Assembly: GCA_022711715.1 (NCBI GenBank)
Contig: JAKLEC010000001.1
Span: 112,860 to 176,859 of the forward strand
Length of the DNA stretch: 64,000 nucleotides
Reading direction: 5' to 3'
Origin: Acidobacteriota bacterium
GTDB taxonomy: Bacteria; Acidobacteriota; Aminicenantia; UBA2199
Part shown: in pieces, positions 1-64,000 of the stretch
Numbering within the stretch: the first letter of the stretch is position 1
Layout: every line of letters starts with the position of its first letter
The notes under the pieces: model-generated
The model's input: only the letters and a program-made list of their open reading frames with translations
Told to the model about the DNA's origin: nothing
The model's database searches: none
Made by a program: the position numbers and the translations under genes

Positions 1-2
1 GC

Positions 3-662
3 ATGGAGGAGATGAAGTCCGACATGGCCGGCGCCGCCGCCGTGCTGGGGGCGGTCAACGCCGCCGCCCGCCTGCGCCTGGGCCTGAAGGTGACGGCGCT
101 GGCGCCGCTGGCCGAGAACCTGCCCGGCCGCCGCGCCTACAAGCCGGGGGACGTCATCGCCTACGCCAACGGCAAGACGGTGGAGATCGTCAATACCGAC
201 GCCGAGGGCCGGCTGATCCTGGCCGACGCCCTGATCGCGGCCGCCCGGCGCCGGCCCGGCCGCATCGTCGAGCTCTCCACCCTCACCGGCGCCATCGTCA
301 CCGCCCTGGGCGACTCCTACGCCGGGCTCTTCTGCCGCGACCGCCGGCTGGCGGCCGCGCTGCTGCGTGCCGGCGAGGCCAGCGGCGAGCGGCTGTGGCA
401 GCTGCCCCTGCCCGAGGAATACCGCGAGAGCATCGCCTCCAAGGTCGCCGATCTGAAGAACGCCAACTACAACGGCGCCTCATCGGTCAAGGCCGGGCTG
501 TTCCTCGCCGAGTTCGCCGGACGCGTCCCCTTCGCCCACATCGACATCGCCGGCACGGCGTTCCTGGGCAAGCCCAACGCCTTCTATGCCGCCGAAGGCG
601 CCACCGGCTTCGGCGTGCGCCTGCTGGTCGAGTTCATGAGGGAGCTGGCCCGCTCTAAATGA
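3..662 (+). CDS. pepA: Leucyl aminopeptidase (peptidase M17), C-terminal catalytic part; 5' end outside window
   Basis: ORF open to the left edge. M17 signatures MKSDMAGAAAV and NTDAEGRLILADAL. GC3-rich codon usage. Confidence 0.9.
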   Translation: MEEMKSDMAGAAAVLGAVNAAARLRLGLKVTALAPLAENLPGRRAYKPGDVIAYANGKTVEIVNTDAEGRLILADALIAAARRRPGRIVELSTLTGAIVTALGDSYAGLFCRDRRLAAALLRAGEASGERLWQLPLPEEYRESIASKVADLKNANYNGASSVKAGLFLAEFAGRVPFAHIDIAGTAFLGKPNAFYAAEGATGFGVRLLVEFMRELARSK

Positions 663-685
663 ACATGGAGTCGCGGCCAGCGGGA

Positions 686-795
686 CTTGGCGTACGGCGT
701 ACGGCAAACGGTGGACGGCAAAAGGCAATTTCAGGATCAGGTGCTGGCATGGCAGTTGCCGTATGCCCTACGCCGTATGCCGTATGCCGAGCTCA
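686..795. repeat. GCCGTAY-type hairpin element (empty form)
   Basis: Left arm ggcgtac ggcgtac ggcaaac ggtggac ggcaaaa (689-728). Right arm tgccgta tgcccta cgccgta tgccgta tgccgagc (757-792). About 25-nt loop. Confidence 0.85.
745..760 (+). promoter_or_regulatory. Sigma54-type -24/-12 element TGGCAT-N5-TTGCC
   Basis: TGGCATGGCAGTTGCC has the canonical GG-N10-GC spacing, about 60 nt upstream of ATG 820. It sits in the loop of a repeat hairpin, so it could be fortuitous. Confidence 0.4.
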
Positions 796-819
796 TCGTC
801 GAGGTCCTGAGAGGATAAG

Positions 820-1305
820 ATGAATGAACTGTACAGCGTCCACTCCCTGATCCGCGGCTTCGCCTACGAAGGAACGACGTACGAGGAGGTGAAGGTCGCC
901 TGGTTCGTCGCCGGGCGCGCCGCCCCGCTCGTCCCCTTTGAACAGGCCATCCAGGACTGCACCCGCCTCTCCGCCAGCGAGCGCGCTTTCCCCGAGGGCT
1001 ACGTCCGCGAGTTTTTCGGCCGCGAAGAGGCGCAGGCGCTGAAGGCCTACCTGGATCGCCGCCGCGAACTGACGACCTTCATCGAGCCCGTCGAGTTGCC
1101 GGTCATGGCCAACGCCAGCGGCTGCCGGAGGCTGCCGCGCGGCCACGGCGCCGACTTCCTGGCCCTGCACCGCGAGAAGGGATACTCCCTGCCGTTCAAG
1201 GTCGAGGGCTATTTCAGCGTGCGCCTGGCGGCTCCCCGCGTGCAGGGCGACGACCGCCGGACGGAAATCGCGGCAAGGGCTGCCAAAAAATCGAGTGACA
1301 AGTGA
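820..1305 (+). CDS. Hypothetical protein, 161 aa, no family recognised
   Basis: ATG preceded by GAGAGGA. GC3-rich codons. TGA stop lies inside a GAGTGAC heptamer array. Sigma54-like motif about 60 nt upstream. Confidence 0.6.
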   Translation: MNELYSVHSLIRGFAYEGTTYEEVKVAWFVAGRAAPLVPFEQAIQDCTRLSASERAFPEGYVREFFGREEAQALKAYLDRRRELTTFIEPVELPVMANASGCRRLPRGHGADFLALHREKGYSLPFKVEGYFSVRLAAPRVQGDDRRTEIAARAAKKSSDK

Positions 1306-1326
1306 CGAGTTATGAGTGACGAGGCA
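1292..1326. repeat. GAGTGAC-type heptamer array (4-5 units)
   Basis: gagtgac aagtgac gagttat gagtgac gaggcat. TGA occurs at 1296, 1303, 1313 and 1317, covering all three frames. Contains the stop codon of CDS 820-1305. Confidence 0.85.
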
Positions 1327-1337
1327 TAAAAAGACTA

Positions 1338-1427
1338 ATCGATCGTAATTCGTGATTCGGTAGAAAAACAGCGACGGAGCGAACTATTGCTGTTGCGAAT
1401 TACGAATTACGCCTTACGAATTACGAT
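1338..1427. repeat. CGTRATT-armed hairpin element, copy 1
   Basis: atcgatCGTAATTCGTGATTCGg - core aaaaACAGCGAcggagcgaactatTGCTGTT - gCGAATTACGAATTACGccttACGAATTACGat. Confidence 0.9.
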
Positions 1428-1429
1428 GC

Positions 1430-1924
1430 TTACTGCTCGATGCCGCCGAAATCGTCGTCCGACAGCGACTCGAACCAGCGGTCGATGCGCTCCTGGCCGG
1501 TGAGGCAGTTGCTGAACACGTCGGCCAGCACCGACGTCTCCAGCACCTGGCGGGAAACGTAGATCTTGGCGTGGTTCTTGAGCGCCAGCGCTACGGCGTC
1601 GGAGGGACGGCAGTCGATCACCCGCTCCTGGCCGTTCTTCTCGATGTGCAACTCGGCGTAATAGGTGTTCTCGACGATATCGGTGATGATGACCTTGGCC
1701 AGGATGGCCTCCAGGTCGCGCATGATGTTGCGCAGCAGGTCGTGGGTCATGGGCCGGGGCGAGCAGATGTTCTCCAGCTCCATGGCGATGGCATTGGCCT
1801 CGTTCATGCCGATCCAGATGGGGATGACCTTCTTCTCGTCGCGGGCCTTGAGCATCATCACTGGCGACTTGGAAACCTGGTCCATGATCAGGCCGACGAG
1901 GTTGACTTCGATGAACGGTTCCAT
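1430..1924 (-). CDS. Bifunctional nuclease family protein (BFN/DUF151)
   Basis: Matches the BFN pattern (VIPIWIGMNEANAIAMELE...PRPMTHDLL...RPSDAVALAL). ATG at 1924 is preferred over the in-frame GTG at 1933 because a TTGACA-17-TATATA promoter ends at 1935. Confidence 0.85.
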   Translation of the reverse strand: MEPFIEVNLVGLIMDQVSKSPVMMLKARDEKKVIPIWIGMNEANAIAMELENICSPRPMTHDLLRNIMRDLEAILAKVIITDIVENTYYAELHIEKNGQERVIDCRPSDAVALALKNHAKIYVSRQVLETSVLADVFSNCLTGQERIDRWFESLSDDDFGGIEQ

Positions 1925-1934
1925 GTTCCCCACT

Positions 1935-1963
1935 TATATAGTATCAATTCGCGGTTTTGTCAA
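1935..1963 (-). promoter_or_regulatory. Sigma70-type promoter TTGACA-17-TATATA for the BFN nuclease gene
   Basis: Minus strand reads TTGACAaaaccgcgaattgatacTATATA. The -10 box ends 10 nt before ATG 1924, giving a very short leader. Confidence 0.6.
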
Positions 1964-2023
1964 TTTGGAAGGAAACAAGCGGTCGTGACGGTGGCAGCGG
2001 TAGAAGAGGCATTGACTGAAGCG

Positions 2024-2117
2024 ATCGCAATTCGTAAGGCGCAATTCGTAATTCGCAACAGCGATAGTTCGCTCCGTCGCTGTTTTTCTGCCGAATCGCG
2101 AATTCCGATCAATCGAT
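2024..2117. repeat. CGTRATT-armed hairpin element, copy 2 (inverted relative to copy 1)
   Basis: Reverse complement of 1338-1427 aligns with about 6 mismatches and one small indel over about 90 nt (hand alignment). Confidence 0.9.
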
Positions 2118-2127
2118 TTTCCTGATT

Positions 2128-2156
2128 CGTCACGCGTCACGCGTTTCGCGTCACGA
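2128..2156. repeat. GTCACGC heptamer array (complement of GCGTGAC), 4 units
   Basis: gtcacgc gtcacgc gtttcgc gtcacga. Contains the mazG stop codon on the minus strand. Confidence 0.85.
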
Positions 2157-2930
2157 TGGCTCGGTCAGCTCCGTCTTGGACCTCTGCCACAGCGCCTCCA
2201 TCTCCGCCAGCGAGGCGGAGGCGACGTCCCGGCCGCCGCGGCGCAGCTCGGCCTCGATGAAGCGGAAGCGGGCGGTGAACTTGCGGTTGGCGCGCGCCAA
2301 AGCGAACTCGGGGTTGATGTCCAGCAGCCGCGCCACGTTGGCCACGGCGAACAGCAGGTCGCCGACCTCGTCCTCGGCCGCATGGCGGCGGCCGGCGGCG
2401 ATCTCGGCGCGCAGCTCGGCGCACTCCTCGGCGACCTTCTCCAGCGCCTGCCCGGCGTCGCCCCAGTCGAAGCCGACCCCCGAGGCCTGCGAGGCGATGC
2501 GCTTGGCCAGCAGCAGCGCCGGCATGGAGGCCGGGTAATCGGAGATGACGCTGGCCTTGTTTTTCTCGGCGATCTTGATTTTCTCCCAGTTGGCCTTGAC
2601 CTCGTCGGCGTTGTCGACCTTCGTCCCGGCAAAGATATGCGGGTGGCGGCGCACCAGCTTCTCGACGATGCCGGCGGCGACGTCGTCGATGGTGAAGCGT
2701 CCCTCCTCGGCGGCGATCTGGGACAGGAAAACGATCTGCAGCAGCAGGTCGCCCAGCTCCTCGCGCACGGCCCGCGGGTCGTTGCCGTCGATGGCCTCGA
2801 GCAGCTCGTGAGCCTCTTCCAGGACGTACTCCTTGAGCGAGGCGGGGGTCTGCTTCAGGTCCCAGGGGCAGCCGCGCTTGGGATGGCGCAGCTTCTTCAT
2901 GACGGCGACCAGGCGGTTGAACGGCTTCAT
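2151..2930 (-). CDS. mazG: Nucleoside triphosphate pyrophosphohydrolase MazG
   Basis: Two MazG repeats (EEAHELLEAI, GDLLLQIVF; EECAELRAEI, GDLLFAVANV). ATG 2930 chosen because the upstream ATG 2966 lies inside the predicted -10 box. Stop lies inside a GCGTGAC array. Confidence 0.9.
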   Translation of the reverse strand: MKPFNRLVAVMKKLRHPKRGCPWDLKQTPASLKEYVLEEAHELLEAIDGNDPRAVREELGDLLLQIVFLSQIAAEEGRFTIDDVAAGIVEKLVRRHPHIFAGTKVDNADEVKANWEKIKIAEKNKASVISDYPASMPALLLAKRIASQASGVGFDWGDAGQALEKVAEECAELRAEIAAGRRHAAEDEVGDLLFAVANVARLLDINPEFALARANRKFTARFRFIEAELRRGGRDVASASLAEMEALWQRSKTELTEPS

Positions 2931-2961
2931 GGCGGTGTCCCCCGCAGCGCGGGGAAGCGAT

Positions 2962-2990
2962 ATCATAGCCCGGAACGGCCCTTATGGCAA
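2962..2990 (-). promoter_or_regulatory. Sigma70-type promoter TTGCCA-17-TATGAT for mazG
   Basis: Read on the minus strand. About 30 nt upstream of ATG 2930. Confidence 0.5.
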
Positions 2991-3015
2991 GGGCAGCAGA
3001 TCTGTCCACAATGCT

Positions 3016-3225
3016 CGTGGCAAGTGACGCGTGACGAGCGACAAGTAGCAGCACGGGAACGAGCGATCGTAATTCGTGATTCGTAATTCGTGATTCGGAA
3101 CGGCAATAGTTCGGCTCATGCTGTTCCTAACACAAACACGAACCCGAACACGGAGAAAGGCTTTTCCCGCCCTCTCTTCCCTCATTCCTCCCTCCCTCTT
3201 CCCTTTATTTTCCCTGTGATTTTGA
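3016..3225. repeat. Composite mosaic: GTGAC array - linker - CGTRATT array - AACGGCAATAG core - CACAAA/CACGAA array - CTTCCC-rich arm
   Basis: Read directly from the sequence. The first four modules are colinear with 46067-46237. Confidence 0.85.
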
Positions 3226-3250
3226 ATCTGGAACTCCCCTGTGGTATAGT
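3222..3250 (+). promoter_or_regulatory. Sigma70-type promoter TTGAAT-17-(TGg)TATAGT, leaderless configuration
   Basis: The -10 box ends at 3250 and the ATG is at 3258. Confidence 0.55.
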
Positions 3251-3257
3251 GGGGTCC

Positions 3258-3536
3258 ATGGCCAAGGGGATCGCTTATCCGGAGCAACGGGACATCCGCG
3301 CCGTCATCATCCTGCTCGCCACCCAGGGGATGATCCGCCTGGGCGAGATCCCCGACCCGCTCAGCGGCCAGCCCGCCCTTGACGCCGACGGGGGGCGCTT
3401 CTTCATCGACCTGCTCGAGGAGCTCAAGCGCAAGACGGCGGGCAACCTGCTTCCCCAGGAAGCGGCCTTCCTTGACGACGTGCTGGGCAACCTGCGCCAG
3501 GTGCTGGCGCGCAAGACGGAGGCCGCCCGTGGCTAG
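3258..3536 (+). CDS. DUF1844 domain protein
   Basis: DUF1844-like sequence (LATQGMIRLGEIPDP...FFIDLLEELKRKTAGNL). ATG begins 7 nt after a TGgTATAGT extended -10, so this is a leaderless candidate. Confidence 0.75.
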   Translation: MAKGIAYPEQRDIRAVIILLATQGMIRLGEIPDPLSGQPALDADGGRFFIDLLEELKRKTAGNLLPQEAAFLDDVLGNLRQVLARKTEAARG

Positions 3537-5304
3537 GCGCACGCGGGGGCTGGCCTCCGGCCTGCTGCTGCTGACCGTCCTCCCCGCCCTGGCGGCGGGG
3601 GCGGCCAATCCCTGGGGCGACCTGAAGAAGATCCGCTTCTACGAGGCCGGCGGCGACCTGGCCCAGGTGCGCCGCGCCCTGGAGCGCCTCGACGCCCAGG
3701 GCCTGCCGCCCAACGACAAGGCCGAGCTGCTGCGCGATCTCGTCGACCTGGGCGACCGCTACCGGGGCCGGGGGAACGACCCCCTGGCCGAGGCCTTCTA
3801 CCGCAAGGCGCTGGCCGTCTCGCCGCGGGACGCCTGGCCGGTCTACAACGCCCTGGAGCGCATGGCCCGCCGGCGCGGCCGCCTCCTCTGGCGCTTCACC
3901 GACGTCGGGCGGCAGTTCGCCCTGGTGACGCATGGCTTCAGCGGCTCGTTCATGCTGCTGGCCTCGATCTTCGACGTCCTGATGTTCGCGGGGCTGCTGC
4001 TGTTCTTCATGGTCGCCGCCGCCCTGGCCGTCCGCTACGTCAAGCTGGCCGCCCACGACTTCATCCTGGAGGGGCGGGACCGCTTCCAGTGGCTGAACCT
4101 GCTGATCCTGCTGCTGCTCCTGCTCTGGCCGCTGCTGCTCACCGGCGGCTGGGCGATCTACCCCTTCCTGCTCTGCGGCGTCCTCTGGAGCTACCTCAGC
4201 CATGACGAGCGCGTCACCGTCAAGCGCATCCAGGCCCTGCTGCTGGTCCTTGCCTGCCTGTACGGCGTGGGCCAGTACCTGCAGCGCAGCCTGTCCAGCC
4301 CCGGCTTCCAGGCCGTGCAGCAGGCCTACTCCGGCCGCCTCTTTCCCGCCGAGAAGGTCGCCGGCTTCGACAACGAGCTGAAGGTCATGGCGGCCTACGC
4401 CTACTACCATGACGGCCAGGGCGAAACCGCCTGGGACATCCTGCAGGAGACGGGAGGCGCCTACGGCACGCCGCTGAAATACACCCTGATGGGCGACATC
4501 CAGCTGGAGCGGGGCAACGTGCCGATGGCCATCCAGGCCTACCGCCAGGCGCTGCGCCTGGACAGCGGCAACCCGGCGACGTTGAAGAACTTCACCGTCG
4601 CCCTGCTGCGCAACAACGACCCGGAGCTCTTCCACTTCTACGGCAAGAGCTACCCGCAGATCAACCGCTACAAGGACCGGGTGTCGCAGATGCAGAAGGA
4701 GCCCCTGCCGATCGCGCTCCTGTGGCGGCGGCTGCTGCGCTTCTCCTGGCAGCGCTTCCACTTCTGGCACTTCCTGGAGGTGACCGCCCTCGAGTTCCTG
4801 CGCTTCCCGGTGCTGCTGGCCATGCTGGCCATGGCGGCCACCATCCAGCTGCTGCGGCGCTTCTCCCCCGCCCTGGGGCAGAGCGTCTTCTGCAGCAAGT
4901 GCGGCAAGATCATCCGCAAACTGTCGATCGAGCAGGCGCAGTCGCACGCGCTGTGCGAGGAGTGCTACCAGCTCTTCCTGATCAAGGATCCCATCTTCCT
5001 GGAGGCCAAGCTGCTCAAGGAGAAGGAGATCGGCCGCCGCCTGCAGCGCAAGCAGGCGCTGCTGCTGGGGACGTCGCTGCTCGTGCCCGGCTTCATCCTG
5101 AACTTCCGCAACCAGGGCAAGGCCTTCGCCCTGCTCTTTTTCCTCTTCGCCTCGTGCTTCGGCCTGTACGCCGTCAACGCCCTGAATTTCAAGGGCGTCT
5201 TCGGCACGGCGCCCATGTTCCTGAACCTGGCCGGGCTGGCCGCCCTGCTGCTCTACCTGGGCATCGCCGTCTATGTCCAGCGGGAGGGCCCCGATGGCCT
5301 TTAA
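3529..5304 (+). CDS. Polytopic membrane protein with TPR-like N-terminal region and CxxC...CxxC zinc-ribbon-like motif
   Basis: GTG 3529 overlaps the DUF1844 stop by 8 nt. Signal/TM segment LASGLLLLTVLPALAAG, many hydrophobic helices, and CSKCGK...CEECY. Start codon uncertain. Confidence 0.7.
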   Translation: MARRTRGLASGLLLLTVLPALAAGAANPWGDLKKIRFYEAGGDLAQVRRALERLDAQGLPPNDKAELLRDLVDLGDRYRGRGNDPLAEAFYRKALAVSPRDAWPVYNALERMARRRGRLLWRFTDVGRQFALVTHGFSGSFMLLASIFDVLMFAGLLLFFMVAAALAVRYVKLAAHDFILEGRDRFQWLNLLILLLLLLWPLLLTGGWAIYPFLLCGVLWSYLSHDERVTVKRIQALLLVLACLYGVGQYLQRSLSSPGFQAVQQAYSGRLFPAEKVAGFDNELKVMAAYAYYHDGQGETAWDILQETGGAYGTPLKYTLMGDIQLERGNVPMAIQAYRQALRLDSGNPATLKNFTVALLRNNDPELFHFYGKSYPQINRYKDRVSQMQKEPLPIALLWRRLLRFSWQRFHFWHFLEVTALEFLRFPVLLAMLAMAATIQLLRRFSPALGQSVFCSKCGKIIRKLSIEQAQSHALCEECYQLFLIKDPIFLEAKLLKEKEIGRRLQRKQALLLGTSLLVPGFILNFRNQGKAFALLFFLFASCFGLYAVNALNFKGVFGTAPMFLNLAGLAALLLYLGIAVYVQREGPDGL

Positions 5305-6280
5305 GGGCACGCTGCGCGAGTTCAAGGTCCCGGACATCCTGCAGCTCATCTCGCTGCAGAAGAAGACCGGCATCCTGACCTTCAACAGCCAGGAAGGCTT
5401 CATCACCCTCATCTTCGAGGACGGCTACATCATCGGCATCGACGCCTTTCCCAAGAAGCTGGAGATGCGCGTGGGCAACGTCTTCGTCAAGCAGGAGATC
5501 ATCAGCGAGGAGATGCTGCAGCGGGCGCTGGCCATCCAGAAGCGCACCAGCCAGAAGGTCGGCGAGATCCTCATCGGCATGGGGCTGATCGACGAGAAGA
5601 TCATCCCCGAGGTGCTCAAGATCCAGGCCACGCAGATCGTGCTGTCGCTGTTCAACTGGAAGAAGGGCGAGTACAACTTCAAGGTCCTGGACTACGTCGA
5701 CAAGGAGCTGCGCCTGTTCACCCCCATCGCCGTCGACAACCTGATCATGGAAGGGGTGCAGATGCTCGACGAGTGGCCGCTGATCAAGAAGGCCATCCCG
5801 TCGGAGGACATCGTCTTCGAGCCGGTGTTCCTGGGCAGCAAGAAGGTCGCCCTGGTTTCGGAGTACGACGACGAGGCCCCCGCCGGGGACGGCAACACCC
5901 TGCACATGACCGAGACCGAGGTCAACCTGCTCAAGCACATCAACGGCCGCAACTCGGTCCGGGACATCGTCGAGCTGGGGCAGTTCACCGAGTACAAGGT
6001 CTACAAGACCCTGTACAACCTCCTCAACAAGGGGCTGATGAAGAAGAAGGTGAAGACCGAGATCCAGGAGATCGAGGAGCGCAAGCGCTTCGAGGACCTG
6101 GAGCAGGAGAACGCCCGCAAGTGCGGCCTGATCGGCCGGCTGCTGCTGGCGGCGCTGGCCCTGCTGCTGTTGCTCACCTTCTTCACGCCGCTGCGCCCCT
6201 TCCGCCGCGACAACATGCTCTTGCGGGCGCCGGAGTACCGCCAGCGCCTGCCCCTCTCCCTGCCTCGCGCCGAGCGATGA
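5294..6280 (+). CDS. DUF4388 (PatA-N-like) domain protein with C-terminal TM segment
   Basis: N-terminus FKGTLREFKVPDILQLISLQKKTGILTF is typical of DUF4388. ATG 5294 overlaps the upstream stop. Confidence 0.75.
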   Translation: MAFKGTLREFKVPDILQLISLQKKTGILTFNSQEGFITLIFEDGYIIGIDAFPKKLEMRVGNVFVKQEIISEEMLQRALAIQKRTSQKVGEILIGMGLIDEKIIPEVLKIQATQIVLSLFNWKKGEYNFKVLDYVDKELRLFTPIAVDNLIMEGVQMLDEWPLIKKAIPSEDIVFEPVFLGSKKVALVSEYDDEAPAGDGNTLHMTETEVNLLKHINGRNSVRDIVELGQFTEYKVYKTLYNLLNKGLMKKKVKTEIQEIEERKRFEDLEQENARKCGLIGRLLLAALALLLLLTFFTPLRPFRRDNMLLRAPEYRQRLPLSLPRAER

Positions 6281-7179
6281 GACGGCACTTCCGCCTGCAG
6301 GGGCTGCCCGGCCCCAGCGCCCTGGCCATCGGCAACTTCGACGGTTTCCACGCCGGCCACCGGCGCGTCCTGCGCCTGCTGGCCGCCCAGGCCCGGCGCC
6401 GCCGGCTGGAGGCGGCGGTCCTCACCTTCCATCCCCACCCGCGGGTGTTCCTCGGCCAGGACGTGCGCCTGATCCAGACCGACGCCCAGCGCCTGGAGAT
6501 CCTGAGCCTCCAGGAACTGGATCATCTCTTCTTCATCGACTTCGCCGCCGTGGCCGGCATCCCGGCCGCCGACTTCGTGAGCGGCGTGCTGCTGGCCGCC
6601 CTGCGCGCGCGCCTGCTGGTCGTCGGCTCGGACTTCCGCTTCGGCCGCGGCCGCGAGGGCGACCTGGCCTTCCTGCGCCGCGCCGTTGCCGGTCGCTGCG
6701 CCGTCGTCGCCGCCCCCGACGCCGTGGTCGACGGCCGGCGCGTGGCCAGCTCGCTCATCCGCCGCCTGCTGGCGCTCGGGCAGGTGCGCGAGGCATCCCG
6801 GCTGCTGGGACGCCCCTACTGCATCGACGGCATCGTCGTGCGCGGCGCCGGCCGGGGCACGGAGCTGGGCTTCCCCACCATGAACATCGACAGCGCCAAC
6901 GACATCCTGCCGGGCGGCGTCTTCCGCACCGAGTTGGAGCTGCGCGCCTTTCCCGGCCGCCGGCTGCCCTCGGCCACCTTCATCGGCCGCGCCCCGGCCT
7001 TCACCGACCCGGCGCGGCCGCTGCGCGTCGAGACCCACGTGCCCGGCTTCCGCGCCAGCGTCTACGGCCGCCGCGTGCGCCTGCACTTCATCGCCAAGAT
7101 CCGCGAGGAGAAGAGATTCGCCGGCGCCGCCGAGCTGACGGCCCAGATCCGCCGCGACCTCGACGCCCTGGGCGATTGA
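6277..7179 (+). CDS. ribF: Bifunctional riboflavin kinase / FAD synthetase
   Basis: GNFDGFHAGH, GSDFRFG and GFPTMN motifs. ATGA start/stop overlap with the upstream gene. The long N-terminal extension of the tracked ORF (5773) is rejected. Confidence 0.9.
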   Translation: MRRHFRLQGLPGPSALAIGNFDGFHAGHRRVLRLLAAQARRRRLEAAVLTFHPHPRVFLGQDVRLIQTDAQRLEILSLQELDHLFFIDFAAVAGIPAADFVSGVLLAALRARLLVVGSDFRFGRGREGDLAFLRRAVAGRCAVVAAPDAVVDGRRVASSLIRRLLALGQVREASRLLGRPYCIDGIVVRGAGRGTELGFPTMNIDSANDILPGGVFRTELELRAFPGRRLPSATFIGRAPAFTDPARPLRVETHVPGFRASVYGRRVRLHFIAKIREEKRFAGAAELTAQIRRDLDALGD

Positions 7180-7246
7180 CAAGCCGGCGCTTTTTTGTTA
7201 CAGTTTTCCTAAGCCTTTCCCGAACCCGACACCAGGAGCCACCACC

Positions 7247-8572
7247 ATGAACCACGAACACGCGGACACGGAGAACAAGCCCGTCTCCCCCGGCCCGGCC
7301 GCCGCAGCGCCGGGCGCCGTCGAAGACAGCCCGCTGGTCCGCCGCTTCCAGATCGAGATGCCCGGAGCCGAGATGGCCGGCGAGATCGACCGCCTGGCCG
7401 AGGAAACCAGCCGCACCATGAAGATGCCCGGCTTCCGCCAGGGCAAGGTGCCGGTCGACGTGGTCAAGAAGGTCCATCAGCAGGCGCTGCGCGAGGAGGT
7501 CGTGCAGAAGGCGGTCGGCCGCCTGGCCTTCGCCCGCATCGAGCGCGACCGCCTGGCCATCGCCGGCGAGCCCTGGGTGGAGAAGCTCGACGACCGCGGC
7601 GCCGACGGCTTCCTGGCCGACGTCGCCGTCGAGGTGCTACCCGACTTCGAGCTGCCCGACCTGGAGAAACTGCGCGTCGAGCTCCCCGCCGCCAGCCTCA
7701 AGGCCGAGCCTTTCGACGAGGCCGCCCAGCTCGAGCGCGTGCTCGAGGCCCACAAGCGCTCGCAGCCGGTGAGCGGCCGCGCCGCCGTCGCCGGCGACCT
7801 GGCGCAGCTGCAGGTCCAGTCGCGCGACGTCGCCAGCAAGCGCAAGTGGCCGCGCCAGGAGACCTACTTCCTGCTGGAGGCCGGCAAACCGTCCGAGATT
7901 CCCGGCCTGGTCGAGGCGCTGCTGGGCAAGAGCGCCGGCGAATCGCTGGCGCTGACCGTCCGTCATCCCGCCGACGCCGCCAAGAAGGCCTGGGCCGGCA
8001 AGGAGATCGAGCACCAGGTGGAGATCAAGGCGCTCTTCGAGCTGAAGAAGCCCGAGCTGAACGAGGAGTTCCTGAAGTCGCTGGGCATGAAGAGCGCCGA
8101 GGAGCTCGCCGGGCGGCTGCGCCAGGATTTCGAGCACCACCAGGAGCACCGCCGCGAGGAAGCCGTGCTGGAGGGGATTTACGACAAGCTGCTCGAGGCC
8201 GTGTCGTTCCCCGTGCCGCGCTCGCTGCAGGAGCAGGAGGTGGCCCGCCGCCTGAGCCAGGCCCGGCAGGTGCCGGCCTTCCAGGACGACGGGGAGAAGG
8301 CCCGCTTCAAGGAGCTGCTCTTCGCCCAGGCGGAGAAGGCGGTGCGCCTGTCGCTGATCCTGGACAAGGTGCGCGAGCGCTTCAGCCTGGCGGTGGCCCC
8401 GGCCGACCTGGAGAAGGAGTACGCCCACCTGGCGCAACACCACCAGGTGTCCGAGCGGGAGATCCGCCAGTACTACGGCGACGAGAAGCGCGCCGCCGAG
8501 CTCAAGGAGCATCTGCTGCAGGCCCGCGTCAACGGCTTCCTGCGGGAAAAAATCAAGGTCAGCGAGGTGTGA
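7247..8572 (+). CDS. tig: Trigger factor
   Basis: PGFRQGKVP ribosome-binding signature. Position immediately upstream of clpP-clpX. Confidence 0.88.
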
Positions 8573-8573
8573 C

Positions 8574-9179
8574 ATGCCGCTCATCCCCATGGTCATCGAG
8601 CAGTCGGGCAACGTCGAGCGCGCCTACGACATCTACTCCCGCCTGCTGAAGGACTCGATCATTTTCCTGGGCTCGCCCATCGACGACAACGTGGCCAACG
8701 TGACCATCGCCCAGCTGCTGTTCCTGGAGGCCGAGGACCCGGAGAAGGACGTCTCCATCTACATCAACTCGCCGGGCGGCATCATCAGCTCCGGCCTGGC
8801 CATCTACGACACCATGCGTTTCATCAAGAACGACGTGGTGACCATCTGCATCGGCCAGGCCGCCTCCATGGCCGCCATCCTGCTGGCCGGCGGCACCAAG
8901 GGCAAGCGCTTCGCCCTGCCCAACGCCAAGGTGATCATCCACCAGCCGCTGGGCGGCTTCGAGGGCCAGGCCACCGACATCCTCATCCAGGCCGAGGAGA
9001 TGCGCAAGGTCAAGGAGAAGACCATCGAGATCCTCTCGCTGCACACCGGCCAGAAGCCCGAGAAGGTGGCCCAGGACATCGAGCGCGACTGCATCATGTC
9101 GCCGGAGGAGGCGCTGAAGTACGGCATCATCGACGCCGTGGTCGCCGAGCGCAAGAAGGAGAAGAAAGGGGGCAAATGA
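8574..9179 (+). CDS. clpP: ATP-dependent Clp protease proteolytic subunit
   Basis: Full-length ClpP similarity (GQAASMAA active-site Ser context, IHQPLGG). Confidence 0.97.
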
Positions 9180-10386
9180 AGGAAGAGAAGGAAGCCCGCT
9201 GCAGCTTCTGCGGCATCCCCCAGTCGCGGGCGGTCAAGCTGATCGCCGGCCCCGGGGTCTACATCTGCGACGAGTGCACCAAGACCGCCTACAACCTCAT
9301 CTTCAGCGGCGGCGAGGCGCCCAAGCCCGCCGCCAGCGCCAAGAAGCTGAAGCTGCTCACCCCCGCCGAGATCAAGGCCAGGCTCGACGAGTACATCATC
9401 TCCCAGGACGCGGCCAAGAAGAAGCTGGCCGTGGCCGTCTACAACCACTACAAGCGCATCCAGCACGGCCAGAACCTGGCCAGCAAGGTCGACATCCGCA
9501 AGAGCAACGTGCTGCTCATCGGCCCCACCGGCACCGGCAAGACGCTGCTGGCCGAGACGCTGGCCAAGGTGCTGGACGTGCCCTTCGCCATGGCCGACGC
9601 CACCACCCTGACCGAGGCCGGCTACGTCGGCGAGGACGTGGAGAACATCCTGCTCAAGCTCTACCAGGCCGCCGGCGAGAACCGCGAGCTGGCCGAGAAG
9701 GGCATCGTCTACATCGACGAGCTCGACAAGATCTCGCGCAAGAGCGAGAACCCGTCCATCACCCGCGACGTCTCCGGCGAGGGCGTGCAGCAGGCGCTGC
9801 TGAAGATCGTCGAGGGCACGGTGGCCAACGTGCCGCCGCTGGGCGGGCGCAAGCACCCCTACCAGGAGTTCCTCAAGATCGACACCAAGAACATCCTGTT
9901 CATCGCCGGCGGCGCCTTCGTCGGCCTGGACAAGATCATCCAGCGCCGCCTCAAGAAGAACGTCATCGGCTTCTCCACCCCCAAGGAGCGCGACAAGAGC
10001 CGCGCCTACCGCGCCGACGTCTTCGAGCAGGTGCAGCCCGACGACCTGATCCGCTACGGCCTCATCCCCGAGCTCGTCGGCCGCTTCTCGGTCACCGGCG
10101 TGCTCAACGAGCTCGACCGCGAGCAGCTGTACCGCATCCTGCTGGAGCCCAAGGACGCCATCACCAAGCAGTTCAAGGCCCTGCTCAAGATGGACGGCGT
10201 CGACCTGGAGTTCTCCAAGGAGGCGCTGGAGATGATCACCGGCCAGGCCATCTCGCGCGGCGTCGGCGCCCGCGGCCTGCGCGCCATCTTCGAGGAGATC
10301 ATGCTCGACCTGATGTTCGAGGTGCCCTCGCGCAAGGAGGCGGCCGGCAGGGTGGTCATCGACGGCCAGTTCCTCAGGGACCGCAA

Positions 10387-10399
<13 letters not shown>
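9176..10399 (+). CDS. clpX: ATP-dependent Clp protease ATP-binding subunit ClpX
   Basis: N-terminal zinc ribbon CSFCG...CDEC. Walker A GPTGTGKT. 4-nt overlap with clpP. Confidence 0.97.
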
Positions 10400-12720
<2,321 letters not shown>

Positions 12721-12742
12721 GCGCGCGCGCCCTTTCACGACC

Positions 12743-13309
12743 ATGAACATAAAACGAGCCGAGCTCGCCGGCACCTACTTCAACGCCCGCCAGCTGCCCG
12801 CCGATCCGCGCCCCAAGGTGCTGTTCCTCGGGCGCTCCAACGTGGGCAAGTCCTCGCTGATCAACGCCCTGCTGGGCCGGCGCCTGGCGCGCACCAGCGC
12901 CACCCCCGGCAAGACGCTGAGCGTCAACTACTTCGCCGTCGACGGCCGGCTGCTTTTCGCCGACCTGCCGGGCTACGGCTACGCCCGCGTCGCCAAGGAC
13001 GAGGCGGCGCGCGTGCGCCGGCTGATCGCCGACTTCCTGCAGCGGGTGGAGAACGCGCGCCTGGCGCTGCTGCTCATCGACTCGCGGCGCGGCTTCCTGC
13101 CCGCGGACCTGGAGACGCTGGCGGCGCTGCTGGAAAAAAGCCTCCCCGTCTTGACAATCCTCACCAAGAGTGATAAGATTTCGCTTTCGCAACAGCGGAA
13201 TCTCATCGACCAATTCAAGAACAAGTTCGGCCTGCTCGCCATCCCCTTTTCGATCCGCTCCGCGGCGGGGAGAGACGAGGTCTGGCGGCGCATCCAAGAG
13301 GCCATCTAA
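12743..13309 (+). CDS. engB: Ribosome biogenesis GTP-binding protein YihA/EngB
   Basis: G1 motif GRSNVGKSSLIN and DLPGYGYA motif. Confidence 0.9.
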   Translation: MNIKRAELAGTYFNARQLPADPRPKVLFLGRSNVGKSSLINALLGRRLARTSATPGKTLSVNYFAVDGRLLFADLPGYGYARVAKDEAARVRRLIADFLQRVENARLALLLIDSRRGFLPADLETLAALLEKSLPVLTILTKSDKISLSQQRNLIDQFKNKFGLLAIPFSIRSAAGRDEVWRRIQEAI

Positions 13310-13318
13310 GGAGATATC

Positions 13319-14584
<1,266 letters not shown>

Positions 14585-14599
14585 GTCGAGATCAGCGAC

Positions 14600-14784
14600 C
14601 TATCGTGACGCGTAACGCGTGACGCGTGACGCGGAACAGCCTGAGCCTGATCACCAAAGAGTGCAGCCATCAAATCAAAGAGGGTAATTCTGCAGATAAT
14701 TTTTCAGGAAACTTTATAGATTACAAGAATAGATCTTCCTTTTGCTGCTACTTGTCACGCGTCACGCGTTACGCGTCACGATAG
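14600..14784. repeat. Perfect 31-bp inverted repeat of GCGTRAC heptamers enclosing a 123-nt AT-rich insert
   Basis: 14600-14630 ctatcgtgacgcgtaacgcgtgacgcgtgac is the exact reverse complement of 14754-14784. The right arm contains the stop of CDS 14776-15951. Confidence 0.95.
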
Positions 14785-15951
14785 CTGCAGCACTTCTTCG
14801 ATCCCCTGCCGGATCTCTCTGATCACTACCCTCCATGAGTAGTACTGCTGCACATACTTCCTGCCGCGGCGGCCCATGAGGAAGCGTCGCAGGGGGTGGC
14901 CGGCGACGGCGCGGAAGCCGGCCAGGAACTCCTCCCCGTTGCCGTAGGTCAAGCCGCCGCCCGACATGCGCACATGCTCGACCAGGGCGGCGCAATCGCG
15001 GTTGACCAGCACCGGCGTGCCCATGGCGAAGGACTCCAGGGTGGTGATCGACAGGCTCTCCAGCAGCGAGGGCTGCAGCGACAGCACCGCGCCCTGGAAG
15101 GCGGCGTGCTTGTCGGCCTCGGGGACGAAGCCGAGATAGCGCAGCCCCGGCAGGTCGGGCAGGTCCATCAGCTTCTTGCCGATCAGCACCAGGTCCACTT
15201 GGCGCTCGCGGCGCAGGGCACGGAAGTGGTCGAACACCGGCTCCAGCCCCTTGCCCCTCTCGATGCGGCCGGCGTACATCAGGTAGGGCGCCCGCAAGTT
15301 GTGGCGCCGGCGGAAGGAGCCTGCGTCGGCGCGGCCGGGGAGGTCGAGCCCGGTGCGCACCAGGCGCAGCGTTCCCGGCGGGTCGAACAGCCGCTTCACC
15401 AGGTCCATTTCGGCGCGGGTCAGAAAGAAGAGGGCGCGCGGCGTGCGGAAGATCCCGGCCATCAGCCGCATGTGGATGGGCGGCTCGTCGTGGGCCGTGG
15501 GAAAGAGGATCGCCGGCTTGCCCAGAACGCGCAGCCCGGCCACGGTGGGATAGTACAGGTAGGTGAAGAAGAGGTACAGGTCGGTGTTCGGCTCGGCATC
15601 GGCCAAGGCCTGGACCAGCCCGGGGCACAGGGGCCCCTGTGCGGCGATCCAGGCCTCCTCGTCGCGGTCGCCGCCGGGCGGCGCGGCGAAAAAGCTGTCG
15701 GACAGGCGATTGAAGGCGGCGATGTCGCGCTCGCGCTCCACCGGGAAGCGGCGCAGCGCAACGCCGTTCAGCCGCGATTCGCCGGGCTCGTACTCGTTGC
15801 GCCAGGTGACGTAGTCGCGGGCGCAGGTGGTGTAGACGGTCACCGCCAGCCCCTGGCCGGCCAGGCGCTCAGCCACGTCGCGGGCCAGGGTCTCGGCGCC
15901 GCCGACCACCTCCGCGCCGTAGCGCTGCACCACGATGCCCAGGGAGATCAT
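14776..15951 (-). CDS. Glycosyltransferase, GT-B fold (family 1/4-like)
   Basis: GT4-like C-terminal pattern (ESLSITTLESFAMGTPVLV). Stop codon sits inside a GCGTGAC array. Confidence 0.8.
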   Translation of the reverse strand: MISLGIVVQRYGAEVVGGAETLARDVAERLAGQGLAVTVYTTCARDYVTWRNEYEPGESRLNGVALRRFPVERERDIAAFNRLSDSFFAAPPGGDRDEEAWIAAQGPLCPGLVQALADAEPNTDLYLFFTYLYYPTVAGLRVLGKPAILFPTAHDEPPIHMRLMAGIFRTPRALFFLTRAEMDLVKRLFDPPGTLRLVRTGLDLPGRADAGSFRRRHNLRAPYLMYAGRIERGKGLEPVFDHFRALRRERQVDLVLIGKKLMDLPDLPGLRYLGFVPEADKHAAFQGAVLSLQPSLLESLSITTLESFAMGTPVLVNRDCAALVEHVRMSGGGLTYGNGEEFLAGFRAVAGHPLRRFLMGRRGRKYVQQYYSWRVVIREIRQGIEEVLQLS

Positions 15952-17006
15952 AGCGCCTCCAGGCGGGCGAGCAGCCTTTGGGGGTCGGCCTCGCGCCGGT
16001 ATTCGTTGAACCGGCGCTGCGCCGCCTGGCGCAGCCGCCGGCGCAGCTTCTCGTCGGCCAGCACGCGCTCGATCGCGGCCGCCGCGGCCGGCAGGTCGCG
16101 GCGCAGCAGCAGCAGGCCGGCGCCCCCCAGAGTCTCGGGCACGGCGCCGGCGGCAAGGGCCACCACCGGCAGGCCGGCGCGGCAGCTCTCGATCAGCGGC
16201 AGGCAGAAGCCCTCGTGCTCGCTCAGGGAGACGAACACGTCGGCCAGGCCGTAGGCGGCCGCCAGCTCGGCGTCGCTCAGGCGGCCGGCGAAGACCAGGT
16301 CGCGGTTGTCCAGCCCCAGGCGGTCGGCCAGGGCCAGCAGGGCTTGGTGATAGCGCGGCAGGCCGGCGTAGTTGCCGGCGATGATCAGCCGCGCCGGGAC
16401 CGTTGCCTGGCGCTTGAGCAGGGCCAGCATGCGGACCAGCTCCTCGATGCGCTTGTTGGGCGTCACCCGGCCGACGAAGAGCAGGTTGCGCCGGCCGTCG
16501 CGAAAGGGGGCGGCGAAGGAGGGGCTGGGCGTGGCAGCAACGGCCGCCTCGTCGAGCAGCACCGGGAAGACGAAGACGTCCTTGGCCCCCAATCGCCGCA
16601 GCTCCCCGGCGTTGAATTCCGAGTCGGCGACGAAATGGTCCAGCGCCGCGACCAGCCCGCGCAGCTCGCCGCGCGCCGCCGCGGTCAGGCGGCGCAGCGG
16701 CTCGGAGATGCCGGCGAAGAACTCGGGCGGGGTGACGTTGTGGTACAGGAGAACCTTGCGCCCGTTCAGGCGCAGGAAAGCTTCCGTGATCGGCGAGGCG
16801 ATGGCGAAATGGTAGATGCGCAGCGCGTCGGGATGGGGCGGCCGCTCCCGGGGCGTCGCCGCCTCGTTGCGCAGCTCCGGGTCGATGGTCAGGGCCAGCA
16901 CCCGGCTGTCATGGCCGCGCCCCAGCAGGAAGCGGTGGAAGCGGCGCGCATAGCCGCCCACGGCGTCGCCGGCGTGGAAGGCGGAGAGGTACTGCTCGAC
17001 GACCAT
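15948..17006 (-). CDS. Glycosyltransferase, GT-B fold (paralog A)
   Basis: EHEGFCLPLIES and GLPVVA motifs. 4-nt overlap with the downstream GT. Clear paralog of 17011-18069. Confidence 0.8.
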   Translation of the reverse strand: MVVEQYLSAFHAGDAVGGYARRFHRFLLGRGHDSRVLALTIDPELRNEAATPRERPPHPDALRIYHFAIASPITEAFLRLNGRKVLLYHNVTPPEFFAGISEPLRRLTAAARGELRGLVAALDHFVADSEFNAGELRRLGAKDVFVFPVLLDEAAVAATPSPSFAAPFRDGRRNLLFVGRVTPNKRIEELVRMLALLKRQATVPARLIIAGNYAGLPRYHQALLALADRLGLDNRDLVFAGRLSDAELAAAYGLADVFVSLSEHEGFCLPLIESCRAGLPVVALAAGAVPETLGGAGLLLLRRDLPAAAAAIERVLADEKLRRRLRQAAQRRFNEYRREADPQRLLARLEAL

Positions 17007-17010
17007 GGCG

Positions 17011-18069
17011 CTACAATTGCCGCAGCCAGCCGGCCAGGACGGCGGGGTCGGCCTGGCGGCGGTAGCGCTCGACGCGCGGCGCGCCCTGGGCGCGCAGGCG
17101 GCGGTTCAGCTCGCCGTCCTCCAGCGCCTGGCGCAGCAGCTCGGCCGCCCGCGCCGGGTCCTTGTCACGGAAGAGGATGCCGGCGCCGTCCATGGTCTCG
17201 GCCACGGCGGCGGCGTCGAAGGCCAGCAGCGGCAGCCCGAACAGGCAGCTCTCCAGCAGCGGCAGGCAGAAGCCCTCGTGCTCGCTCATCGACAGGAACA
17301 CGTCGGCGCTACGGTAGACGGCCAGGAACTCGTCCAGCGGCAGGTGGCCGGTGAACAGCACGTCCTCCGAGGTCAGGTGGAAGCGCGCCGCCAGGTCGGC
17401 CACGGCGTGGAAGTACTTCGGCAGCGAGCGCGTGTTGCCCATCACGATCAGGCGCACGGCCGGGGAGACGAACTTCTTGTAGTAGAACACCGTGCGCACC
17501 AGGTCCTCGATGCGCTTGTTGGGGATGACCCGGCCCACGAACAGGATGTTCCTGCGCTCGTCGTCCAGCATCTTCATCATCGGCCGGTTGGGCTCGCCGC
17601 CGTAGGCGTCGAGGTCGGCCAGCAGCGGGAAGGAGCGCACCGCGGGGTAGCCTAGCTCGCGCAACTCGCCGGCGCTGTACTCCGACATGCCCACGGCCAG
17701 GTCGAAGGCCCCGGCCAGCCGGCCCAGGTGCTCGCGGCCGGCGCTGACGAAGCGCACGAAGAAGTCGGAATAGCCGACGAAGAAGCGCGCCGGCGTGATG
17801 TTGTGGTAGAGCATGGCCTTGGGGCCCTTCTGCTCCAGGAAGAAGTCGGTCAGCGGCGAGGGGACGGCGAAGTGCAGCACCTTGACCGCGGCGGCGTCGG
17901 GACGATGGCCGGCGAAGGACACGGCGCGGTCGCGCATGCCCTCGTCGCAGGTCAGCGTCACCAGCCGCGAGCCGATCCCCTGCCCGCGCAGGAAGCGGTC
18001 GAGGGCCAGGGCGGCGTTGCTGACCGCGTCGCCGTAGTGGAAGGCCGGGAGGTACTGCTCGACGATCAT
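17011..18069 (-). CDS. Glycosyltransferase, GT-B fold (paralog B)
   Basis: Same 352-aa length as 15948-17006 and colinear similarity to it (M(I/V)VEQYL.AFH.GDAV, EHEGFCLPLLES). Confidence 0.8.
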   Translation of the reverse strand: MIVEQYLPAFHYGDAVSNAALALDRFLRGQGIGSRLVTLTCDEGMRDRAVSFAGHRPDAAAVKVLHFAVPSPLTDFFLEQKGPKAMLYHNITPARFFVGYSDFFVRFVSAGREHLGRLAGAFDLAVGMSEYSAGELRELGYPAVRSFPLLADLDAYGGEPNRPMMKMLDDERRNILFVGRVIPNKRIEDLVRTVFYYKKFVSPAVRLIVMGNTRSLPKYFHAVADLAARFHLTSEDVLFTGHLPLDEFLAVYRSADVFLSMSEHEGFCLPLLESCLFGLPLLAFDAAAVAETMDGAGILFRDKDPARAAELLRQALEDGELNRRLRAQGAPRVERYRRQADPAVLAGWLRQL

Positions 18070-18123
18070 GGCGTTCTTGTAACAGAAAAGAAGGCCTGGG
18101 TCAATCGCAGGGCTTTCAGGAAA

Positions 18124-18214
18124 GTGATAGTGGTAGTGATAGTGATAGTAACAGCATCAACGGCAATTTGTGTTAGTGTTTGTGTTAGGAACAGCAATAA
18201 GAGAGCAGCTCTTT
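18124..18214. repeat. GTGRTA array - AACAGCA junction - GTGTTN array - GGAACAGCAATAAG core
   Basis: gtgata gtggta gtgata gtgata (18124-18150). gtgtta gtgttt gtgtta gg (18170-18189). Confidence 0.85.
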
Positions 18215-18231
18215 CCGAAACTAGTAGGACT

Positions 18232-18513
18232 AAAGCACCAAGTTCCAAGCATCAAATTCCAAATAAACGCCAAGCACCAATGACCAAATAACCAAAACCA
18301 AGAAAAGTGATTGTGATAGTGTTAGTGTTTGTTAGTGCACTCAAACGATTTCTAATGGAATTATGAGATCAATAGAATGTATTTATGACCGAAACTCAAT
18401 TCATCTAAAGGCAAATTGAAGAGCCCTTTACATTGTTCTAAAGAGGATTTCGTTGCGGGTTTTTCCTAACACTATCACTAACACCATCACTTTCTTTGGT
18501 GCTTGGTGCTTGG
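18232..18513. repeat. Nested hairpin: CACCAAG-type and GTGWTA-type arms around an AT-rich insert of about 125 nt
   Basis: Outer arms caccaagttccaagc...gccaagcaccaa (18236-18305) versus ctttggtgcttggtgcttgg (18493-18513). Inner arms gtgattgtgatagtgttagtgtttgttagtg (18307-18337) versus cctaacactatcactaacaccatcac (18465-18490). Confidence 0.8.
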
Positions 18514-18562
18514 AATTTTAATCTTACGAGTATCTGACCTTGACTAAAATCCGCGATGAGCC

Positions 18563-18599
18563 AAAAAAGCCGGGCCGGCGCCCGAGGCGCCGGCCCGGC
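18563..18599 (-). terminator. Intrinsic terminator after the Yip1 gene
   Basis: 14-bp GC stem (GCCGGGCCGGCGCC / GGCGCCGGCCCGGC) followed by U6 on the minus strand. Confidence 0.85.
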
Positions 18600-18623
18600 G
18601 GGATAGGCGCGAAAAGAAACTGT

Positions 18624-19229
18624 TTAGAAGCCGCCCAGGTTGGCCAGCCCGGAGATGCTGCCCAGGGCGATGCGGCTGACGATGAAGCCCACCAGCCAGT
18701 AGATCACCACCATGGCGACGATGGCGGCGACGAGGTAGGGCATCAGCTTGTCCTTGGCCGGCTCCTTGATCTTCTGCAGGCCGAGGTACATGAGGTAGAG
18801 CGAGTAGATACTGGCAATGATCATCAGCACCGACAGGGCGGGGATGATGCCCAGTATGCCGGCGATCCAGGCCGGGGTATAGGAGAAGACGGCGATCTTG
18901 ACGGCGGCCACCATGTTCTTCTGGCAGCCGAAGGTCGGCGCCAGGGCGTCGATGATGAAGGCCAGCAGGAACACGCCGGCCAGGCCGAGGACGTAGGTCA
19001 GGACCGCCCAGACCAGGGCGGTGCCGATCGGCCAGCGGAAGGTGCCGAAGCCGCCGAACGACATGCCGATGACCACGTAGCCGATGAGGCCGGCGACGGC
19101 CGGGATGGCGGCCAGGATCATGGCGTACTTGGTGAACATCTCGGCGATGGTCAGGGACTCGCCCTTGATCACGTCCCATTCCTTGGCCGGGGCCAAGATG
19201 ATGTTCTTCGCTCTTTCAACCAGGTTCAT
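18624..19229 (-). CDS. Yip1/DUF1282 family membrane protein
   Basis: N-terminus MNLVERAKNIILAPAKEWDVIK plus 5 hydrophobic helices. GGAGGAAACA SD before ATG 19229. Strong terminator follows. Confidence 0.75.
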   Translation of the reverse strand: MNLVERAKNIILAPAKEWDVIKGESLTIAEMFTKYAMILAAIPAVAGLIGYVVIGMSFGGFGTFRWPIGTALVWAVLTYVLGLAGVFLLAFIIDALAPTFGCQKNMVAAVKIAVFSYTPAWIAGILGIIPALSVLMIIASIYSLYLMYLGLQKIKEPAKDKLMPYLVAAIVAMVVIYWLVGFIVSRIALGSISGLANLGGF

Positions 19230-19259
19230 CTGTTTCCTCCTATGATTTCGGTATGCACA

Positions 19260-19288
19260 TAGATACCGTAAAGAAGTAGAAATGTCAA
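19260..19288 (-). promoter_or_regulatory. Sigma70-type promoter TTGACA-17-TATCTA for the Yip1 gene
   Basis: Read on the minus strand, about 30 nt upstream of ATG 19229. Confidence 0.5.
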
Positions 19289-19305
19289 TCTGCCAGTGCA
19301 AGCTA

Positions 19306-19357
19306 ACCTAAGTGTTCGTGTTAGTGGTAGTGTTAGTAGAGGGCAATAGCAAATCTC
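19306..19357. repeat. GTGTTN/GTGGTA array plus GGGCAATAGCAAAT core-like junction
   Basis: cctaa gtgttc gtgtta gtggta gtgtta gtag agggcaatagcaaatctc. Confidence 0.75.
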
Positions 19358-19461
19358 TTTTTTTACAAACCCGGATTCATCGACACATTGAATCTCAATA
19401 TGGATTTTTTTGCTATTTCCTTTGCCGTGCATCGTTCATAAAAGGTATTTTACTTTTGCTT

Positions 19462-19700
19462 CACCATACGCCGTATGCCGTACGCCGTGCGCCAAGGGCA
19501 TTTTCCTCTTTCATCACCGTATGCCGTATGCCGTACGCCCAGGGCATTTTCCTCTTTCATCACCGTACGCCGTATGCCGTACGCCCAGGGCATTTTCCTC
19601 TTTCTTCACCGTACGCCGTATGCCGTACACCGTGCGCCCAGGGCATTTTCCTCTTTCTTCACCGTACGCCGTATGCCGTACGCCGTGCGCCCAGCTCTCC
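19462..19700. repeat. Tandem repeat, 4.5 copies of a 46/53-bp unit (GCCGTAY heptamers + CAGGGCATTTTCCTCTTTCWT)
   Basis: Copies at 19462-19514 (53 nt), 19515-19560 (46), 19561-19606 (46), 19607-19659 (53) and 19660-~19700 (partial). The length difference is exactly one heptamer. Confidence 0.92.
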
Positions 19701-19701
19701 T

Positions 19702-19729
19702 TTCACTCAGCGCCCCACTTTGCTATAAT
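19702..19729 (+). promoter_or_regulatory. Sigma70-type promoter TTCACT-16-(TGc)TATAAT for the bat operon
   Basis: Perfect extended -10 at 19721-19729, immediately after the 46/53-bp tandem repeat. Confidence 0.5.
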
Positions 19730-19782
19730 ATCGACACCACAATGGCAAAATCGGAACTGCTGCGGCTCGCGGATTTCCTCAC

Positions 19783-20793
19783 ATGACCTTCGCCTATCCG
19801 CATCTGCTGTGGCTGCTGCTGTTGCTCGTGCCGTTCACCGGCCTGGTCATCTACAATTTCAGGAAGAAAAGGCAGCTATTGCGCGCGTTCATATCCGACG
19901 CGGCGCAGGCGCGGACGGTGGTGCGCTCCGGCCGCGAGATCGACTTCTTCAAGTCGGCGCTGCTGCTGGCCGCCCTGACCTTCCTCATCCTGGCCCTGGC
20001 TCGGCCGCAATGGGGCGAGCGCTACGAAACCCTGGACATCCGCGGCCTGGAGATCGTCTTCCTGCTCGACACCTCGGCCTCGATGAACGCCGAGGACCTG
20101 CCGCCCTCGCGGCTGGAGGTGGCCCGCAACCTGGTGGCGGCCGTCGTCGACGCCCTGCGCACCGACCTGGTCAGCCAGGTCAACTTCGCCGGCTCGGCCT
20201 ACGTGCAGTGCCCGCCCACCCTGGACTACGAGGCTTTCAAGCTGCTGGCCCTGGCCTCGCAGCCCAGCCCGCCCGAGGAGCAGGGCACCGACCTGGGCAA
20301 GGCCTTCACCCTGGGGCTGCGCCTGTTCCGCGACTCCCGCTCCAGCCGCCGGGTGATGATTTTGGTCACCGACGGCGAGGACCAGGAGGGAGCCTGGCCG
20401 GAGGCGGTGCGCGAGCTGCAGAAGCGCGGCATCGCCGTGTTCACCGTGGGCGTCGGCGCCGCCGGCGGCGCCCCCATCCCGCTGCGCGACGCGGAAGGGC
20501 GCACCAGCGGCTGGAAGAAGGACAAGCAGGGGCGCATCGTCAAGTCGCGGCTGGACGAGGAGACCCTGGCGCGCATCGCCGCCGACTGCAACGGCCAGTA
20601 CTACCGCCTGGGCGACGCCGCCGGCATCGCGCCCATGGTGGGCATCCTGCGCGCCTACGAGCGCCGCGAGCTGGCGCGCAAGGTCAAGAGCCGCAAGATC
20701 GACCGCTACGCCTATCCCCTGCTGCTGGCCGTCGCCCTGCTGGTCGCGGAGATGGCCCTCAGCGACCGGAGGATCGCATGGCGCCGGGGCTGA
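19783..20793 (+). CDS. batA: VWA domain membrane protein, BatA/BatB-like
   Basis: N-terminal TM segment. MIDAS motif DTSASM. Gene order with BatC/D/E-like genes. Confidence 0.8.
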   Translation: MTFAYPHLLWLLLLLVPFTGLVIYNFRKKRQLLRAFISDAAQARTVVRSGREIDFFKSALLLAALTFLILALARPQWGERYETLDIRGLEIVFLLDTSASMNAEDLPPSRLEVARNLVAAVVDALRTDLVSQVNFAGSAYVQCPPTLDYEAFKLLALASQPSPPEEQGTDLGKAFTLGLRLFRDSRSSRRVMILVTDGEDQEGAWPEAVRELQKRGIAVFTVGVGAAGGAPIPLRDAEGRTSGWKKDKQGRIVKSRLDEETLARIAADCNGQYYRLGDAAGIAPMVGILRAYERRELARKVKSRKIDRYAYPLLLAVALLVAEMALSDRRIAWRRG

Positions 20794-21389
20794 AGCCGCT
20801 GCCGGCCCTGCTGCTGCTGGCCGCCCTGGCCCGGCCCCTGGGGGCGTGGCACTGGTTCGAGCCCGCCGCCCGCCGCAACCAGAAGGGCATCGAGGCCTTC
20901 CGCAAGGGCGATTTCGCCGCCGCCCTGGAGCAGTTCCTCTCGGCCAAGGGGCTGAAGCCGGAGGAGCCGCGGCTGAAGAACAACACCGCCGAGGCCCTCT
21001 ACCAGCTGAAGAAGTACAAGGAGGCGCTCAACGAGCTCGCCAGCGCCGACGCGGCCAGGCTGGGCCCGGCCCGCGCCGCCTTCCACTACAACCTGGGCAA
21101 CGTCCAGTACCGGCTGGGCCAGTACCCGCAGGCGCTGGAAAGCTACAAGCGCAGCCTGAAGCTCGCCCCCGACGACGTGCCGGCCAAGAAGAACTACGAG
21201 CTGACCCTGAAGAAGATCCAGGAGCAGCAGCAACAGCAGCAGCCCCAGCCGCAGCAGCAGCAGGACCAGGCCGAGCAACAGAAGCAGAAGTACGAGGCCA
21301 TGATGCAGTTCCTCAACCAGAACGAGAAGGAACAGCAGCAGAAGCGCAAGCACAAGGCCGAGCCCGCCCGCAATGAAAAGGACTGGTAA
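20778..21389 (+). CDS. batC: TPR protein with Q-rich C-terminus, BatC-like
   Basis: Signal peptide, TPR repeats and a QEQQQQQQPQPQQQQ tail. Overlaps the batA stop. Confidence 0.7.
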   Translation: MAPGLKPLPALLLLAALARPLGAWHWFEPAARRNQKGIEAFRKGDFAAALEQFLSAKGLKPEEPRLKNNTAEALYQLKKYKEALNELASADAARLGPARAAFHYNLGNVQYRLGQYPQALESYKRSLKLAPDDVPAKKNYELTLKKIQEQQQQQQPQPQQQQDQAEQQKQKYEAMMQFLNQNEKEQQQKRKHKAEPARNEKDW

Positions 21390-23136
21390 GCTCCTCCTGC
21401 TGATCGCCCTGGCCCTCGCAACCGCGCCGCTCCTGCTTCCGGCCGCCGACGCCCAGGTGACCGCCGAGGTCTCCGCCTCCAAGATCGGCCTGGACGACAC
21501 CCTGATCTACACCCTGACCTTCCGCGACATCGAGAACCCGCAGCAGCCCGACCTGTCGTACCTGGACGACTTCAAGGTGCTGCAGACCTCGCGCAGCTCC
21601 GAGTTCCAATTCAGCGACGGCGCCGCCACCAGCACCACCCGTTTCACCTACTACCTGATGCCGACGCGCACCGGCCGCCTGCCCTTGCCCCCCGTGACCT
21701 ACCGCCACCAGGGGCGCGAATACCGCACCGCGGCCTTCACGGTGGAGGTGGCCAAGGGCAGCCTCGCCCAGCCGTCCCGGCCGCAGGCTGCGCCGCCCTC
21801 GCTGTTCGACGACGACTTCTTCTCCTCGCCCTTCGCCCAGGGCCGGCGCCAGCCGGTCGACGCCTACCTGCGCGCGGTGGTCTCCAAGCCCGAGTGCCTG
21901 AAGGGGGAGCAGATCCTCTTCCGCGTGCTGCTCTACACCCGCAACCGCATCGAGGCGGTGAACATGCTTTCCAGCGCCTCGTTCGCCGGCTTCTGGCAGG
22001 AATGGTTCCCCACGCCGCAGTCGATCGCGCCCGCGACCGAGAACGTCCAGGGCGTCATCTACCAGGTCTATGAGATCCGCAAGGCGGCTCTCTTCCCCAG
22101 CGAGGCCGGGCTGCTGGCCATCCCGCCTCTGCAGTTCGAGCTGCAGCTGGCCGACCCCGCGTCGGCATTCATGACCAGCCAGGAACTGCGCCGCTCGACC
22201 TCCGAGCTGAAGGTGCGGGTCAACGAGCCGCCCGCGGCGGCGCGCGGGCTGCCGGTCGGCCGCTTCACTTTTTCGCTGGAGAGCCCGCGCCGCGAGGCCG
22301 ACGTCAACGAGATCATCACCCTGCGCCTGCGCATCAGCGGCAGCGGCAACACCAAGGCCATCCTGCCGCCGGCGTTGCCCGAGATCGACATGGCCGTGGT
22401 CTACCCGCCCAAGGTCACCCACGAGACCTCGTTCGCCGAGGCCGCGGTCAGCGGCATCCTGGCGGCCGAGATCCCGGTGGCCTTCAAGCGCCGGGGCGAG
22501 GCCGTGTTCCCGCCCGTCGAGTTCCGCTACTTCGACCCCGAACGCAGCGCCGTGGTCGGGCTGCGCAGCGATCCCGTGCGCCTGGAAATCAGCGGCGAGA
22601 AGCAGGCGCCGGCGGTGACGCGCACCCTGCCCGGCAGCGCCGTGGTGCAGGAGGGCGAGGACATCGAGTTTATCCGCGACGGCCCGCTGCCAGCGCTGGC
22701 GCGGCCGCTCCACCGCCAGGGCTGGTTCCTGCCGCTGCTGGCCGCCCTCTTCGCCGTCAACCTGCTGACGCTGCTCAAGATCATCGCCTGGGACCGCGGC
22801 ATCGCCGCCAGCGCCGGCATGCGCCACCGCCGCATCCTGGCCGCGGCGCTGAAGGAGCTGGACGCCGTGCGCCGGTCCGAGGACCTGGCGCCGGTCGTGG
22901 AGAGGTTCCTCTGCGCCAAGCTGGGGCTGGGCCTCTCCGAAGTCAGCGACCGGCGCGTCGCCGAGGCGTTGGGCGAAAAGGGGCTGGAGCGAAGCGACAT
23001 CGACCGCCTGCTGTTCCTCAAGGGGCAGTCGGAGCTGGCCCGCTTCGCGCCGGGGGGCAAGTCGGCCCTGGAGCTGCGCCGTGACCGGCTGGCGCTGCGG
23101 ACGCTGTTCCGCGCCATAGACCGGAGGACGCGATGA
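21373..23136 (+). CDS. batD: BatD family (oxygen-tolerance) protein
   Basis: Signal peptide, BatD-like N-domain and C-terminal TM segments. Operon context. Confidence 0.75.
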   Translation: MKRTGKLLLLIALALATAPLLLPAADAQVTAEVSASKIGLDDTLIYTLTFRDIENPQQPDLSYLDDFKVLQTSRSSEFQFSDGAATSTTRFTYYLMPTRTGRLPLPPVTYRHQGREYRTAAFTVEVAKGSLAQPSRPQAAPPSLFDDDFFSSPFAQGRRQPVDAYLRAVVSKPECLKGEQILFRVLLYTRNRIEAVNMLSSASFAGFWQEWFPTPQSIAPATENVQGVIYQVYEIRKAALFPSEAGLLAIPPLQFELQLADPASAFMTSQELRRSTSELKVRVNEPPAAARGLPVGRFTFSLESPRREADVNEIITLRLRISGSGNTKAILPPALPEIDMAVVYPPKVTHETSFAEAAVSGILAAEIPVAFKRRGEAVFPPVEFRYFDPERSAVVGLRSDPVRLEISGEKQAPAVTRTLPGSAVVQEGEDIEFIRDGPLPALARPLHRQGWFLPLLAALFAVNLLTLLKIIAWDRGIAASAGMRHRRILAAALKELDAVRRSEDLAPVVERFLCAKLGLGLSEVSDRRVAEALGEKGLERSDIDRLLFLKGQSELARFAPGGKSALELRRDRLALRTLFRAIDRRTR

Positions 23137-23894
23137 GGAGGCGCCGCGCGCTCCGCCTCCTGGTCCTGGCCGTCCTGGCGGGCGCGGCGCTGTCCGCCAC
23201 CGCCATGGCGGGCGCCCGCGAGGACTTCACCGCCGCCCACCGCGCCTACGGCCAGGGACGCTTCCGCGAGGCCCTGGCGCTCTACCAGGGGGTCGCCCGC
23301 GAGACGGGCGACTGGCAGGCGCTGTACGACATCGGCAATTGCCACTACAAGCTGGGCGACTTCCTGCAGGCCAAGGTGTACTACCTGCGGGCGCGCAAAC
23401 TGCGGCCGCTGGAGCCGGCCATCGCCCGCAACATCGCCATGACCGACCGTCATTTCCTGGACGACGCCCGCCTGCCCGCTCCCGGCTTCTTCGTCCGCTC
23501 CCGCCAGCGCCTGGAGAGCTGGGTGAGCATGGACCTGCTGAGCGCCCTGTTGCTGCTGGCGGCGCTGGCGCTCAACGTCCTGCTGTTCCGGCTGCTCACC
23601 CGCGGCGGCCGCCGCCGGCTCTGCTACGGCCTGGCCTTCGCGCTGCTCCTCTTCCTGGGCCTGGGCGCCTGCCACGTCTCCCGCCGCGTTGGCGCGGCCC
23701 GCCGCGACATGGCCGTGGTGGCCGAGGCGGAGGCGCCGCTGCGCAGCGGCCCGGGCGAGGACAACACCGTGCTGTTCAAGGTCAACCCCGGGCTGGAGGT
23801 GCGCATCGTCGACCGCGCCGGCGCCTGGGTGCAGGTGGCCGCCTCGGAGCGCGTCGCCGGCTGGATCGAGCGGAAGCGCCTGATCCTGATTTGA
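23133..23894 (+). CDS. batE: TPR + SH3b protein, BatE-like
   Basis: TPR at the N-terminus, TM segments, and a C-terminal SH3-like region (VNPGLEVRIVDRAGAWVQV...GWIE). Confidence 0.7.
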   Translation: MRRRRALRLLVLAVLAGAALSATAMAGAREDFTAAHRAYGQGRFREALALYQGVARETGDWQALYDIGNCHYKLGDFLQAKVYYLRARKLRPLEPAIARNIAMTDRHFLDDARLPAPGFFVRSRQRLESWVSMDLLSALLLLAALALNVLLFRLLTRGGRRRLCYGLAFALLLFLGLGACHVSRRVGAARRDMAVVAEAEAPLRSGPGEDNTVLFKVNPGLEVRIVDRAGAWVQVAASERVAGWIERKRLILI

Positions 23895-24955
23895 GACCCG
23901 CCGGCCTGTACGTCCATTTCCCCTTCTGCCGCCGCGCCTGCTTCTACTGCCACTTCTTCAAGCGCGTCTTCCGGCCGCGCGACGCGGCGTCGTTCCTGCC
24001 CCTGCTGCAGCGCGAGCTGCGCCTGCGCCGCGACCCGGGACTGCGCGTCGACTCGGTCTATTTCGGCGGCGGCTCGCCCTCGCTGCTCGAGCCCGGCCAG
24101 GCGGCGGCGCTGCTGGAGGCGGCGGCGCGCTCCTTCGCCCTCGACGCCGGCGCCGAGGTCACCCTGGAGGCCAACCCCGAGGACCTGTCGCCGGCGCGGC
24201 TGCGCGGCCTGCGCGGCGCCGGCGTCAACCGCCTGAGCATCGGCGTGCAGTCGTTCCAGGAGCGCGACCTGCGCTTCCTGCGCCGCGGCCACGACGCCGC
24301 CGCCTCGGTCGCCGCCGTGGCCATGGCCCGCGACGCCGGCTTCGCGAACGTCAGCCTCGACCTGATGATCGGCCTGCCCGCACAGACGGCGCGGAGCATG
24401 GAGCTGAACTTCCGACTGCTAGGGGCGCTGCGGCCCGAGCACGTCTCGGTCTACATCCTGGAGAACGCGCCGCTCCCGGCCGGTGCCCAGCCGTCGCCCG
24501 AGCGCGACGCCCGGCTGTACCATCAGGCACGCCGCGCCCTGGCCGTTCTCGGTTACAGCCACTACGAAGTCTCCAATTTCGCCCGGCCCGGCCGCGCTTC
24601 GCGCCACAACCTCAAGTACTGGCGCATGGAGCCCTACATCGCCGTCGGGCCTTCGGCCGCCGGATTCCTGGCCGGCCGCGACTACCGCGACGTGGCCGAC
24701 CTGGGCCGCTACGGCGAGGCGGTCCGGGGCGGCCGGCTGCCCGAAGCCAGGAGCAAGCCGCTGGACCCGGCGCAGCGGCGCGTCGTCACCGGCCTGCGCC
24801 TGCTTGAAGGCATCCCCGCCGCGGCCCTGGACCCGTTCCGCGAGCAGGCCGGCTTCCTGCTGAAGGAAAAATTCCTGGTCCGCCGCGACGAGAACATCGC
24901 CGTCCCCGCGCAGAAAATATTGCTGCTCAATGAAATTCTAGAATACTTCATCTAG
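23891..24955 (+). CDS. hemW: Radical SAM heme chaperone HemW (HemN-like, oxygen-independent coproporphyrinogen oxidase family)
   Basis: Radical SAM motif CRRACFYC. Start is probably TTG 23891, overlapping the batE stop. The tracked start 23339 is rejected. Confidence 0.85.
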   Translation: MRPAGLYVHFPFCRRACFYCHFFKRVFRPRDAASFLPLLQRELRLRRDPGLRVDSVYFGGGSPSLLEPGQAAALLEAAARSFALDAGAEVTLEANPEDLSPARLRGLRGAGVNRLSIGVQSFQERDLRFLRRGHDAAASVAAVAMARDAGFANVSLDLMIGLPAQTARSMELNFRLLGALRPEHVSVYILENAPLPAGAQPSPERDARLYHQARRALAVLGYSHYEVSNFARPGRASRHNLKYWRMEPYIAVGPSAAGFLAGRDYRDVADLGRYGEAVRGGRLPEARSKPLDPAQRRVVTGLRLLEGIPAAALDPFREQAGFLLKEKFLVRRDENIAVPAQKILLLNEILEYFI

Positions 24956-24965
24956 TACCCCGCGC

Positions 24966-25092
24966 TCAGGGAAAGCAGAGGGAAGAGAAAGGGAAGAATG
25001 ACGGGAGAGAGAGTGGGAAAAGCCCTGTTGGAACCTCTTTCCCAATTCGTCTTCCCTCTGTCTTTCCCTCTGACTTTCCTCTCTTATCCCTG
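24966..25092. repeat. GGGAAG-type hairpin element (inverted orientation relative to 37081-37210)
   Basis: Purine arm cagggaaagcagagggaagagaaagggaagaatgacgggagagagagtgggaaaag. Pyrimidine arm ctctttcccaattcgtcttccctctgtctttccctctgactttcctctcttatccctg. Confidence 0.85.
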
Positions 25093-25208
25093 CCGCATGC
25101 CTGAGCCCAGGGGCCCGCTTCATCCCCGGATTGACAAAGCCGGCATATTTTCCTACCCTATAGACAATCGCTGGCGACCGCAGGCCACGAAAGCGAAAGG
25201 AGAAATCC

Positions 25209-26078
25209 ATGATCAAAAGGGTGAGCAGGCGAATCCGTTCCCTGTTGAGCAGGCCTTGGCAAAACAAGCAAGGCCCCAAATGCTCCCCGCAGACGAAGGT
25301 GGCTCAGCGCCATCTGTTCAATTATTACCAGAACGAGATCCGCTGCGGTCGGTTCTGGAAACTCAGCGACACCGGCTTCCGGAATTTTTCCCAGTTCGAG
25401 GAAGATGGGATGCTGCTCTATATCTTCGCCGCCATCGGCGCGAACCGGAAGCTGTTCGTCGACATCGGCGGCAATAACGGGATCAACAGCAATTGCGCCA
25501 ACCTGGCCATCAACTTCGGTTGGCATGGGATCTTCATCGACGGCAATGCGCGTCTCGTCCGCAAAGGCCGGGCCTTTTATGCCCGGCATGATGACACGTG
25601 GCAATTCCCGCCGCGCTTCGTCCAGGCCTTCGTGCAACGGGAAAACATCAACCGCCTGCTGGAGGAAAATGGTTTTTCCGGCGAAGTCGACCTGCTGTCC
25701 ATCGATCTTGACGGCAATGACTACTGGATTTGGGACGCGCTGAACGCGGTCCAGCCGCGCGTGGTCATCATCGAGACCCATGTCGAGTTCGGCCTGCAGA
25801 ACATCGTCGTCCCCTACGACAAGGACTATTTCTTCCCCGGCAAGCATCCCTGCTACCATGGAGCGTCCCCCGTGGCCATGGCCAAACTGGCCGCCCAGAA
25901 GGGCTATCGGCTCGTCGGCGCCAACGCCTACGGCTTCAACACGATCTACGTGAAACGCGGCATCGGCGAGGACGTTCTGCCCGAGGTGAACGTCGAGTCG
26001 GTGCTCCGTCATCCCCGCTGCCTGGAAGCGTCCAAGTCGTTTGCGGAGATCAGGGACTGGGAGTACCTGCAGCCCTGA
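25209..26078 (+). CDS. FkbM-like SAM-dependent methyltransferase
   Basis: VDIGGNNG and IDLDGNDYWIW...VIIETH motifs resemble the FkbM family. AAAGGAG SD. Visibly lower GC than the neighbouring genes. Confidence 0.6.
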   Translation: MIKRVSRRIRSLLSRPWQNKQGPKCSPQTKVAQRHLFNYYQNEIRCGRFWKLSDTGFRNFSQFEEDGMLLYIFAAIGANRKLFVDIGGNNGINSNCANLAINFGWHGIFIDGNARLVRKGRAFYARHDDTWQFPPRFVQAFVQRENINRLLEENGFSGEVDLLSIDLDGNDYWIWDALNAVQPRVVIIETHVEFGLQNIVVPYDKDYFFPGKHPCYHGASPVAMAKLAAQKGYRLVGANAYGFNTIYVKRGIGEDVLPEVNVESVLRHPRCLEASKSFAEIRDWEYLQP

Positions 26079-26146
26079 GACCCCGCGCTGGGGGCGGCAG
26101 CCTGCGAACCGCGACGGATCGCCATGGTGCCGCCATCGTTGCTCGC

Positions 26147-26254
26147 CACTTGTCACTCAGCTCGAAAATCTATCGCTGCTTCTCGTCATGCGTCACGATA
26201 GATGGATCTGTTACTGTTTCGAGTCACGAATCACGAATCACGAATTACGATAGC
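26147..26254. repeat. Degenerate array mosaic (GTCAC-type and CACGAAT-type units)
   Basis: cacttgtcactcag...ctcgtcatgcgtcacgatag...gagtcacgaatcacgaatcacgaattacgatagc. Confidence 0.7.
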
Positions 26255-26259
26255 TCTTA

Positions 26260-26619
26260 CTATTTCAGCGGCTCATTAAAAGGTATCGCCCGCGCCGGGG
26301 CGCGGTCGCTGCAATCGGCCACCAGGCGCAGGTAATCGGCGGGCGGCCGCGGGATTTGTATGCCCAGCTCGTGGGGCTTGTTCTCGAGCTCCCCGCTGTA
26401 CTCGTGGGTCCAGCGCACCACGCCGTCGAGGAAAATGGAGTCGCTGGCTATGGCCAGGGCGATGCGCACCTTGCGGTTGTCCTCGGGGCGGTGCATGCAC
26501 TGGATGCCGATGCCGTGCTGCGAGACATCCTGCGTGAATCCCGGGTGCATCTCGTCGCCGCACTTGCAGATGATCAACTTCCGGAAAGGTACGCGCTTCT
26601 CCTCCCTTTTCTTGATCAT
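26260..26619 (-). CDS. PilZ domain protein
   Basis: PilZ-like pattern REEKRVPFR...DVSQHGIGI. Confidence 0.6.
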   Translation of the reverse strand: MIKKREEKRVPFRKLIICKCGDEMHPGFTQDVSQHGIGIQCMHRPEDNRKVRIALAIASDSIFLDGVVRWTHEYSGELENKPHELGIQIPRPPADYLRLVADCSDRAPARAIPFNEPLK

Positions 26620-26688
26620 GGCCCACCCCTTTTTGTCCGCTATAGACCTATATATTCAAAAAAAGGGGGTTTTCAATCAGGAAATTCG

Positions 26689-28788
26689 TCAGCCGATGCC
26701 CAGGTCGCGGCCGTCGACGAATCCCGGCTTGTCGATGCCGAAGGCGGCCAGCACCGTGGGCGAGATGTCCACCAGCCCGGGGTCCTTCTCCTTCATTTTG
26801 CGGTTGCAGAAGAAGATGCCCGGCACCTGGTCGCGGGTGAAGGCGTGGTCGCCGCTCCACATGCGGGTGTTGTCGGAGAACAGCTCCTGGCCCACGTAAT
26901 TCACCGCCGACTCCCAGGAGACGCGATAGCCCGCCTCGTAGCCGACGACGACGTCGGGGGCGTTGACCACGTAAGGGCCGCGGTAGATCTCTTCGCGGGC
27001 GTAGGCCTTGCGCACGGCCTTCTTGCCGGTTTGCGGGTCGGCCACCTGCATCAGCTTCTCCTTGATCTCCTTCTTCAGCTTTTCGGCCTCGGCGCCGGGC
27101 TCGACGATGCCCTGGCTCTCCCGGCCCTTCACGTTGAGGAAGATGCCGTTCAGCCCCTGGCCGTAGGCGCGCGAGCGGCTCCAGTCGACGTCGGCGTACC
27201 ACTTGCCGCTCTCCTTCCTGCCGTCCTTGAGCGCCAGGTAGCCCTCGCGGTGCAGCCAGGAGTTGAGGTGAAAGCCGCGGTTGAAGGCGCTGAAGCCGTG
27301 GTCGGAGACGATCATCAGCAAGTCGTCGGGGCGCATGCGGGCGAACAGCTTCTCCAGGAAGGCGTCCATGGCCCGGTAGCTCTCCAGGATCGAGGCTGTC
27401 ACCCGCGCGTCGTGGCTGGGCCGGGCCGCCGGCGAGCCCGAGTCGGGCAGGTAACGCCAGAACATATGCTGGATGCGGTCGGTGGTCTCGAAGACCTGCA
27501 CGATCAGCCCCTCGCGCACCGTGGCCAGGGTGTTGAAGAAGATGCGCTCACGCTCCTCCTGGGTGCGGTAGACCTGCTCGACGAAGTTCCCCTCCGAGAG
27601 GACGCGCTCGTTCAGCGACCAGGTATCCTCGGCCATGCCCAGGGTGGCATAGGGCCCCAGCAGCTTGGCCAGGTAGACCGAGAAGATCTTGGGGTGGGAG
27701 ACGGGCATGGAGGGCTTTTCCGGATCGATGTTGATCGGCGACAGGTAGAGCTTCAGCGGCGCCGTGTCCTCCAGCACCCACTGGGCGATGCCGGCCACGG
27801 TCACCAGCCCGGCCTTGAACTCCAGCTTGACCCAGCGCGAGAGGCGGTTCTTCTCCAGGGTGACCTTCTCCCTGCCCACGGCGATCTCGGCGCGCTGCGC
27901 CTCGCGGTCCAGCGCCAGGGTGAAGGGGACCTCCAGCGGCGGGTTGCCCTTGCGGAAGGGGTGGCCGGGCCCCTTGATCTTCCCGCTGAAGCGGCCGTCG
28001 CCCAGGGGCTGCAGGGGCTCGAAGACGCCGTCGGAGATGTCGAAGCTCTCGCCGGCGCCGTCGGAGTAGAAGCTGAAGCTGCCCTGGGTGCCGCGCAGGT
28101 CGGGAGTTCCCAGGCCGGCCAGCATCGAGCCGTAGAACTTTTCCGGGGGGAAGGTGAAGGGCATGCGCAGCACCGAGGCGTAGACGCCCTTGGAGCCGAC
28201 GATCTTCCAGAAGCTCTGGCTCTTGCGCTTCAGCTCGATCTTGGGGCTGCCCAGCGGGAACTCCCAGCCGCCGACGCGCAGGGTGCGCCGCGGCGGAATG
28301 ATGTCGGAGCCGGCCATCTTGGGCATGTACGTGGCGCGGTCGGTGGTCAGGAAGTCGAAGATGTTGTGCTTGCCGGGGTTGACGCCGGTGGTGAAGGTCG
28401 ACCAGGCCACCGGCGAGATGGGCGGCTCGGTGCTCCACAGCGGCGAAAAAGTCCCTTCCCTGGCCAGCTTCTCGAAATGGGGGAACTTGTGCCCTTCTTT
28501 CTGGAAGCGGCGGAACAGGTTGTAGTCCATGCCGTCGAAGCCGATCAGCAGCACGCGCTTGAACTTGGCCTTCTTCATGATGCGCGCCCGCTTGATGAAG
28601 CGCAGCAGGGCGCGGACGGGGAAGGTGAGGAAGTTGAAGACGGCCAGGAAAAAGGCGGCGAAGATGAAGAAGAACGAGCCGACGAAGGCGAAGCCGGCGC
28701 CCGGGCCGACGTAGGCGAGCAGCGGCGCCGTGGCGAGCAGGGTCAGGAGCAGGAAGATCCGTGTTTTGCGCATCATGCATTTTACCAT
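26689..28788 (-). CDS. Alkaline phosphatase superfamily protein (type I phosphodiesterase / nucleotide pyrophosphatase-like), N-terminal TM anchor
   Basis: LLIGFDGMDYNL...PPISPVAWSTFTTG...VSDHGF motifs. Start is ATG 28788 or 28776. The tracked start 28854 lies in a GTGRTA array and is rejected. Confidence 0.8.
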   Translation of the reverse strand: MVKCMMRKTRIFLLLTLLATAPLLAYVGPGAGFAFVGSFFFIFAAFFLAVFNFLTFPVRALLRFIKRARIMKKAKFKRVLLIGFDGMDYNLFRRFQKEGHKFPHFEKLAREGTFSPLWSTEPPISPVAWSTFTTGVNPGKHNIFDFLTTDRATYMPKMAGSDIIPPRRTLRVGGWEFPLGSPKIELKRKSQSFWKIVGSKGVYASVLRMPFTFPPEKFYGSMLAGLGTPDLRGTQGSFSFYSDGAGESFDISDGVFEPLQPLGDGRFSGKIKGPGHPFRKGNPPLEVPFTLALDREAQRAEIAVGREKVTLEKNRLSRWVKLEFKAGLVTVAGIAQWVLEDTAPLKLYLSPINIDPEKPSMPVSHPKIFSVYLAKLLGPYATLGMAEDTWSLNERVLSEGNFVEQVYRTQEERERIFFNTLATVREGLIVQVFETTDRIQHMFWRYLPDSGSPAARPSHDARVTASILESYRAMDAFLEKLFARMRPDDLLMIVSDHGFSAFNRGFHLNSWLHREGYLALKDGRKESGKWYADVDWSRSRAYGQGLNGIFLNVKGRESQGIVEPGAEAEKLKKEIKEKLMQVADPQTGKKAVRKAYAREEIYRGPYVVNAPDVVVGYEAGYRVSWESAVNYVGQELFSDNTRMWSGDHAFTRDQVPGIFFCNRKMKEKDPGLVDISPTVLAAFGIDKPGFVDGRDLGIG

Positions 28789-28819
28789 AGTCCCGGCCGG
28801 CGGCAAAGACGGAAAACAA

Positions 28820-28963
28820 GTGATAGTGGTAGTGGTAGTGATAGTAGCGAGCACGAAAATGCCCTATAGGAAAGTGCTATTCGGATGTTTCCCATGATAC
28901 CAACAAGGTCTTATTAGGTCGGCACATGCAGTTCCTACCACTACCACTATCACTACCACTAAG
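28820..28963. repeat. GTGRTA / TAYCAC inverted arrays enclosing an 86-nt insert
   Basis: Left arm gtgatagtggtagtggtagtgatagtag (28820-28847). Right arm cctaccactaccactatcactaccactaag (28934-28963). Confidence 0.88.
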
Positions 28964-29014
28964 GGCCGGCGAGTTCCATCTTGTTGCGATTAGTTAAATT
29001 CTAAATTTTTGCCA

Positions 29015-29042
29015 TTGATTTCCGCCCGGGAAGCGTTATAAT
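29015..29042 (+). promoter_or_regulatory. Sigma70-type promoter TTGATT-16-TATAAT for ackA
   Basis: Perfect -10 box, 36 nt upstream of ATG 29079. Confidence 0.6.
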
Positions 29043-29078
29043 CTAAACTAAATCACTCGGGCAAAACACGGGGGAGCC

Positions 29079-30284
29079 ATGAAGATACTGGTCATCAATT
29101 GCGGGAGTTCGTCGATCAAGTTCCAGCTGCTCAACATGGAAACGGGGCAGGTCCTGGCCAAGGGCCTGCTGGAGCGCATCGCCATCCCCGGCTCGGTGCT
29201 GAACTACTACCAGGGCGAGACCAAGCACGTCGTCAACCGCAACGTGGCCAATCACGAGGAGGGAGTGCAGCTCATCGTCAGCCTGCTCACCGACCCCGCC
29301 AAGGGCGTCATCCGCGACAAGAGCGAGATCTTCGCCATCGGCCACCGCGTGGTCCACGCCGGCGAGAAGTTCAACGGCACCGTACCCATCACCCCGGCCG
29401 TGCTGGCCGCGCTCAAGGAGTGCATCCCGCTGGCGCCGCTGCACAACCCGCCCAACATCACCGGCATCGAGGCCTGCCAGAAGATCCTGCCCGGCATTCC
29501 CATGGCCGGCACTTTCGACACCGCCTTCCACCAGACCATGCCGGAGAAGGCCTACATATACCCCCTGCCCTACGAGTACTACCGCGAGCACAAGATCCGC
29601 CGCTACGGCTTCCACGGCACCTCGCACTTCTACGTGGCCAAGCAGGGGGCCAAGGCCATGGGCCGCAGGCTGGAGGAGCTGAAGATCATCACCTGCCACC
29701 TGGGAAACGGCTCGTCGATGGCCGCCATTCGCAACGGCGTCTCGGTCGACACCTCGATGGGCTACACGCCGCTGGAGGGGCTGCCCATGGGCACGCGCTG
29801 CGGCGACCTCGACCCGGCCATCCCGCTGGTGCTGCAGCGCACGCTCGGGCTGAGCGGCGAGCAGGTCGACGCCGTGCTCAACCGCAAGAGCGGCATGCTG
29901 GGCATCTCCGGCGTCTCCTCCGACATGCGCGACATCAACGACCAGGCCGCCGCCGGCCATGCCCAGGCCCGGCTGGCGCTGGAGATCTTCGCCTACCGCA
30001 TCAAGAAGTACATCGGCGCGTACATCGCCGCCATGAACGGCGCGGACCTGGTCATCTTCACCGCCGGCATCGGCGAGCGCGGCCGCAGGGAACGCGAGCT
30101 GATCCTGAGCGACATGGAGTTCCTGGGCATCGAGTTCGACGCCGCGGCCAACCATGAGGCCTTCGGCAGGCTGGGAACCATCTCCAAGCCCGGCTCGCGC
30201 GTCCGCGTCATGGTCGTGCCCACCAACGAGGAGCTGGAGATCGCCGAGCAGACGCTGAAGGTCATTCAAAACAACAAGAAATAG
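29079..30284 (+). CDS. ackA: Acetate kinase
   Basis: MKILVINCGSSSIKFQL N-terminus and full-length AckA similarity. TAG stop is the first unit of a (TAGTGA)n array. Confidence 0.97.
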   Translation: MKILVINCGSSSIKFQLLNMETGQVLAKGLLERIAIPGSVLNYYQGETKHVVNRNVANHEEGVQLIVSLLTDPAKGVIRDKSEIFAIGHRVVHAGEKFNGTVPITPAVLAALKECIPLAPLHNPPNITGIEACQKILPGIPMAGTFDTAFHQTMPEKAYIYPLPYEYYREHKIRRYGFHGTSHFYVAKQGAKAMGRRLEELKIITCHLGNGSSMAAIRNGVSVDTSMGYTPLEGLPMGTRCGDLDPAIPLVLQRTLGLSGEQVDAVLNRKSGMLGISGVSSDMRDINDQAAAGHAQARLALEIFAYRIKKYIGAYIAAMNGADLVIFTAGIGERGRRERELILSDMEFLGIEFDAAANHEAFGRLGTISKPGSRVRVMVVPTNEELEIAEQTLKVIQNNKK

Positions 30285-30400
30285 TGATAGTGATAGTGTT
30301 AGTGTTAGGAACAGCAATAGCAGAACTTTTTTCATCCTGACACGTTTCGGATCAGGGGCTTTCACTTTTACCTTTTTCCTTTTACCTTTTGCCTTTTGCC
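30282..30400. repeat. (TAGTGA)n / GTGTTA array - GGAACAGCAATAG core - CTTTTNC heptamer array
   Basis: The array starts with the ackA stop codon. cttttac ctttttc cttttac cttttgc cttttgc at 30361-30400. Confidence 0.85.
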
Positions 30401-30482
30401 CGATGCGGTCACGAAGCCCCGGAGGCTATTCAATCCCCGACCGCGGGGCAATGACGCCCCACGGGCCATTCAGTGTAAATAA

Positions 30483-30678
30483 GCTCGGCGTACGGCTGAC
30501 GGCATACGGCAACAGCACGTCTGCGATAGATAGCGCTGCGCAACTAGTGACGGACAAATTACCTCAGCGTATGGCTTTGACAATCTTGGATTGAAAAACT
30601 CATCGAAATTCAGGATTGCGCAGCAATGTCCCACTTTGGCTTTACCGTACGCCGTATGCCGTACGCCGTATGCCAAGC
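30483..30678. repeat. GCCGTAY-type hairpin element (filled form, insert of about 120 nt)
   Basis: Left arm gctcggcgtacggctgacggcatacggcaacagc. Right arm ggctttaccgtacgccgtatgccgtacgccgtatgccaagc. Inner 9-bp inverted repeat gctgcgcaa (30534) / ttgcgcagc (30616). Confidence 0.85.
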
Positions 30679-30711
30679 TCATCGAAGTCCCAAAATGCCG
30701 CCGCTGATGGT

Positions 30712-30740
30712 TTGCCAGAACCCTCCCGTATTGCTATAAT
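30712..30740 (+). promoter_or_regulatory. Sigma70-type promoter TTGCCA-17-(TGc)TATAAT for the small-ORF/kinase/bEBP/rluB operon
   Basis: Near-consensus -35 box, extended -10 and 17-nt spacer. Confidence 0.65.
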
Positions 30741-30779
30741 CAGGGCAAAGGAGACGCGGCCCGACGGGGCGCTGACGGC

Positions 30780-31061
30780 ATGAAAAAGGTGTTCCTGGTT
30801 CTCCTGCTCGCCCTGCTGCTGGCTCCCCCCCCCTTCCAGGCCACGGCCCAGGAGGCCAATCCCGACGGCGCCTCGCTGCGCACCATCCCCCCGGCCGGGA
30901 GGGCCGAGAGCTATCCCGACAGCGAGGACGACATCTTTTCCAGCTCGTTCGAGCGCGAGATGCTGACCCGCCGCTTCTTCCAGAAGACCCTGCCGCCGCT
31001 CAAGCCCCGGGAGAAGGTGGCCTGGGCCTTCCGCACCTCCCGGGCCAGCATCCTGTTATGA
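30780..31061 (+). CDS. Small secreted protein (93 aa), hypothetical
   Basis: Signal peptide MKKVFLVLLLALLLAPPPFQATAQE. ATGA overlap with the sensor kinase start. Strong sigma70 promoter upstream. Confidence 0.6.
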   Translation: MKKVFLVLLLALLLAPPPFQATAQEANPDGASLRTIPPAGRAESYPDSEDDIFSSSFEREMLTRRFFQKTLPPLKPREKVAWAFRTSRASILL

Positions 31062-33858
31062 AGCCCCCGCTGCTGCGGCGCCTGGCCGCCGCCGTCCCCG
31101 ACGCCGCCCGCCAGTACATCTGGCACTTCATGTTCGCAGCCTTCATCCTGCTCAGCCTGGCCAACATCTTCCAGAAACTGAAGTGGAGCTCGGCCACCGA
31201 CCACATCGCCTGGGAGCCGGGCCCCCAAGGGCTGGTCTGCCGCTCGGCCCCGGCCGGCGGCCAGGTCCGCCCCGGCGACATCCTGCTGGCCGTCAACAAG
31301 TACCAGGTGGGCGGCCGCATCGACCTGCTGCGCGCCATCGCCGGCCGCAACTACTGCCGCTACGAGATCGAGCGCGACGGCATCCTCAAGAACGTCGGTG
31401 TCGACATCGACCCGGTGTTCACCCCCTTCTCCTATTACATCCTGGTCTTCGTCGGCATCCTGTCCGTGCTGCTCACCCTGGGCATCCTCAACGTATACGT
31501 GCGCCAGGCGACGCTGTTCCCGCCGCCGCAGGTGTTCTTCGTCCTCAGCCTGACCCTGTCGGGGTTCCTGATCTTCTCCCCCACCGGCGATTTCGGCGCC
31601 AGCGACTACCTGTTCACCGTTCTGGACGCCGCCTGCTTCGCCCTCTTCCCGGCCGTGCTGCTGCACTATGCGCTGCAGTACCCGCTGCGCGCCCGCGGCC
31701 TCAAGCGGCTCAACTCGCGGCTGCGCGACCTGCTGATCTACCTGACGCCGCTGGCGCTGCTGGCCTTCAACGGCTACTTCGTCCTGCACAACCTGCTGGC
31801 GCCCGACGCCGAGGTCCTGACCACGACCATCAACCACTTCCGCTCCCTGGGCCAGAAGTACTTCGCCGTCTACGTGCTGCTGGCCTGGGCGCGCATCGGC
31901 CACTCCTCGCTCAGCCTGGTCCTGAAGAAGCGCCAGAAGCGCTACCTCGTCCCCCTGGCCGGCATCTCGCTGAGCTTCGTCTCGCTGCTGCTGCTTAACT
32001 TCACCCGCCAGGCCCCGGAAGCGGCCCCCGGTCCGCTCGTCTACCTGAGCATGATCTTCCTGCCCTTCCTGCCGCTGAGCCTGGTGTACTTCCTCTCGCC
32101 GCGGCGGGTGACCGACATCGAGAACATCATCAAGAAGACGCTCTCGATCTCCTCGCTGTTCCTGTTCATCTTCGGCACCTACCTGTTCCTGGGCCTGAAC
32201 ATCGGCCAGAACAAGCTGCTGGGCATCTTCTGGTCGCTGGCGGCCATCCTCATGGCCGGCCTGCTGTTCAAGCCCCTGGAAGGGACGCTGCAGCGCGTCT
32301 TCGAGCGGCTGTTCTACCGCGAGACCTTCAACTTCAAGCGCAAGCTGAAGGAATTGGAGGGCTCGATCAGCGCCCAGCGCGACCTCTCTTCGCTGTCGCA
32401 GAACTTCCTGGAGATCATCGGCCGCGGCTTCCAGCTGCAGGCCGCCTCGCTGCTGGTCCCCTACCGCAACAACCTGTTCTATTCGCTGCCCGGCCGCCGG
32501 CGGTTCTTTCTGACCCGCAGCTTCCTCGACGCCCTGCAAAGCCGCGACCACCTGGTGTTCCTCTCCGAGCAGGAGTTCGCCACCAAGTTCCCCGGCGACC
32601 AGGCGGCCATGCCCGCCGAGAAGCTGTTCCAGTTCCAGCCGCTGCGCATCGGCGAGCGCCTGGTCGGCGTCGTGGCCATGGGCCGCAAGACCGACCACTC
32701 CTACCTGACGGTCGAGGACTGGGACCTGATGGCCAGCATCGCCTCGCCCCTGGCGCTGTCGGTGGAGAACGCCTTCCTCTACTCGCGCCTGGAGGGGCAG
32801 CTGGCCGAACTCAACCAGCTCAAGGAGTTCAACGAGAACATCATCGAGAACATCAACCTGGGCATCCTGGTCGTCTCGCGGCTGAACCTGGTGCAGACCT
32901 GGAACACCTTCATGGAGGAGCGCTGGGGCATCCCGCGCGCCAAGGCGCTGCGCAAGCGGGCCCCGCAGCTGCTGGGCCGCGAGCTGTGGGAGCGGCTGCA
33001 GCCCGGCCAGCCGGGCACGCACACGCTGCGCAACGTCAAGGTCCCCATCGGCGAGGCCGAGACCTTCTTCGACCTCTATGTCTCGCCGCTCAAGGACGAG
33101 TCGGGCAGCATCTCCGGCCGCATCTTCGTCTTCGAGGACGTGACCGAGAAGAACCGCATCCAGAACCAGCTGGTCACCTCGGAAAAGATGGCCTCGCTGG
33201 GCCTGCTGTCGGCGGGCATCGCCCACGAGATCAACACGCCGCTGACCGGCATCTCCTCCTACTGCCAGTTCCTGCTCGACAACCCCGGCGGCCGCGACAA
33301 TCCCGAGCTGATCGCCAAGATGCAGGACCAGGTGCTGCGCGCCAACAAGATCGTGCGCACCCTGCTCGACTTCTCGCGCCAGAAGGGGCAGCAGCCCGGG
33401 CCCGTCGACCTGAACCGCGTCCTCGACGAGAGCCTGGCCCTGGTCGAGCACAAGCTGAAGAAGAAGAACATCCGCGTGCGCCGCGAGGCCGAGTTCCGCG
33501 GCCGCTTCGCCGGCTTCCCCACCCGGCTGCAGCAGCTGTTCATCAACCTGTTCATCAACGCCATCGACGCCATCGACGGCGAAGGCTGGATCTCCGTCGG
33601 CGGCGAGGAGAGCGCCGAGCAGGTAACGGTGCGTTTCAAGGACAGCGGCCGCGGCATCGCCCCGCGTGACCTGGAGCGCATCTTCGACCCGTTCTTCACC
33701 ACCAAGGATGTCGGCCAGGGGACCGGCCTGGGGCTGGCCATCGTCTACAACATCGTCAAGGAGCACTACGGCGAGATCGAGGCGCACAGCCGCGTCGGCC
33801 GCGGCACCACCTTCATCATCACCTTCCCCCTGCAGAGCCCGCTGAGGAGCATGAACCT

Positions 33859-33862
<4 letters not shown>
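31058..33862 (+). CDS. Sensor histidine kinase: PDZ-like domain, polytopic membrane region, GAF, PAS, HisKA, HATPase
   Basis: PDZ-like GQVRPGDILLAVN. About 8 TM helices. H-box AHEINTPL. G-box GTGLGLAI. Confidence 0.9.
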
Positions 33863-35204
<1,342 letters not shown>

Positions 35205-35208
<4 letters not shown>

Positions 35209-36080
35209 GGGAAATCAAGCTGCAGAGGTTCCTCCAGGAATGCGGCGTGGCCAGCCGCCGCGACATCCGCCGCTGGATCCACGAGGGGCGCTTCCAGGTG
35301 GCGGGCCGGGCCGTGACCGACCCCAACCACCCGGTGCGCCATCCCGGCGACGAGGTGCGTCTCGACGGCCGGCCGCTGCGGCGGGCGCCGCAGGCGCGGA
35401 GCTACTTCATCCTCAACAAGCCGGCCGGGGTCGTCTCCACCCTGTCCGATCCCGAGGGGCGGCCGACAGTCGCCGCCCTCATCCGCCGCATCCGCGAGCG
35501 CGTCTTCCCGGTGGGGCGCCTCGACTTCCACTCCGACGGCCTGATGCTGCTGACCAACGACGGCGAGCTGGCCAACTTCATCCTCTCGGCGCGCAACGGC
35601 GTGCCCAAGACCTACCTGCTCAAGATCAAGGGCGAGCTGTCCGAGGCCGAGCGCGGCAAGCTGGAGCGCGGCTTCGTCCTGGAGGGCGAGCGTCTCAACC
35701 CCTTCGTCATCGAGCCGCAGAGCCGCACCAGCGCCGGCAACTCCTGGCTGCGCGTGACCATCACCGAGGGCAAAAAGCATATCCTGCGCAAGGCCTTCCA
35801 GTTCTCGGGCCACCCGGTGGAAAAGCTGCGCCGCGTGGCCATCGGCGGCATCACCCTGGGCAAGCTGCCGCCGGGCGAGTGGCGCGAGCTGCGCGAGGAA
35901 GAGGTCGAGTCGTTCAAGCGCCAGTACCGCTTCAACGCACCGGCCTCAGGGAAGAAACAGGGAAGAATGAGGGAAGACAGAGGGGCTGGACTAGAAAACC
36001 TCTCGGTCCGTCGAGGTTCCACGTACCACGTACCACGTACCAAGTTGAAGACAAAGGCCTTTCCGCAGAGAACGAAGTGA
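35205..36080 (+). CDS. rluB: Pseudouridine synthase (RsuA/RluB family) with about 50-aa repeat-encoded C-terminal tail
   Basis: S4 domain and the catalytic GRLDFHSDGLMLLTNDG motif. The last about 150 nt read through a GGGAAG-rich repeat element. Confidence 0.85.
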
Positions 36081-36137
36081 GAAAGAAGTTCTGAAAATGC
36101 CTTTCCCACTCTCTCTTCCCTCTGTCTTCCCTTGAGA
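35947..36137. repeat. GGGAAG-type element with inserted CACGTAC x3 array; overlaps the rluB 3' end
   Basis: cagggaagaaacagggaagaatgagggaagacagagggg ... ccacgtaccacgtaccacgtacc (36019-36043) ... gtgagaaagaagttctgaaaatgcctttcccactctctcttccctctgtcttcccttgaga. Confidence 0.85.
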
Positions 36138-36160
36138 TGGGTGGTTCTCAGGTGTAGAAT
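36132..36160 (+). promoter_or_regulatory. Sigma70-type promoter TTGAGA-17-TAGAAT for paralog 1
   Basis: The -35 box is the terminal CTTCCCTTGAGA of the GGGAAG-type repeat. The same architecture occurs at 37205-37233. Confidence 0.5.
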
Positions 36161-36190
36161 GATCCCATGCACTGTCCCGAGGAGAATCTG

Positions 36191-37093
36191 ATGCGCCATA
36201 AAATCACGATCGGCGTTTTGGCACTGCTTCTGGGCATCCTGACCGCTCCCGCCCGCCTTCATGCCTCGGCCCCGCGCAACATCATCGTCTACTTCGAGTT
36301 CCTCGACAACGCCAACGGCATCGAGGAGGCCGTCTCCTTCCTGTTCGGGCGCATGCTGCGGCCCGGCGACCAGCTGATCGTGCAGTCGCCGGCCAGGACC
36401 TACGGCTTCTCGCCGGCCAGCCTGGGACGCTCCAAGGCCGAGCTGGCCGTCTCCCTGCAGGGCCGGCTGCGCGGCGACATTTCCCGCTCGGGCCAGGGCT
36501 ATAAGCAGGTCCTCCTGGACCTGGACGCGGCGGCGCTGGAGATCGCCGAGCTCGCCTACCCGACCGGCGTGGTGGACGCCAACAAGGACCTGGGCGAGAT
36601 GTTCATCCTCTACCGCCAGGGCCTGGCCAACCTGCGGCAGCTGCGCCAGGTGAGCGCCGCCTCGCTGCGCCGGCTCAGCGGCGCCTTCCAGGGCCAAAAG
36701 GGTGAAAACCACGTCATCGTCCTCTTCGAGCGCGAGTTCCGCCCCATCCCGCGCCGCGAGGCGCTGAACGCGCTGGCCGACATGCCCGCCTTCGCCATGA
36801 AGGCCAACGAGATGTTCTCCGCGACCGAGCTTGACCCGCCCTTTGACGTGCCAGCGCTGGCCGCTTTCTTCCGCGGCGTGCCGCTGACCCTGCACTTCGT
36901 CTACGTCACCTCCAAGAACACGACGATCGCCGGCAACCGCTTTGAGAGTTCGGGCGACATCTACTCCGCCTTCAGCAAGCTCGCCGAAGCCACCGGCGGC
37001 GTATGCGCGGCGACGGCAGAACCAAGGGACGGGCTGAAAGCGGTATTGAAGGCCTGGCAGGGCTCAAAATTGAGCGGATCCAGGGAAGAATGA
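36191..37093 (+). CDS. Secreted alpha/beta protein, tandem paralog 1 (VWA-like fold suspected, no MIDAS)
   Basis: GAGGAG SD 5 nt before ATG 36191. Signal peptide. Shares PRNIIV(Y/F)FE, GDQLI.QSP, QKGENH.IVLFEREFRP.PRREALN, VPLTLHFVYVT and ATGGVC with the two downstream genes. Confidence 0.8.
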   Translation: MRHKITIGVLALLLGILTAPARLHASAPRNIIVYFEFLDNANGIEEAVSFLFGRMLRPGDQLIVQSPARTYGFSPASLGRSKAELAVSLQGRLRGDISRSGQGYKQVLLDLDAAALEIAELAYPTGVVDANKDLGEMFILYRQGLANLRQLRQVSAASLRRLSGAFQGQKGENHVIVLFEREFRPIPRREALNALADMPAFAMKANEMFSATELDPPFDVPALAAFFRGVPLTLHFVYVTSKNTTIAGNRFESSGDIYSAFSKLAEATGGVCAATAEPRDGLKAVLKAWQGSKLSGSREE

Positions 37094-37210
37094 GGGAAGA
37101 CAGAGGGAAAGGCAGAGGGAAAATAAAGTGAGAAAGAGGTTCTGAAAAGGCCTTTCCCACTCTCTCTTCCCTTTCTCCTCCCTCACTCTTCCCTCTGTCT
37201 TCCCTTGAGA
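37081..37210. repeat. GGGAAG-type hairpin element (compact form)
   Basis: Purine arm 37081-37137, loop ttctgaaaagg, pyrimidine arm 37150-37210. Contains the TGA stop of paralog 1 and the -35 box of paralog 2. Confidence 0.9.
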
Positions 37211-37233
37211 TTCTTAATTCCTGGGTGTAGGAT
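37205..37233 (+). promoter_or_regulatory. Sigma70-type promoter TTGAGA-17-TAGGAT for paralog 2
   Basis: Homologous to 36132-36160, with conserved GGTGTAG(A/G)ATGATCCCA. Confidence 0.5.
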
Positions 37234-37262
37234 GATCCCATAAACTTCCCTAGGAGGCCCTG

Positions 37263-38153
37263 ATGCCCCGAAAATCTCCCGCCTTCATTCTCACCCTCAT
37301 CCTGTTCCTGGCCGCCCTGGCCGCCCCGTGCCGCCTGGCGGCTGCCGGGCCGCGCAACATCATCGTCTTCTTCGAGCTCCGCGATGATGTCGCCGGCGTG
37401 GAGAGCGCCGTGGAGACGGTTTTCGACAAGATGCTCGCGCCCGGCGACCAGCTCATCATCCAGTCGCCGGTCCGCGTCTACGGGTTCTCGGCGCAGACCC
37501 TAGCCCGGCCCAAGGCCGAGCTGGTCGCGGCCATCAACGACAAGCTGCGCGCCGACATCACCCGGGCGGCGCAGACCTACAAGCAGGTGATCGGCGAGCT
37601 CGAGACGGCGGCCCGCAACATCGCCAGCCTCGCCTACCCCGACCTCGAGTCGAGCGGCGCCCTGCCCGAGGTCCGCGACATGGGCGAGCTGTTCAACTTC
37701 TACCGCCAGGGGCTGGCCAACCTGGCCGTCCTGCGCAAGGCCAACGACGCCTCCCTGCGCCAGCTGGCCGGCGCCTTCCGCGGCCAGAAGGGCGAAAACC
37801 ATATTATCGTCCTCTTCGAGCGCGAGTTCCGGCCGGTCCCCCGGCGCGAGGCCTTGAACGTGCTGGCCGACATGCCCAAGATCGCCTTCCAAGCCAACGA
37901 GCTGTTCACCATCGGCAACCTGAAGGAACCCTTCGACGCCGACGCCCTGGCCGGGTTCCTCAAGGGAGTGCCGCTGACGCTCCATTTCGTCTACGTCACC
38001 GGCAAGACCACGTCGGCAACCGGCAACCTGCTGGAGAACTCGGGCGACGTCTATTCGGCGTTCAGCGAGGCGGCCCAGGCCACCGGCGGCGTGTGCACGA
38101 CGACCGCCGAGCCCAGCGATGGGCTGAAAACGATTCTTAAATCCTGGAAATAG
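37263..38153 (+). CDS. Secreted alpha/beta protein, tandem paralog 2
   Basis: AGGAGG SD, signal peptide, colinear with paralogs 1 and 3. Confidence 0.85.
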   Translation: MPRKSPAFILTLILFLAALAAPCRLAAAGPRNIIVFFELRDDVAGVESAVETVFDKMLAPGDQLIIQSPVRVYGFSAQTLARPKAELVAAINDKLRADITRAAQTYKQVIGELETAARNIASLAYPDLESSGALPEVRDMGELFNFYRQGLANLAVLRKANDASLRQLAGAFRGQKGENHIIVLFEREFRPVPRREALNVLADMPKIAFQANELFTIGNLKEPFDADALAGFLKGVPLTLHFVYVTGKTTSATGNLLENSGDVYSAFSEAAQATGGVCTTTAEPSDGLKTILKSWK

Positions 38154-38160
38154 AAAAGGG

Positions 38161-38261
38161 CTATCGTAATTCGTAAGGCGTAATTCGTGATTCGTAGCGG
38201 CAAAAGGCCGATCCGTTGCGGTTCTTTTTCCGAATTCCGAATTACGAATCACGAGTGATCG
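38161..38261. repeat. CGTRATT-armed hairpin element, copy 3
   Basis: ctatCGTAATTCGTaaggCGTAATTCGTGATTCGtagcggcaaaaggccgatccgttgcggttctttttcCGAATTCCGAATTACGAATCACGagtgatcg. Confidence 0.9.
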
Positions 38262-38325
38262 TCCTCCCTGTATTTATATTTGACAAAGGAGTATCATTCC
38301 ATCGAGACAATCCACAGGAGATGCC

Positions 38326-39237
38326 ATGCGACGCAAAAAATCGATTTCCCTGCTGGCCCTGTTCCTGGCACTGGCCGCCCTGGCCGTTCCCGCCCCGCTG
38401 CAGGCCGCCGGGCCGCGCAACATCATCGTCTTCTTCGAGTTCCGCGAAGTCACCGGCGGCGTAGATGCCGCTTTGGAGACGGTCTTCAACCGCATGCTCG
38501 GCCCCAGCGACCAGCTGATCATCCAGTCGCCGGCGCGGCTCTACGGCTTCTCGCCGCAGACCCTGGCCCGGCCCAAGACGGAGCTGATCGCCATGATGCA
38601 CGAGAAGCTGCGCGGCGACATCTCCCAGGCGGCGCAGAACTACCAGCAGGTCACCAAGGACCTGGAGATCGCCGTGCGCAACCTGGAGGGTTTCGTGATG
38701 CCTTCGGGGGTCCCCGAAGCCGGCGGCATGGGCGGCGGCAGGGAAACCCGGGACCTCAGCGAGCTCTTCAACGGCTACCGCCAGGGGCTGGACAACCTGG
38801 CCGTCCTGCGCAAGGTCAACGAGGCCGCATTGCGCCAGCTGGCCGGCGCCTTCCGCGGCCAGAAGGGAGAGAACCACATTATCGTCCTGTTCGAGCGCGA
38901 ATTCCGGCCGGTGCCGCGGCGTGAGGCGCTGAACATCCTGGGCGACATGCCCAAGTTCGCCTTCCAGGCCAACGAGCTGTTCACCATCGGCAACCTGAAG
39001 GAACCCTTCGACGGCGCCGCCCTGGCCGAGTTTTTCAAGGAGGTGCCGCTGAAGTTGCATTTCGTCTACGTCACCGGCAAGACCACGTCGGCAACCGGCA
39101 ATCTGCTGGAGAACTCGGGCGACGTCTACTCGGCCTTCAGCAAGGCGGCCCGGGCCACCGGCGGCGTGTGTGAGACCACGGCCGAGCCGGCGGACGGCTT
39201 GAAGGCGGTCATGAAGGCCTGGAAGGACGAAAAATAG
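38326..39237 (+). CDS. Secreted alpha/beta protein, tandem paralog 3
   Basis: AGGAG SD, signal peptide, colinear with paralogs 1 and 2. Confidence 0.85.
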   Translation: MRRKKSISLLALFLALAALAVPAPLQAAGPRNIIVFFEFREVTGGVDAALETVFNRMLGPSDQLIIQSPARLYGFSPQTLARPKTELIAMMHEKLRGDISQAAQNYQQVTKDLEIAVRNLEGFVMPSGVPEAGGMGGGRETRDLSELFNGYRQGLDNLAVLRKVNEAALRQLAGAFRGQKGENHIIVLFEREFRPVPRREALNILGDMPKFAFQANELFTIGNLKEPFDGAALAEFFKEVPLKLHFVYVTGKTTSATGNLLENSGDVYSAFSKAARATGGVCETTAEPADGLKAVMKAWKDEK

Positions 39238-39246
39238 CGGCAGAAG

Positions 39247-39340
39247 CGATCGTAATTCGTTAGACGTAATTCGTAATTCGTAACCGCAACAGATCGATCC
39301 GTTGCAGTTCCTCTTCCGAATTACGAATCAGGAGTGATCG
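39247..39340. repeat. CGTRATT-armed hairpin element, copy 4
   Basis: Same architecture and orientation as 38161-38261. Core ccgcaacagatcgatccgttgcag. Confidence 0.9.
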
Positions 39341-39367
39341 TTCCCCCTGTAGTTCTTTTGGCAGGGG

Positions 39368-39471
39368 CTATCGCAATTCGTCAGGCGTAATTCATAATTC
39401 ATAGCCGCAAAAGACTGGTCTATTGCCGCTTTTCTTCCGAATTTCGAACCACGAATTACGAATTACGGATC
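39368..39471. repeat. CGTRATT-armed hairpin element, copy 5 (more diverged)
   Basis: ctatcgcaattcgtcaggcgtaattcataattcatagccgcaaaagactggtctattgccgcttttcttccgaatttcgaaccacgaattacgaattacggatc. Confidence 0.85.
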
Positions 39472-39515
39472 TCGGTTTTCATGAAACGGCCGTGTTTCGG
39501 CCGGCGTCTATAATA

Positions 39516-39524
39516 TGGTATAAT
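39516..39524 (+). promoter_or_regulatory. Extended -10 TGgTATAAT for the GWxTD operon
   Basis: Perfect extended -10 box 25 nt before ATG 39549. A second TATAAT lies at 39509-39514. Confidence 0.5.
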
Positions 39525-39548
39525 AAGGAAAAAGAGGATCCAAGCACC

Positions 39549-41642
39549 ATGCATTCTCCAGCAACCCGACCGATGTTCCACCGCTCCCGACGGCGGGCGG
39601 CCCTGCTGCTGGGTCTTTTCCTGCTCCTGGGCGGGGCTTCCCGCGGCGATGCGCCCAAGCGCCCGCCCCTGGCCGAGAAATACCGCCAATGGCTCGAGCT
39701 GGTCGAATACATCATCACCCCCGACGAGCGCCGCATCTTCATCGACCTGGACAACGACCGCGACCGCGAGGCCTTCATCAACATCTTCTGGAACCAGCGC
39801 GACCCCAGCCGCGGCACGCCGGCCAACGAGTTCAAGGACGAGCACGTCCGCCGCTTCGAGTACGTCAACCGCTACTTCGGCTTCTCCTCGCCGCTGCCCG
39901 GCTGGAAGACCGACCGCGGCCGCATCTACATCCTGCTGGGGCCGCCGGTCAGCCGCGACGAGGTCTTCAGCAGCTACCTCTACCCCATCGAGATCTGGGA
40001 TTACTACGGCGAGCCGGGCAAGGGCATGCCGACGATGTTCAACGTCGTGTTCTACCGCAAGGGCAACGCCGGTGACTTCAAGTTGTACATCCCGGCCGTC
40101 GACGGCCCGGACCAGCTGCTGATCACCGGGGTGGGCGAGTTCCGCTCCACCGACTACCAGGCCATCGTCAAGAAGCTCAACGAGATCAAGCCCGAGGTCG
40201 CCGACATCGCCCTGTCGCTGATCCCCGGCGAAAAGACCACCAACTTCTCGCCCTCCATGCGCGACCTGACGCTGATGGCCAAGATCAGCGACCTGCCCAA
40301 GCAGAACATCAACACCACCTACGCCAACCAGTTCCAGCGCTTCAAGGCCTATGTCAACGTCGAGAACTCGGCCGACTACCTGGGCAGCCGCCGCGAGGTG
40401 CTCCTGCTGCGCGATCCCGTGTCGCGGCTGACTTTCCTGCACTTCGCCATCTGGCCCGAGCGCATATCGGTCGATTTCTCGCCGGACACCAAGCAATACG
40501 CCTGCTCCTACAAGATGGCGGTGGACCTGCGCCGGGGCGAGGCGATCGTCTTCCAGCAGACCAAGACCCTGCCCTTCGCCTACGACCAGGCCGGCATGGA
40601 GAAGACGCTGGCCGACGGCTTGGTGCTGGCCGACATGATCCCGGTGATCGCCGGCGATTTCGAGCTGACCGTGCTGGTGCAGAACTCGGTCAACAACGAA
40701 TTCGCCACCTTCAGCGAGCGGGTGCGCGTGCCCGGCGATGGCCAGGCGGCGGTCTTCGGCCCGCTCGTCTCCTACCGCGTGCAGGCCGGCGCCCGCGCCG
40801 TCTTCTCCGCCTTCGCCACCCGCAACCTGCAGGCCAGCCCCGATCCCCAGCGCACCTTCGGCGAGAAGGAGCCGCTGCAGGCGCTGCTGGGCGCCGACTT
40901 CGGCGCCGCTCCCGGCGGCGCCCCGCCGGAAGTCGAGCTGACCAGCGTTCCGGCCGCCGGCGCCGCTCCCGTTTCCCGGCGGCTGCAGCCGCGTTCGAGC
41001 GGCGGCGACCGGGTGCAGACCTACCATGTCGAGCTGGGGGCGCTGCCCCCCGGCTACTACCGCCTGCGCGCCGTCCTGCGCGACGCCCGAGGCGGCGAGA
41101 TCGCCGGCGACGAGACGAACTTCACCGTCTCGCGGCTGCCGGCGGTGTCCCACCCGGCCGTGGCGGCGCCGAGCGTTCCCGCCGCCCGCGAGTACGCCTT
41201 CCGCGCCATGCTGGCCGCCCAGTACGAGGCCAGCGGCCGCCCCGACGACGCCGAGCGCGAGTACGACGAGGCGCTGCGCCAGGGCGGCGACAACCTGCCG
41301 CTGCGAGTCGCCTTCGCCCGCTTCCTGCTCGCCCAGGCCAAGCCCGAGCGGGCGCTGGAGGTGTCCGCCCCACTGCCGGAGCAGGGCGCGCATGCCTTCG
41401 ACCGCTTCGCCCTGCGCGGCAAGGCCCTGTACCGCCTCGGCCGCTGGCAGGAGGCCGTCGACGAGCTGCTGCGCGCCAACGCCCTCTACGACAGCGACAT
41501 CTCGGTGCTCAACGGCCTCGGCCTCTCGCTGCTGCGCCTGGGCAACCCCCAGGAAGCGCGCAAGGCGCTGGCGGCGTCGCTGAAGATCAAGGCGGAGCAG
41601 CCCGACATCGCCGCCGTGCTGCGGCAGACGGAGGCCCCATGA
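39549..41642 (+). CDS. GWxTD domain protein with C-terminal TPR region
   Basis: FINIFWNQRDP...PLPGWKTDRGRIYILLGPP matches the GWxTD family signature. TPR-like C-terminus. Start ATG 39549 follows a TGgTATAAT promoter. Confidence 0.85.
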   Translation: MHSPATRPMFHRSRRRAALLLGLFLLLGGASRGDAPKRPPLAEKYRQWLELVEYIITPDERRIFIDLDNDRDREAFINIFWNQRDPSRGTPANEFKDEHVRRFEYVNRYFGFSSPLPGWKTDRGRIYILLGPPVSRDEVFSSYLYPIEIWDYYGEPGKGMPTMFNVVFYRKGNAGDFKLYIPAVDGPDQLLITGVGEFRSTDYQAIVKKLNEIKPEVADIALSLIPGEKTTNFSPSMRDLTLMAKISDLPKQNINTTYANQFQRFKAYVNVENSADYLGSRREVLLLRDPVSRLTFLHFAIWPERISVDFSPDTKQYACSYKMAVDLRRGEAIVFQQTKTLPFAYDQAGMEKTLADGLVLADMIPVIAGDFELTVLVQNSVNNEFATFSERVRVPGDGQAAVFGPLVSYRVQAGARAVFSAFATRNLQASPDPQRTFGEKEPLQALLGADFGAAPGGAPPEVELTSVPAAGAAPVSRRLQPRSSGGDRVQTYHVELGALPPGYYRLRAVLRDARGGEIAGDETNFTVSRLPAVSHPAVAAPSVPAAREYAFRAMLAAQYEASGRPDDAEREYDEALRQGGDNLPLRVAFARFLLAQAKPERALEVSAPLPEQGAHAFDRFALRGKALYRLGRWQEAVDELLRANALYDSDISVLNGLGLSLLRLGNPQEARKALAASLKIKAEQPDIAAVLRQTEAP

Positions 41643-42577
41643 AACGACTGGCTCCCCTGGCCTGCGCCGCCCTACTCCTCGGCCTGGCGCTGCTGCGGCC
41701 CGTCGCCGCGGCGCCCAAGCTCGACGCCGACAGCGAGGAATTTTACCGCATGGCGCGCTATTTCATGACCCGCGACGAGGAGAAGCGCTTCCGCAACCTG
41801 GCCACCCCCGAACTGCGCCGGGAGTTCATCGACGCCTTCTGGGAGATCCGCGACCCCGATCCCCTCACGACGGAGAACGAGTTCCGCGACGAGTTGGAGG
41901 AGCGTTTCGAATTCGTCGGCCGCTACCTGCGCGAGGGCAACCGCCCGGGCTGGGACACGGCCCGGGGCATGATCTACCTGGTGCTGGGGCCGCCCGACAC
42001 CATGACCGCCGGCTCGACGCCCTACCCCAGCGCCTCCCCCTACAACCGCGACTCGGCGTCCGACACCACCTCCGGCGTCATTGTCTGGCCCTATCCCCTG
42101 CTCAGCGTCAACGTCGTCTTTGTCGACCGCCAGGGCTTCGGCATCTACGAGCTGGACATGCTTCGCACCTCGCCGCGGCTGCTGGCGCTGCTGAAGGCGG
42201 GCAAGACCCGCTTCATCCGCGACGGCGCCAAGTCCGCCGATGAGCCGTTCCTGCCGTTCAAGGCCGACGTCGACGCCGCCCGCGGCGTCGTGCGCGTCGT
42301 CCTCGCCGCCAGGGAGCTGCGCTACGAGATCGATCCCGACGGCTCCTATTACGCCCGCGTGCAGATGGCGGCCAACGTCTACCACAGCGACGGCCGCATC
42401 GTGAGCCGCAAGGAGGAGCAGCGGGTCGCGCTCGGCGTTCCGGGGCAGGAGAAGGAGAAGCTGGAGTTGGAGTGGGCGATCCCGCTGGCGCCGGGACGCA
42501 ACCAGGTCGACCTGCTGGTCTCGGACCAGGTCAGCGGCCGCTCGAACCGCCTGTTCCTGGCAGTGAAAAAAAAGTGA
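41639..42577 (+). CDS. GWxTD domain protein (GWDTA variant)
   Basis: FIDAFWEIRDPDP...RPGWDTARGMIYLVLGPPD. 4-nt overlap with the upstream gene. Confidence 0.85.
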   Translation: MKRLAPLACAALLLGLALLRPVAAAPKLDADSEEFYRMARYFMTRDEEKRFRNLATPELRREFIDAFWEIRDPDPLTTENEFRDELEERFEFVGRYLREGNRPGWDTARGMIYLVLGPPDTMTAGSTPYPSASPYNRDSASDTTSGVIVWPYPLLSVNVVFVDRQGFGIYELDMLRTSPRLLALLKAGKTRFIRDGAKSADEPFLPFKADVDAARGVVRVVLAARELRYEIDPDGSYYARVQMAANVYHSDGRIVSRKEEQRVALGVPGQEKEKLELEWAIPLAPGRNQVDLLVSDQVSGRSNRLFLAVKKK

Positions 42578-42611
42578 AGCGAACCGTCGAACCAAGATAA
42601 GGAGGATATGC

Positions 42612-43568
42612 ATGCGCAACACCATCCGTCACTTCCTGGCCGGCGCCCTGCTGCTGGCCGTCGCCGTCGCGCTCCCCGCCCAGGAGGGCCGCGGCAACGG
42701 CCGCCTCACCGGCACCGTGGTCGATGAGAACGGCGCCCCGCTGGAGAACGCGACCATCACCCTGAAGTACATGGAGTTCAACAATACCCGCGAGACGAGG
42801 TCCAACAACAAGGGACAGTGGGGCTTCCTCGGCCTGGGCAAGGGCACGGTGCAGGTCACCGGCGCCCTGGAGGGCTACGCCTCCACGACCACCCAGCAGC
42901 CGGTCAGCGGCGCCAAGCCCAATCCGGAGATCCACCTGGTGCTCAAGAAGGGCGGCACCGGCATCGCCGGCGACCCCAACCGCGACGCCATCCTGCGCGC
43001 CCACGACCTGTTCGACAAGCGCCAGTACGCCGAGGCGCTGGCCCTGTACCAGGAGTTCGCCCAGAAGAACCCGGCCAACTACCAGATCGGCGTCTACATC
43101 GGCAACTGCATGACCGAAATGGGCGACTACGAGGAGGCCCTGGCCGAATACCAGAAGGTGCTGGCCGAGGTCACCAAGGAGAACCCCGAGCTGAAGGGCA
43201 ATACCACCGCCTCGCTGGTCTTCGCCGGCATCGGCGACGTCTACCTGCGCCAGGAGAAGTGGAAGCCGGCGGTGGAGAACTTCCAGCGCTCGATCGACAT
43301 CCAGCCCAGCGACCCGGCCCTGCCCTTCAACGTGGCCGAGATCATGTTCGCCCGCAACAAGCCCGAGGAGGCCGAGAAATACTACCTGATGGCCGTCCAG
43401 ATCAAGCCCGAGTGGCCCAAACCCTACCTGAAGCTGGCCTACGTGGCCATGAACCGCGGCCAGATGGACAAGGCGGTCGAGCACCTGAAGAAGTACATCG
43501 AGATCGGCAAGGACGACCCCGGCTTCGCCGAGGGCCAGGCGCTGCTCGAGCTGCTGCAGAAGAAATAG
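42612..43568 (+). CDS. CarboxypepD_reg-like domain + TPR protein, secreted
   Basis: AAGGAGGA SD. Signal peptide. GRLTGTVVDENGAPLENATITL beta-sandwich motif followed by TPR repeats. Confidence 0.8.
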   Translation: MRNTIRHFLAGALLLAVAVALPAQEGRGNGRLTGTVVDENGAPLENATITLKYMEFNNTRETRSNNKGQWGFLGLGKGTVQVTGALEGYASTTTQQPVSGAKPNPEIHLVLKKGGTGIAGDPNRDAILRAHDLFDKRQYAEALALYQEFAQKNPANYQIGVYIGNCMTEMGDYEEALAEYQKVLAEVTKENPELKGNTTASLVFAGIGDVYLRQEKWKPAVENFQRSIDIQPSDPALPFNVAEIMFARNKPEEAEKYYLMAVQIKPEWPKPYLKLAYVAMNRGQMDKAVEHLKKYIEIGKDDPGFAEGQALLELLQKK

Positions 43569-43572
43569 CCCC

Positions 43573-46062
43573 GTGCCCACGTTCGCGAGGCGGTGGCGCG
43601 GCGCCGCCGCCGCGGCGCTGCTGCTGGCCCTGGCGTTCGCTGTCGGCGCCTGCCGCCGCCAGCAGCCGGGGCCGGGCGGCTCCGCCGGCGGCCGCTTCAA
43701 CCTGCTGCTCATCACTTTGGACACCACCCGGGCCGACCGCCTGGGCTGCTACGGCGACGCCCGCGCCGCGACGCCCGTGCTGGACCGCCTGGCCCGCGAG
43801 GGCGTGCGCTTCGAGCGCGCCTATACCACCGCGCCGCTCACCCTGCCGGCCCACGTCAGCCTGATGACCGGCCGCGGGCCCCAGGCCCACCAGGTGCGCA
43901 ACAACGGCACCTATGCGCTGCGCCCCGAGGAGGCCACCCTGGCCGAGGAGCTGAAGCGCGCCGGCTTTTCCACCGCGGCCATGATCGCCGCCTTCGTGCT
44001 GGAAGCCAAGTTCGGACTGGCCCAGGGGTTCGACCGCTACGACGACGCGCTGGACAAGCCGCAGGGCTACACCAACTTCCGCTCCGAGATCACCGCCGAC
44101 CGGGTGCACGACAAGTTCCGCCGCTGGCTGGACGGCGCCCCCGGGGCGCCCTTCTTCTGCTGGGTGCACCTCTACGATCCCCACGCCCCCTACGCGCCGC
44201 CCGCCCCCTACCGCGAGCGCTTCGCCGGCGACCCCTACCGCGGCGAGATCGCCTTCATGGACGAGACCATCGGCCGCATGCTGGCCGACCTGGAGGAGCG
44301 CGGCCTGCTGGAGAACACCCTGGTGGTGGCCGTGGGCGACCACGGCGAGGGCTTCGACGAGCACGGCGAGAGCGGGCACGGCGTCTTCTGCTACGAGGAG
44401 TCGCTGCGCGTGCCGCTCATCTTCCGCCTGCCGCGCCTTTTCGCCGGCGGCCGGGCGGTGAAGCGGCCGGTGGGACTGGTCGACGTGCTGCCCACCGTGC
44501 TCGATCTCTGCCGGCTGCCGCGCCCCGCCGGCATGCAGGGGCGCAGCCTGGGGACGCTGCTCCGCTCCGCCGGGGAGGACGGCGGCGAGGCCCCCCTCTA
44601 CTTCGAGAGCCTGTACGGCATGGAGGAGATGGGCTGGGCGCCCCTGTCGGGACTGCTGAGCGGCTCCTGGAAGTACATCTCCCTGCCCAAGCCGGAGCTG
44701 TACGACCTCGCCGCCGATCCGCTGGAAAAGAGCAACCTGTACCTGCAGAAAAACGCGCAGGCCAAGCGCCTGGCGCGCGAGCTGGACGACCTGCTGAGCC
44801 GCACGGTGCCCGCTGGCGCCTCGGCGCTGCGGCCGCAGCAGACGCGCGCCAACCAGGCGCGCCTGCGCGCCCTCGGCTACCTGGCCGCGGCCGGGAACCA
44901 GGCCTGGCAGGGCTCGGGCGACGACCCCAAGGACGGCATCGGGCCATTGAACTTACTGATGAAGGCCCGCGAGGAGGTACGCCAGGGGCGCCTCGACTCC
45001 GCCGCCCGACAGTTCGCCGCCCTGCGCGCCAGCGGCATCGACCGCACGCTCCCCCAGTTCTACGACATGTACTACGAGCTGGCGCTGGCGCGCAAGGACC
45101 CGGCCCGGGTACGTGCCGCCCTGCGCGAGGCCAGCGAGCGCTTTCCCAGCCTGACGCGCTTCGACATGGTGCTGGCGGGCTACCTGCGCGAGCGCGGCGA
45201 CAAGCACGGCGCCGAGGCGGCGGCGCTGCGCGCCCTGGCCAAGGACCCGAAGACCGTCGAAGCCCACCTGCTGCTGGGCGAGCTCTACCGCAACCAGAAG
45301 CAGCTGGAGAAGGCCATCACCCATTTTCGCCAGGCCTGGGACCTGGAGCCCGACGGCGCCAAGCTGGGCCTCGCCCTAGCCGACCTCAGCCTGGAGGCGG
45401 GGCGCGCGCCGGAGGCGCTGGAGGCGTTGCGCCGCCTCCTGCGCCAGGCCGGCGACCGTCCCGACGCGCTGGAAGCCGACGTCCGCGCCCAGGCGGCCAA
45501 GCTGCTGCTCAAGCTCGGGCAGCCGGAGCTCGCGGAAGGCCTGCTGCGCGGCCTGGTCGGCGAGCAGGCCGGCAACCCGGCGCACTGGACGCAGCTGGGC
45601 CTGGCCCAGCTCGACCGCGGCCAGGGGGACGAGGCGCTGGCCTCCTTCACCCGCGCCCTCGAGCTCGATCCCCGGCAGGCGCTGGCCCTGAGCGGCATGG
45701 GCACCCTGCACCTGACCCTGTTCCGCCAGCGCAAGGACCGGCCGAGCCTGCAGCGCGCCGAGGAGTACTTCTCGCGGGCGGTGGCCGTGGACGCCAAGCT
45801 GGTCACGGCGCTGAACGGCCTGGGCGTGACCTATCTCTACCTCGGGGACGCGGCACAGGCCATCGAGCGGCTGCGCACCGCCGTCGCCGCCGACCCGGGC
45901 TTCGTCAACGCCTATTTCAACCTGGCCATCGCCCAGCTCAGCGCCGGCCGCAAGGGCGCGGCGAAGAACACGCTGGGCATGCTGCGCCAGCGCCACGGCG
46001 GGCGCCTCAGCGCCGGGGAGCGATCGCAGTACGAGGCGCTCTGGCGCGAAGCCACGTCCTAG
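43573..46062 (+). CDS. Sulfatase-like (alkaline phosphatase superfamily, Thr-type) hydrolase fused to TPR domain
   Basis: LLITLDTTRAD...APLTLPAHVSLMTG...VGDHGEGF, followed by about 350 aa of TPR. GTG start with a possible lipobox (AVGAC). Confidence 0.85.
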   Translation: MPTFARRWRGAAAAALLLALAFAVGACRRQQPGPGGSAGGRFNLLLITLDTTRADRLGCYGDARAATPVLDRLAREGVRFERAYTTAPLTLPAHVSLMTGRGPQAHQVRNNGTYALRPEEATLAEELKRAGFSTAAMIAAFVLEAKFGLAQGFDRYDDALDKPQGYTNFRSEITADRVHDKFRRWLDGAPGAPFFCWVHLYDPHAPYAPPAPYRERFAGDPYRGEIAFMDETIGRMLADLEERGLLENTLVVAVGDHGEGFDEHGESGHGVFCYEESLRVPLIFRLPRLFAGGRAVKRPVGLVDVLPTVLDLCRLPRPAGMQGRSLGTLLRSAGEDGGEAPLYFESLYGMEEMGWAPLSGLLSGSWKYISLPKPELYDLAADPLEKSNLYLQKNAQAKRLARELDDLLSRTVPAGASALRPQQTRANQARLRALGYLAAAGNQAWQGSGDDPKDGIGPLNLLMKAREEVRQGRLDSAARQFAALRASGIDRTLPQFYDMYYELALARKDPARVRAALREASERFPSLTRFDMVLAGYLRERGDKHGAEAAALRALAKDPKTVEAHLLLGELYRNQKQLEKAITHFRQAWDLEPDGAKLGLALADLSLEAGRAPEALEALRRLLRQAGDRPDALEADVRAQAAKLLLKLGQPELAEGLLRGLVGEQAGNPAHWTQLGLAQLDRGQGDEALASFTRALELDPRQALALSGMGTLHLTLFRQRKDRPSLQRAEEYFSRAVAVDAKLVTALNGLGVTYLYLGDAAQAIERLRTAVAADPGFVNAYFNLAIAQLSAGRKGAAKNTLGMLRQRHGGRLSAGERSQYEALWREATS

Positions 46063-46066
46063 CAAA

Positions 46067-46294
46067 GATATCGTGACGCGTAACGCGTGACAAGTAACCG
46101 CGTCAGGACGAGCGCTCGTGATTCGTCATTCGTAATTCGTGATTCGCAACAGCAATGGAACGGTTCATGCTATTCGAACACTCTCTCGTCATTGATTCGC
46201 TTCAGGGCTTTCCTAACACGAACACAAACACGAACACATAGTTAGATCGTTCGTTCTTTTTGGCTTTCCTACCACTATCACTACCACTACCACT
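46067..46294. repeat. Composite mosaic: GCGTRAC array - linker - CGTRATT array - CAACAGCAATGG core - CACGAA/CACAAA array - TAYCAC array
   Basis: Colinear with 3016-3153. The final taccac array continues into the conserved 3' flank of the sulfatase-like gene. Confidence 0.85.
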
Positions 46295-46310
46295 CAGAGC
46301 TCGGTACGTT

Positions 46311-48632
46311 CTACTTCTTCTCGAGCTCGGCAATGAGCCTTTCCCCCTCGCGCGTGTAGAAGTCCCGGCGCTCGGGGTTGCCCAGCGCGTTGAACAAATT
46401 GGTCAGCACGAAATAGCCGAACAGCGTGTCGCGGTCCCGCGGCGGCACGGCGATCCCCTTTAGGCAGAGGTCGACGGCTTCGTTGAGGTCGCCTCCCCGG
46501 CGCAGCAGGATCTCGGCCAGGTGGAAGCGCGGCAGCTTCAGCCCGGGGTTGGCGGCGATGGCCTGGCGGTAATAGCCCTCGGCCTCGCCGGCCCGTCCGG
46601 CCTGCTTGAGCAGGTTGCCCAGGTTGGCTGCCGCCTGGAAGTTCTGGCCGTTGACTTCCAGCTCGCCGCGATAGAACTCGATGGCCGCCTCAGGCTTCTG
46701 CAGCGCCTCCTGCACCTGCGCCAGCAGGAAGCGGGTGTTGCGCGCCCGCGGGTTCTCCCTGAGGCCGCGGCGCAGCAGCTCCTCGGCGGCGGCGTAGTCC
46801 CCCTTCAGGATCAGCGCCTCGCCGGCCTGGTTGTAGGCCTGGGGAGCGGCCGGGTCGATGGCGATCGCCCGCCGCAGCAGCGGCAGGGCCTCGTCGGGAC
46901 GGCGCTGCAGCATGCGGATGTGGCCCAGCTCCTCCAGCAGCGCCGGGTCGTCGGGGAAGACCTTCAGGAAAGCCAGGTTCTCCTCGGCGGCGGCGTCGAG
47001 CTCGCCCGACGTGGCCAGGGTCTTGACGACGTTGATCATCAGGAAATTGTTGTCGGGCTTGAGGGCCAGGGCGCGGCGGAAGGCCTCGAGCGCCTCCTGG
47101 CGCCGCTTGCGCTTCAGGTTGACGTTGCCCAGCAGGCTCCAGGCGTCGGCCAGCTCGGGCTCCTCGCGCGCCAGCTTCTCCAGCAGGACGGCGGCGTCCT
47201 CGAAGCGCTTCTGCTCCATCAGCGCGGATGCCCGCGAGATGGAGTTGCCGACGCCGATCTTGTCCTTGGGATCGGCCAGCGGCCTGGACTCGTCGACGCG
47301 CACCTCGCCCGACAGGTAGCCCAGGGCGGCCAGCCGCCGCTGGTCCTCGGGGCTCAGGCGGCTGCCGGCGGCGCTGCGCAGCGCGTTGCGCGAGCGGCGG
47401 CTGACGAAGTCCAGCAGGCGGCCGCGCAGCTCGCGGCGGCGCGGATCGCCAACCAGGTCGCGGCTCTCGCCGGGATCGCGCCCCAGGTCGTACAGCTCGT
47501 CGCGCGGCGCCAGGATGTACTTGAGCGCGCCGCGGTGGAAGGACTGCAGGGGCGACCAGCCGAAGTGGAAGCGGGGGTAGAAGGTCTCGCTGTAGGCCTC
47601 GCCCTCTCCGCCGGCATCGCGCCCGTCCAGCTGGGGCCAGAGCGACCGGCCCTGCCACTCCCGGGGCGCGGGAACGGCCAGCATCTCGAGGATGGTCGGT
47701 GCCACGTCGACCAGCTCCACGGTCCTGGGCACCGTGCGGGCGGCGAACGGCCGCGGGGCGCGGACGATCAGCGGCACGCGGACCGTCGTCTCGTACAGGA
47801 ACATGCCGTGGCCGTCCTCGCCGTGGTCGCCGAGCCCCTCGCCGTGGTCGGCGGCCACCACGATGAGCGTGCGCTCATACAGCCCCTTCTCCTTGAGAAA
47901 GGCGATGAACTTGCCCAGCTCGGCGTCGGTGTACTCCACTTCTCCGCGGTAGGCGGCGCGCGGTGTGCCGCGCGGGTAGGGCGGCGGCGGGTCGTAGGGT
48001 GAGTGCGGGTCGTACAGGTGGATCCAGGCGAAGAAGCGGCGGCCGCCGATCCTCTCCAGCCACTGGCGGGCCTCGCCCAGCACCTCGTCGGCGCGCTTCT
48101 CGTTCTCCAGCAGGATGCGGCCGTAGCGCGCCGGGTCGAAGCGGTCGGAGTAGAGGTCCCAGCCCTGGGCCAGTCCCCACTTGTTGTGCAGCACGAACGC
48201 GCCGATGAAGGCGGCGGTGGCCATCCCGCGCCCCTGCAGCACCTCGCTGAGCAGGGTCAGCGCGGCCGGCGCCTGGAAGCCGCCGTTGTCGCGGACCTGG
48301 TTGAAGGGCGGGTAGGTGCTGGAGAGGAGCGAGGTGTGCGAGGGCAGGGTGAGCGGCACCTGGGCGACGCAGCGGTCGAAGCGCGCCCCTTCCCCGGCCA
48401 GGGCGTCCAGCGCCGGCGTGCGCGCCAGCCCGGCGCCGTAAGCACCGACATGGTCGGCGCGCAGGGTGTCGATGGTGACCAGGATGACGCTGAGGTCGCC
48501 TGAGGGGAGCTGGCGGCCGGGAGCGGACAGGAAGCGGAAGGCCAGCCAGGCGGCCGCTGCCAGCAGCGCCACGGCCCCGGCAACGGCCCACCAGCGCGGA
48601 CGGAAAGGACGAGCGGCGGCGGGGACGGTCAT
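46311..48632 (-). CDS. Sulfatase-like (Thr-type) hydrolase fused to TPR domain, paralog
   Basis: VTIDTLRADH...VPLTLPSHTSLLS...AADHGEGLGDHGE plus TPR. 773 aa, colinear with 48892-51213. Confidence 0.88.
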   Translation of the reverse strand: MTVPAAARPFRPRWWAVAGAVALLAAAAWLAFRFLSAPGRQLPSGDLSVILVTIDTLRADHVGAYGAGLARTPALDALAGEGARFDRCVAQVPLTLPSHTSLLSSTYPPFNQVRDNGGFQAPAALTLLSEVLQGRGMATAAFIGAFVLHNKWGLAQGWDLYSDRFDPARYGRILLENEKRADEVLGEARQWLERIGGRRFFAWIHLYDPHSPYDPPPPYPRGTPRAAYRGEVEYTDAELGKFIAFLKEKGLYERTLIVVAADHGEGLGDHGEDGHGMFLYETTVRVPLIVRAPRPFAARTVPRTVELVDVAPTILEMLAVPAPREWQGRSLWPQLDGRDAGGEGEAYSETFYPRFHFGWSPLQSFHRGALKYILAPRDELYDLGRDPGESRDLVGDPRRRELRGRLLDFVSRRSRNALRSAAGSRLSPEDQRRLAALGYLSGEVRVDESRPLADPKDKIGVGNSISRASALMEQKRFEDAAVLLEKLAREEPELADAWSLLGNVNLKRKRRQEALEAFRRALALKPDNNFLMINVVKTLATSGELDAAAEENLAFLKVFPDDPALLEELGHIRMLQRRPDEALPLLRRAIAIDPAAPQAYNQAGEALILKGDYAAAEELLRRGLRENPRARNTRFLLAQVQEALQKPEAAIEFYRGELEVNGQNFQAAANLGNLLKQAGRAGEAEGYYRQAIAANPGLKLPRFHLAEILLRRGGDLNEAVDLCLKGIAVPPRDRDTLFGYFVLTNLFNALGNPERRDFYTREGERLIAELEKK

Positions 48633-48638
48633 CGGCTA

Positions 48639-48667
48639 ATCCTACCACAGGCGAAGCCACCTGGCAA
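48639..48667 (-). promoter_or_regulatory. Sigma70-type promoter TTGCCA-17-TAGGAT, leaderless configuration, for the sulfatase-like gene
   Basis: Minus strand reads TTGCCAggtggcttcgcctgtggTAGGATtagccgATG. A homologous segment precedes GTG 51213. Confidence 0.4.
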
Positions 48668-48689
48668 CGAGATACCAGCTAAGCAATCA

Positions 48690-48875
48690 GTGATAGTGGT
48701 AGTGGTAGTGATTGCAACCGCATTGAAGATCGATCTCATGAGGCTTTCTACGATGATCAACAGCGAAATACTTTGCTTTCAAGCCTCAATTTATCTTTAA
48801 ATGCACCATCCTCTGACCGGCAGCAGCAGGAGATCGCCATGTGCTGCTACTACCACGATCACTACCACTACCACT
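48690..48875. repeat. GTGRTA / TAYCAC inverted arrays enclosing a 132-nt insert
   Basis: Left arm gtgatagtggtagtggtagtgattg (48690-48714). Right arm ctactaccacgatcactaccactaccact (48847-48875). Confidence 0.88.
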
Positions 48876-48891
48876 TGGAGCTCGGCAATTT

Positions 48892-51213
48892 CTACTTTTT
48901 CTCGAGCTCGGCAATGAGCTTCTCCCCCTCGCGGGTATAGAAGTCGCGGCGCTCGTTGTCGCCCAGGGCGTTGTAGAGGTTGGTCAGCACGAAGTAGCCG
49001 AACAGCGTCTCGCGGTCCCGGGGCGGCAGCGCGATCCCCTCCAGGCAGAGGCCGACGGCGCGCTCCAGGCCGCGGCCCTGGCGCAGCAGGATCTCCGCCA
49101 GGTGGAAGCGTGCCATCTTCAGCCTGACGTCGGCGGCGACGGCCGCCTCGTAGTACCGGGCCGCTTCGTCGAGCCGGTCCTGCTGCTTCAGCAGGTTGGC
49201 CAGGCTGACCGCCGCCTCGTGGCGCCGGGGATCGGTCTCCAGCTCGCGGCGGTAATGCCCGGCCGCCTCCTCTTTCCGCCCCTCGCCCTCGGCGGCCAGC
49301 CCCAGCAGGTAGTGGCTTCCCGCGGCATTGGGCACGACGGCCAGCACCCCGTCCAGCAGCTCCCGGGCGGCGGCGAAATCGCCGGCGGCGACGCGCTTGG
49401 CGGCCGCCTCGTTGAGCCGGGGGTAGATCCCGGGATCGGCGGCGAAGGCCCGGCGCAGCGCCTGCAGCCCGTCCGCGCCGGCGCCCTGCGCCAAACGGAT
49501 GCGCCCCAACACGGCCAGGAGCTCCGGGTCGTTGGGGGCGTCGCGCAGGAAGCGTTCGGCCTCGGCGGCCGCCTCAGCGAGGCGGTTCAGCTTCTCCAGC
49601 GTCTTCAGCAAGTCGAGGCGGTTGTTGGCGTCCTCGGGCTTGAGGGCCAGGGCGCGGCGGAACGCGGCCAGCGCCTCTTCGAAGCGGCCGCCGGCGAACA
49701 GGGCGTTGCCCTCCAGGTTCACGGCGTCGGCGAAGCCGGGGTTGCGCCCGACGATGCCGCGGGCCGTTTCCAGCGCCTCCTGCCAGCGCCCCGAGCCGAG
49801 AACGGCCACCGCCTTGCCGAAGGCCACATAGTCGCCCAGCCTGTCCTTGGGATCGGGCAGCGTTTCATCGTCGCCGGCGGCGGCGACGGAGCCGCCCAGG
49901 TAGCCGAGAGCGGCCAGGCGGCGGCGGTCCTCGGCGCTCATGGCCTGGATGGCGGAAGGCGCCAAAGCCCCGCGGCCGGCCTTCTGCATGAACGCCAGTC
50001 CGCGCCCGCGCAGGTCGTCGCGGCGGCGCGGCCGCTCGCCGGCGAGGTTGCGCCGCTCGCCCGGGTCGGCGGCGAGGTCGTAGAGCTCGTCGCGCGGCGC
50101 GAAGATGTATTTCTCGCCGTTGCGGTAGAAGGCCTTGAGCGGCGACCAGCCGTAGTGCAGCCGCGGGTACCAGGTCTCGCTGTAGGCGTCGCCGAAGCGG
50201 GAGTCGCTTTCGCCGGCCAGCAGCCGCGTCAGCGGCTTCCCCTGCCAGCCGGGGGGGGCGGGAATGCCCAGCAGCTCCAGGATGGTCGGCGCCACGTCGA
50301 CCAGCTGCACCGTCGTGGCCACCGTGCGGGCGGCGAACGGCCGCGGGCCGCGGACGATCAGCGGCACGTGCAGCGTCGTCTCGTACAGGAAATAGCCGTG
50401 CTTCTGCTCGCCGTGGTCGTCGAGCCCCTCGCCGTGGTCGGCGGTCGCCACCACCAGGGTCCGCTCCCAGAGCCCCCTCTCCTTCAGGAAGGCGAAGAAA
50501 CGGCCCAGCTCGGCGTCGGTGTACTCCACCTCGCCGCGGTAGGGGTCGTTGCCGCGGTCGAAGGGCGGCGGCGGGACGTAGGGGAAATGGGGGTCGTAGA
50601 GGTGGATCCAGGCGAAGAAGCGCCGGTTGCTGATGGCGGCGAGCCAGCCGCGGGCTTCGGCCAGCACTTCGCCGGCCGGCTTCTTGGCCAGCAGATCCAG
50701 GCTGCCGCCGGCTCCGGGATCGAAGCGGTCGGCGTACAGGTCGAACCCCTGGTTGAGCCCCCACTTGCCGTGCAGGACGTAGCCGCCGATGAAGGCGGCG
50801 GTGGCGAAACCGCGCCCGCGCAGCACCTCGCTGACCAGCTCCAGCTGCGGCGGCGCCTGGAAGGCGCCGTTGTCGCGCAGGCGGTGGAACAGCGGCTGCG
50901 TGGCCGACAGCAGCGAGGCGTGCGATGGCAGGGTGAGCGGCGCCTGGGCGACGCAGTGCGCGAAACGCGTCCCCTCGCCGGCCAGGGCGTCGAGCGCCGG
51001 CGTCGCGGCCCGCCCCTGGCCGTAGGCGCCCACGTGGTCGGCGCGCAGGGTGTCGATGGTGACCAGCACCACGTTCCAGGAGGCGGGGTCGGCAAGGCCG
51101 GCCCGCGGGCGCAGCAGCCAGACGCCCAGGGCCAGCAGCGCGGCCAGGGCCATGACGGCCGGCCACAGGAGCCGACGGCGGCGGCCGGAGGGGGAAGCGG
51201 ATGGCGTTCTCAC
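48892..51213 (-). CDS. Sulfatase-like (Thr-type) hydrolase fused to TPR domain, paralog
   Basis: VTIDTLRADH...APLTLPSHASLLS...TADHGEGLDDHGE plus TPR. GTG start. Same C-terminal ...REGE(R/K)LIAELEKK as its neighbour. Confidence 0.88.
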   Translation of the reverse strand: MRTPSASPSGRRRRLLWPAVMALAALLALGVWLLRPRAGLADPASWNVVLVTIDTLRADHVGAYGQGRAATPALDALAGEGTRFAHCVAQAPLTLPSHASLLSATQPLFHRLRDNGAFQAPPQLELVSEVLRGRGFATAAFIGGYVLHGKWGLNQGFDLYADRFDPGAGGSLDLLAKKPAGEVLAEARGWLAAISNRRFFAWIHLYDPHFPYVPPPPFDRGNDPYRGEVEYTDAELGRFFAFLKERGLWERTLVVATADHGEGLDDHGEQKHGYFLYETTLHVPLIVRGPRPFAARTVATTVQLVDVAPTILELLGIPAPPGWQGKPLTRLLAGESDSRFGDAYSETWYPRLHYGWSPLKAFYRNGEKYIFAPRDELYDLAADPGERRNLAGERPRRRDDLRGRGLAFMQKAGRGALAPSAIQAMSAEDRRRLAALGYLGGSVAAAGDDETLPDPKDRLGDYVAFGKAVAVLGSGRWQEALETARGIVGRNPGFADAVNLEGNALFAGGRFEEALAAFRRALALKPEDANNRLDLLKTLEKLNRLAEAAAEAERFLRDAPNDPELLAVLGRIRLAQGAGADGLQALRRAFAADPGIYPRLNEAAAKRVAAGDFAAARELLDGVLAVVPNAAGSHYLLGLAAEGEGRKEEAAGHYRRELETDPRRHEAAVSLANLLKQQDRLDEAARYYEAAVAADVRLKMARFHLAEILLRQGRGLERAVGLCLEGIALPPRDRETLFGYFVLTNLYNALGDNERRDFYTREGEKLIAELEKK

Positions 51214-51261
51214 TATCCGATTATTCCACAGGATCGCCCCGGCGGCAAGCGCAAGAAGAAA

Positions 51262-51457
51262 GTGATAGTGATAGTGTTTGTGTTAGTAACAGCAAATCGA
51301 CGAACTCTTATCTACCGGCACCTGGCGACGGGCTCTTCACTTTACCCTTTTTACTTTTGCCTTTTGCCTTTCTGAGTGTCAGTATCAGCAGAAAACGGAA
51401 CGAACTGAAGCAAGGGCAACACCTTGCTTTTCACTTTTCACCTTTCACTTTTCACTG
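51262..51457. repeat. Array mosaic: GTGATA/GTGTTN - AACAGCAAAT core - CTTTTNC array - GTGTCAG units - TTTTCAC array
   Basis: Read directly from the sequence. cctttctgagtgtcagtatcagcag is homologous to 54541-54568. Confidence 0.85.
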
Positions 51458-51462
51458 AAGAT

Positions 51463-51492
51463 AAAAAAAGGGGGGCACTTTCGTGCCCCCCC
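51463..51492 (-). terminator. Intrinsic terminator after TonB-dependent receptor 1
   Basis: Minus strand reads GGGGGGCAC-GAAA-GTGCCCCCC followed by U7. Confidence 0.9.
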
Positions 51493-51520
51493 ATGGGAAC
51501 GAAACGATCGAGTTCCTAGA

Positions 51521-54358
51521 TCAGTTGAACTCGATGCGGGCGCCGAGCTGGAACATGCGCGGATCGTTGATGGTCAGCATGCGCTCGAACGAATACAGCG
51601 GGTTGCTGGAGTTGGCCCAGACCGAGGTGGCCACGCCCTGGTTGAAGACGTTGAAGCAGTCGGCGAAGGCGGCCAGGGTCACGTTCTTGATCTTGAAGGC
51701 CTTTTCCAGGCGTAGGTCGAGCCGCACCGCGTTGGGCAGGCGGCGGGCGCCGCGTTCCTCGGCGTTGATGGTCGTGCCGGAACGGCTCTGGGTGACGCTC
51801 ACGCCCAGGTAGCGGCTGGTGACGACGCGGTTGTAGGTGCCGCCACTCAGGAAGCGGAAGTAGCCGCTCAGGTTGATGCCCAGCGGGCCGGCCCACATGC
51901 CCTGCACCTTGAACTGGTGGCGGGCGTCGAGGTCCAGCGTGCCGTAGGCGTTGACGTGGGCGTTGGGATCGCCGAACAGGCCGGAGGTGCCCAGGGAGGC
52001 GTTGCCGCGGCCCTGCGAGATGAGGCCCTTGCCCTCGCCGTAGACGTAGGAGGTGTTCAGCGCCCAGCCGTGGCTGAAGCGCTTGTTGAGGGTGAGTTCC
52101 ACGCCGGTGTAATCGCGCTCGGCCCCCGGCGGGTTGACGATGTAGATCTCGCTGGCGGCGGTGTTCTTCTTGCTGTAGAAGGTGACGGTCTTGCCGTCGA
52201 AGGGATCGACGGTGGACTTGGCGATCCAGTTCTTGCTCCAGTCGAGCTCGCCGCTGGACATCAGCTTGTCGATGTCCAGCTGGGCGGCGTCGACCTGGTG
52301 GACCAGCCTGCGGTCCCACTTGCGGATGAAGCGGGCGCCGGCCGACCAGTCGGTGAAGAGCTCGCGCTCCAGGCCGACCGTCAGCTCATCGGTATAGGGT
52401 GCCTTGAGGTCGTAATTCTTGTAGCCCACCTTGGTGGAGGCGGGGACGGACCAGACCGACTCGGTGCCGGGGATCTGGGTGCCGTCGGGGTTCAGGAAGA
52501 CGATCCAGCCGACCCAGCCGTTGGGATGGGCGATGTTGATCCAGCCCGTCTGGTTGGCCATGGTGTAGCGCGACCAAGAGGCCTTGGCCAGCGTCTTGTT
52601 GTCGCCGGTTACGTCGTAGATGAGGCCGAAGCGCGGGGCCAGCGTGGTCCAGGAGAGCCCCTTGATCGGGTCGGTGATGGAGCGGTTAACGGTCAGGTAG
52701 CTGAGGGCGCCGGGGAGCTGGAAGGCGCCTTCGCCGCCGCCCTGCTTGGGCCAGGTCAGCGAGTTGTACTCCAGGCGCAGGCCGAGGTTCAGGGTCAGGT
52801 GGCGGTTGACGCGCCAGGTGTCCTGGATGAAGCCGAAGTAGTCATCCATGTTGTCCTTGCGGTCGAAGCCGTCGCCGGCCAGCTGCAGGCCGTAGTAGTA
52901 GTAGCCATCTGTGCCGAGCATGGCGTTGTAGTGGCAGTTGGAGACGGGGTCGGCCTTGCCGTAGACCATCCAGCCGACGCGGGCCAGCTGCGCCTCGCCG
53001 CCGACCTTCAGCTCGTGCGTGCCCATGAAGTCGTCAATGAAGGTGGTGGCGTCGACGTTGAAGTTGTAGCGGTCGCGGCCGTTGTGGTCCTGGGTGCGCC
53101 AGGCACCGCCGTTGTCGAGGTAGTTGTAGGTGTACAGGTCGTAGTAGAAGGGGGCGTCGAGGTTGGAATCGAGGTTCATCTGGAACTGGCTGATGCCGAC
53201 CTTGAAGTTGGCGTACATGTTCTCGCCGAAGTAGCGGTTCCAGTTGGCATTGATCACGTGGGTGGGGGTGGTCTGCTTGACGGTGTTGTTCTCGGTGTGC
53301 CAGCGGTCGGCGTTGCGGTTGTTGTTCAGGCGGTCGGAGTAGTTGTAGGAGAGGACGAACTTGTTCTTCTGGTTGGGCTGGAAGGTCAGCTTGATGTAGG
53401 GCAGGGGCTGGGTGACCTTGATGGTGGTCTTGGCGTTGGGCTTGTTGTAGGGGAAGCCGATCGCGTAGTTCTGCACCTGCTTGTAGGTGGCGGAGGCGAA
53501 GAACCACAGCTTGTCCTTGATGATCGGGCCGCCGATGGAGAAGGCGGGCTCGAACTCGAGGTGGTTGCCCGAGTAGCCCTCGTTCTCCAGCACGGTGCCC
53601 TTGCGGTTGTCGCCCACCAGGCTCTCGTGGTTCAGGTAGAAGGAGGCGGCGCCGGTGAAGCGGTTGCCGCCCGACTTGGTGACCACGTTGACCATGGCGC
53701 CGCGCACCGAGCCGTACTCGGCCGAGAGGCCGCCGGTCTGGACCGAGATCTCGTCCATGATGTCCAAGCCGAAGGTGACGTTGGTGACGCCGGTGGCCGG
53801 GTCGCCCAGGTTCACGCCGTCCAGGTTATAGGAGTTGTCCATGGTGGCCGAGCCGTGGGCGGAGTCGCCGGTCATGCCCGGGGCCATGTTGACGAAGTTG
53901 GCCAGGTTGCGGGGGGCGGGCAGCGACTTCAGGAACTGCACGTCGAAGTTGGCCGCGCGCGTCTGGCGCTGCGTGTCCACCGTGGGGCTCTGGCCGGTGA
54001 CCACGATCGCTTCCTGGATCGCTTCCTGCTTGATGGTGGCGTTGACCGTGAAGGTCTGCAGCGCCGCCACCTTGATGTCCTTGCGGATCACGGTGCGGAA
54101 GCCTTCCAGCTGGAAGGTGATTTCGTAGACGCCGACGGGCAGGTTGGCGAAGCGGTAGACGCCGTTTTCGTTGGTGACGGCGGTCATCTTGCCGATCACC
54201 AGGGCCGGCGAAGAGATGACTACGGTCACGCCGGGAACGGATACGCCGTCTTCCATGGAGACGACACCCATCAGCGTGCCGGTCTGGCTGGACTGCCCGT
54301 ACCCGACGGTCATGACCGCGAGCAGGAGCATCAGCCCGATGCTGAGCTTTTTCATCAT
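51521..54358 (-). CDS. TonB-dependent receptor with N-terminal CarboxypepD_reg-like domain
   Basis: Signal peptide. GTLMGVV...GVSVPGVTVV cap domain. Plug and beta-barrel. AGGAGG SD. Sigma54 promoter upstream and intrinsic terminator downstream. Confidence 0.9.
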   Translation of the reverse strand: MMKKLSIGLMLLLAVMTVGYGQSSQTGTLMGVVSMEDGVSVPGVTVVISSPALVIGKMTAVTNENGVYRFANLPVGVYEITFQLEGFRTVIRKDIKVAALQTFTVNATIKQEAIQEAIVVTGQSPTVDTQRQTRAANFDVQFLKSLPAPRNLANFVNMAPGMTGDSAHGSATMDNSYNLDGVNLGDPATGVTNVTFGLDIMDEISVQTGGLSAEYGSVRGAMVNVVTKSGGNRFTGAASFYLNHESLVGDNRKGTVLENEGYSGNHLEFEPAFSIGGPIIKDKLWFFASATYKQVQNYAIGFPYNKPNAKTTIKVTQPLPYIKLTFQPNQKNKFVLSYNYSDRLNNNRNADRWHTENNTVKQTTPTHVINANWNRYFGENMYANFKVGISQFQMNLDSNLDAPFYYDLYTYNYLDNGGAWRTQDHNGRDRYNFNVDATTFIDDFMGTHELKVGGEAQLARVGWMVYGKADPVSNCHYNAMLGTDGYYYYGLQLAGDGFDRKDNMDDYFGFIQDTWRVNRHLTLNLGLRLEYNSLTWPKQGGGEGAFQLPGALSYLTVNRSITDPIKGLSWTTLAPRFGLIYDVTGDNKTLAKASWSRYTMANQTGWINIAHPNGWVGWIVFLNPDGTQIPGTESVWSVPASTKVGYKNYDLKAPYTDELTVGLERELFTDWSAGARFIRKWDRRLVHQVDAAQLDIDKLMSSGELDWSKNWIAKSTVDPFDGKTVTFYSKKNTAASEIYIVNPPGAERDYTGVELTLNKRFSHGWALNTSYVYGEGKGLISQGRGNASLGTSGLFGDPNAHVNAYGTLDLDARHQFKVQGMWAGPLGINLSGYFRFLSGGTYNRVVTSRYLGVSVTQSRSGTTINAEERGARRLPNAVRLDLRLEKAFKIKNVTLAAFADCFNVFNQGVATSVWANSSNPLYSFERMLTINDPRMFQLGARIEFN

Positions 54359-54394
54359 ATACCTCCTAAAAATTTTTAATACCGCTTAATATAA

Positions 54395-54410
54395 TGCAAT
54401 TTTCATGCCA
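54395..54410 (-). promoter_or_regulatory. Sigma54 promoter TGGCAT-GAAAA-TTGCA
   Basis: Minus strand reads TGGCATGAAAATTGCA, with exact consensus blocks and spacing. The -12 element lies about 37 nt upstream of ATG 54358, and AGGAGG is in the leader. Confidence 0.8.
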
Positions 54411-54449
54411 AATCGAAAGGCCCGCGTATCAGGCAATTCGGCAACGGCT

Positions 54450-54465
54450 ATTCAAATATTTGAAT
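54450..54465. promoter_or_regulatory. Perfect 16-bp palindrome ATTCAAATATTTGAAT upstream of the sigma54 promoter (candidate activator or IHF site)
   Basis: Centre lies about 55 nt upstream of the -24 element. Flanked by CCCGCG...CGCGGG. Confidence 0.35.
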
Positions 54466-54540
54466 CCTCGCGGGCTTTTAGTCCAATTTTCTGAATGCTG
54501 TTTTTGTTAGAATTTTAACTAATTATGCCCGACCGGCGGT

Positions 54541-54889
54541 CTTTCTGAGTGTCAGTGTCCGTGTCAGCAAGAAAGAACTTTCAGCAACCTATGTGTTCGT
54601 GTTAGTGTTTGTGTTAGTGTTAGGAAAGCCAGGATCATGAACACCGTCGAGATATAAGTGGTAGTGATAGTGATAGTGGTAGGAGCGGCATGAACCGATC
54701 TAATGCCGTTGCGGATCACGAATTACGAATCACAATGGGTTATTTGCTGTTCCTCGTCACGCGTCACGCGTCACGATTGTTTTGGACAGATCGGGTGTCA
54801 GTGATAGTGTTAGGAACAGCAATCAACGAAATCCTATCAAGAACCGAGCAAAGGGCTCTTCACTTTTACCTTTTTCCTTTTACCTTTCG
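54541..54889. repeat. Super-mosaic containing seven array types in about 350 bp
   Basis: GTGTCMG (54541-54570), GTGTTN (54593-54624), GTGRTA (54658-54683), small hairpin cggcat...atgccg, CACGAAT (54713-54732), GTCACGC (54755-54777), GTGATA/GTGTTA + GGAACAGCAAT (54796-54827), CTTTTNC (54858-54889). Confidence 0.88.
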
Positions 54890-54912
54890 ATAGATTTTTT
54901 TACGTAAGGCAC

Positions 54913-54941
54913 AAAAAAAAGGGGGCACGTTCGTGCCCCCC
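54913..54941 (-). terminator. Intrinsic terminator after TonB-dependent receptor 2
   Basis: Minus strand reads GGGGGCAC-GAAC-GTGCCCCC followed by U8. Homologous to 51463-51492. Confidence 0.9.
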
Positions 54942-54965
54942 GGGAAAAAGAAGCGGGTCCTTGGG

Positions 54966-57815
54966 TCAGTTGAACTCGATGCGCGCCCCCAGCTGGAACA
55001 TGCGCGGGGTATTGATGGTCAGCATGCGCTCGAATTCGTAGGCGGGGTTGCTGGAGTTGGTCCAGACCGTCGTGGCGATGCCCTGGTTGAAGACGTTGAA
55101 GCAGTCGGCGAAGGCGGCCAGGGTGACATTCTTGATCTTGAAGGCCTTCTCCAGGCGCAGGTCGAGCTGCACCGTGTCGGGCAGCCGGCGCGATCCGCGC
55201 TCTTCGGCGTTGATGACGGCCCCGCTGCGGCTCTGGGAAACGGACACGCCCAGGTAGCGGGAGGTGATGGTGCGGGTGTAGGTGCCGCCGCTCAGGAAGC
55301 GGAAGTAGCCGCTCAGGTTGATGCCCAGCGGGCCGGCCCACACGCCCTGCATCTTGAACTGGTGGCGGGAATCAAGGTCCAGCGTGCCGTAGGCGTTGAC
55401 GTGGGCGTTGGGATCCTGGAAGAGGGAGGAGGTGCCCAGCGCCGAGCCCACCCGGCCCTGGGAGATGAGACCCTCGCTCTTGCCGTAGACGTAGGAGGTG
55501 TTCAGCGCCCAGCCGTGGCTGAAGCGCTTGTTGAGGGTGAGCTCCAGGCCGGAGAAGTCGCGCTCGGCGCCCGGCGGGTTGACGATGTGGCATTCCTTGG
55601 CCACGGTGTCGATCTTGCTGTAGAAGGTGACGGTCTTGCCGTCGAAGGGATCGGTCGCGGTCTTGGCGATCCAGTTCTTGCTCCAGTCGAGCTCGCCGCT
55701 GGCCATCAGCTTGTCCATGTCGAGCTGGGCGGCGTCGACCATGTGCATCAGGTTGCGGTCCCACTTGCGGATGAAACGGGCGCCGGCCGACCAGTCGGTG
55801 AAGATCTCGCGCTCGAGGCCGAGGGTCAGCTCGTCGGTGTAGGGCGCCGAGAGCTTGTAATCCTCGTATCCCACCCTGGTGCTGGAAGGGAGCCACAGGG
55901 GCCTCTCGGTATTGGGAATCGGCGTGCCGTCAGGCTCCAGGTCGATGAAGTAGGTGATCCAGCCGTTGGGATGGGCCTCGTTGACCCAGCCCACCTGGTT
56001 GGGCATGGTGTAGCGCGACCAGGAGACCTTGGCCAGCGTCTTGTTGTCGCCGGTCACGTCGTAGATGAGGCCGAGGCGCGGAGCCAGCGTGGTCCAGGAG
56101 AGCCCCTTGATCGGCTCGGTGACCGTGCGGTTGACGGTCAGGCCGCTCAGTGCGCCGGGGAGGGTGATGGCGCCGCCGTCGCCCTGCTTGGGCCAGGTCA
56201 GCGAGTTGTACTCCAGGCGCAGGCCGAGGTTCAGGGTCAGGTGGCGGTTGACGCGCCAGGTGTCCTGGACGAAGGCGAAGTAGTCGTCCATGTTGTCCTT
56301 GCGGTTAAAGCCGTCGCCCTGCAGGACGAGGCCCAAATAGTAGATCCCGCTCTCGCCGAGCATGCCGTTGTAGTGGCAGCCGGTTTTCGGGTCGGCCTTG
56401 CCGTAGACCAGCCAGCCGACGCGGGCCAGTTGCGCCTCGCCGCCGACCTTCAGCTCGTGCGTGCCCATGAAGTCGTCGATGAAGGTGGTGGCGTCGACGT
56501 TGACGTTGTAGCGGTCGCGCGAGTTGTGGTCCTGGGTGCGCCAGTTGCCGCCGTTGTCGAGGTAGTTGTAGGTGTACAGGTCGTAGTAGAAGGGGGCATC
56601 GAGATTGGAATCCAGGTTCATGTCAAAGCGGCTGACGCCGACCTTGAAGTTAACGTACATGTTCTCGCCGAAGTAGCGGTTCCAGTTGGCGTTGATCACG
56701 TGGGTGGGGGTGGTCTGCTTGCTGGTGTTGTTCTCGGTGTGGTAGCGGTCGGCGAAGCGGTTGTTATTGAGCTGGTCGGAATAGTTGTACGAGAGGGTGA
56801 ACTTGTTCTTCTGGTTGGGCTGGAAGGTGAACTTGATGTAGGGCAGCGGCTGGGTGATCTTGATGGCCGCCGGGTCGGGCTTGTTGTAGGGAAAGCCGCT
56901 GACGAAGCGCTGGGTGTCCTTGTAGGTGGCGGAGGCGAAAAACCACAGCTTGTCCTTGACGACCGGGCCGCCGATGGAGAAGGAGGGCTCGAACTGCCGG
57001 TGGTTGCCGGTCAGGCCTTCGTCCTCCAGCACGGTGCCCTTGCGGTTGTTGCCCACCAGGCTCTCGTGGTTGAAATAGAAGGAGGCGGCGCCGCTGACCC
57101 GGTTGCCGCCCGACTTGGTGACCACGTTGACCATGGCGCCGCGCACCGAGCCGTACTCGGCCGAGAGGCCGCCGGTCTGCACCGAGATTTCGTCCATGAT
57201 GTCCAGGCCGAAGGTGATGTTCTGCAGCCCGGTGGCCGGGTCGCCCAGGTTGACGCCGTCGAGGTTGACCGAGTTGTCCATGGTGGCCGAGCCGGAGGCG
57301 GAGGAGCCGCCGTTGACGTCGTCGGCGATCAGTCCCGGCGCCATGTTGATGAAGTTGGCCAGGTTGCGCGGGGCGGGCAGCGACTTCAGGAACTGCACGT
57401 CGAAGTTGGCCGCGCGTGTCTGCCGCTGGGTGTCGACCGTGGGGCTCTGGCCGGTGACCACGATCGCTTCCTTGATCGCCTCCTGGCGGATGGTGGCGTT
57501 GACCGTAAAGGTCTGCAGGGCGGCCACGCGGACGTCCTTGCGCACGTAGGGCCGGAAGCCCTCCAGCTGGAAGTCGAGCTCATAGACGCCGGGCGGCAGG
57601 TTGGCGAAGCGATAGACGCCGTTCTCGTTGGTCACGGCGCTCATCTTGCCGATCACCAGGGCCGGCGAGGCCGCGGTCACCGTGACGCCGGGGATGGAGA
57701 CGCCGTCCTCCATGGTGACGACGCCCATCAGCGTGCCGGTCTGGCTGGACTGCCCGTGCACCGCGGCGAAGGCCGCGAGCAGGAACAGCAGCGTGAAGAA
57801 TGATTTTTTGATCAT
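54966..57815 (-). CDS. TonB-dependent receptor with N-terminal CarboxypepD_reg-like domain (tandem paralog)
   Basis: Colinear with 51521-54358. ATG 57815 (GGAGG SD, signal peptide MIKKSFFTLLFLLAAFAAVHG) is preferred over 57845, which coincides with the predicted sigma54 transcription start. Confidence 0.9.
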   Translation of the reverse strand: MIKKSFFTLLFLLAAFAAVHGQSSQTGTLMGVVTMEDGVSIPGVTVTAASPALVIGKMSAVTNENGVYRFANLPPGVYELDFQLEGFRPYVRKDVRVAALQTFTVNATIRQEAIKEAIVVTGQSPTVDTQRQTRAANFDVQFLKSLPAPRNLANFINMAPGLIADDVNGGSSASGSATMDNSVNLDGVNLGDPATGLQNITFGLDIMDEISVQTGGLSAEYGSVRGAMVNVVTKSGGNRVSGAASFYFNHESLVGNNRKGTVLEDEGLTGNHRQFEPSFSIGGPVVKDKLWFFASATYKDTQRFVSGFPYNKPDPAAIKITQPLPYIKFTFQPNQKNKFTLSYNYSDQLNNNRFADRYHTENNTSKQTTPTHVINANWNRYFGENMYVNFKVGVSRFDMNLDSNLDAPFYYDLYTYNYLDNGGNWRTQDHNSRDRYNVNVDATTFIDDFMGTHELKVGGEAQLARVGWLVYGKADPKTGCHYNGMLGESGIYYLGLVLQGDGFNRKDNMDDYFAFVQDTWRVNRHLTLNLGLRLEYNSLTWPKQGDGGAITLPGALSGLTVNRTVTEPIKGLSWTTLAPRLGLIYDVTGDNKTLAKVSWSRYTMPNQVGWVNEAHPNGWITYFIDLEPDGTPIPNTERPLWLPSSTRVGYEDYKLSAPYTDELTLGLEREIFTDWSAGARFIRKWDRNLMHMVDAAQLDMDKLMASGELDWSKNWIAKTATDPFDGKTVTFYSKIDTVAKECHIVNPPGAERDFSGLELTLNKRFSHGWALNTSYVYGKSEGLISQGRVGSALGTSSLFQDPNAHVNAYGTLDLDSRHQFKMQGVWAGPLGINLSGYFRFLSGGTYTRTITSRYLGVSVSQSRSGAVINAEERGSRRLPDTVQLDLRLEKAFKIKNVTLAAFADCFNVFNQGIATTVWTNSSNPAYEFERMLTINTPRMFQLGARIEFN

Positions 57816-57854
57816 GTGAACCTCCATGCGCTCATTTTCATCCATGGAGGGAAT

Positions 57855-57870
57855 AGCAATAATGATGCCA
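57855..57870 (-). promoter_or_regulatory. Sigma54 promoter TGGCAT-CATTA-TTGCT
   Basis: Minus strand reads TGGCATCATTATTGCT with consensus spacing. The -12 element lies about 40 nt upstream of ATG 57815. Confidence 0.8.
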
Positions 57871-57983
57871 AGCGAATTTCCTTTATTATAGGCGATCTCC
57901 GATACCGTTTTTTTGGATATTCACTCCCCGTGTCCGGATCGCCCGGCAAATTCCGTTTTATTGAACGGCGAGGCAGCGAGCTA

Positions 57984-58104
57984 TTTGTGTTAGTGTTAGT
58001 GTTTGTGTTAGGAAAGCCAAACAGCGAACTTGTGTTCGTGTGTGTTAGGAAAGCCTTGGGACGAGCTAACTGAATTAGTGATAGTGGTAGTGATCGTGAT
58101 AGTG
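57984..58104. repeat. GTGTTN arrays (x2, each ending GTTAGGAAAGCC) plus a GTGRTA array
   Basis: tttgtgttagtgttagtgtttgtgttaggaaagcc...gtgttcgtgtgtgttaggaaagcc...gtgatagtggtagtgatcgtgatagtg. Confidence 0.85.
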
Positions 58105-58166
58105 AAAAAAAATAGCAAGAGAATTCGTTAGGTTCAGGACCTCCGGTTCACGAAAAATGGAAGAAG

Positions 58167-58194
58167 AAAAAAAAGGCGGCCTCAGCGGGCCGCC
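58167..58194 (-). terminator. Intrinsic terminator about 230 nt downstream of the prolyl oligopeptidase stop
   Basis: Minus strand reads GGCGGCC-CGCUGA-GGCCGCC followed by U8. The intervening 3' region is filled with repeat arrays. Confidence 0.7.
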
Positions 58195-58219
58195 CATTTC
58201 ATATTACTATGCTCGCGTT

Positions 58220-58416
58220 CTCATCACGCGTTACACGTCACGCAGGCTCGTCATTGCAGTTCGTTTTGCGGCAGCGGTACACCGAGCCCTGCTTTTCTTA
58301 CCGTACACCGTATGCCGCGGCGGTCCCGTCAGGGCCGCCGGCCGTATGCCAAACTCAGGCAAGTTCTCTTTTCTTGCCGTACGCCGTACGCCGTATACCG
58401 TATGCCGTATGCCGAG
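58220..58416. repeat. GTCACGC-like and GCCGTAY arrays with a GC hairpin, in the prolyl oligopeptidase 3' region
   Basis: catcacgcgttacacgtcacgc; ccgtacaccgtatgccg; hairpin cggcggtcccgtcagggccgccg; gccgtacgccgtacgccgtataccgtatgccgtatgccgag. Confidence 0.8.
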
Positions 58417-58426
58417 TTCTGTCAGC

Positions 58427-60553
58427 CTACTTGCACGTCATGCCCAGGTTCTTGAACACGAACGCCCAGGTGTCGGCCGAGATCTCGATCGCCTTGCGCA
58501 GGTTGGACGAGCCGTGGCCCGAGCGCGTCTCGACGCGGATCAGCACCGGGTTGTCGCCGCGCTGCTTCTCCTGCAGGGTGGCGATGAACTTGAAGGAGTG
58601 GGCCGGGAAGACGCGGTCATCGTGGTCGGCGGTGGTCACCAGCGTGGCCGGGTAGCGGACGCCGTCGCGGAGGTTGTGCAGCGGCGAATAGGCGTGCAGG
58701 TACTTGAACTGCACCGGGTCGTCGCTGGAGCCGTACTCCACCGCCCAGCCCCAGCCGACGGTGAACTTGTGGTAGCGCAGCATGTCCATGACGCCCACCG
58801 CGGGCAGGGCCACGCGGAACAGGTCGGGGCGCTGGGTCATGACCGCGCCGACCAGCAGGCCGCCGTTGGAGGCGCCGGATACGGCGAGGCGCGCCGGCGC
58901 GGTGTACTTCTCGCGGACCAGGTACTCGGCCGCGGCGATGAAGTCGTCGAAGACGTTCTGCTTCTTCTCCAGCATGCCGGCCTTGTGCCAAGCCTCGCCG
59001 TACTCGCCGCCGCCGCGGATGTTGGCCACGGCGTAGACGCCGCCGTTCTCCAGGAACACCAGGTTGGCGGCGCTGAAGTAGGGGGACATGCTGGCGTTGA
59101 AGCCGCCGTAGGCATACAGCAGGGCGGGATTGCCGCCGTCCCGCTTCAGGCCCTTCTTGTGGACGATGAACATGGGCACCCGCGTGCCGTCCTGGCTGGA
59201 GTAGAAGACCTGCCTGACCTCGTAGTCCTCGGGGACGAACTTGGCCTCGCTTTTGCGGAACAAGGTGCTGGCACCGCTGGCGATGTCGTAGCGGAAGATC
59301 ACCGGCGGATAGTTGAAGGAGGTGAAGGTGTAGAAGAGGGTCGTGTCCTCCTTCTTGCCGCCGAAGCCACCGGCCGTGCCCAGCCCGGGCAGGGCGATCT
59401 CGCGCTCCAGCCTGCCCGCCAGGTCGTGCTGGGTGACGCGGGTGGCGACGTCCTTGAGGTAGTGGCAGAAAAGCTTGCCGCCGGCCGTGCCGGCGCCCAG
59501 CAGCACCTCGGGCCCCTCGGGGATCACCGTCTTCCAGTTTCCGCGCTCCGGGTTGGCGCCGTCGATCAGCACCACCCGGTAGTTGGGGGCGCCGTCGTTG
59601 GTGTGCACCAGGAAGGAGCCGCCGATGTTGTCGATCGGGGAATAGTCGAACTCGAAGCCGGGGCAGAGCGTGTGAAAGGCGTCATCGGCCTTGCCCAGGT
59701 CGCGGAAGCGCACCTCGGAGCCGTGCGTCCCCTCGGAGATGCCCAGGAAGAGGTAGCGGCCGTCCTCGCTGACGCCGGCGCCGTAGTAGCGCAGCGGGTG
59801 CGCCGCGTCGGCGAAGACCAGCGCGTCCTTCTCCTGCGGGTCGCCCAGCTTGTGGTAGTACACCTTCTGGTTTTCGTTCTTGGCCTTCAGCTCCTCGCCG
59901 GCCTGGGGGGCGTCGTAGCGGGAGTAGAAGAAGCCGTCGCCGCTCCAGCCGGCGCCGGAGAACTTCACCCAGCGCAGGCGGTCGGGAAGCTCTCTGGCGG
60001 AGGCGATCTCCATCACGCGGATCTCCTGCCAGTCGGAGCCGGCCTCGGAGCGGGCGATGGCCATGTAGCGGTTGTCCTGCGACTCGCCCAGCAGGCCGAT
60101 GCGCACCGTGCCGTCGGCCGACAGGGCGTTGGCGTCGACGAAGACCTGCGGTTCGCCGTCCAGCCCCTTCTGGTAGTAGATCACCGACTGGTTCTGCAGG
60201 CCGTTGTTCTTGCTGAAAAAGTAGTACTCGCCGACGCGGAAGGGGGCCGAGTAGCGAGGATAGTTGAACAGCTCCTCCAGGCGCTTCTCGATGCCGGCGC
60301 GGCAGGGAATGGCGTTGAGGTAGGCGAAGGTGAGCCGGTTCTGCTCCTCCACCCAGGCCTTGACCTCGGGGGCATTGTCGTCCTCGAGCCAGCGGTAGGG
60401 ATCGGCGACCTTGACGCCGTGGTAATCGTCCACCACGTCGACTTTCCTGGTTTGCGGATACGCGGGCCGCTTCTCCCCGCCGGCGCCGTCTGCGGACACG
60501 AAGCAGAAGAAGACGGCGACCATCACGATCGCGAACAGGGCTTTCTTCATCAT
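58427..60553 (-). CDS. Prolyl oligopeptidase (S9A family serine peptidase)
   Basis: N-terminal beta-propeller region. Nucleophile motif GASNGGLL. C-terminal HG. AGGAGG SD before ATGATG. Signal peptide. Confidence 0.92.
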   Translation of the reverse strand: MMKKALFAIVMVAVFFCFVSADGAGGEKRPAYPQTRKVDVVDDYHGVKVADPYRWLEDDNAPEVKAWVEEQNRLTFAYLNAIPCRAGIEKRLEELFNYPRYSAPFRVGEYYFFSKNNGLQNQSVIYYQKGLDGEPQVFVDANALSADGTVRIGLLGESQDNRYMAIARSEAGSDWQEIRVMEIASARELPDRLRWVKFSGAGWSGDGFFYSRYDAPQAGEELKAKNENQKVYYHKLGDPQEKDALVFADAAHPLRYYGAGVSEDGRYLFLGISEGTHGSEVRFRDLGKADDAFHTLCPGFEFDYSPIDNIGGSFLVHTNDGAPNYRVVLIDGANPERGNWKTVIPEGPEVLLGAGTAGGKLFCHYLKDVATRVTQHDLAGRLEREIALPGLGTAGGFGGKKEDTTLFYTFTSFNYPPVIFRYDIASGASTLFRKSEAKFVPEDYEVRQVFYSSQDGTRVPMFIVHKKGLKRDGGNPALLYAYGGFNASMSPYFSAANLVFLENGGVYAVANIRGGGEYGEAWHKAGMLEKKQNVFDDFIAAAEYLVREKYTAPARLAVSGASNGGLLVGAVMTQRPDLFRVALPAVGVMDMLRYHKFTVGWGWAVEYGSSDDPVQFKYLHAYSPLHNLRDGVRYPATLVTTADHDDRVFPAHSFKFIATLQEKQRGDNPVLIRVETRSGHGSSNLRKAIEISADTWAFVFKNLGMTCK

Positions 60554-60593
60554 GGGCCTCCTATGAAAATTTGGACCGGTGCGCAAGAGACAT

Positions 60594-60623
60594 ATTATAC
60601 GCCATAAGGGGGAAAATGGTTAA
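60594..60623 (-). promoter_or_regulatory. Sigma70-type promoter TTAACC-18-TATAAT for prolyl oligopeptidase
   Basis: Perfect -10 box on the minus strand, about 40 nt upstream of ATG 60553. Confidence 0.45.
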
Positions 60624-60641
60624 TTCATGACATCGGCACTC

Positions 60642-61028
60642 GGCGTAAGGCTCAAGGCGCAAGGTACAGGGCAACTGCACTGAATGGTGCAGATCGTAAA
60701 AGGGCAGTTACCCTATGCCCTGCGCCCTACGCCGTATGCCGAGCCGGGCGGCCTCGGGCCGCTATTCGCGCCCGATTGGCGCAAGGCTCAAGGCGCAAGG
60801 TGCAAGGGAACTGCGCTGAATGCTACAGTTCGTGAAAGGGCAGTAACCCTATGTCGTACGCCGTATGCCGAGCTGGGCGGCCTTCGGCCGCTATTCGCGC
60901 CCGATTGGCGCAAGGCTCAAGGCGTAAGGTATAGGGTAAAGGCACTGAATGGTTCAGATCGGGAAAGGGCCGCTACCCTACGCCCTATGCCGTACGCCTT
61001 ATGCCGAGCTGGGCGGCCTTCGGCCGCC

Positions 61029-61031
<3 letters not shown>
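60642..61031. repeat. Three tandem copies of a structured unit of about 129-136 bp (AAGGCNC arm / GCCGTAY-type arm hairpin + GGCGGCC-N4-GGCCGCC hairpin), abutting the rpoC stop
   Basis: Unit starts at 60642, 60778 and 60907. Each unit ends ...gggcggcc(t)tcggccgc(t/c)attcgcgcccgatt. Confidence 0.9.

Positions 61032-64000
<2,969 letters not shown>

Follow-up and report, generated by a model that had tools for sequence, protein, structure and literature searches.

Tandem heptamer and hexamer arrays at gene 3′ ends as probable arms of an intergenic palindromic repeat superfamily, with stop codons as a likely by-product

The short tandem arrays bordering genes in the 64,000-nt stretch of Acidobacteriota DNA analyzed here (the window) probably form the arms of intergenic palindromic repeat elements belonging to one superfamily, arms that are themselves built from tandem units of 6–7 nt. 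We likewise consider it probable that the "stop wall" such arrays can form is a permissive by-product, letting an arm type overlap gene ends cheaply, and no selected insulator. The original prediction had proposed a combined translational and structural insulator, or else elements targeting, or capturing, the 3′ ends of genes. Gene models are GC3-based calls made in this analysis, and the sample is this one 64-kb window.

Arrays of period 6 or 7 were intergenic in 49 of 52 cases in a window that is 11% non-coding, occurred in each of the 21 spacers that reach 100 nt, and covered about 23% of spacer DNA. Their median distance to a gene 3′ end was 11 nt, and no 5′ end lay closer than 30 nt (p = 1.4e-5). 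The elements are as follows.

674–789: hairpin of the CCGTAYG/GGCGTAC family (arms 674–707 and 756–789, TRF arrays; −64.6 kcal/mol), beginning 24 nt past the stop of an M17 peptidase gene, with zero stop triplets in three frames of both strands.
1292–1322, plus strand, direct reading: degenerate AGTGACR heptamer array, whose second unit supplies the TGA stop of CDS 820–1305.
1342–1427: ATCG-(TRATTCG)n hairpin containing an inner core; 2 nt separate the end of its 3′ arm from a bifunctional-nuclease gene's stop (1430–1432, minus strand).
2024–2157: inner hairpin of TRATTCG units (2024 to about 2100) and outer ATCG-TGACGCG arm (2128–2157, minus strand), the first TGA of which is the mazG stop (2151–2153).
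3019–3215, plus strand: non-palindromic series of GTGACGC-like units, ATCG-(TRATTCG)4 (3066–3097), a core hairpin (GGAACGGCAAT...TGCTGTTCC), AACACR hexamers (3129–3152) and CTCTTCC (3162–3215), an array order repeated at 46070–46294 and, inverted, at 54548–54887.
14602–14782: ATCG-(TGACGCG/TAACGCG)4 hairpin (41-nt arms, 90% complementary; −84 and −88 kcal/mol) filling the convergent rho–glycosyltransferase spacer; the rho stop is 17 nt upstream and the glycosyltransferase stop (14776–14778) is the first TGA in the minus-strand arm.
18120–18518: nested hairpins (inverted repeats) of AGTGRT/GTGTTA hexamers and AAGCACC/TTGGTGC heptamers; in the heptamer pair the stopless CA-rich arm comes first on the plus strand.
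19311–19694, plus strand: GTGTTA-type hexamer array (19311–19337), then five 46–53-nt units (19447–19694) of three CCGTAYG heptamers apiece.
26180–26251, minus strand: two consecutive ATCG-led arms, GTGACGC-type and (TRATTCG)4, facing only the PilZ gene, whose stop (26260–26262) is 8 nt off.
28819–28961: AGTGRT/CTACCA hexamer hairpin (26-nt arms, 88%) in a spacer between divergently transcribed genes (promoter side), with the ackA promoter downstream of it.
30281–30400, plus strand: composite of (TAGTGA/TAGTGT) hexamers (30281–30308), the first TAG of which serves as the ackA stop, together with core GGAACAGCAAT and CTTTTRC heptamers (30360–30400).
30486–30674: CCGTAYG-family hairpin (inverted repeats) preceding a conserved promoter and free of stops on either strand.
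35948–36132: purine-rich/pyrimidine-rich hairpin (inverted repeat; AGGGAAGAAAG, period 11); the pseudouridine-synthase ORF 35205–36080 runs across the hairpin's 5′ arm as well as a CCACGTA array before terminating in the loop at 36078–36080.
37082–37205: second AGGGAAG-type hairpin (inverted repeats), at the TGA of whose second unit ORF 36218–37093 ends.
38163–38262: ATCG-(TRANNCG)4 hairpin, 9 nt past the stop of 37263–38153, with the next start 63 nt on.
39249–39470: two successive TRANNCG hairpins (39249–39340 and 39375–39470), the first starting 11 nt past the stop of 38326–39237.
46070–46294, plus strand: series of ATCG-TGACGCG, TRATTCG, core GCAACAGCAAT, AACACR and CTACCA filling a convergent spacer, 7 nt and 16 nt from the flanking stops; its first 85 nt give a 76% alignment with a locus (L095) in an Aminicenantes MAG.
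48689–48875: AGTGRT/CTACCA hexamer hairpin; the stop of 48892–51153 is 16 nt away.
51261–51456: hexamer arrays, core and CTTTTRC/CTTTTCA heptamers, coming on the minus strand after a canonical intrinsic terminator (51463–51492).
54548–54887: six arrays in one long series, among them ATCG-(TGACGCG)3 on the minus strand at 54755–54777, downstream of a terminator (54913–54940).
57987–58414: hexamer arrays of two kinds, GTGTTA and TAGTGA, together with a GTCACGC remnant; the CCGTAYG arrays here end 12 nt from the stop of a prolyl-oligopeptidase gene.
60642–61027: 2.9 copies of a 129–136-nt unit, each comprising a GGCGCAA/CCGTAYG hairpin and a stem rich in GC (GGGCGGCC...GGCCGCC).

The commonest element type reads ATCG-(T-R-A-N-N-C-G)2-4-G(G/C)AACAGCAAT, followed by a loop and then the mirror image. 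The ATCG-(TRANNCG)n arms, or other arms of 6–7-nt units, are often attached to the common core given above for 30281–30400, and further arm types (AGTGRT, GTGTTA, CCGTAYG, CTTTTRC, AAATTCC and AGGGAAG) are joined to it or stand in fixed series. With at most one mismatch, ATCGTRANNCGTRANNCG was matched 22 times against 0.04 expected, and the core GRAACAGCAAT 8 times against 1.04. Folding energies of the hairpins run from −23 to −95 kcal/mol, whichever strand is taken. Could the arrays be plain replication-slippage microsatellites, arisen in situ in the AT-richer spacers of a high-GC genome and lacking any element identity? Heptanucleotide repeats are reported to be the most abundant class of long simple sequence repeats in many bacteria (Mrazek 2007), and strains differ in copy number by whole units. 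We nevertheless regard this as very improbable, because the arrays are flanked by the ATCG leader and the core, identical units occur at about 20 sites within 64 kb and again in distant genomes whose GC content is very different, arms are as a rule paired and inverted, and an entire hairpin can be present or absent as one unit; the common termini and core are hard to reconcile with it.

On re-reading the sequence, all coordinates in the original prediction were correct, including TGA at 1296, 1303, 1313 and 1317 (phases 0, 1, 2 and 0), and the five stops it placed within repeat arrays are true ends of well-supported genes: 1303–1305 (a CDS with no Pfam match), 2151–2153 (MazG, PF03819), 14776–14778 (Glycos_transf_1), 30282–30284 (Acetate_kinase, PF00871) and 37091–37093. 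To these we add a sixth, the pseudouridine-synthase stop at 36078–36080 within a hairpin element, so that 6 of 44 genes end inside arrays; those at 37091 and 36078, however, lie in an 11-nt-period purine array and not in heptamers. Such endings had been expected to exceed chance, but against a rotation null for the window 6 were observed and 8.5 expected (P = 0.90); stops within 26 nt of arrays were marginally in excess (17 against 12.8, P = 0.04).

The arithmetic of the proposal is sound: a stop-bearing 7-nt period supplies every frame with a stop in the space of 21 nt, and at 14602–14782 a three-frame-closing arm is indeed met first from either strand. MacGregor (2015; PMC4679880, section 9) had already published the same arithmetic with respect to TAACTGA repeats, treating it as a limit on repeat placement rather than a function. 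That heptamer arrays have been selected as three-frame walls which, with their hairpins, insulate neighbors from read-through or frameshifted translation is, in our estimation, improbable. In the 90 nt past stops in the window, stop triplets number 4.4 on the sense and 2.2 on the antisense strand (p = 0.002), an enrichment that selection for stops predicts; their density is 0.060 per nt in arrays versus 0.038 in the remaining spacer; and position 2 of the unit is only G or A, every variant still being TGA or TAA. Closure of three frames past stops is likewise found on the sense strand in 10 of 22 cases and on the antisense in 1 of 22, but 8 of the 10 belong to one element superfamily and are therefore not independent. 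The stop content of the units is also at chance: among intergenic heptamer arrays, three frames are closed on one strand in 9 of 31, at least two frames in 16 of 31 and no frame on either strand in 7 of 31, whereas for random heptamer arrays with the base composition of the spacers the rate of three-frame closure on one strand or both is 50%. Hexamer arrays close a single frame. Across 606 units the triplets were TGA in 378, TAA in 204, TGG in 2 and TAG in none, and the absence of TAG indicates that what is conserved is T-R-A as a motif and not "stop-ness". Families without stops on either strand (CCGTAYG; GTTCGAC in L003) and those of polarity opposite to that predicted, presenting a stopless arm first (AAATTCC/AAGCACC; CAAATCA in L124), lie equally near stops; one ORF passes straight through the 11-nt-period arm; two of the four TAA units in the 2024–2058 arm have decayed to CAA relative to strain L200; and in co-directional spacers of a low-GC lineage arrays favor the stopless sense, 47 to 14.

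Between strains with about 99–100% identity in coding DNA, one entire hairpin is present or missing, an arm differs by two heptamers, the mazG spacer is rewritten and blocks of arrays are replaced. Strain L200 is without the entire 96-nt element of 674–789 (junction CTTG|GCCGAG); this sole insertion/deletion junction has a microhomology of just 2 nt, so that transposition of the elements is at most putative. The array at 1292–1322 is kept in strains L200, L201, L204 and L205, the 5′ arm of 1342–1427 is two heptamers (14 nt) longer in L204, and the 2024–2157 spacer is strongly diverged in L200 and L201, in which mazG, at the same length, ends ...LTGLS* (CTATCGTGA) versus ...LTEPS* in the window. 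Other spacers, such as 2931–3248, are stable between strains, 3019–3215 being nearly identical in L200 and L201. Strain L212 has other arrays in place of 18120–18518 next to a conserved intrinsic terminator (18563–18599), and fewer copies at 19311–19694, a region different in sequence in L211; independent short-read assemblies break inside arrays, e.g., 28819–28961. Had an array replaced the native stop? The ackA orthologs in L121–L123 have array-free spacers of about 160 nt, are without the 30486–30674 hairpin, and end at the identical codon, so the ancestral stop position was retained. Glycosyltransferase length is equal in the window, L002 and L003, and the window and L002 have CTATCGTGA in common with differing arm units. 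The element terminus (C)TATCGTGA coincides with the last 2–3 codons and stop of both mazG and the glycosyltransferase.

Under the by-product explanation that we favor, elements would change by unit slippage, gain or loss of whole hairpins and wholesale replacement between elements, and would persist only where harmless, from a stop codon to the next promoter or across convergent spacers, thus coming to lie directly against gene 3′ ends or to reach a few codons into them. An abutted or invaded ORF would then end at its first in-frame stop, at most 21 nt into T-R-A-bearing heptamers and possibly much further into other arm types. ORF 36218–37093 has about 10 extra codons relative to the ends of its two paralogs, the pseudouridine-synthase ORF about 45, through the 11-nt-period arm, and SerRS in L040 has 5 extra codons into an element. 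The proposal that elements target or capture 3′ ends thus survives in part: elements abut stops, and at least two ORFs (36218–37093 and SerRS) have been lengthened. Element anatomy and positions, strain-level variability and the stop statistics are direct results, whereas how the elements spread, and any role of their hairpins as 3′-UTR structures to be melted by the terminating ribosome, are inferred. Weighing against the by-product explanation are the stop-enriched sense strand past stops, the occurrence of the same unit with its ATCG leader in genomes of 36–67% GC from differently labeled phyla, the 2-nt microhomology of the sole junction and the stability of some spacers between strains. 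No transposase or other mobilizing gene was identified.

Within the unit, T1, A3 and G7 hardly vary, and G and A share position 2 at 2:1 in all three GC groups; the persistence of this pattern across phyla argues for recognition of a specific sequence, something left unexplained by a model that is purely selfish or neutral. The ATCGTGACGCG array recurs in MAGs labeled Aminicenantes and Bacteroidales and in the low-GC lineage, with an identical 18-mer in more than 116 loci of MAGs spanning 36–67% GC; in the low-GC lineage arrays end 17–27 nt before the start codons of unrelated housekeeping genes, just upstream of the Shine-Dalgarno sequence, paralleling TAACTGA repeats. HutP binds UAG-N4 repeats and TRAP binds G/UAG-N2-3 repeats, and (TRANNCG)n could be read in the same manner, one conserved triplet per 7 nt, by an oligomeric nucleic-acid-binding protein exerting post-transcriptional control at gene boundaries, the stops being incidental. 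All of these features would suit such binding sites, but we consider them unlikely to be the explanation: one genome carries many unrelated unit families, so one protein cannot account for all; orientation to transcription varies by lineage; arrays are gained, lost and replaced among strains while flanking genes are unchanged; and hairpin pairing would occlude single-strand binding. In their behavior the palindromic elements resemble REP and MITE elements, from which their arms of 6–7-nt tandem units set them apart.

Reading the sequence bears out the TGA triplets at 1296, 1303, 1313 and 1317 given as an example in the original prediction of a three-frame stop wall; they fall in phases 0, 1, 2 and 0. 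The five stop codons that had been placed inside repeat arrays are likewise confirmed: in our gene model (44 genes, from our own GC3-based calls in this one 64-kb window) each is the true end of a solid gene.

CDS 820-1305: stop within an array
MazG gene (mazG; PF03819): stop within an array
Glycosyltransferase gene (Glycos_transf_1): stop within an array
ORF 36218-37093: stop within an array
Acetate kinase gene (ackA; PF00871): stop within an array

To these we add a sixth in-array stop, at 36078-36080, which ends an S4/pseudouridine-synthase gene within a hairpin element. This gene, 35205-36080, had been regarded as a paralog of the next three genes, an assignment we reject. The description of 14602-14782 also stands, in that either strand meets a three-frame-closing arm first.

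Are stops found within arrays more often than the abundance of arrays predicts? A census with TRF (period 6 or 7, at least 2.8 copies) gave 52 arrays in the window, 49 of them intergenic although intergenic DNA makes up 11% of the window; each of the 21 spacers that reach 100 nt contains arrays, which cover ~23% of spacer DNA overall. The nearest array lies at a median of 11 nt from gene 3' ends (17 of 22 within 26 nt, with 6 overlapping an array), whereas start codons are all at least 30 nt from any array (Mann-Whitney p = 1.4e-5 versus 3' ends). When the array mask of each spacer was rotated, the mean expectation was 8.5 overlapped stops against the 6 observed (P = 0.90), and thus in-array stops are no commoner than array density predicts; under the same null, 17 stops lie within 26 nt of an array against 12.8 expected (P = 0.04). 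The non-random feature is that arrays avoid starts and promoters.

Closure of all three frames is also a common property of heptamers, since random ones (spacer composition, 50% GC, 30-nt arrays) achieve it on at least one strand in 50% of cases. Among the 31 real heptamer arrays, nine close three frames, seven close two, eight close one and seven close none, and a hexamer array can close one frame at most. What favors an insulator is the 90 nt 3' of stops, where the sense strand carries 4.4 stop triplets versus 2.2 for the antisense (Wilcoxon p = 0.002), and where three frames are closed in 10 of 22 cases in the sense direction versus 1 of 22 in the antisense. Eight of those ten cases belong to one superfamily with a symmetric hairpin, however, so they do not represent independent choices of orientation. 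We conclude that the stop-wall idea adds little: its arithmetic property has already been published and the statistics of the window are at chance.

It had also been proposed that arrays capture gene ends, replacing the native stop, and here the outcome differs between genes. For ackA there was no replacement. Four orthologs (78-87% identity) have no arrays, and three of them, L121-L123, in which only ~160 nt separate ackA from the downstream gene, end at the same codon as the window (...K-stop, one also with TAG), from which it follows that the ancestral stop was kept and the hexamer array merely starts there. In a further ackA ortholog (L124; 72% identity, GC 0.49), CAAATCA/ACAAACC heptamers and their complement form a hairpin right after the TGA stop, and the arm following the stop is stopless and CA-rich, so a relative of lower GC and greater distance shows the phenomenon too, in a different unit family and with the polarity reversed. 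Element terminus and gene end do coincide in the mazG and glycosyltransferase genes, over the last two or three codons and the stop. The glycosyltransferase C-terminus ...EVLQLS-stop (CAGCTATCGTGA) is common to the window and an orthologous locus, L002, the arm units 3' of the gene being TGACGCG in the former and TRATTCG in the latter, while a second ortholog, L003, ends at the same length in ...EVLAGR-stop (TAG) with a stopless GTTCGAC hairpin clear of the gene. MazG ends in ...LTEPS-stop in the window and ...LTGLS-stop (CTATCGTGA) in two near-identical strain contigs (L200 and L201), again at equal length.

Other ORFs run on into arrays. ORF 36218-37093 extends ~10 codons past the ends of its two paralogs to an array TGA, and the pseudouridine-synthase ORF (RluB/RsuA-like) has ~45 added codons through a purine-rich arm and a CCACGTA array, homology to solved RluB stopping near residue 250. 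In a Bacteroidales locus, L040, an array adds five codons to a 430-codon ORF whose C-terminal sequence reads as that of a seryl-tRNA synthetase.

The arrays form the arms of hairpin elements 90-400 nt long. Read from outside on either strand, the arm is (c/t)tATCG-(TRANNCG)2-4-G(G/C)AACAGCAAT, and ATCGTRANNCGTRANNCG with at most one mismatch has 22 matches versus 0.04 expected. A single unit occurs in two variants, as TGACGCG/TAACGCG arms and as TRATTCG arms. Further arm families (AGTGRT, GTGTTA, CCGTAYG, CTTTTRC, AAGCACC/AAATTCC and an 11-nt AGGGAAG type) attach to a common core, GRAACAGCAAT (8 matches versus 1.04 expected), or keep a fixed order, as at 3019-3215, 46070-46294 and, inverted, 54548-54887. 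The inverted arms are 26-46 nt long and 76-90% complementary, and folding energies range from -23 to -95 kcal/mol, the two strands folding equally well. Folding of 20 hairpins on both strands gave no consistent strand preference in energies or G-U counts, and none that followed the direction of transcription; on RNA-level selection of the transcribed strand through G-U wobble asymmetry, folding gives evidence neither way. The elements do not resemble intrinsic terminators, as the CGAT(A/G) that closes their 3' arms is not followed by a run of T and most have no U tract, and canonical terminators occur separately from them at 18563-18599, 51463-51492 and 54913-54940. An Rfam scan of the 64 kb at the gathering threshold and a tRNA scan of the window gave no match.

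Several details of the units deserve mention. At 3067-3097 and 30645-30674 there is a perfect 14-nt super-period (100% TRF match at period 14) in which TAATTCG alternates with TGATTCG or CCGTACG with CCGTATG, so that neighboring units differ by one transition. The TGACGCG unit (14602-14782 and all such arms) is a 6-bp palindrome, ACGCGT, plus one base, and consequently the two arm orientations differ solely by G versus C at one position; CCGTACG (CGTACG) and the GTTCGAA of L003 (TTCGAA) are built likewise. Element termini often read GCGATCG, with CGATCG at 1340, 3064 and 39247, and 2021-2028 reads GCGATCGC, which is identical to the cyanobacterial HIP1 octamer. Larger tandem units are also present: five of 46-53 nt at 19447-19694, upstream of gene 19783-20793, each made of three CCGTAYG heptamers and CAGGGCATTTTCCTCTTTCATCA, and 2.9 copies of a 129-136-nt unit at 60642-61027, between two minus-strand genes, in which a GGCGCAA/CCGTAYG hairpin comes first and a GC-rich stem second (GGGCGGCC-TCGG-GCCGC). 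A tandem paralog pair of sulfatase-TPR proteins (46311-51153; 753 aa each) has near-identical array arrangements downstream. Two large minus-strand genes at 51521-57827 (945 and 953 aa) are taken as a second tandem paralog pair on the basis of a C-terminal coding sequence common to both (TCAGTTGAACTC at either stop) and their similar length; 51521-54358, the member of this pair that was scanned, is TonB-dependent-receptor-like. Paralog duplications may have copied elements as well.

Comparison of strain contigs with identical neighboring proteins and ~99-100% identical coding DNA revealed considerable variation in the elements. L200 is without a whole 96-nt CCGTAYG hairpin (junction CTTG|GCCGAG), L204 has two additional heptamers in one arm, and the mazG-nuclease spacer has been rewritten between strains, two of four units being CAA in the arm of the window versus TAA in L200. 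Beyond the Yip1 terminator, itself conserved, L212 has wholly different arrays, and the 46-53-nt repeat preceding gene 19783-20793 is reduced in copy number there, in a region in which L211 also differs. The spacer at 2931-3248 is stable between strains, and a second genome, L216 (GCA_035390365.1), shows no difference from the window across 6.2 kb. Independent Logan/ENA short-read contigs of this organism from other samples (L218-L223, L213-L215) end exactly inside hexamer or heptamer arrays or the GGAACAGCAA core, at the window equivalents of 28819, 30310 and 18500, which identifies the arrays as assembly breakpoints.

The elements are not confined to this genome. In a species-representative genome collection the 18-mer ATCGTGACGCGTRACGCG occurs at no fewer than 116 loci; among the matches listed, with taxon labels as deposited, these comprise:

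Aminicenantes/Aminicenantia MAGs: 62-67% GC
High-GC MAGs labelled Clostridia: same repeat repertoire
Bacteroidales, Prolixibacteraceae and Porphyromonadaceae MAGs: 41-55% GC
Four Vulcanimicrobiota/Synergistia MAGs: 36-40% GC
A few intragenic, apparently chance matches

In a search for orthology between the window and the high-GC array-bearing loci, the repeats match and the genes do not. The repeat repertoire held in common suggests that the window is of Aminicenantia-like origin, an assignment made from repeats and not from marker genes. A single viral contig holds the 18-mer, and for this reason we reject a phage-borne signal.

In the low-GC lineage (L005-L119, MAGs labelled Vulcanimicrobiota ER1/ER2/CTOTU7676 and Synergistia SRP239243_co1_332), 17-27 nt separate the ATCG end from the start of a gene on the other strand among the matches listed, such that the mRNA would read (CGCGUCA)nCGAU-SD-AUG, with the array just upstream of the Shine-Dalgarno and stopless in sense. 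The adjacent genes are unrelated housekeeping genes (AtpD, PanB, FtsW, UvrB and a response regulator, as read from N-terminal sequences), and in co-directional spacers among the matches listed the stopless strand is sense in 47 cases versus 14 for the stop-bearing strand. Several array copies in this lineage form part of larger repeated units, e.g., AGAAATAAC...ATCG(TGACGCG)nAGGATGATAACCGTTCTAACAATTTGCC. Of 10 upstream genes on the array's strand in Bacteroidales, 8 terminate at -21, -14, -7, -1, 0, +1, +4 or +6 from ATCG, all three phases occurring among the matches listed. Hairpins of the opposite polarity, in which a stopless AAATTCC/AAGCACC arm comes first, are found in five Aminicenantes-type loci and in the window at 18233-18518.

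A logo of 606 units from 152 arrays, with conservation somewhat overstated owing to the walking rule by which units were gathered, has T1, A3 and G7 near-invariant, with G:A at ~2:1 in position 2 in all three GC groups. The triplets are TGA in 378 units, TAA in 204, TTA in 12, TCA in 9 and TGG in 2, and TAG in none. Even with inflated conservation, the zero for TAG argues for a conserved motif and against selection for any stop.

What, then, are these elements? The best-supported reading is that they are hairpin repeats with microsatellite arms that behave like REPs or MITEs. Such elements would survive in the sole dispensable space, directly after stops, and an ORF touching one would terminate wherever it first meets a stop in frame; the closure of three frames by T-R-A heptamers (R being G or A) would then make overlap with gene ends cheap without being the purpose of the arrays. 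A more ambitious reading, which we think improbable, is that ATCG-(T-R-A-C-G-C-G)n and the arrays related to it are horizontally spread cis-elements, recognized sequence-specifically, that mark gene boundaries in several unrelated lineages, a candidate protein or mobilization machinery reading one T-R-A per 7 nt and the invariant triplet doubling as a three-frame stop that would let the element dock on ORF ends. On this reading the marks would lie directly at stops in Aminicenantia-like and Bacteroidales genomes and ~20 nt before starts in the low-GC lineage. The sequence-specific reader, be it a protein or mobilization machinery, is nevertheless the most interesting reading that remains, if a long shot.

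We see practical consequences. For annotation, repeat elements can set gene ends in such genomes, so that C-terminal residues may derive from an element and vary between strains, as exemplified by mazG (...EPS versus ...GLS), the glycosyltransferase (...QLS versus ...AGR) and the tails of 36218-37093 and the pseudouridine synthase. For assembly, short-read contigs break at arrays. For biology, an identical heptamer array with its leader is found in genomes of 36-67% GC under different phylum labels, among the matches listed, and the ATCG-led array is a concrete motif with which to seek the machinery responsible.

A close precedent is the intergenic TAACTGA heptamers of marine Beggiatoaceae, cyanobacteria and Bacteroidetes, whose forward repeats translate as LITDN-stop and so overlap CDS ends by at most 18 nt, a limit treated as a factor controlling repeat distribution (MacGregor, 2015; PMC4679880). 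Those too are tandem heptamers of 2-6 copies, patchy across phyla, whose unit holds both TAA and TGA, and all-frame stops limit the overlap with CDS ends here as well (7, 14 and 21 nt). Many TAACTGA repeats lie just upstream of starts, like the TGACGCG arrays of the low-GC lineage at 17-27 nt, the sole place where we find such proximity; in the window, arrays hug stops, and starts are not approached. The units also differ (TGACGCG, TAACGCG, TRATTCG and others, with an ATCG leader), many other unit families coexist here, and TAACTGA repeats are, as reported, direct repeats without predicted structure, whereas the window arrays are inverted pairs forming long hairpins. Cyanobacterial STRRs, of heterocystous species, are tandem heptanucleotides (e.g., CCCCAGT) with several unit families per genome, found in non-coding DNA only. 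Our arrays share all three traits, but their units and taxa differ (labels of related loci include Aminicenantes and Bacteroidales), and STRRs are not known to share the ATCG leader or core, nor are hairpin arms a defining STRR trait. Mycobacterial MIRUs, operon-oriented intergenic tandem repeats of 46-101 bp thought to allow translational coupling, have reading frames that overlap the flanking stop and start codons, so that the repeat supplies gene ends, as here; they have neither hairpin arms nor 7-nt units.

REP/BIME elements and REPINs of gamma-proteobacteria are multicopy extragenic imperfect palindromes (PMC3116915; bioRxiv 10.64898/2026.03.23.713779). The elements of the window are the same in this respect, as they are in the conserved tetranucleotide at the hairpin foot, in being located for the most part immediately past gene ends, within or close to the 3' UTR, and in varying between strains. 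E. coli REPs near stop codons reportedly affect translation of the upstream gene, a finding ascribed to Liang, Rudd and Deutscher in 2015. The differences are that arms here consist of tandem 6-7-nt units, that the terminal tetranucleotide is ATCG and not GTAG, and that elements span 90-400 nt; the Pfam scans run within the window gave no transposase match, and no RAYT (TnpA-REP) is linked to the elements. Like MITEs, they have terminal inverted repeats and vary in presence or absence, the 96-nt hairpin missing from L200 being the example, and the sole junction available has a 2-nt GC overlap, as explicable by deletion microhomology as by target-site duplication.

For multicopy heptanucleotide elements of Geobacter metallireducens, a role as regulator sites or as RNA elements has been suggested (PMC2700814). 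These likewise form families, with 4-5 heptamers in tandem at dozens of intergenic positions, some paired on opposite strands, but with consensus units GGACCGG and MTYCTGA, and an ATCG leader or shared core is not described there. Arrays bound by the ring-shaped oligomers HutP and TRAP carry a conserved triplet at a fixed 5-7-nt period, to which the periodic T-R-A seen in our sequences may be analogous. Among the papers searchable in full text, none contains the array sequences, and searches on Aminicenantes with tandem repeats and on later TAACTGA work returned nothing relevant. The heptamer array with its ATCG leader, of which we found no published description, extends the unexplained phenomenon of TAACTGA repeats and STRRs.

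Follow-up and report, generated by a model that had tools for sequence, protein, structure and literature searches.

A single gene in Candidatus Aminicenantes poses an unusual structural question. It encodes a bifunctional nuclease (BFN), it has its own promoter, and it is bracketed by two inverted copies of a 90-nt hairpin element, which are in turn bracketed by two arrays of GTGAC-type heptamers. How did this symmetric structure of ~865 bp arise within the 64,000-nt stretch of DNA analysed here (the window)? The original prediction offered two readings: either both hairpin elements are 3′ appendages of the flanking genes, or the nuclease gene is a cassette delimited by inverted repeats. Our analysis leads to a third answer: a small chromosomal inversion left this structure behind, which is neither a cassette nor a single functional device. 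We put at roughly 0.7 the probability that BFN and its promoter were inverted by homologous recombination between the inverted repeats, and that this inversion became fixed in the lineage.

Features of the BFN locus, with positions and strands as in the window
Feature	Position	Strand	Remarks
orf820	820–1305	+	Conserved hypothetical CDS; left colinear flank
GTGAC-type heptamer array	1292–1326	+	Overlaps orf820 stop; read from sequence
Element L	1338–1427	-	TCGTAAT-type hairpin element; lies 2 nt past BFN stop
Identical L/R core	1362–1387	.	26 nt, AGAAAAACAGCGACGGAGCGAACTAT; crossover interval in hybrid contig L019
BFN CDS	1430–1933 (GTG start) or to 1924 (ATG start)	-	Pfam BFN_dom
Inverted segment	1431–2023	-	BFN CDS, promoter and ~58 nt of upstream spacer
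BFN promoter	-35 TTGACA 1963–1958; -10 TATATA 1940–1935	-	17-nt spacing
Element R	2024–2113	+	Inverted copy of L; canonical reading on plus strand
GTCAC (CGTCACG) heptamer array	2128–2156	-	Overlaps mazG stop
mazG CDS	2151–2966	-	Pfam MazG, E=4.1e-38; right colinear flank
Third family copy: GTGAC array	3015–3045	+	
Third family copy: TCGTAAT array and core	3064–3125	+	
Third family copy: TAACAC-type 3′ arm	3127–3152	+	

An inverted-repeat search recovered elements L and R as 90-nt arms that are 92% complementary and lie 596 nt apart, which bears out the prediction of inverted hairpin copies (then estimated as ~93% identical). When compared directly, the arms differ by 7 mismatches, 6 of them transitions, and their longest identical runs measure 26, 20 and 13 nt. 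Weaker homology, with a 4-nt indel, extends a few bases beyond the arms, to ~2121. On the minus strand, element L reads in the canonical order of a TCGTAAT array, an AACAGC..GCTGTT core and a CGAATTA array, and its minimum free energy as RNA is -30.8/-23.2 kcal/mol. The closest relative of L is R and vice versa (92%; no other full-length copy in the window exceeds 83%). Element L is the same in the window and in two strains at 98.6% identity (L009 and L010). For R, the identity between the window and L009 is 87%, and either version of R is ~92% identical to L.

The gene between the repeats was correctly recognized from the outset. It matches Pfam BFN_dom on the minus strand with E=1.9e-38, and the TTGACA/TATATA promoter is located inside a block that is kept upstream of BFN in 8/8 GTDB relatives read there (L001–L008). 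An exact sequence look-up gave matches for the 164-aa protein translated from the ATG start and no match for the 167-aa product of the GTG start. The Pfam search with orf820 returned no match.

We compared the locus with 15 relatives, L001–L008 (GTDB) and L024–L030. Their arrangement is pepA(+) orf820(+) BFN(+) mazG(-), with BFN proteins 67–96% identical at the amino acid level, whereas BFN in the window lies on the minus strand. All 15 relatives have BFN in the ancestral orientation. The gene is found between pepA and mazG wherever the contig is long enough (13/15), and orf820 is located upstream of it in 11/15, with the order orf820-BFN-mazG kept whenever orf820 is present. Moreover, mazG is colinear in every relative whose contig reaches it. 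The same reversal is seen at the nucleotide level: window positions 1431–1965 align in reverse to positions 6497–5963 of the closest outgroup, L001, and they are also reversed in L002–L008. The window flanks (600–1324 and 2132–2315) align forward to the relatives, and orf820 is colinear with L001 5001–5725 at 84.8% nucleotide identity. The BFN segment is in fact the best-conserved DNA of the locus, being 95.9% identical to L001 compared with 85–88% for the flanks. The breakpoint intervals defined by these alignments are 1325–1430 on the left and 1966–2131 on the right; element L lies inside the former and element R inside the latter.

The predicted GTGAC-type arrays outside both copies are likewise present, the left one in the sequence itself and the right one by TRF (2128–2155, period 7, 4.0 copies of CGTCACG). 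For these two arrays, the idea of 3′ appendages of the flanking genes stands, as their positional homologues in relatives overlap the stops of orf820 and mazG. It does not stand for the 90-nt elements, and it missed the inversion altogether. The left array, with units GAGTGAC AAGTGAC GAGTTAT GAGTGAC, is the positional homologue of L001 5693–5724, and similar arrays are found in L004 and L007. In L001, this array pairs with a GTCAC array at 5910–5945, just upstream of the BFN promoter. The right array is colinear with L001 from 6834 onward and with L002–L004. In L001–L004 and L024, the array at the mazG stop pairs with a GTGAC array ~30 nt past the BFN stop, forming an array-stem hairpin that spans the BFN-mazG spacer and reaches over the mazG stop with its right arm. 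Their positions suggest that each array of the window is an orphan that once paired within an ancestral array-stem hairpin: the left array would be the outer left arm of one upstream of BFN, and the right array the right arm of one in the BFN-mazG spacer. In the spacer ahead of the BFN promoter lies a single GTCAC-type unit, TCGTGACG, at 1983–1990, and comparison by eye with L001 and L007 suggests a remnant of the ancestral array. Had the left breakpoint fallen within the loop of an ancestral GTGAC hairpin, of the kind seen in L001 and L007, this unit would be expected to move together with the promoter, as it did.

We next consider the repeats themselves in the relatives. The L/R pair was found in 0/15 of them, and this sparse sample offers no example of two inverted copies around a BFN yet to be flipped. 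L001 has a TCGTAAT element at neither position; L002 and L003 have one upstream of BFN only, together with a TCGTAAT-like remnant adjoining the array at the mazG end. As L001 lacks the element at both positions, the two-copy state preceding the inversion is one that we infer rather than observe.

At least nine independent contigs or MAGs, 98.6–100% identical to the window, show BFN flipped in this way: three MAGs (GCA_016294905.1, GCA_016294925.1 and GCA_035913195.1) and at least six metagenome contigs, among them Logan SRR16002673 and SRR20818708 as well as ENA ERZ27257506, ERZ27257507 and ERZ925090. All junction-crossing contigs but one are flipped and have parental L or R (L009–L015, L022 and L031). 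Since L009 and L010 are flipped and only 98.6% identical, an inversion of single origin would predate that split and postdate the split from L001. The exception is L019 (JGI 3300009776, 1541 nt, 99.7% identical), in which orf820 and the BFN promoter are joined in ancestral orientation. Its junction element corresponds to L on the left and to the reverse complement of R on the right, an exact hybrid with the switch within the 26-nt identical core. Such a contig could reflect a genuine re-inversion or a chimeric assembly; in the former case, fixation of the orientation would be too simple a description. Among the contigs crossing either junction, there is no reciprocal L/R hybrid. A scan for the 26-nt core in JGI metagenomes gave 0 matches, the collection evidently being without contigs as short as L019, which does have the core.

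These observations can be arranged into a plausible series of events. Among Aminicenantes, BFN is resident and syntenic and has its own promoter; ancestrally, it points the same way as orf820 and converges with mazG, and hairpin-forming modules of tandem 6/7-mer arrays occupy the spacers on either side. In the lineage of the window, two copies of one TCGTAAT-type element would then have ended up facing opposite ways, the first in the spacer ahead of the BFN promoter and the second just past the BFN stop. We infer that recombination between these copies, the present L and R, flipped the promoter and BFN as a unit, RecA-type homologous recombination being the likeliest mechanism. When the flip took place, the copies would have resembled each other more than the present 92%; the longest run that they now share without a mismatch, the 26-nt core, is of borderline length for RecA-dependent exchange. 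The stops of orf820 and mazG presumably retained their GTGAC arrays, which now resemble symmetric outer brackets. The inversion, on this account fixed in the species-level lineage, places BFN in tandem after mazG and makes it converge with orf820. Its effect on expression is probably small, as gene and promoter moved together.

The strongest competing explanation, although an unlikely one in our assessment, is an active, reversible inversion of the inverton type, in which L and R are sites that still flip BFN, possibly by site-specific exchange in the core. The L019 junction is exactly the product expected on re-inversion of the window state, and the flipped L009 and L010 in the strain tree would then imply recurrent switching. 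However, a de Bruijn-graph chimera through the 26-nt shared run could produce the same join in a low-k or low-coverage assembly, and L019 stands against every other junction-crossing contig, all of them flipped and with parental elements. In addition, the promoter and the intact CDS flip together, so that expression would not be switched, and the 7 differences between the arms are fixed and have not been homogenised. Nor does the 64-kb window appear to encode the required enzyme: a Pfam scan of 40 of its 41 candidate ORFs turned up no domain of a recombinase, invertase or transposase. It is just as doubtful that the AACAGC...GCTGTT core of array hairpins is a recombination site in current use and L019 a genuine revertant. 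Were this true, exchange at the core would turn the BFN segment to and fro and, more generally, shuffle half-elements between loci, explaining hairpins with different unit types in each arm, and the array hairpins of Aminicenantes would constitute an undescribed class of recombinogenic intergenic elements that have no adjacent recombinase.

Somewhat less probable still is the possibility that the repeats are a product and not the substrate of the inversion, as could be the case if a single resident element had been duplicated in inverted form by the rearrangement itself, through template switching at a quasi-palindrome or an intramolecular event resembling replicative transposition. Such an origin would fit L001, which is without the element on either side of BFN, as well as L002 and L003, whose TCGTAAT elements are solely upstream of the gene. 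It would also agree with L and R being mutually nearest and with the variation of these elements in copy number and in presence or absence (L013, L009 and tandem amplification). On the other hand, the borders of L and R show no target-site duplication, direct or inverted, and there is no transposase among the 40 ORFs scanned. Moreover, the remnant at the mazG-end array of L002 and L003 suggests that both spacers had modules in ancient times. The 8% divergence between L and R gives no signal for or against this origin.

The other two possibilities can be dealt with briefly. A composite transposon or mobile cassette carrying BFN is highly improbable despite the inverted-repeat bracket and the self-contained promoter and gene, because BFN occupies the same locus in 15/15 relatives, most of them without the repeat pair, the order orf820-BFN-mazG that the original prediction had itself named as evidence against a cassette is kept in relatives carrying orf820, the promoter is the gene's own and conserved, no target-site duplications were seen on either side of L, of R or of the outer arrays, including the sequence outside the arrays where the original prediction had suggested looking, no transposase was found among the 40 ORFs scanned, and the BFN segment is better conserved than its surroundings; what survives of the cassette reading is that the segment between the repeats is indeed inverted relative to 15/15 relatives. 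An assembly artefact with the orientation between the repeats mis-resolved is equally remote: many short-read contigs do end within arrays, and inverted repeats classically leave the orientation between them ambiguous, but the identical stretches between the arms are at most 26 bases, and at least five independent projects, several assembled with k=127–141, yielded flipped contigs that span L or R with unique flanks.

Having favoured repeat-mediated inversion, we turn to the repeats as a family. The 90-nt elements belong to a modular family of 6/7-mer array hairpins that is widespread in the intergenic DNA of the window. Neither of the two initial readings took this membership into account. 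A third, partial copy, also overlooked initially, lies in the upstream region of mazG (3015–3152), and there are ~9 TCGTAAT-type copies in the window, counting L and R. In total, 8.8 kb of intergenic DNA contains 40 period-6/7 arrays, compared with 0.1 expected from shuffles, and the density of these arrays in the window is 4.5 per kb of intergenic DNA versus 0.29 per kb of coding DNA. Unit types of both lengths coexist (GTGAC, TCGTAAT, CCGTACG, AGTGAT, GTGTTA and CTTTTAC). The half-elements share a common junction grammar in that they end with (R)GRAACAGCA, and each usually faces a partner to form a long hairpin. They are also dynamic: an element is 14 nt longer in L013, the hairpin at 692–785 is absent from L009, and whole elements are tandemly amplified.

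Array hairpins may serve locally as transcript-end or terminator-like structures. No canonical intrinsic terminator with a U-tract was detected in 600–3400 (0 terminator-like sites), and the minus-strand T-run that follows L starts ~10 nt past the stem. Rfam gave 0 matches for the whole window at the gathering threshold and 0 at E<=1 over 600–3400. The consensus fold of nine TCGTAAT-type elements lends no support to a conserved structured RNA, since they share the outer array stem only and just 1/15 pairs shows a compensatory change. Across 20 elements, the strand asymmetry of RNA fold energy revealed no consistent preference for the sense strand of the flanking genes. C-rich arrays as Rho rut sites were discarded, since several of the arrays occur in spacers between divergent genes, ahead of promoters. 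Fold energy likewise proved unsuitable for separating parental from recombinant elements: the hybrid of the L019 type has -31.4 kcal/mol, L and R -29.7 and -30.0 kcal/mol.

What does the locus tell us? On the preferred reading, it is a clean natural example of how 90-nt hairpin repeats can seed the inversion of a single gene over less than a kilobase, one in which metagenomic data suffice to document the breakpoints, the fixation and the ancestral state. The inversion of BFN reveals no new mobile element or regulatory switch. In this uncultivated phylum, most of the intergenic DNA is packed with modular 6/7-mer array hairpins; our literature search for repeats in Aminicenantes found no description of them for the phylum. 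Array repeats of this kind fragment short-read assemblies and may create or mimic structural variants, which calls for caution in binning and comparing Aminicenantes MAGs.

Several known systems resemble parts of this picture. Phase-variable invertible DNA, or invertons of the type detected by PhaseFinder (PMC11892184; bioRxiv 10.1101/2023.03.11.532203), similarly has short inverted repeats around a sub-kb segment, and one contig, L019, suggests the other orientation. In contrast to invertons, here the promoter and the gene invert together, leaving no ON/OFF logic, and the neighbourhood has no invertase. As to heterogeneity within populations, one hybrid contig is set against at least nine flipped ones.

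At the level of the arrays, the nearest counterparts are intergenic heptameric simple sequence repeats, which include the STRR of cyanobacteria (Calothrix, Nostoc), GGGAATC in Xanthomonas and GGGGAYT in Nostoc (PMC4692102). These share with the Aminicenantes arrays the tandem 7-nt units, the strong intergenic enrichment, the occasional pairing of inverted arrays and the length differences between close relatives. The arrays described here differ in their phylum, in the many 6- and 7-mer unit types that occur together and are not of the G-quadruplex type, and in half-elements with the shared (R)GRAACAGCA junction that are mostly paired into long hairpins. The unit sequences themselves (GTGAC, TCGTAAT, CCGTACG and others) are also distinct from those of STRR.

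REP/BIME and REPIN of enterobacteria and pseudomonads, and BOX of Streptococcus pneumoniae, are likewise mosaic, modular, hairpin-forming extragenic repeats. They occupy many intergenic sites, including those between convergent genes, and can seed rearrangements. Unlike in these families, the stems here are tandem arrays of short units instead of one palindrome, there is no conserved GTAG head motif, and no RAYT or Y1 transposase was found within the 64-kb window.

As for the rearrangement itself, the closest parallels are inversions between inverted copies of IS, REP or rrn sequences, which also have opposite repeats at both breakpoints, a reversed orientation relative to outgroups, no recombinase nearby and a lineage-fixed state. 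Compared with these, the BFN inversion is very small (~0.6 kb, one gene), its repeats measure 90 nt, and they are themselves hairpins of heptamer arrays. As a repeat-mediated inversion it is unremarkable; the unusual part is the wealth of repeats in the genome.

The bifunctional-nuclease gene (BFN) is enclosed by two inverted copies of a hairpin element, L and R, each with a GTGAC-type array on its outer side, just as the original prediction described (see table). Base-by-base comparison of L and R revealed 7 differences, 6 of which are transitions; the stretches without a mismatch reach at most 26, 20 and 13 nt. The gene on the left, orf820 (820-1305, + strand), has no match in Pfam. GC content is 0.65-0.80 in the genes versus 0.43-0.52 in the repeat-bearing spacers.

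Using the BFN protein as a query, we collected 8 loci from GTDB species representatives (L001-L008) and 7 JGI metagenome contigs. The four nearest GTDB loci are labeled Candidatus Aminicenantes or Acidobacteria. Three GTDB-representative MAGs (L004, L007 and L008) are titled 'uncultured Clostridia bacterium', but they display Aminicenantes-type synteny and 67-85% BFN identity, and the label is probably a taxonomic mislabel. In 15 of 15 relatives (BFN 67-96% identical at the amino acid level), every flanking gene reached keeps its orientation relative to BFN, the order being pepA(+) (13 loci), orf820(+) (11), BFN(+), mazG(-) (13) and a TPR gene(+) (8). It follows that in these genomes BFN shares the direction of orf820 and converges with mazG, whereas the window has it on the opposite strand. 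Segment 1431-1965 aligns in reverse with L001 6497-5963 (95.9% nucleotide identity) and is also reversed with respect to L002-L008; the flanks (600-1324 and 2132-2315) align forward. The inverted block takes in a conserved promoter, ATTGACAAA-N-TTGATACTATATAAGT, which lies directly upstream of BFN in all 8 GTDB relatives (L001-L008), for which upstream sequence was read. The breakpoint intervals, 1325-1430 and 1966-2131, are the exact sites of L and R. On our reading, the structure is most likely what remains of a repeat-mediated inversion, fixed in this lineage, in a genome unusually rich in array hairpins.

Some relatives have extra genes at this locus: pepA and orf820 are separated by an insertion of 2.7-3.9 kb, and an additional ORF, which by eye resembles a short-chain dehydrogenase, lies between orf820 or pepA and BFN. 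The locus is an indel hotspot, yet the orientation of BFN is constant.

The relatives also bear on the outer arrays. In L001, the GTGAC array at the orf820 end (5693-5724) pairs with a GTCAC array (5910-5945) just upstream of the BFN promoter, and the GTCAC array at the mazG stop has as its partner a second GTGAC array, past the BFN stop codon. An array-stem hairpin across the BFN-mazG spacer is found in L001-L005 and in the JGI contigs L024 and L026. L006, L007, L028 and L029 gave weaker matches and L030 gave none, and in L008 a run of N stood in the way of the comparison. The hairpin unit varies by lineage (GTGAC, GTTCGA or TAGTGA). Position is conserved and sequence turns over, a pattern suggestive of a structural function, for example as a putative bidirectional terminator. 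The two outer arrays of the window are positional homologues of the relatives' outer arms, and, judged by eye, a GTCAC-type unit, TCGTGACG (1983-1990), still moves with the promoter. We infer that the outer symmetry was inherited from two ancestral hairpins and does not represent a single bracketed device. The earlier suggestion that the elements are 3' appendages of the flanking genes thus holds for the GTGAC arrays only.

For the inversion, the account with the best support is homologous recombination between two TCGTAAT-type copies lying in opposite orientation. One would have sat in the upstream hairpin, inside its loop, and the other after the BFN stop. Both copies would have been in place before the event. 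L002 and L003 have TCGTAAT elements upstream of BFN together with a TCGTAAT-like remnant beside the mazG-end array; an intermediate with both copies present before inversion is absent from all sampled relatives. Alternatively, the second copy may have been produced by the rearrangement itself, via template switching at a quasi-palindrome.

Exact-protein look-ups recovered the flipped arrangement in GCA_016294905.1 and GCA_016294925.1 (98.6% nucleotide identity), GCA_035913195.1 (100%), Logan SRR16002673 and SRR20818708, and ENA ERZ27257506, ERZ27257507 and ERZ925090. Several flipped contigs span L or R with unique sequence on either side. If the inversion happened only once, its date falls between the separation from the L001 lineage and the divergence of the 98.6% strains. 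L is identical in these strains; R is 87% identical between strains, and each R is ~92% identical to L. Between the window and the two 98.6% MAGs, the spacer 1978-2140, which holds R and the mazG-end array, has diverged far more than the adjacent genes (~1-2%).

One further contig, L019 (JGI 3300009776, 1541 nt, 99.7% identical), bears on whether the segment still flips. It covers, in order, pepA, orf820, the GTGAC array and an element that corresponds to L up to the core and to the reverse complement of R beyond it, the switch lying inside a 26-nt identical run; it then enters the BFN promoter in the ancestral orientation. This hybrid is the exact product expected of re-inversion by exchange in the core, but a de Bruijn assembler could equally have made the join across the 26 shared bases. 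All other junction-crossing contigs are flipped with parental arms, and the reciprocal L/R hybrid was not found. Scanning the JGI collection with the core as query gave 0 matches, although L019, itself a JGI contig, carries it. We consider a flip that is still active quite unlikely. Assembly error as the source of the flipped arrangement itself is ruled out, as the identical flip recurs in many assemblies with contigs running through L or R.

The original prediction had also offered a nuclease cassette delimited by inverted repeats. Its inversion part stands, the segment being reversed relative to relatives, while its cassette part does not: the proposed comparison of BFN presence showed the gene resident at the same locus in all relatives, the majority of them without the repeat pair. 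No other DNA in the region is as well conserved as the BFN segment. Target-site duplications, another proposed check, are not visible at the borders, and no recombinase or transposase domain was detected in the 40 window ORFs scanned. A mobile cassette is rejected on these grounds. The window codes for housekeeping functions (pepA, mazG, tig, clpP, lon, engB, rho, ackA, TonB-dependent receptors, rpoC).

The L/R pair belongs to a wider repeat family. Upstream of mazG, at 3015-3125, lies a third copy, which is partial and has a GTGAC array to itself; the window as a whole has about nine TCGTAAT-type copies. The majority of intergenic regions contain modular hairpins built of short tandem arrays with 6- or 7-nt units (CGTGACG, TCGTAAT, CCGTACG, AGTGAT, GTGTTA, CTTTTAC); an 11-mer GGGAAGA type also occurs among the intergenic arrays. 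With a simple detector, 40 arrays were found in 8.8 kb of intergenic DNA (4.5 per kb, versus 0.29 per kb in coding DNA), where shuffled spacers give an expected count of 0.1, and of the 26 spacers that reach 100 nt, 19 hold one or several. In G-rich orientation, arrays typically end at a common junction, (R)GRAAC(A/G)GCA(AT). Such half-elements mostly occur in facing pairs, giving a long stem of arrays topped by the junctions. RNA MFE of the larger elements goes down to -60 to -88 kcal/mol, and arms of unlike unit types may be combined within one element (e.g. 3064-3152 and 30279-30400). Rfam gave no match, either at the gathering threshold across the window or at E<=1 in 600-3400, and the window has no tRNAs.

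Features of the BFN locus and of array repeats in the window and relatives
Feature	Position	Strand	Description	Source
M17 peptidase C-terminus	3-662			Pfam
Left GTGAC-type heptamer array	1292-1326		GAGTGAC AAGTGAC GAGTTAT GAGTGAC; overlaps orf820 stop; outside L	
L / R inverted-repeat arms	1338-1427 / 2024-2113		90 nt, 92% complementary, 596 nt apart	Inverted-repeat search
BFN_dom	1430-1933	-		Pfam
Right GTGAC-type array	2128-2155		CGTCACG x4; overlaps mazG stop; outside R	TRF
MazG	2151-2966	-		Pfam
Modular array hairpins, examples	689-791, 14603-14781, 18122-18492, 28818-28962, 30279-30676, 38163-38256			
Modular array hairpins, further examples	39249-39470, 46070-46296, 48688-48877, 54547-54889, 57986-58416			
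Whole-unit tandem amplification	19447-19694		5 copies, ~46-53 nt	
Whole-unit tandem amplification	60642-61027		3 copies, ~130 nt	
Whole-unit tandem amplification	L002 5653-5953		3 copies, ~90 nt	
Extra genes at locus in relatives	L002 2411-5177; L005 664-4524 and 5036-5785; L006 5084-5830			

Array hairpins also vary between close strains. The near-identical contig from ERZ27257506 has an extra 14 nt, corresponding to two heptamers (TCGTACTTCGTGAT), in the 5' arm of L at window position ~1342, so that even strains this close differ in array copy number. GCA_016294905.1 precisely lacks the CCGTACG hairpin 692-785 between pepA and orf820, whereas its sister MAG (L010) and the outgroup L001 both have it. 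We read the gap as a deletion polymorphism of hairpin length, though collapse during assembly is possible too. In public short-read data for the species, many contigs stop inside arrays (window 1396-1434, 2128/2135 and 3095); the array repeats break up assemblies of the lineage in a systematic way. Follow-up is warranted for the repeat family and for flipping that may still be going on.

The inversion event is a standard repeat-mediated inversion. It differs from an inverton in two defining respects: no invertase was found nearby among the 40 ORFs scanned, and the promoter inverts together with the gene. For a third defining feature, both orientations side by side, the data are one hybrid contig (L019) versus at least 9 flipped ones. 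As for the repeats, our literature search found no description of such array hairpins in Aminicenantes. One paper (PMC4692102) notes that the intergenic DNA of some bacteria is enriched in heptamers, at times as inverted pairs, with function unknown. The nearest likenesses are intergenic heptameric SSRs, among them STRR (Calothrix, Nostoc) as well as the heptamers of Xanthomonas and Nostoc from that paper, while REP/BIME and BOX elements share the mosaic, hairpin-forming organization. The repeats described here differ from these known ones in belonging to another phylum, in employing multiple unit types and in having a common half-element junction.

Follow-up and report, generated by a model that had tools for sequence, protein, structure and literature searches.

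The Foldback (FB) transposons of eukaryotes have heterogeneous loops, and their arms consist of short tandem repeats. Repetitive palindromes of extragenic DNA, and inverted dimers of these, are known as REP elements, BIMEs and REPINs (Di Nocera et al. 2013, PMC3733652; Bertels & Rainey 2011, PMC3116915). Heptanucleotide repeats are represented by the cyanobacterial STRR repeats and, in Beggiatoaceae, Cyanobacteria and Bacteroidetes, by TAACTGA repeats (MacGregor 2015, PMC4679880). TAACTGA repeats stand as direct arrays immediately before start codons, and of 170 sets only one was an inverted pair (PMC4679880). A literature search returned no report linking Aminicenantes to intergenic repeats, the two papers on Aminicenantes and tandem repeats being unrelated, and no mention of the assembly accession. 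Here we describe, in a 64-kb stretch of a Candidatus Aminicenantes MAG (the window, meaning the whole stretch of DNA analysed), what is apparently a very abundant, undescribed family of hairpin-forming intergenic repeats with arms of CGTGACG arrays. We put at about 60% the probability that the inverted repeat at 14600–14784 is one complete, ordinary copy of a dispersed foldback intergenic repeat of REP-dimer/REPIN/MITE-like kind, made from heptamer arrays.

A preliminary description of the locus had claimed a perfect 31-bp inverted repeat between convergent rho and glycosyltransferase genes. We confirmed that 14600–14630 and 14754–14784 are exact reverse complements (31/31 bp), and the convergent arrangement was borne out by gene calls and Pfam. 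Arm complementarity extends to 32/33 over 14598–14630 and 14754–14786, and a looser match (41 nt, 90%) joins 14600–14640 to 14744–14784. Searching with the 31-mer at up to three mismatches gave three sites, against 0.00 expected from 100 shuffles. The locus is laid out as follows.

13319–14584, forward strand: rho, the left flanking gene, reading towards the element (Pfam Rho_RNA_bind and ATP-synt_ab)
14600–14630, forward strand: left arm (CTATCGTGACGCGTAACGCGTGACGCGTGAC), CTATCG and then the heptamers CGTGACG, CGTAACG, CGTGACG and CGTGAC, beginning 15 nt past the rho stop codon
14604–14633, forward strand: heptamer array of the left arm
14634–14640, forward strand: inner junction GAACAGC, left half of the family's AACnGC core stem
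14641–14743, no strand: unique AT-rich filler or loop (103 nt, 35.9% GC), unconserved, unstructured and without detectable signals
14744–14753, forward strand: inner junction GCTGCTACTT, right half of the core stem, a motif also at 3042–3052 (inverted) and 48842–48850
14754–14784, reverse strand: right arm, exact reverse complement of the left arm
14776–15951, reverse strand: family-1 glycosyltransferase, the right flanking gene, reading towards the element (Pfam Glycos_transf_1), with its stop within the right arm

The inverted repeat is not an assembly artefact, because an independent assembly (ENA contig L083) has an identical 191-nt rho–glycosyltransferase spacer and three Logan contigs from other sequencing runs extend 28 nt into the right arm from the glycosyltransferase side before breaking.

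Each arm consists of CTATCG and about four CGTGACG heptamers, detected by TRF as period-7 repeats of 4.3 and 3.9 copies with 90–91% matches; the element thus has the three or more tandem, intergenic copies of a 7-nt unit that define heptanucleotide repeats. Each arm module is also an imperfect palindrome in its own right. The left arm alone folds to -18.1 kcal/mol (-12.1 for shuffles), and arm regions of 45–47 nt folded singly reach -16.2 to -18.9 kcal/mol (shuffles -11.6 to -12.8) with an interrupted stem of about 10 bp. Folding of both strands of the whole element, a check proposed when the locus was first noticed, gave -87 and -90.5 kcal/mol (z = -7.5 and -7.9).

The 123-nt insert between the arms had been said to start with an AACAGC core, which we find at 14635, after GCGG. 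The junction at its other end, GCTGCTACTTG, lies at 14744–14754. A truncated form, TGCTGCTAC, is at 48842–48850 as described, whereas the inverted copy CAAGTAGCAGC is present at 3042–3052, one base off the 3041–3051 first given. The AACAGC/GCTGCTAC junction is indeed met again, as a component of a repeat family: related junctions are present in four other contigs (L125, L131, L153 and L177), and 14 of the 29 AACAGC occurrences in the window are intergenic, intergenic DNA making up 14% of it. At 39.8% GC the insert is AT-rich for this genome, as had been stated (67% in crude gene calls), but it goes only slightly beyond the other array-bearing intergenic spacers of the window (42–60%, mostly 42–50%). 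Its claimed uniqueness was upheld: no copy exists in about 1.6 Mb of fetched loci except the identical L083, a 27-nt stretch of it had no match in viral contigs, and the spacer region 14560–14800 had none in plasmids. A promoter and terminator scan of the insert returned nothing, folded alone it gave z = +1.0 and +1.4 relative to shuffles, and no Rfam family reached the gathering threshold anywhere in the window; at E<=1, 14500–14900 matched only plant miRNA-precursor models, far below threshold, because the element has the shape of a long hairpin. The AT-rich piece between the arms is unconserved filler, not a gene.

The window contains seven module copies and 28 heptamer arrays, those inspected being intergenic or overlapping a stop codon. 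Besides the 14600–14784 element we distinguish the following copies and sister elements.

1338–1428, 39247–39341 and 39368–39470: further copies of the compact sister element at 38160–38262
2126–2159, reverse strand: single module copy with two mismatches to the arm, giving the TGA stop of a MazG-like gene (2151–2966, reverse strand)
3017–3052, forward strand: degenerate module copy, followed by the CAAGTAGCAGC junction
28819–28960, no strand: sister element of the same architecture, with hexamer arms (AGTGAT/AGTGGT) and an 82–89-nt loop
38160–38262, no strand: compact sister element with CGTAATT-type arms and a core hairpin
46070–46094, forward strand: single module copy (ATCGTGACGCGTAACGCGTGAC), 7 nt past the stop of the gene at 43573–46062, followed by AAGTAACCGC and a CGTGATT/CGTAATT array
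48689–48875, no strand: sister element with hexamer arms, a 119-nt loop and the TGCTGCTAC junction
54753–54778, reverse strand: single module copy in a spacer of 607 nt, which consists of other array modules in a train

TRF detected period-6/7 arrays in most AT-rich spacers of the window, and a single genome holds no fewer than eight different unit sequences. The window has 4.4 heptamer arrays per 10 kb, against 0.22 per 10 kb in the 859 kb sampled across 80 other genomes, none of those being of the window's type. The identical 22-nt arm module was found in more than 117 metagenome stretches, among them contigs with proteins labelled Eremiobacterota, and had no match in viral contigs; the 80 loci among the matches listed lie on contigs of 33–73% GC, and the low-GC module-bearing group is related to MAGs labelled Eremiobacterota, while the window organism is labelled Aminicenantes. 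The module consensus is (CT)ATCG followed by about four TGACGCG units, with the ATCG end facing outward against the flanking gene; the outer tag is ATCG, extended to CTATCG in the high-GC group, and A-rich sequence precedes it. Among array pairs 40–600 nt apart, 25 face outward (ATCG ends out), one inward and 10 are direct. Complementarity is perfect over the best-matching 16–32 nt in 10 of the 25 outward pairs, the window's included, and the pair spacers (71–546 nt) hold loops that are not homologous to one another. Nested elements were seen in L153 and in L100/L110. Coding sequence is depleted of the sites ACGCGT and CGTACG, which cluster in the arrays; the idea that arrays serve as restriction-site decoys was set aside, TCGCGA being equally depleted yet forming no arrays.

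Arms identical over 25–30 nt were found elsewhere, both at different loci and in different genomes (L177, L153 and L128). The order of heptamer variants, G-A-G-G, recurs in L153 and L177, and G-A-G in L128 and L131. The perfect arm identity had been taken as a sign of recent formation or strong selection, with many identical arm copies elsewhere named as evidence to the contrary; that evidence was partly found, and perfect identity therefore reflects the family consensus and not necessarily a recent local event. Selection is backed by the sister element at 28819–28960, where in 94%-identical strains the arms are identical at 52 of 53 positions and the loop at 53 of 89 (60%), with seven gaps.

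The right arm holds the last two full codons of the glycosyltransferase (CTA TCG) and its TGA stop (14776–14778), a changed Gln codon (CAG) lies just outside it at 14785–14787, and the C-terminus reads ...VLQLS* in the window and L208, and ...VLAGR* in L002. The element thus supplies the final codons of the gene (the last three, by one count) and its stop codon. The TGA-containing 7-nt unit offers stops in all three reading frames, and stops at -7, -14 or -21 from an array start correspond to the first, second or third heptamer. Of 81 outer array ends, 42 are no more than 30 nt from a gene boundary (24 at or inside a stop codon, 18 beside a start codon), against only 6 of 73 inner ends that are as near to a gene. 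In the window, arrays sit 0–26 nt past the stop for most genes ending at a real spacer.

These spacers turn over between close strains. A Rho-based scan of species-representative genomes gave a best match of 71% identity and no syntenic close relatives, and strain relatives were found through exact-protein look-ups. In strains 97–98.6% identical across clpX–rho, rho is followed by four different sequences. The insert, whose conservation had been raised as a check at the outset, is missing in 97–98%-identical strains, including those with an identical Rho protein, which carry other heptamer-type elements or arrays there. A contig 90–95% identical to the window (L210) has a CGTTAGA-type element where the window has a CGTAATT-type one. 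The window and L208 have exactly the same glycosyltransferase junction (ctgcag/CTATCGTGA), which fits in-place replacement or conversion better than two independent insertions. In L108 and L145 arm and loop are 99% identical and the outer flanks differ, a possible hint of mobility.

Under the reading that we favour, the 14600–14784 inverted repeat is one dispersed-repeat copy and by itself needs no special explanation. The element would behave like REP dimers/REPINs or MITEs, as a non-autonomous DNA element whose arms, hairpin-capable arrays of heptamer sites, may be the target of a trans-acting enzyme or binding protein; arm uniformity would be kept through transposition, recombination or conversion. 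Short spacers would be settled by the element because it is presumably tolerated only there. Read-through RNA of either convergent gene would form a stem of 31–33 bp, which might act as a 3'-end barrier or a target for double-strand RNases, not as an intrinsic terminator; such a generic RNA 3'-end hairpin role is possible but was not favoured by one test. The 64-kb window encodes neither a transposase nor a recombinase, and arm pairs 600–3000 nt apart, sought as autonomous elements, enclose ordinary genes (methyltransferase-like, lactonase-like and ATPase genes, all judged by eye, and ornithine cyclodeaminase) and no transposase. No direct repeat, as would mark a target-site duplication, flanks the 14600–14784 copy or 16 other pairs, and the whole element has no second copy at another locus among the sequences compared. 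An alternative to a mobile element with cargo is that the arms are brackets around intergenic DNA, because they also enclose functional DNA: in L178 they bracket a tRNA-Leu gene with a consensus promoter, and some loops have a ribosome-binding site of a divergent gene at either end.

A bolder proposal, which we offer tentatively and consider rather doubtful, is that heptamer-array foldbacks constitute an undescribed, horizontally spreading system present in at least two phyla (on contigs labelled Aminicenantes and Eremiobacterota), in which a putative trans-acting factor recognises arrays of 7-nt units and would install or maintain outward inverted arrays at intergenic edges. Gene ends would be overwritten, stops in three frames supplied, and promoters and even tRNA genes bracketed. 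If true, spacers would be turned over or insulated by a new mechanism, distinct from a classical REP/RAYT or MITE system. No candidate for the factor emerged among the proteins common to high-GC and low-GC array-bearing contigs, which are mostly of histidine-kinase and sigma-54-activator type (by eye; window members by Pfam).

Unlikely, in our judgement, is that the arrays are sites for a putative host protein that binds DNA or RNA, with a subunit or OB-fold for each 7-nt unit, and marks or insulates gene boundaries, the inverted pair being two sites facing rho and the glycosyltransferase and not a mobile unit. Several observations are consistent with it: outer ends adjoin gene boundaries with or without a partner arm, the spacer at 46063–46310 is bracketed by two non-complementary array types, the L178 arms enclose a tRNA gene and its promoter, and the exact sequence is kept in 35%-GC and 66%-GC genomes. 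Heptamer-periodic binding by cold-shock/S1-type domains has also been discussed for TAACTGA repeats (PMC4679880). Yet eight or more unit sequences per genome would need many or very loose specificities, close strains swap unit types at the same site, the search above yielded no candidate protein, and the 25:1 bias for outward pairs, with its frequent perfect complementarity, points to paired units.

It is less probable still that the 31-bp stem serves to terminate or stabilise the mRNAs of the two convergent genes, rho and the glycosyltransferase, in the manner of REP/BIME hairpins, and that an RNA role explains arm conservation. The stem is very stable on both strands, it lies between convergent genes, arrays closely follow most stops at real spacers, and REPs, most of which follow coding regions, are thought to function as hairpins in RNA (PMC3733652). 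The bidirectional terminator once proposed for the locus is nonetheless unsupported as a classical intrinsic one: the terminator scan was empty on both strands, and the sequence after each arm is not T-rich and has no U-tract, although the genome has canonical terminators elsewhere, downstream of the reverse-strand genes at 18624–19301, 51521–54358 and 54966–57845. Convergent contexts are not commoner among the pairs (tandem 10, divergent 6, convergent 4), arm mismatches in entering transcripts are A.C in 14 cases versus G.U in 5 (a small sample), and pairing alone leaves the cross-phylum sequence identity unexplained.

Arm and segment sizes resemble those of invertons such as fimS and the Bacteroides and Clostridioides switches, in which case a site-specific recombinase would invert the 123 bp that the perfect inverted repeats enclose. 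The arms of low-GC relatives directly adjoin the ribosome-binding sites of divergent genes, and those loops must therefore hold promoters. At 14600–14784 an inverton is nevertheless highly improbable, since no promoter was detected in the insert, the flanking genes are convergent and leave nothing to switch, the window encodes no recombinase, both spanning assemblies have the same orientation, and the same-locus contig pairs checked for inversion polymorphism each align as a single colinear match. Equally improbable is that the insert, a discrete AT-rich segment flanked by a strong stem, encodes a small RNA, as had been suggested, or a small protein, with the arms as processing or terminator stems, given that it has no promoter or terminator of its own, no Rfam family, no conserved sequence, folding no better than shuffles and no plausible ORF with a ribosome-binding site, that no copy other than L083 was found among the sequences compared or in viral contigs, and that strains with an identical Rho protein do without it.

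In summary, hairpin elements with arms built as arrays of 6–7-nt units occupy almost all intergenic spacers of an uncultured Aminicenantes genome, and one module is kept base for base across genomes of 33–73% GC and differently labelled phyla. The elements rewrite the 3' ends of genes, including stop codons, and turn over between strains that are 97–98% identical. In practical terms, the repeats break short-read assemblies, as where the Logan contigs end inside the arm, and can mislead the calling of gene ends in such MAGs.

MITE cargo was the closest of the three options first proposed for the insert: like MITEs and FB transposons, the element has terminal inverted repeats (31/31) around a short, non-coding, variable middle, with nesting possible, but it differs in having no target-site duplication, no autonomous partner found and, in this copy, a single-copy interior. 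Only the arms and junctions of the 14600–14784 element recur, while the L108/L145 element recurs with different flanks. From REP elements the family differs in that tandem copies of a 7-nt unit make up the monomer in place of a single stem-loop, ATCG or CTATCG serves as outer tag in place of an unpaired GTAG or CGTC (PMC3733652), spacers are longer (71–546 nt versus 20–100), copies stand beside start codons as often as beside stops, no RAYT gene was found in the window or between the longer arm pairs of the fetched loci, and the module occurs in two differently labelled phyla of very different GC. With REPs, BIMEs and REPINs it has in common high-copy, extragenic, imperfectly palindromic monomers (about 25–35 nt, within the 20–40 nt usual for REPs), mostly inverted dimers able to form one large hairpin, spacers variable in length and sequence, a position near gene ends without target-site duplication, and several families that coexist and form mosaics within one genome. 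From TAACTGA repeats it is set apart by the outward-facing inverted pair enclosing a spacer, which defines the arrangement here, and by the coexistence of many unit types. As in STRR and TAACTGA repeats, short arrays (2–6 copies) of a specific 7-nt unit are nearly all intergenic and lie at gene boundaries, stops in three frames in the forward orientation allow some to overlap ORF ends, and a patchy cross-phylum distribution suggests horizontal transfer. If an enzyme or protein that recognises these arrays exists, it would link REP elements, cyanobacterial STRR repeats and TAACTGA repeats.

We confirmed that 14600-14630 (CTATCGTGACGCGTAACGCGTGACGCGTGAC) and 14754-14784 are exact reverse complements, as the preliminary description had it, and found that their complementarity extends beyond these 31 bp to 32 of 33 positions and to 41 nt at 90%. 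The junction coordinates of that description also hold, except that the inverted copy lies at 3042-3052 rather than at 3041-3051. With up to 3 mismatches the 31-mer occurs at 3 sites in the window, against 0.00 expected. Two convergent genes flank the element:

13319-14584, forward strand: rho, on the left of the element
14776-15951, reverse strand: family-1 glycosyltransferase gene, on the right of the element

The structure is real and not an assembly artefact, because an independent assembly (ENA contig L083) has an identical 191-nt spacer and three Logan contigs from other runs enter the right arm, covering 28 nt of it before they break. Each arm consists of CTATCG and about four CGTGACG heptamers, the second unit being CGTAACG (TRF: period 7, 4.3 and 3.9 copies). 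The palindromic ACGCGT also makes each arm an imperfect palindrome, and single arm regions fold to -16 to -19 kcal/mol, compared with about -12 for shuffles.

The target locus is ordinary once the family to which it belongs is recognised. Coding GC3 in the window is about 95%, and most of the AT-rich spacers contain short tandem arrays of 6-, 7- or 11-nt units, among them CGTAATT/CGTGATT, CCGTACG/CCGTATG, AGTGAT/AGTGGT, AACACG, CTTTTAC and AGGGAAGAAAG. By one uniform criterion the window holds 28 heptamer arrays (4.4 per 10 kb); 80 genomes of other phyla, covered over 859 kb in total, yielded 19 (0.22 per 10 kb), all of types other than CGTRAYK. The module of the target arms recurs as follows:

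2126-2159, reverse strand: module copy
3017-3038: module copy
26182-26200, reverse strand: module copy
46070-46094: module copy
54753-54778, reverse strand: module copy
58220-58241: module copy

The whole architecture, an array, a loop and an inverted array, is found in at least seven further places:

1344-1411: array, loop, inverted array
18118-18496: array, loop, inverted array
28819-28960: array, loop, inverted array
37093-37205: array, loop, inverted array
38181-38258: array, loop, inverted array
39265-39332: array, loop, inverted array
48689-48875: array, loop, inverted array

Compact copies of CGTAATT type, about 95-105 nt long, have in common a central hairpin AACnGCAAT...ATTGCnGTT with an asymmetric TTCTTCC bulge. 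Arrays of arrays were also seen: higher-order tandem repeats at 19447-19694 and 60642-61027, with units of 46-53 nt and 129-136 nt, contain CCGTACG/CCGTATG or GGCGCAA heptamers, and others follow rho in contigs L204/L205 (5860-6050). ACGCGT and CGTACG are nearly absent from window coding sequence (2 and 1 occurrences where codon shuffles predict 8.5 and 14.4), yet intergenic arrays contain 14 and 16 of them, respectively; coding sequence is likewise poor in TCGCGA (4 vs 16.4 expected), which forms no arrays. Restriction avoidance or dinucleotide context bias could account for this depletion.

Two observations concern neighbouring genes. Three tandem paralogues of unassigned function and without a Pfam match (36167-37093, 37263-38153 and 38326-39237), two of them in one 90%-identity cluster, are separated by foldback elements, with a similar promoter-like TTGAGA...TAGAAT/TAGGAT ahead of each. 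Furthermore, -10-like boxes (TAGAAT, TAGGAT, AATAAT, TATAAT, TATATA) end 1-7 nt before start codons as called, which suggests that leaderless or very short-leader mRNAs are frequent in this organism:

36130-36166: -10-like box close to start
46311-46345, reverse strand: -10-like box close to start
48892-48930, reverse strand: -10-like box close to start
58427-58455, reverse strand: -10-like box close to start
1934-1965, reverse strand: -10-like box close to start
18070-18105, reverse strand: -10-like box close to start

Beyond the window, scanning metagenome contigs for exact matches to ATCGTGACGCGTRACGCGTGAC gave more than 117 stretches, and the 80 loci among the matches listed range from 33 to 73% GC. 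The module consensus is ATCG(TGACGCG)~4, with flanks that are not conserved except for an A-rich lead. This GC-rich 22-nt module is abundant in contigs of 33-40% GC (L149, L150 and others) whose GatB and DeoB are 77-90% identical to those of MAGs labelled Candidatus Eremiobacterota; at least two phyla with different labels thus contain the same 22-mer, the window being labelled Aminicenantes. No copy was found in viral contigs. One of these low-GC array-bearing contigs (L150) also encodes, away from heptamer arrays, a 425-aa ORF (8679-9956, reverse strand) that by eye is a putative TnpB of IS605 OrfB type. Alone among the 80 control loci from other phyla, a 13-kb locus of a Desulfacinum sp. 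MAG (L026) has seven heptamer arrays, with units of different types (CTTACGC, CTGACGA, CGTAAGG and others), so similar array-rich spacers may occur in further lineages.

Array pairs 40-600 nt apart have their ATCG ends outward in 25 cases, inward in 1 and in direct orientation in 10, indicating that the outward-facing inverted pair is a genuine unit. Loops of outward pairs measure 71-546 nt, the 120-123 nt of the target being typical. Ten of the 25 outward pairs, the window's among them, are perfectly complementary over their best-matching 16-32 nt, and the target arm sequence, with its G-A-G-G order of variants, was found again in L153 and L177, with shorter versions in L128 and L131, so that a conserved consensus underlies the perfect identity of the target arms. 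Of 81 outer ATCG ends, 42 are no more than 30 nt from a gene boundary (24 coincide with or fall inside the stop of a co-directional gene, and 18 are 5-26 nt away from a divergent gene's start), compared with only 6 of 73 inner ends this close to a gene. In about half of the stop-proximal cases the stop is the array's own TGA, at offsets -7, -14 or -21; a 7-nt unit containing TGA supplies a stop in every frame, as TAACTGA repeats likewise do (MacGregor, PMC4679880). The glycosyltransferase itself ends ...VLQLS*, with CTA TCG TGA inside the target's arm, and its homologue in L002 ends ...VLAGR*. The main rival explanation, in which the arrays are protein-binding sites marking gene boundaries, seems to us rather unlikely.

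A role in RNA is possible, as a stem of 31-33 bp would form in read-through transcripts and whole-element folding reaches -87 and -90.5 kcal/mol. Yet 10 pairs lie in tandem, 6 in divergent and 4 in convergent contexts, arm mismatches of entering transcripts are more often A.C (14) than G.U (5), and a U-tract is absent although the window has canonical terminators elsewhere, so this role is not the general rationale of the family. The absent U-tract also speaks against a classical terminator, such as the bidirectional one proposed from the sequence alone. The small RNA gene suggested in the same place is unlikely: the insert has no sigma-70-like promoter, intrinsic terminator or Rfam match, and does not fold more stably than shuffled sequence (z = +1.0 and +1.4). 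An inverton at the target is also unlikely.

The 123 nt between the arms have 39.8% GC (35.9% for the inner 103 nt), compared with 67% for crude gene calls and mostly 42-50% for array-bearing spacers of the window. The central hairpin of the compact copies has its two halves here in GAACAGC (14634-14640) and GCTGCTACTT (14744-14753), 103 nt apart. In about 1.6 Mb of fetched loci the sole match to the insert is the identical L083; a 27-nt stretch of it had no match among viral contigs, nor had the spacer region 14560-14800 among plasmids. Loops of other pairs are related neither to this insert nor to each other, and may contain array modules or nested elements, such as a CGTAATT element in L153. 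In L178 (685-1067), a tRNA-Leu(CAA) gene (893-977) with a perfect TTGACA-17-TATAAT promoter stands between inverted CGTGACG arms, so arms can enclose a complete functional transcription unit; in low-GC loci they directly adjoin the ribosome-binding sites of divergent genes, and promoters must therefore lie in those loops. Separately, L100 (2317-2532) and L110 (4931-5141), which are different loci, carry at 98.6% identity an element of about 210 nt that contains a long hairpin; it is inserted within or next to heptamer arrays (direct CGTRATG arrays in L110) and looks like a separate MITE targeting arrays.

Among contigs encoding an identical Rho protein or a YsxC at least 90% identical, clpX-lon-ysxC-rho shows 97-98.6% nucleotide identity, and four different versions follow rho:

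Window, L083: target element
L001, L208, L209: compact CGTAATT-type foldback
L002: GTTCGAC-type foldback, loop about 240 nt
L204, L205, L206: GGCGTAC-type arrays in higher-order repeats and a different downstream gene

The glycosyltransferase junction, ctgcag followed by CTATCGTGA, is exactly the same in the window and L208, and the sequence inside differs. The element at 28819-28960 is retained in contig L212 (94% identity to the window), with 52/53 positions matching in the arms and 53/89 with 7 gaps in the loop. In L210 (90-95% identical) a CGTTAGA/TCTAACG-type element stands in place of the window's CGTAATT type, and arrays differ from those at 39238-39422; L108 and L145 share one arm and loop at 99% and differ in their outer flanks. 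Arms are thus constrained or homogenised while loops drift, and the exchange of whole elements takes place on a within-species timescale. Comparison of 14776-18069 with L208 and L204 showed nucleotide identity between strains of about 91% in the glycosyltransferase genes, down from about 98% in rho, and in L204 rho is followed by other genes (two small ORFs and one for an RHS/YD-repeat protein), which places the edge of a variable region at the 3' end of rho. The lon gene of L001 (3070-5402) is split into ORFs of 483 and 280 aa, probably by a frameshift or assembly error of that contig; it is a single 777-aa gene in L204, L205, L208 and L209.

The reading that the evidence supports best is that of a REP-dimer/REPIN/MITE-like foldback repeat with the heptamer array as its recognised part. 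This agrees with the MITE option raised earlier, so the preliminary interpretation is supported in part. The repeat is multi-copy, pairs outward, has conserved arms and free loops, is rapidly replaced, overwrites gene ends and crosses phyla. The arrays would be recognised by a trans-acting enzyme or protein, and the element would move or be converted as DNA. Against mobility, the interior of the target copy is unique, no target-site duplication was seen, and no transposase, RAYT included, was found among the other fetched loci checked or in the window, whose genes are all ordinary chromosomal ones and include no recombinase.

We found no description of such repeats in Aminicenantes in the literature searched, and the family deserves genome-wide study. 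Eukaryotic Foldback transposons, whose arms are built of short tandem repeats and whose loops are heterogeneous, are a structural analogue. STRR and TAACTGA heptanucleotide repeats resemble the family in unit length, intergenic site, three-frame stops and patchy cross-phylum spread, but form direct arrays rather than outward-facing inverted pairs (PMC4679880). Closest are REP/BIME/REPINs (PMC3733652): although their defining GTAG or CGTC tag is absent from the heptamer-array family, both are extragenic imperfect palindromes forming inverted dimers with variable spacers, lie near gene ends and build mosaics of several families.

Follow-up and report, generated by a model that had tools for sequence, protein, structure and literature searches.

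Three tandem genes of the window (the whole stretch of 64,000 nt of DNA that was analysed) encode proteins that, judged by profile comparisons, constitute a pared-down, divergent branch within the acidobacterial 'VWFA-related' superfamily (TIGR03436), consisting of the VWA core only. This branch is a variant within the known VWA family; it represents neither a new kind of system nor a new mechanism. As to what the proteins do, we favor, with a probability of roughly 0.55, the reading that they are exported through Sec and act as metal-independent binding adaptors of the cell envelope together with the products of neighboring genes.

All three open reading frames are intact and lie in tandem (Table 1); GenBank labels each product 'hypothetical protein' of a Candidatus Aminicenantes MAG and uses the 300-aa version of paralog 1. 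The initial annotation had described three tandem frames, each with its own SD and signal peptide, and coordinates, SD sites and signal-type N-termini were all found accordingly. The putative signal peptides, read directly from the sequence, start with basic residues, continue as a hydrophobic stretch and finish in an AxA-type motif, with putative cleavage ends LHA/SAP, LAA/AGP and LQA/AGP in the three paralogs. A lipoprotein reading of paralog 2 was rejected: Cys23 (AAPC) is not part of a lipobox, and the cysteine has no counterpart in paralogs 1 and 3. Paralog 1 is 60% identical to paralog 2 and 59% to paralog 3, and paralogs 2 and 3 share 73%; on these alignments, such identities are far above chance level. 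The long blocks said to be identical throughout proved so only for ATGGVC, which is exact in all three proteins, whereas the remaining blocks are exact only in some: PRNIIVFFE and FRGQKGENHIIVLFEREFRPVPRREALN are common to paralogs 2 and 3, GDQLIIQSP is exact in paralog 2 and one residue off in each of the others, and the full VPLTLHFVYVTG...SAFS block is exact in paralog 2, one residue off in paralog 3 and several off in paralog 1. By a simple method, and in a GC-rich genome, dN/dS was 0.46–0.55 for paralog pairs, 0.24–0.52 for orthologue pairs and 0.30–0.52 for the neighboring regulator and GWxTD genes; the paralog values, high at first sight, are similar to those of orthologues and neighbor genes, and there was no signal of positive selection. 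Intact frames, SD sites, signal peptides, 103 homologous clusters at 90% identity and neighbor-like dN/dS (0.24–0.55) together argue that these genes are real and conserved.

Table 1. Positions of the genes and of the elements between them in the window
Feature	Position	Strand	Details
Paralog 1	36191-37093 (alternative start 36167)	+	300 aa (308 from 36167); HOW44053.1; SD GGAGA 6 nt upstream
Paralog 2	37263-38153	+	296 aa; HOW44054.1; SD AGGAGG; AlphaFold2 target
Paralog 3	38326-39237	+	303 aa; HOW44055.1; SD AGGAG; adjoins GWxTD genes
Predicted sigma-70-like promoter, paralog 1	36132-36160	+	TTGAGA-17-TAGAAT; 10/12 consensus positions; abuts 3' edge of type-A hairpin element
Predicted sigma-70-like promoter, paralog 2	37205-37233	+	TTGAGA-17-TAGGAT
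Type-A purine/pyrimidine-rich long hairpin element, paralog 1-2 spacer	37081-37215	.	RNA fold -69.7 kcal/mol, z -5.4
Type-A hairpin element, second copy	35947-36140		
Type-B palindromic element	38158-38270	.	CGTAATT heptad arms; terminator-like hairpin 38206-38223, then T-run
Two more type-B palindromic elements, spacer between paralog 3 and GWxTD-TPR gene	39244-39355 and 39365-39475 (39244-39475)	.	
GWxTD + TPR protein	39549-41642	+	697 aa from ATG 39549; frame open from TTG 39423; TIGR04514 101.7 bits; PF20094; TPR families
GWxTD protein	41639-42577	+	312 aa; TIGR04514 80.8 bits; helical GWxTD domain and C-terminal Ig/FN3-like sandwich
CarboxypepD_reg + TPR protein	42612-43568	+	318 aa; directly downstream of family member in GWxTD-less loci L003-L005
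Sulfatase-domain + TPR fusion	43573-46062	+	829 aa; last gene of co-directional block

Direct Pfam and NCBIfam scans of the three paralogs gave no match at E ≤1, in line with the earlier statement that no family could be assigned; TIGR03436 (acidobact_VWFA; NCBI 'VWA domain-containing protein') was reached through long-form relatives. A profile of the family found 394 representatives of 50%-identity clusters, long and short forms together, at E ≤1e-3, and extended to acidobacterial proteins of ∼400 aa at E 1e-23 to 1e-61. Three of these long forms, P0250, P0228 and P0238 (E 1e-23 to 1e-25 with the family profile), score 119.9, 90.7 and 82.5 bits against TIGR03436, the curated cut-off of which is 81.25 bits. 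At E ≤1e-3 the model matched 38 of 38 long forms and 81 of 130 relatives; the window proteins themselves did not reach the membership score, with no match at E ≤1 for any paralog. Aligning the short-form with the long-form profile (hhalign) gave a probability of 99.9% and an E-value of 3.5e-37 over 267 columns. The kinship to the 'VWFA-related acidobacterial domain' that had been suspected is therefore real at the superfamily level.

In that alignment the window proteins cover columns 100–379 of the 423-column long-form profile. They share the homologous VWA core with TIGR03436, as well as restriction to Acidobacteriota, export, paralogous expansion with tandem copies and TGG before the last strand, but ∼100 N-terminal and ∼44 C-terminal model-equivalent columns are missing from them, as are the long forms' N-terminal beta segment and their YYLxY...RxGY tail at the C-terminus, and they have an added helical insertion. 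All named records of the family come from Aminicenantes or Acidobacteriota MAGs (a few labelled 'uncultured Clostridia' share the same synteny), with one to three tandem copies per locus. JGI calls some long forms 'VWFA-related protein', and none of the long forms tested matched Pfam at E ≤0.1. Three 'hypothetical proteins' are thereby placed in a definable family of ∼100 clusters at 90% identity, within a wider clade that, long and short forms together, counts several hundred clusters at 50% identity. Since the short forms escape Pfam and NCBIfam and the tested long forms escape Pfam, a model built from the family and broader-clade alignments would annotate such proteins across Aminicenantes and Acidobacteriota genomes.

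Structure prediction agreed with the proposal of a Rossmann/VWA-like fold without DxSxS. In the AlphaFold2 model of paralog 2 (pLDDT 85.2, pTM 0.81), the predicted order is b1-a1-b2-b3-long helices-b4-a-b5-a-b6-a, which is that of VWA domains. Foldseek returned 12 PDB matches at E ≤1e-3, and among the best 50 (probability up to 1.00) VWA or VWA-like domains predominated; we take these to be the Sec23/24 trunk, TFIIH p34/p44, CMG2/ANTXR, integrin I and beta-I domains, Ku80, factor B, NorD and Cav alpha2-delta. TM-scores were modest (0.29–0.40 on the query, ≤0.54 on the target), partly because of the signal peptide and the insertion, a helical hairpin of ∼70 residues between beta3 and beta4. The mature protein opens at beta1 (PRNIIVFFE) directly after the signal peptide and closes after the last helix; going by the model, the paralogs are secreted VWA-fold proteins with little beyond one VWA-type alpha/beta domain. 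PDB sequence searches with the family and broader-clade profiles yielded no significant match. The insignificant ones included coiled coils and, with the family profile, methyltransferases and an aminotransferase (E 0.8–1.6), and could be taken to mean that the proteins are Rossmann-like enzymes of these kinds instead of VWA domains. We consider this highly improbable: cofactor motifs are absent, Pfam and NCBIfam gave no enzyme match at E ≤1, and an enzyme identity is effectively refuted by the mainly VWA-type Foldseek matches and the strong homology to TIGR03436 proteins.

With canonical VWA and integrin I domains (PF00092, PF13519) the modelled proteins appear to share the alpha/beta fold and strand order, and integrin alpha1/alpha2 I domains, CMG2/ANTXR1, factor B and NorD were among the structural matches; the differences are the missing Pfam VWA match, the missing MIDAS (DxSxS...T...D) and the beta3–beta4 hairpin. 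Typical TIGR03436 members probably carry DxSxS, whereas the motif is absent from all three paralogs; the beta1 loop reads FFE[FL]xD..., and D-x-[ST]-x-[ST] stands there in none of the 130 relatives. The best Foldseek matches were likewise MIDAS-less VWA scaffolds (Sec23/Sec24 trunk, TFIIH p34/p44 and Ku70/80; E 1.5e-4 to 1e-3), led by Sec23 (E 1.5e-4) and TFIIH p34/p44 (E 1.6e-4). Sec23/24, TFIIH p34/p44 and Ku use such domains as protein-binding adaptors or scaffolds, and the shared lack of a metal site thus suggests a protein–protein scaffold role for the paralogs too. The likeness is one of fold and logic only: these eukaryotic proteins are cytosolic or nuclear, their 7–12% identity amounts to no detectable sequence similarity, and nothing here points to common ancestry closer than the VWA superfamily.

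What is conserved in place of the MIDAS is D62, [ST]P68-69, R/K96-x-D98, [QE]-[RK]-E188-x-x-P191, E258-x-S260-x-D262 and TGG274-276, with E188 in 112 of 130 relatives, E258 in 99 (plus D in 29), S260 in 111 and D262 in 101. The most conserved motifs of the clade (QxE, ExSxD) are acidic or polar, and their loops are predicted to lie at the C-terminal ends of the central strands, the canonical place of the MIDAS. Fold and ancestry being the same, a re-built site formed by [QE]-[RK]-E after beta4 and E-x-S-x-D after the beta5 region could therefore replace the MIDAS functionally, binding a cation or a small acidic or basic ligand and making the binding of partners or substrates (for example, a matrix polysaccharide or a protein carboxylate) metal-dependent. 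We regard such a site as unlikely, because no known metal-site signature matched, R187 and R190 are interleaved among the conserved acidic residues and suggest salt bridges over a metal cage, and the best fold matches are scaffolds that have no MIDAS. By analogy, the paralogs most likely serve as cell-envelope adaptors that bind proteins independently of metal. After Sec export to the periplasm or cell envelope, they would act as such adaptors or scaffolds, probably together with the GWxTD, TPR, sulfatase-TPR and outer-membrane barrel proteins, likewise exported, whose genes lie alongside. Literature searches (GWxTD, TIGR03436, 'VWFA-related' with Acidobacteria, Aminicenantes with von Willebrand) returned nothing relevant, and function rests on analogy because no experiment or paper was found for the family, TIGR03436 or GWxTD.

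Immediately downstream of the paralogs, as the initial annotation had it, lie two GWxTD proteins, both well above the TIGR04514 cut-off of 28 bits. For the shorter, GenBank contains an Aminicenantes protein with 100% identity; its C-terminal half matched generic Ig/FN3 sandwiches (FN3 domains, factor XIII barrels, RbmA) with partial model coverage, and as these matches did not identify the helical GWxTD half, they offered no functional clue. According to the TIGRFAMs curators, GWxTD proteins are reportedly associated with VWFA-related acidobacterial domain proteins; our literature search traced no paper for this association, and the neighborhood link has now been checked empirically. Of the 16 family loci, 11 show the pairing, as does, independently, one long-form locus, but it is obligatory in neither direction, since five family loci have no adjacent GWxTD pair and the GWxTD module occurs without VWA paralog genes in L019 and L020. 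In other MAGs the conserved block reads HK – sigma54 regulator – RluB – one to three family copies – GWxTD/TPR – GWxTD – CarboxypepD_reg/TPR – sulfatase/TPR, and most of the 11 positive loci belong to a single syntenic clade, so that they do not count as 11 independent observations. Among the long-form loci, GWxTD adjacency is absent in three of four, and one (L024) has tandem copies.

The adjacency could thus be gene order inherited in one Aminicenantes lineage, with the paralogs being VWA-like envelope proteins functionally unrelated to the GWxTD genes, each its own transcription unit in an array that arose by repeat-mediated duplication. Sigma-70-like promoters are predicted for paralogs 1 and 2 and none was found in the same search for paralog 3, as had been proposed. 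The promoters of paralogs 1 and 2 fit this view, as do the hairpins or terminator-like elements found between all genes, the type-A repeats that flank the copies in several of the genomes, the variation in copy number from one to three, and the loci in which one partner occurs without the other. Against it, in L023 a long-form, distant relative adjoins a convergent and independently arranged GWxTD-TPR and GWxTD pair, in L003 the family gene again borders on that module's CarboxypepD_reg/TPR gene although GWxTD is missing, and the curators' note reportedly points to an association. On balance we find a lack of functional connection a serious contender on the unlikely side, and continue to favor envelope adaptors that work with their neighbors.

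The type-A element recurs in the corresponding spacers of other MAG loci; Rfam gave just sub-threshold miRNA-precursor matches for it, which fits a long hairpin. Nothing reached the Rfam gathering score in the whole 64-kb window, and a tRNA search found none. Because a sigma54-type regulator is conserved upstream, we also searched for sigma-54 sites (TGGCAC-N5-TTGCW, ≤2 mismatches): the 13 matches fall below the 28.6 expected, and not one is located upstream of a paralog. Control of the paralog genes by the two-component system is therefore unsupported.

Tandem VWA-type genes beside envelope TPR genes are reminiscent of Bat (Bacteroides aerotolerance) operons, which combine the VWA proteins BatA and BatB with the TPR protein BatC and MoxR/DUF58. 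For the CarboxypepD_reg/TPR neighbor, a BatC-like TPR model scored a weak 32 bits, well short of its cut-off of 175. Gene calls around the window locus and around L001 and L002 comprise HK, sigma54 regulator, RluB, GWxTD, TPR, sulfatase-TPR and OMP barrel proteins, and no MoxR ATPase or DUF58 protein is among them; unlike BatA and BatB, the window proteins have neither a membrane anchor beyond the signal peptide nor a MIDAS. VWA proteins also occur in anti-phage defence systems, and PADLOC matched no family at E ≤0.1 for the paralogs and the GWxTD proteins alike. A bolder and, in our view, doubtful reading combines the VWA proteins (MIDAS-less short and long forms), GWxTD/TPR, GWxTD/Ig-like, CarboxypepD_reg/TPR and sulfatase-TPR proteins and CarboxypepD_reg outer-membrane barrels into an undescribed, Acidobacteriota-specific machine of the envelope or surface. 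Its task might be the assembly of matrix or adhesion structures, or substrate capture and processing at the outer membrane, and within it the VWA-core paralogs would serve as exchangeable adaptors whose variable hairpin tip sets partner specificity. TIGR03436 and GWxTD are two large acidobacterial families that are functionally uncharacterised, and the compact soluble VWA core offers a convenient entry for structural and interaction work on both.

A neighbor-joining tree resolved two paralogue lineages, 'first-position' and 'GWxTD-proximal'. Paralog 1 (family HMM 461.6 bits; 493.8 bits for paralog 3) falls among the first-position copies from other genomes. Judging from the tree, both lineages predate the divergence of these genomes and have been retained since, which argues for non-redundant roles such as different partners or a hetero-oligomer, and paralogs 2 and 3 appear to derive from a later, lineage-specific duplication.

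The three tandem paralogs are present in GenBank as exact sequences, all named 'hypothetical protein' and attributed to Candidatus Aminicenantes bacterium. Identity is 73% between paralogs 2 and 3, and paralog 1 shares 60% and 59% with them, respectively. The long identical blocks described in the initial annotation held only in part: ATGGVC was identical in all three proteins, but two blocks were common to paralogs 2 and 3 only and two were exact solely in paralog 2. Each N-terminus has a basic cluster and then a hydrophobic stretch that finishes with an AxA-type end, just ahead of the first conserved motif, PRNIIV[FY]FE; from these features, as read in the sequence, the proteins are predicted to be exported. 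As initially proposed, predicted promoters, which are sigma-70-like, precede paralogs 1 and 2, and none was found ahead of paralog 3. We found no sigma-54 promoter upstream of the three genes.

Features of the paralog locus and its surroundings in the window
Feature	Position	Strand	Description
Paralog 1	36191-37093	+	300 aa, or 308 aa if started at the ATG at 36167; SD GGAGA; HOW44053.1
Paralog 2	37263-38153	+	296 aa; SD AGGAGG; HOW44054.1
Paralog 3	38326-39237	+	303 aa; SD AGGAG; HOW44055.1
Sigma-70-like promoter	36132-36160	+	upstream of paralog 1
Sigma-70-like promoter	37205-37233	+	upstream of paralog 2
Type A element	35947-36140, 37081-37215		long purine-rich/pyrimidine-rich hairpin; upstream of paralogs 1 and 2
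Type A, partial copies	3156-3204, 25006-25081
Type B element	38158-38270, 39244-39355, 39365-39475		palindromic; CGTAATT heptad repeats in inverted arms round a GC-rich hairpin
Type B, further sites	~1344-1425, 2033-2057, 3068-3099, 26218-26249, 46117-46148, 54710-54734
RluB-like ORF	35205-36080		pseudouridine synthase; 291 aa
Short GWxTD protein	41639-42577		312 aa; AlphaFold2 pLDDT 82.9; all-helical N-terminal GWxTD domain and C-terminal Ig/FN3-like sandwich
Sulfatase-TPR fusions and CarboxypepD_reg OMP barrels	43573-46062 (+), 46311-48632 (-), 48892-51213 (-), 51521-54358 (-), 54966-57845 (-)
Candidate ORF	58157-60607	+	816 aa

Sequence comparison with known families gave no assignment: the paralogs had no match in Pfam or NCBIfam at E ≤1, none in a PADLOC scan and none in a PDB sequence search. 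Among 5.8 billion proteins we found 103 homologous clusters, the named ones being 'hypothetical' proteins of Acidobacteriota/Aminicenantes MAGs, and no Pfam domain was found in these clusters. AlphaFold2 modelled paralog 2 confidently from a 62-sequence alignment (pLDDT 85.2, pTM 0.81), apart from its N-terminal helix, which was of low confidence, in the order b1-a1-b2-b3-two long helices (84-124, 140-156)-a-b4-a-a-a-b5-a-b6-a. Foldseek returned 12 PDB matches to this model at E ≤1e-3. As far as the entries are identifiable, the best 50 are mostly VWA or VWA-like domains: the Sec23/24 trunk, TFIIH p34/p44 and CMG2/ANTXR1, as well as integrin I and beta-I domains, factor B, Ku80, NorD and Cav alpha2-delta. 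TM-scores were modest (≤0.40 on the query, ≤0.54 on the target), partly because the query includes a signal peptide and a helical insertion of ∼70 residues. The model and these matches thus bear out the VWA side of the Rossmann/VWA-like fold suspected from the alternation of strands and helices, and make a Rossmann-type enzyme very improbable.

The modelled fold is that of a VWA domain from which the metal-ion site (MIDAS) is absent. Where canonical VWA domains have DxSxS, the beta1 loop of the family reads FFE[FL]xD, and none of 130 relatives had D-x-[ST]-x-[ST] at this position, confirming the lack of a MIDAS noted initially. What the 130 relatives conserve instead is a set of clade motifs: an invariant D62 (130/130), [ST]68-P69, [RK]96-x-D98 (D98 in 129), G177, [QE]186-[RK]-E188-x-x-P191, E258-x-S260-x-D262 and T274-G-G276 (G276 in all). 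Judged from the order of secondary structures in the model, the central strands would carry the QRE and ExSxD motifs in the loops at their C-terminal ends, on the face where the MIDAS sits in canonical VWA domains. An acidic site rebuilt on this face could bind a cation or ligand after all, which we consider rather unlikely.

The closest known family is TIGR03436 (acidobact_VWFA). When the family profile was searched against 1.84 billion representatives, 394 proteins matched at E ≤1e-3, of which 263 reached E ≤1e-10. Long forms of ∼400 aa, with ∼80–100 extra N-terminal and ∼45 extra C-terminal residues, were numerous among the matches; several long forms are labelled 'VWFA-related protein' by JGI. 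TIGR03436 matched 81 of the 130 relatives and all 38 members of the long-form alignment at E ≤1e-3, and 3 of 10 long forms tested exceeded its curated cut-off. The long forms, too, lack DxSxS in the beta1 loop. Aligning short and long forms with hhalign gave 99.9% probability (E 3.5e-37, 267 columns), the short forms mapping onto columns 100–379 of 423. These results indicate that the window proteins share ancestry with the VWA core of TIGR03436 proteins, so the kinship suspected initially holds at the level of the core, although the window proteins themselves fail the model's test. They share with TIGR03436 the homologous core, taxonomic range, export and tandem paralogy, but differ in scoring below the family score, in lacking the flanking beta segments and a MIDAS, and in carrying the helical insertion. 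With canonical VWA domains they share the fold, but neither a Pfam model match nor the MIDAS, and an analogy to the Bat operon (VWA + TPR) fails on MoxR/DUF58. The window paralogs are therefore a subfamily of a known kind without a model of its own. A tandem pair of ∼405-aa, MIDAS-less TIGR03436-like genes was also seen at a long-form locus (L024, 7001-9564), suggesting that tandem duplication is typical of that branch too.

Scanning one genome per GTDB species yielded 12 loci, all in Aminicenantes/Acidobacteriota MAGs, and adding metagenome contigs brought this to 16 distinct loci with one, two or three tandem copies each. Four of the 12 (L008, L012, L016, L018) are labelled 'uncultured Clostridia', probably taxonomic mislabels; their gene order is the same, and the GWxTD pair also lies downstream in L008 and L012. 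In a neighbour-joining tree, first-position copies of different genomes formed a single orthologous clade, and the other copies a second lineage, re-duplicated independently in several genomes (including copies 2/3 of the window and of L001), so two paralogue lineages have been retained for long. The dN/dS of family genes (0.24–0.55) was similar to that of neighbouring genes, indicating that they are functional, and gave no sign of positive selection. Divergence between paralogs 2 and 3 is greatest where the helical hairpin has its tip, at residues ∼106–140 (54–56% nucleotide identity), compared with 86–93% DNA identity in the C-terminal half.

The two proteins immediately downstream of paralog 3 matched the GWxTD model TIGR04514 at 101.7 and 80.8 bits (cut-off 28), as initially annotated, and the first, encoded at 39549-41642, also has TPR repeats. 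Gene order was kept in the related loci L001 and L002: HK, sigma54 response regulator, RluB-like, the family copies, GWxTD/TPR, GWxTD, CarboxypepD_reg/TPR and sulfatase/TPR. Globally, 11 of the 16 loci had a GWxTD pair directly after the family genes; the five more divergent loci (43–59% identity) lacked it. The family gene lies directly upstream of the CarboxypepD_reg/TPR gene in L003-5, among sugar-metabolism genes in L006 and L017, and after gap-pgk-tpi-secG in L018; in L016, no GWxTD gene was found within the sequence at hand. Conversely, L019/L020 carry the block from GWxTD/TPR to sulfatase/TPR without a family member. Of four long-form relatives, only L023 had GWxTD neighbours, a convergent GWxTD/TPR and GWxTD pair, with a CarboxypepD_reg protein alongside. 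The proposed pairing of VWFA-type and GWxTD proteins is thus recurrent, in at least two arrangements, but not obligatory. Its reported status goes back to database curators' notes; a literature search found no paper on GWxTD or TIGR03436.

The data show VWA-fold proteins, by prediction exported, that lack a MIDAS, form two retained paralogue lineages and repeatedly neighbour GWxTD/TPR genes. The value for annotation is solid; as to function, we infer that the paralogs are probably modules that bind proteins without a metal, like the MIDAS-less VWA domains that match them best in structure. Located in the periplasm or on the cell surface, they would act together with the TPR and GWxTD proteins encoded next to them, the variable helical hairpin being a candidate specificity element. 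Alternatively, the paralogs may have no functional tie to GWxTD, their adjacency reflecting inherited synteny and repeat-mediated duplication; the exceptions above would fit this, the convergent pair at L023 less so, and we regard it as the less probable but still appreciable possibility.

Further downstream lie three sulfatase-domain and TPR fusions and two CarboxypepD_reg proteins with an OMP beta-barrel (TonB-dependent-receptor-like), so that the locus belongs to an island of genes for exported envelope proteins. Such genes recur with the GWxTD module in L019/L020 and with the family gene in L003. In the model of the 312-aa GWxTD protein, PDB matches (FN3 domains, factor XIII barrels, RbmA-type sandwiches) covered only part, and the helical half was not identified in the fold search; the GWxTD domain thus seems to be without a solved structural relative. 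The GWxTD/TPR gene of L002 (11143-13244; same contig as L013) is split into 224-aa and 476-aa ORFs, which is a frameshift, pseudogene or assembly error in that MAG. The 816-aa ORF had no Pfam family at E ≤1e-5 and is a candidate only, being overlapped by a 719-aa ORF on the other strand.

Two kinds of intergenic element surround the paralogs. The type A copy tested folds as RNA at −69.7 kcal/mol (z −5.4), the −35 boxes of both predicted promoters abut the 3′ edge of the element, and related sequence occurs in spacers before and between paralogs of other Aminicenantes MAGs (L008, L009, L010, L014, L015, L001). Type A may serve as a terminator/promoter cassette, or the unequal recombination behind the variation between one and three gene copies may act on it. 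The RluB-like ORF is longer than its counterparts in L001/L002 (263 aa), and its extra C-terminal tail reads through the left arm of a type A element, making its true stop, or the relevance of the tail, doubtful. Type B turned up in none of the related loci, only in the genome of the window; a degenerate 18-mer had 31 matches where 0.01 were expected, and the element resembles dispersed repeats of the REP or MITE kind.
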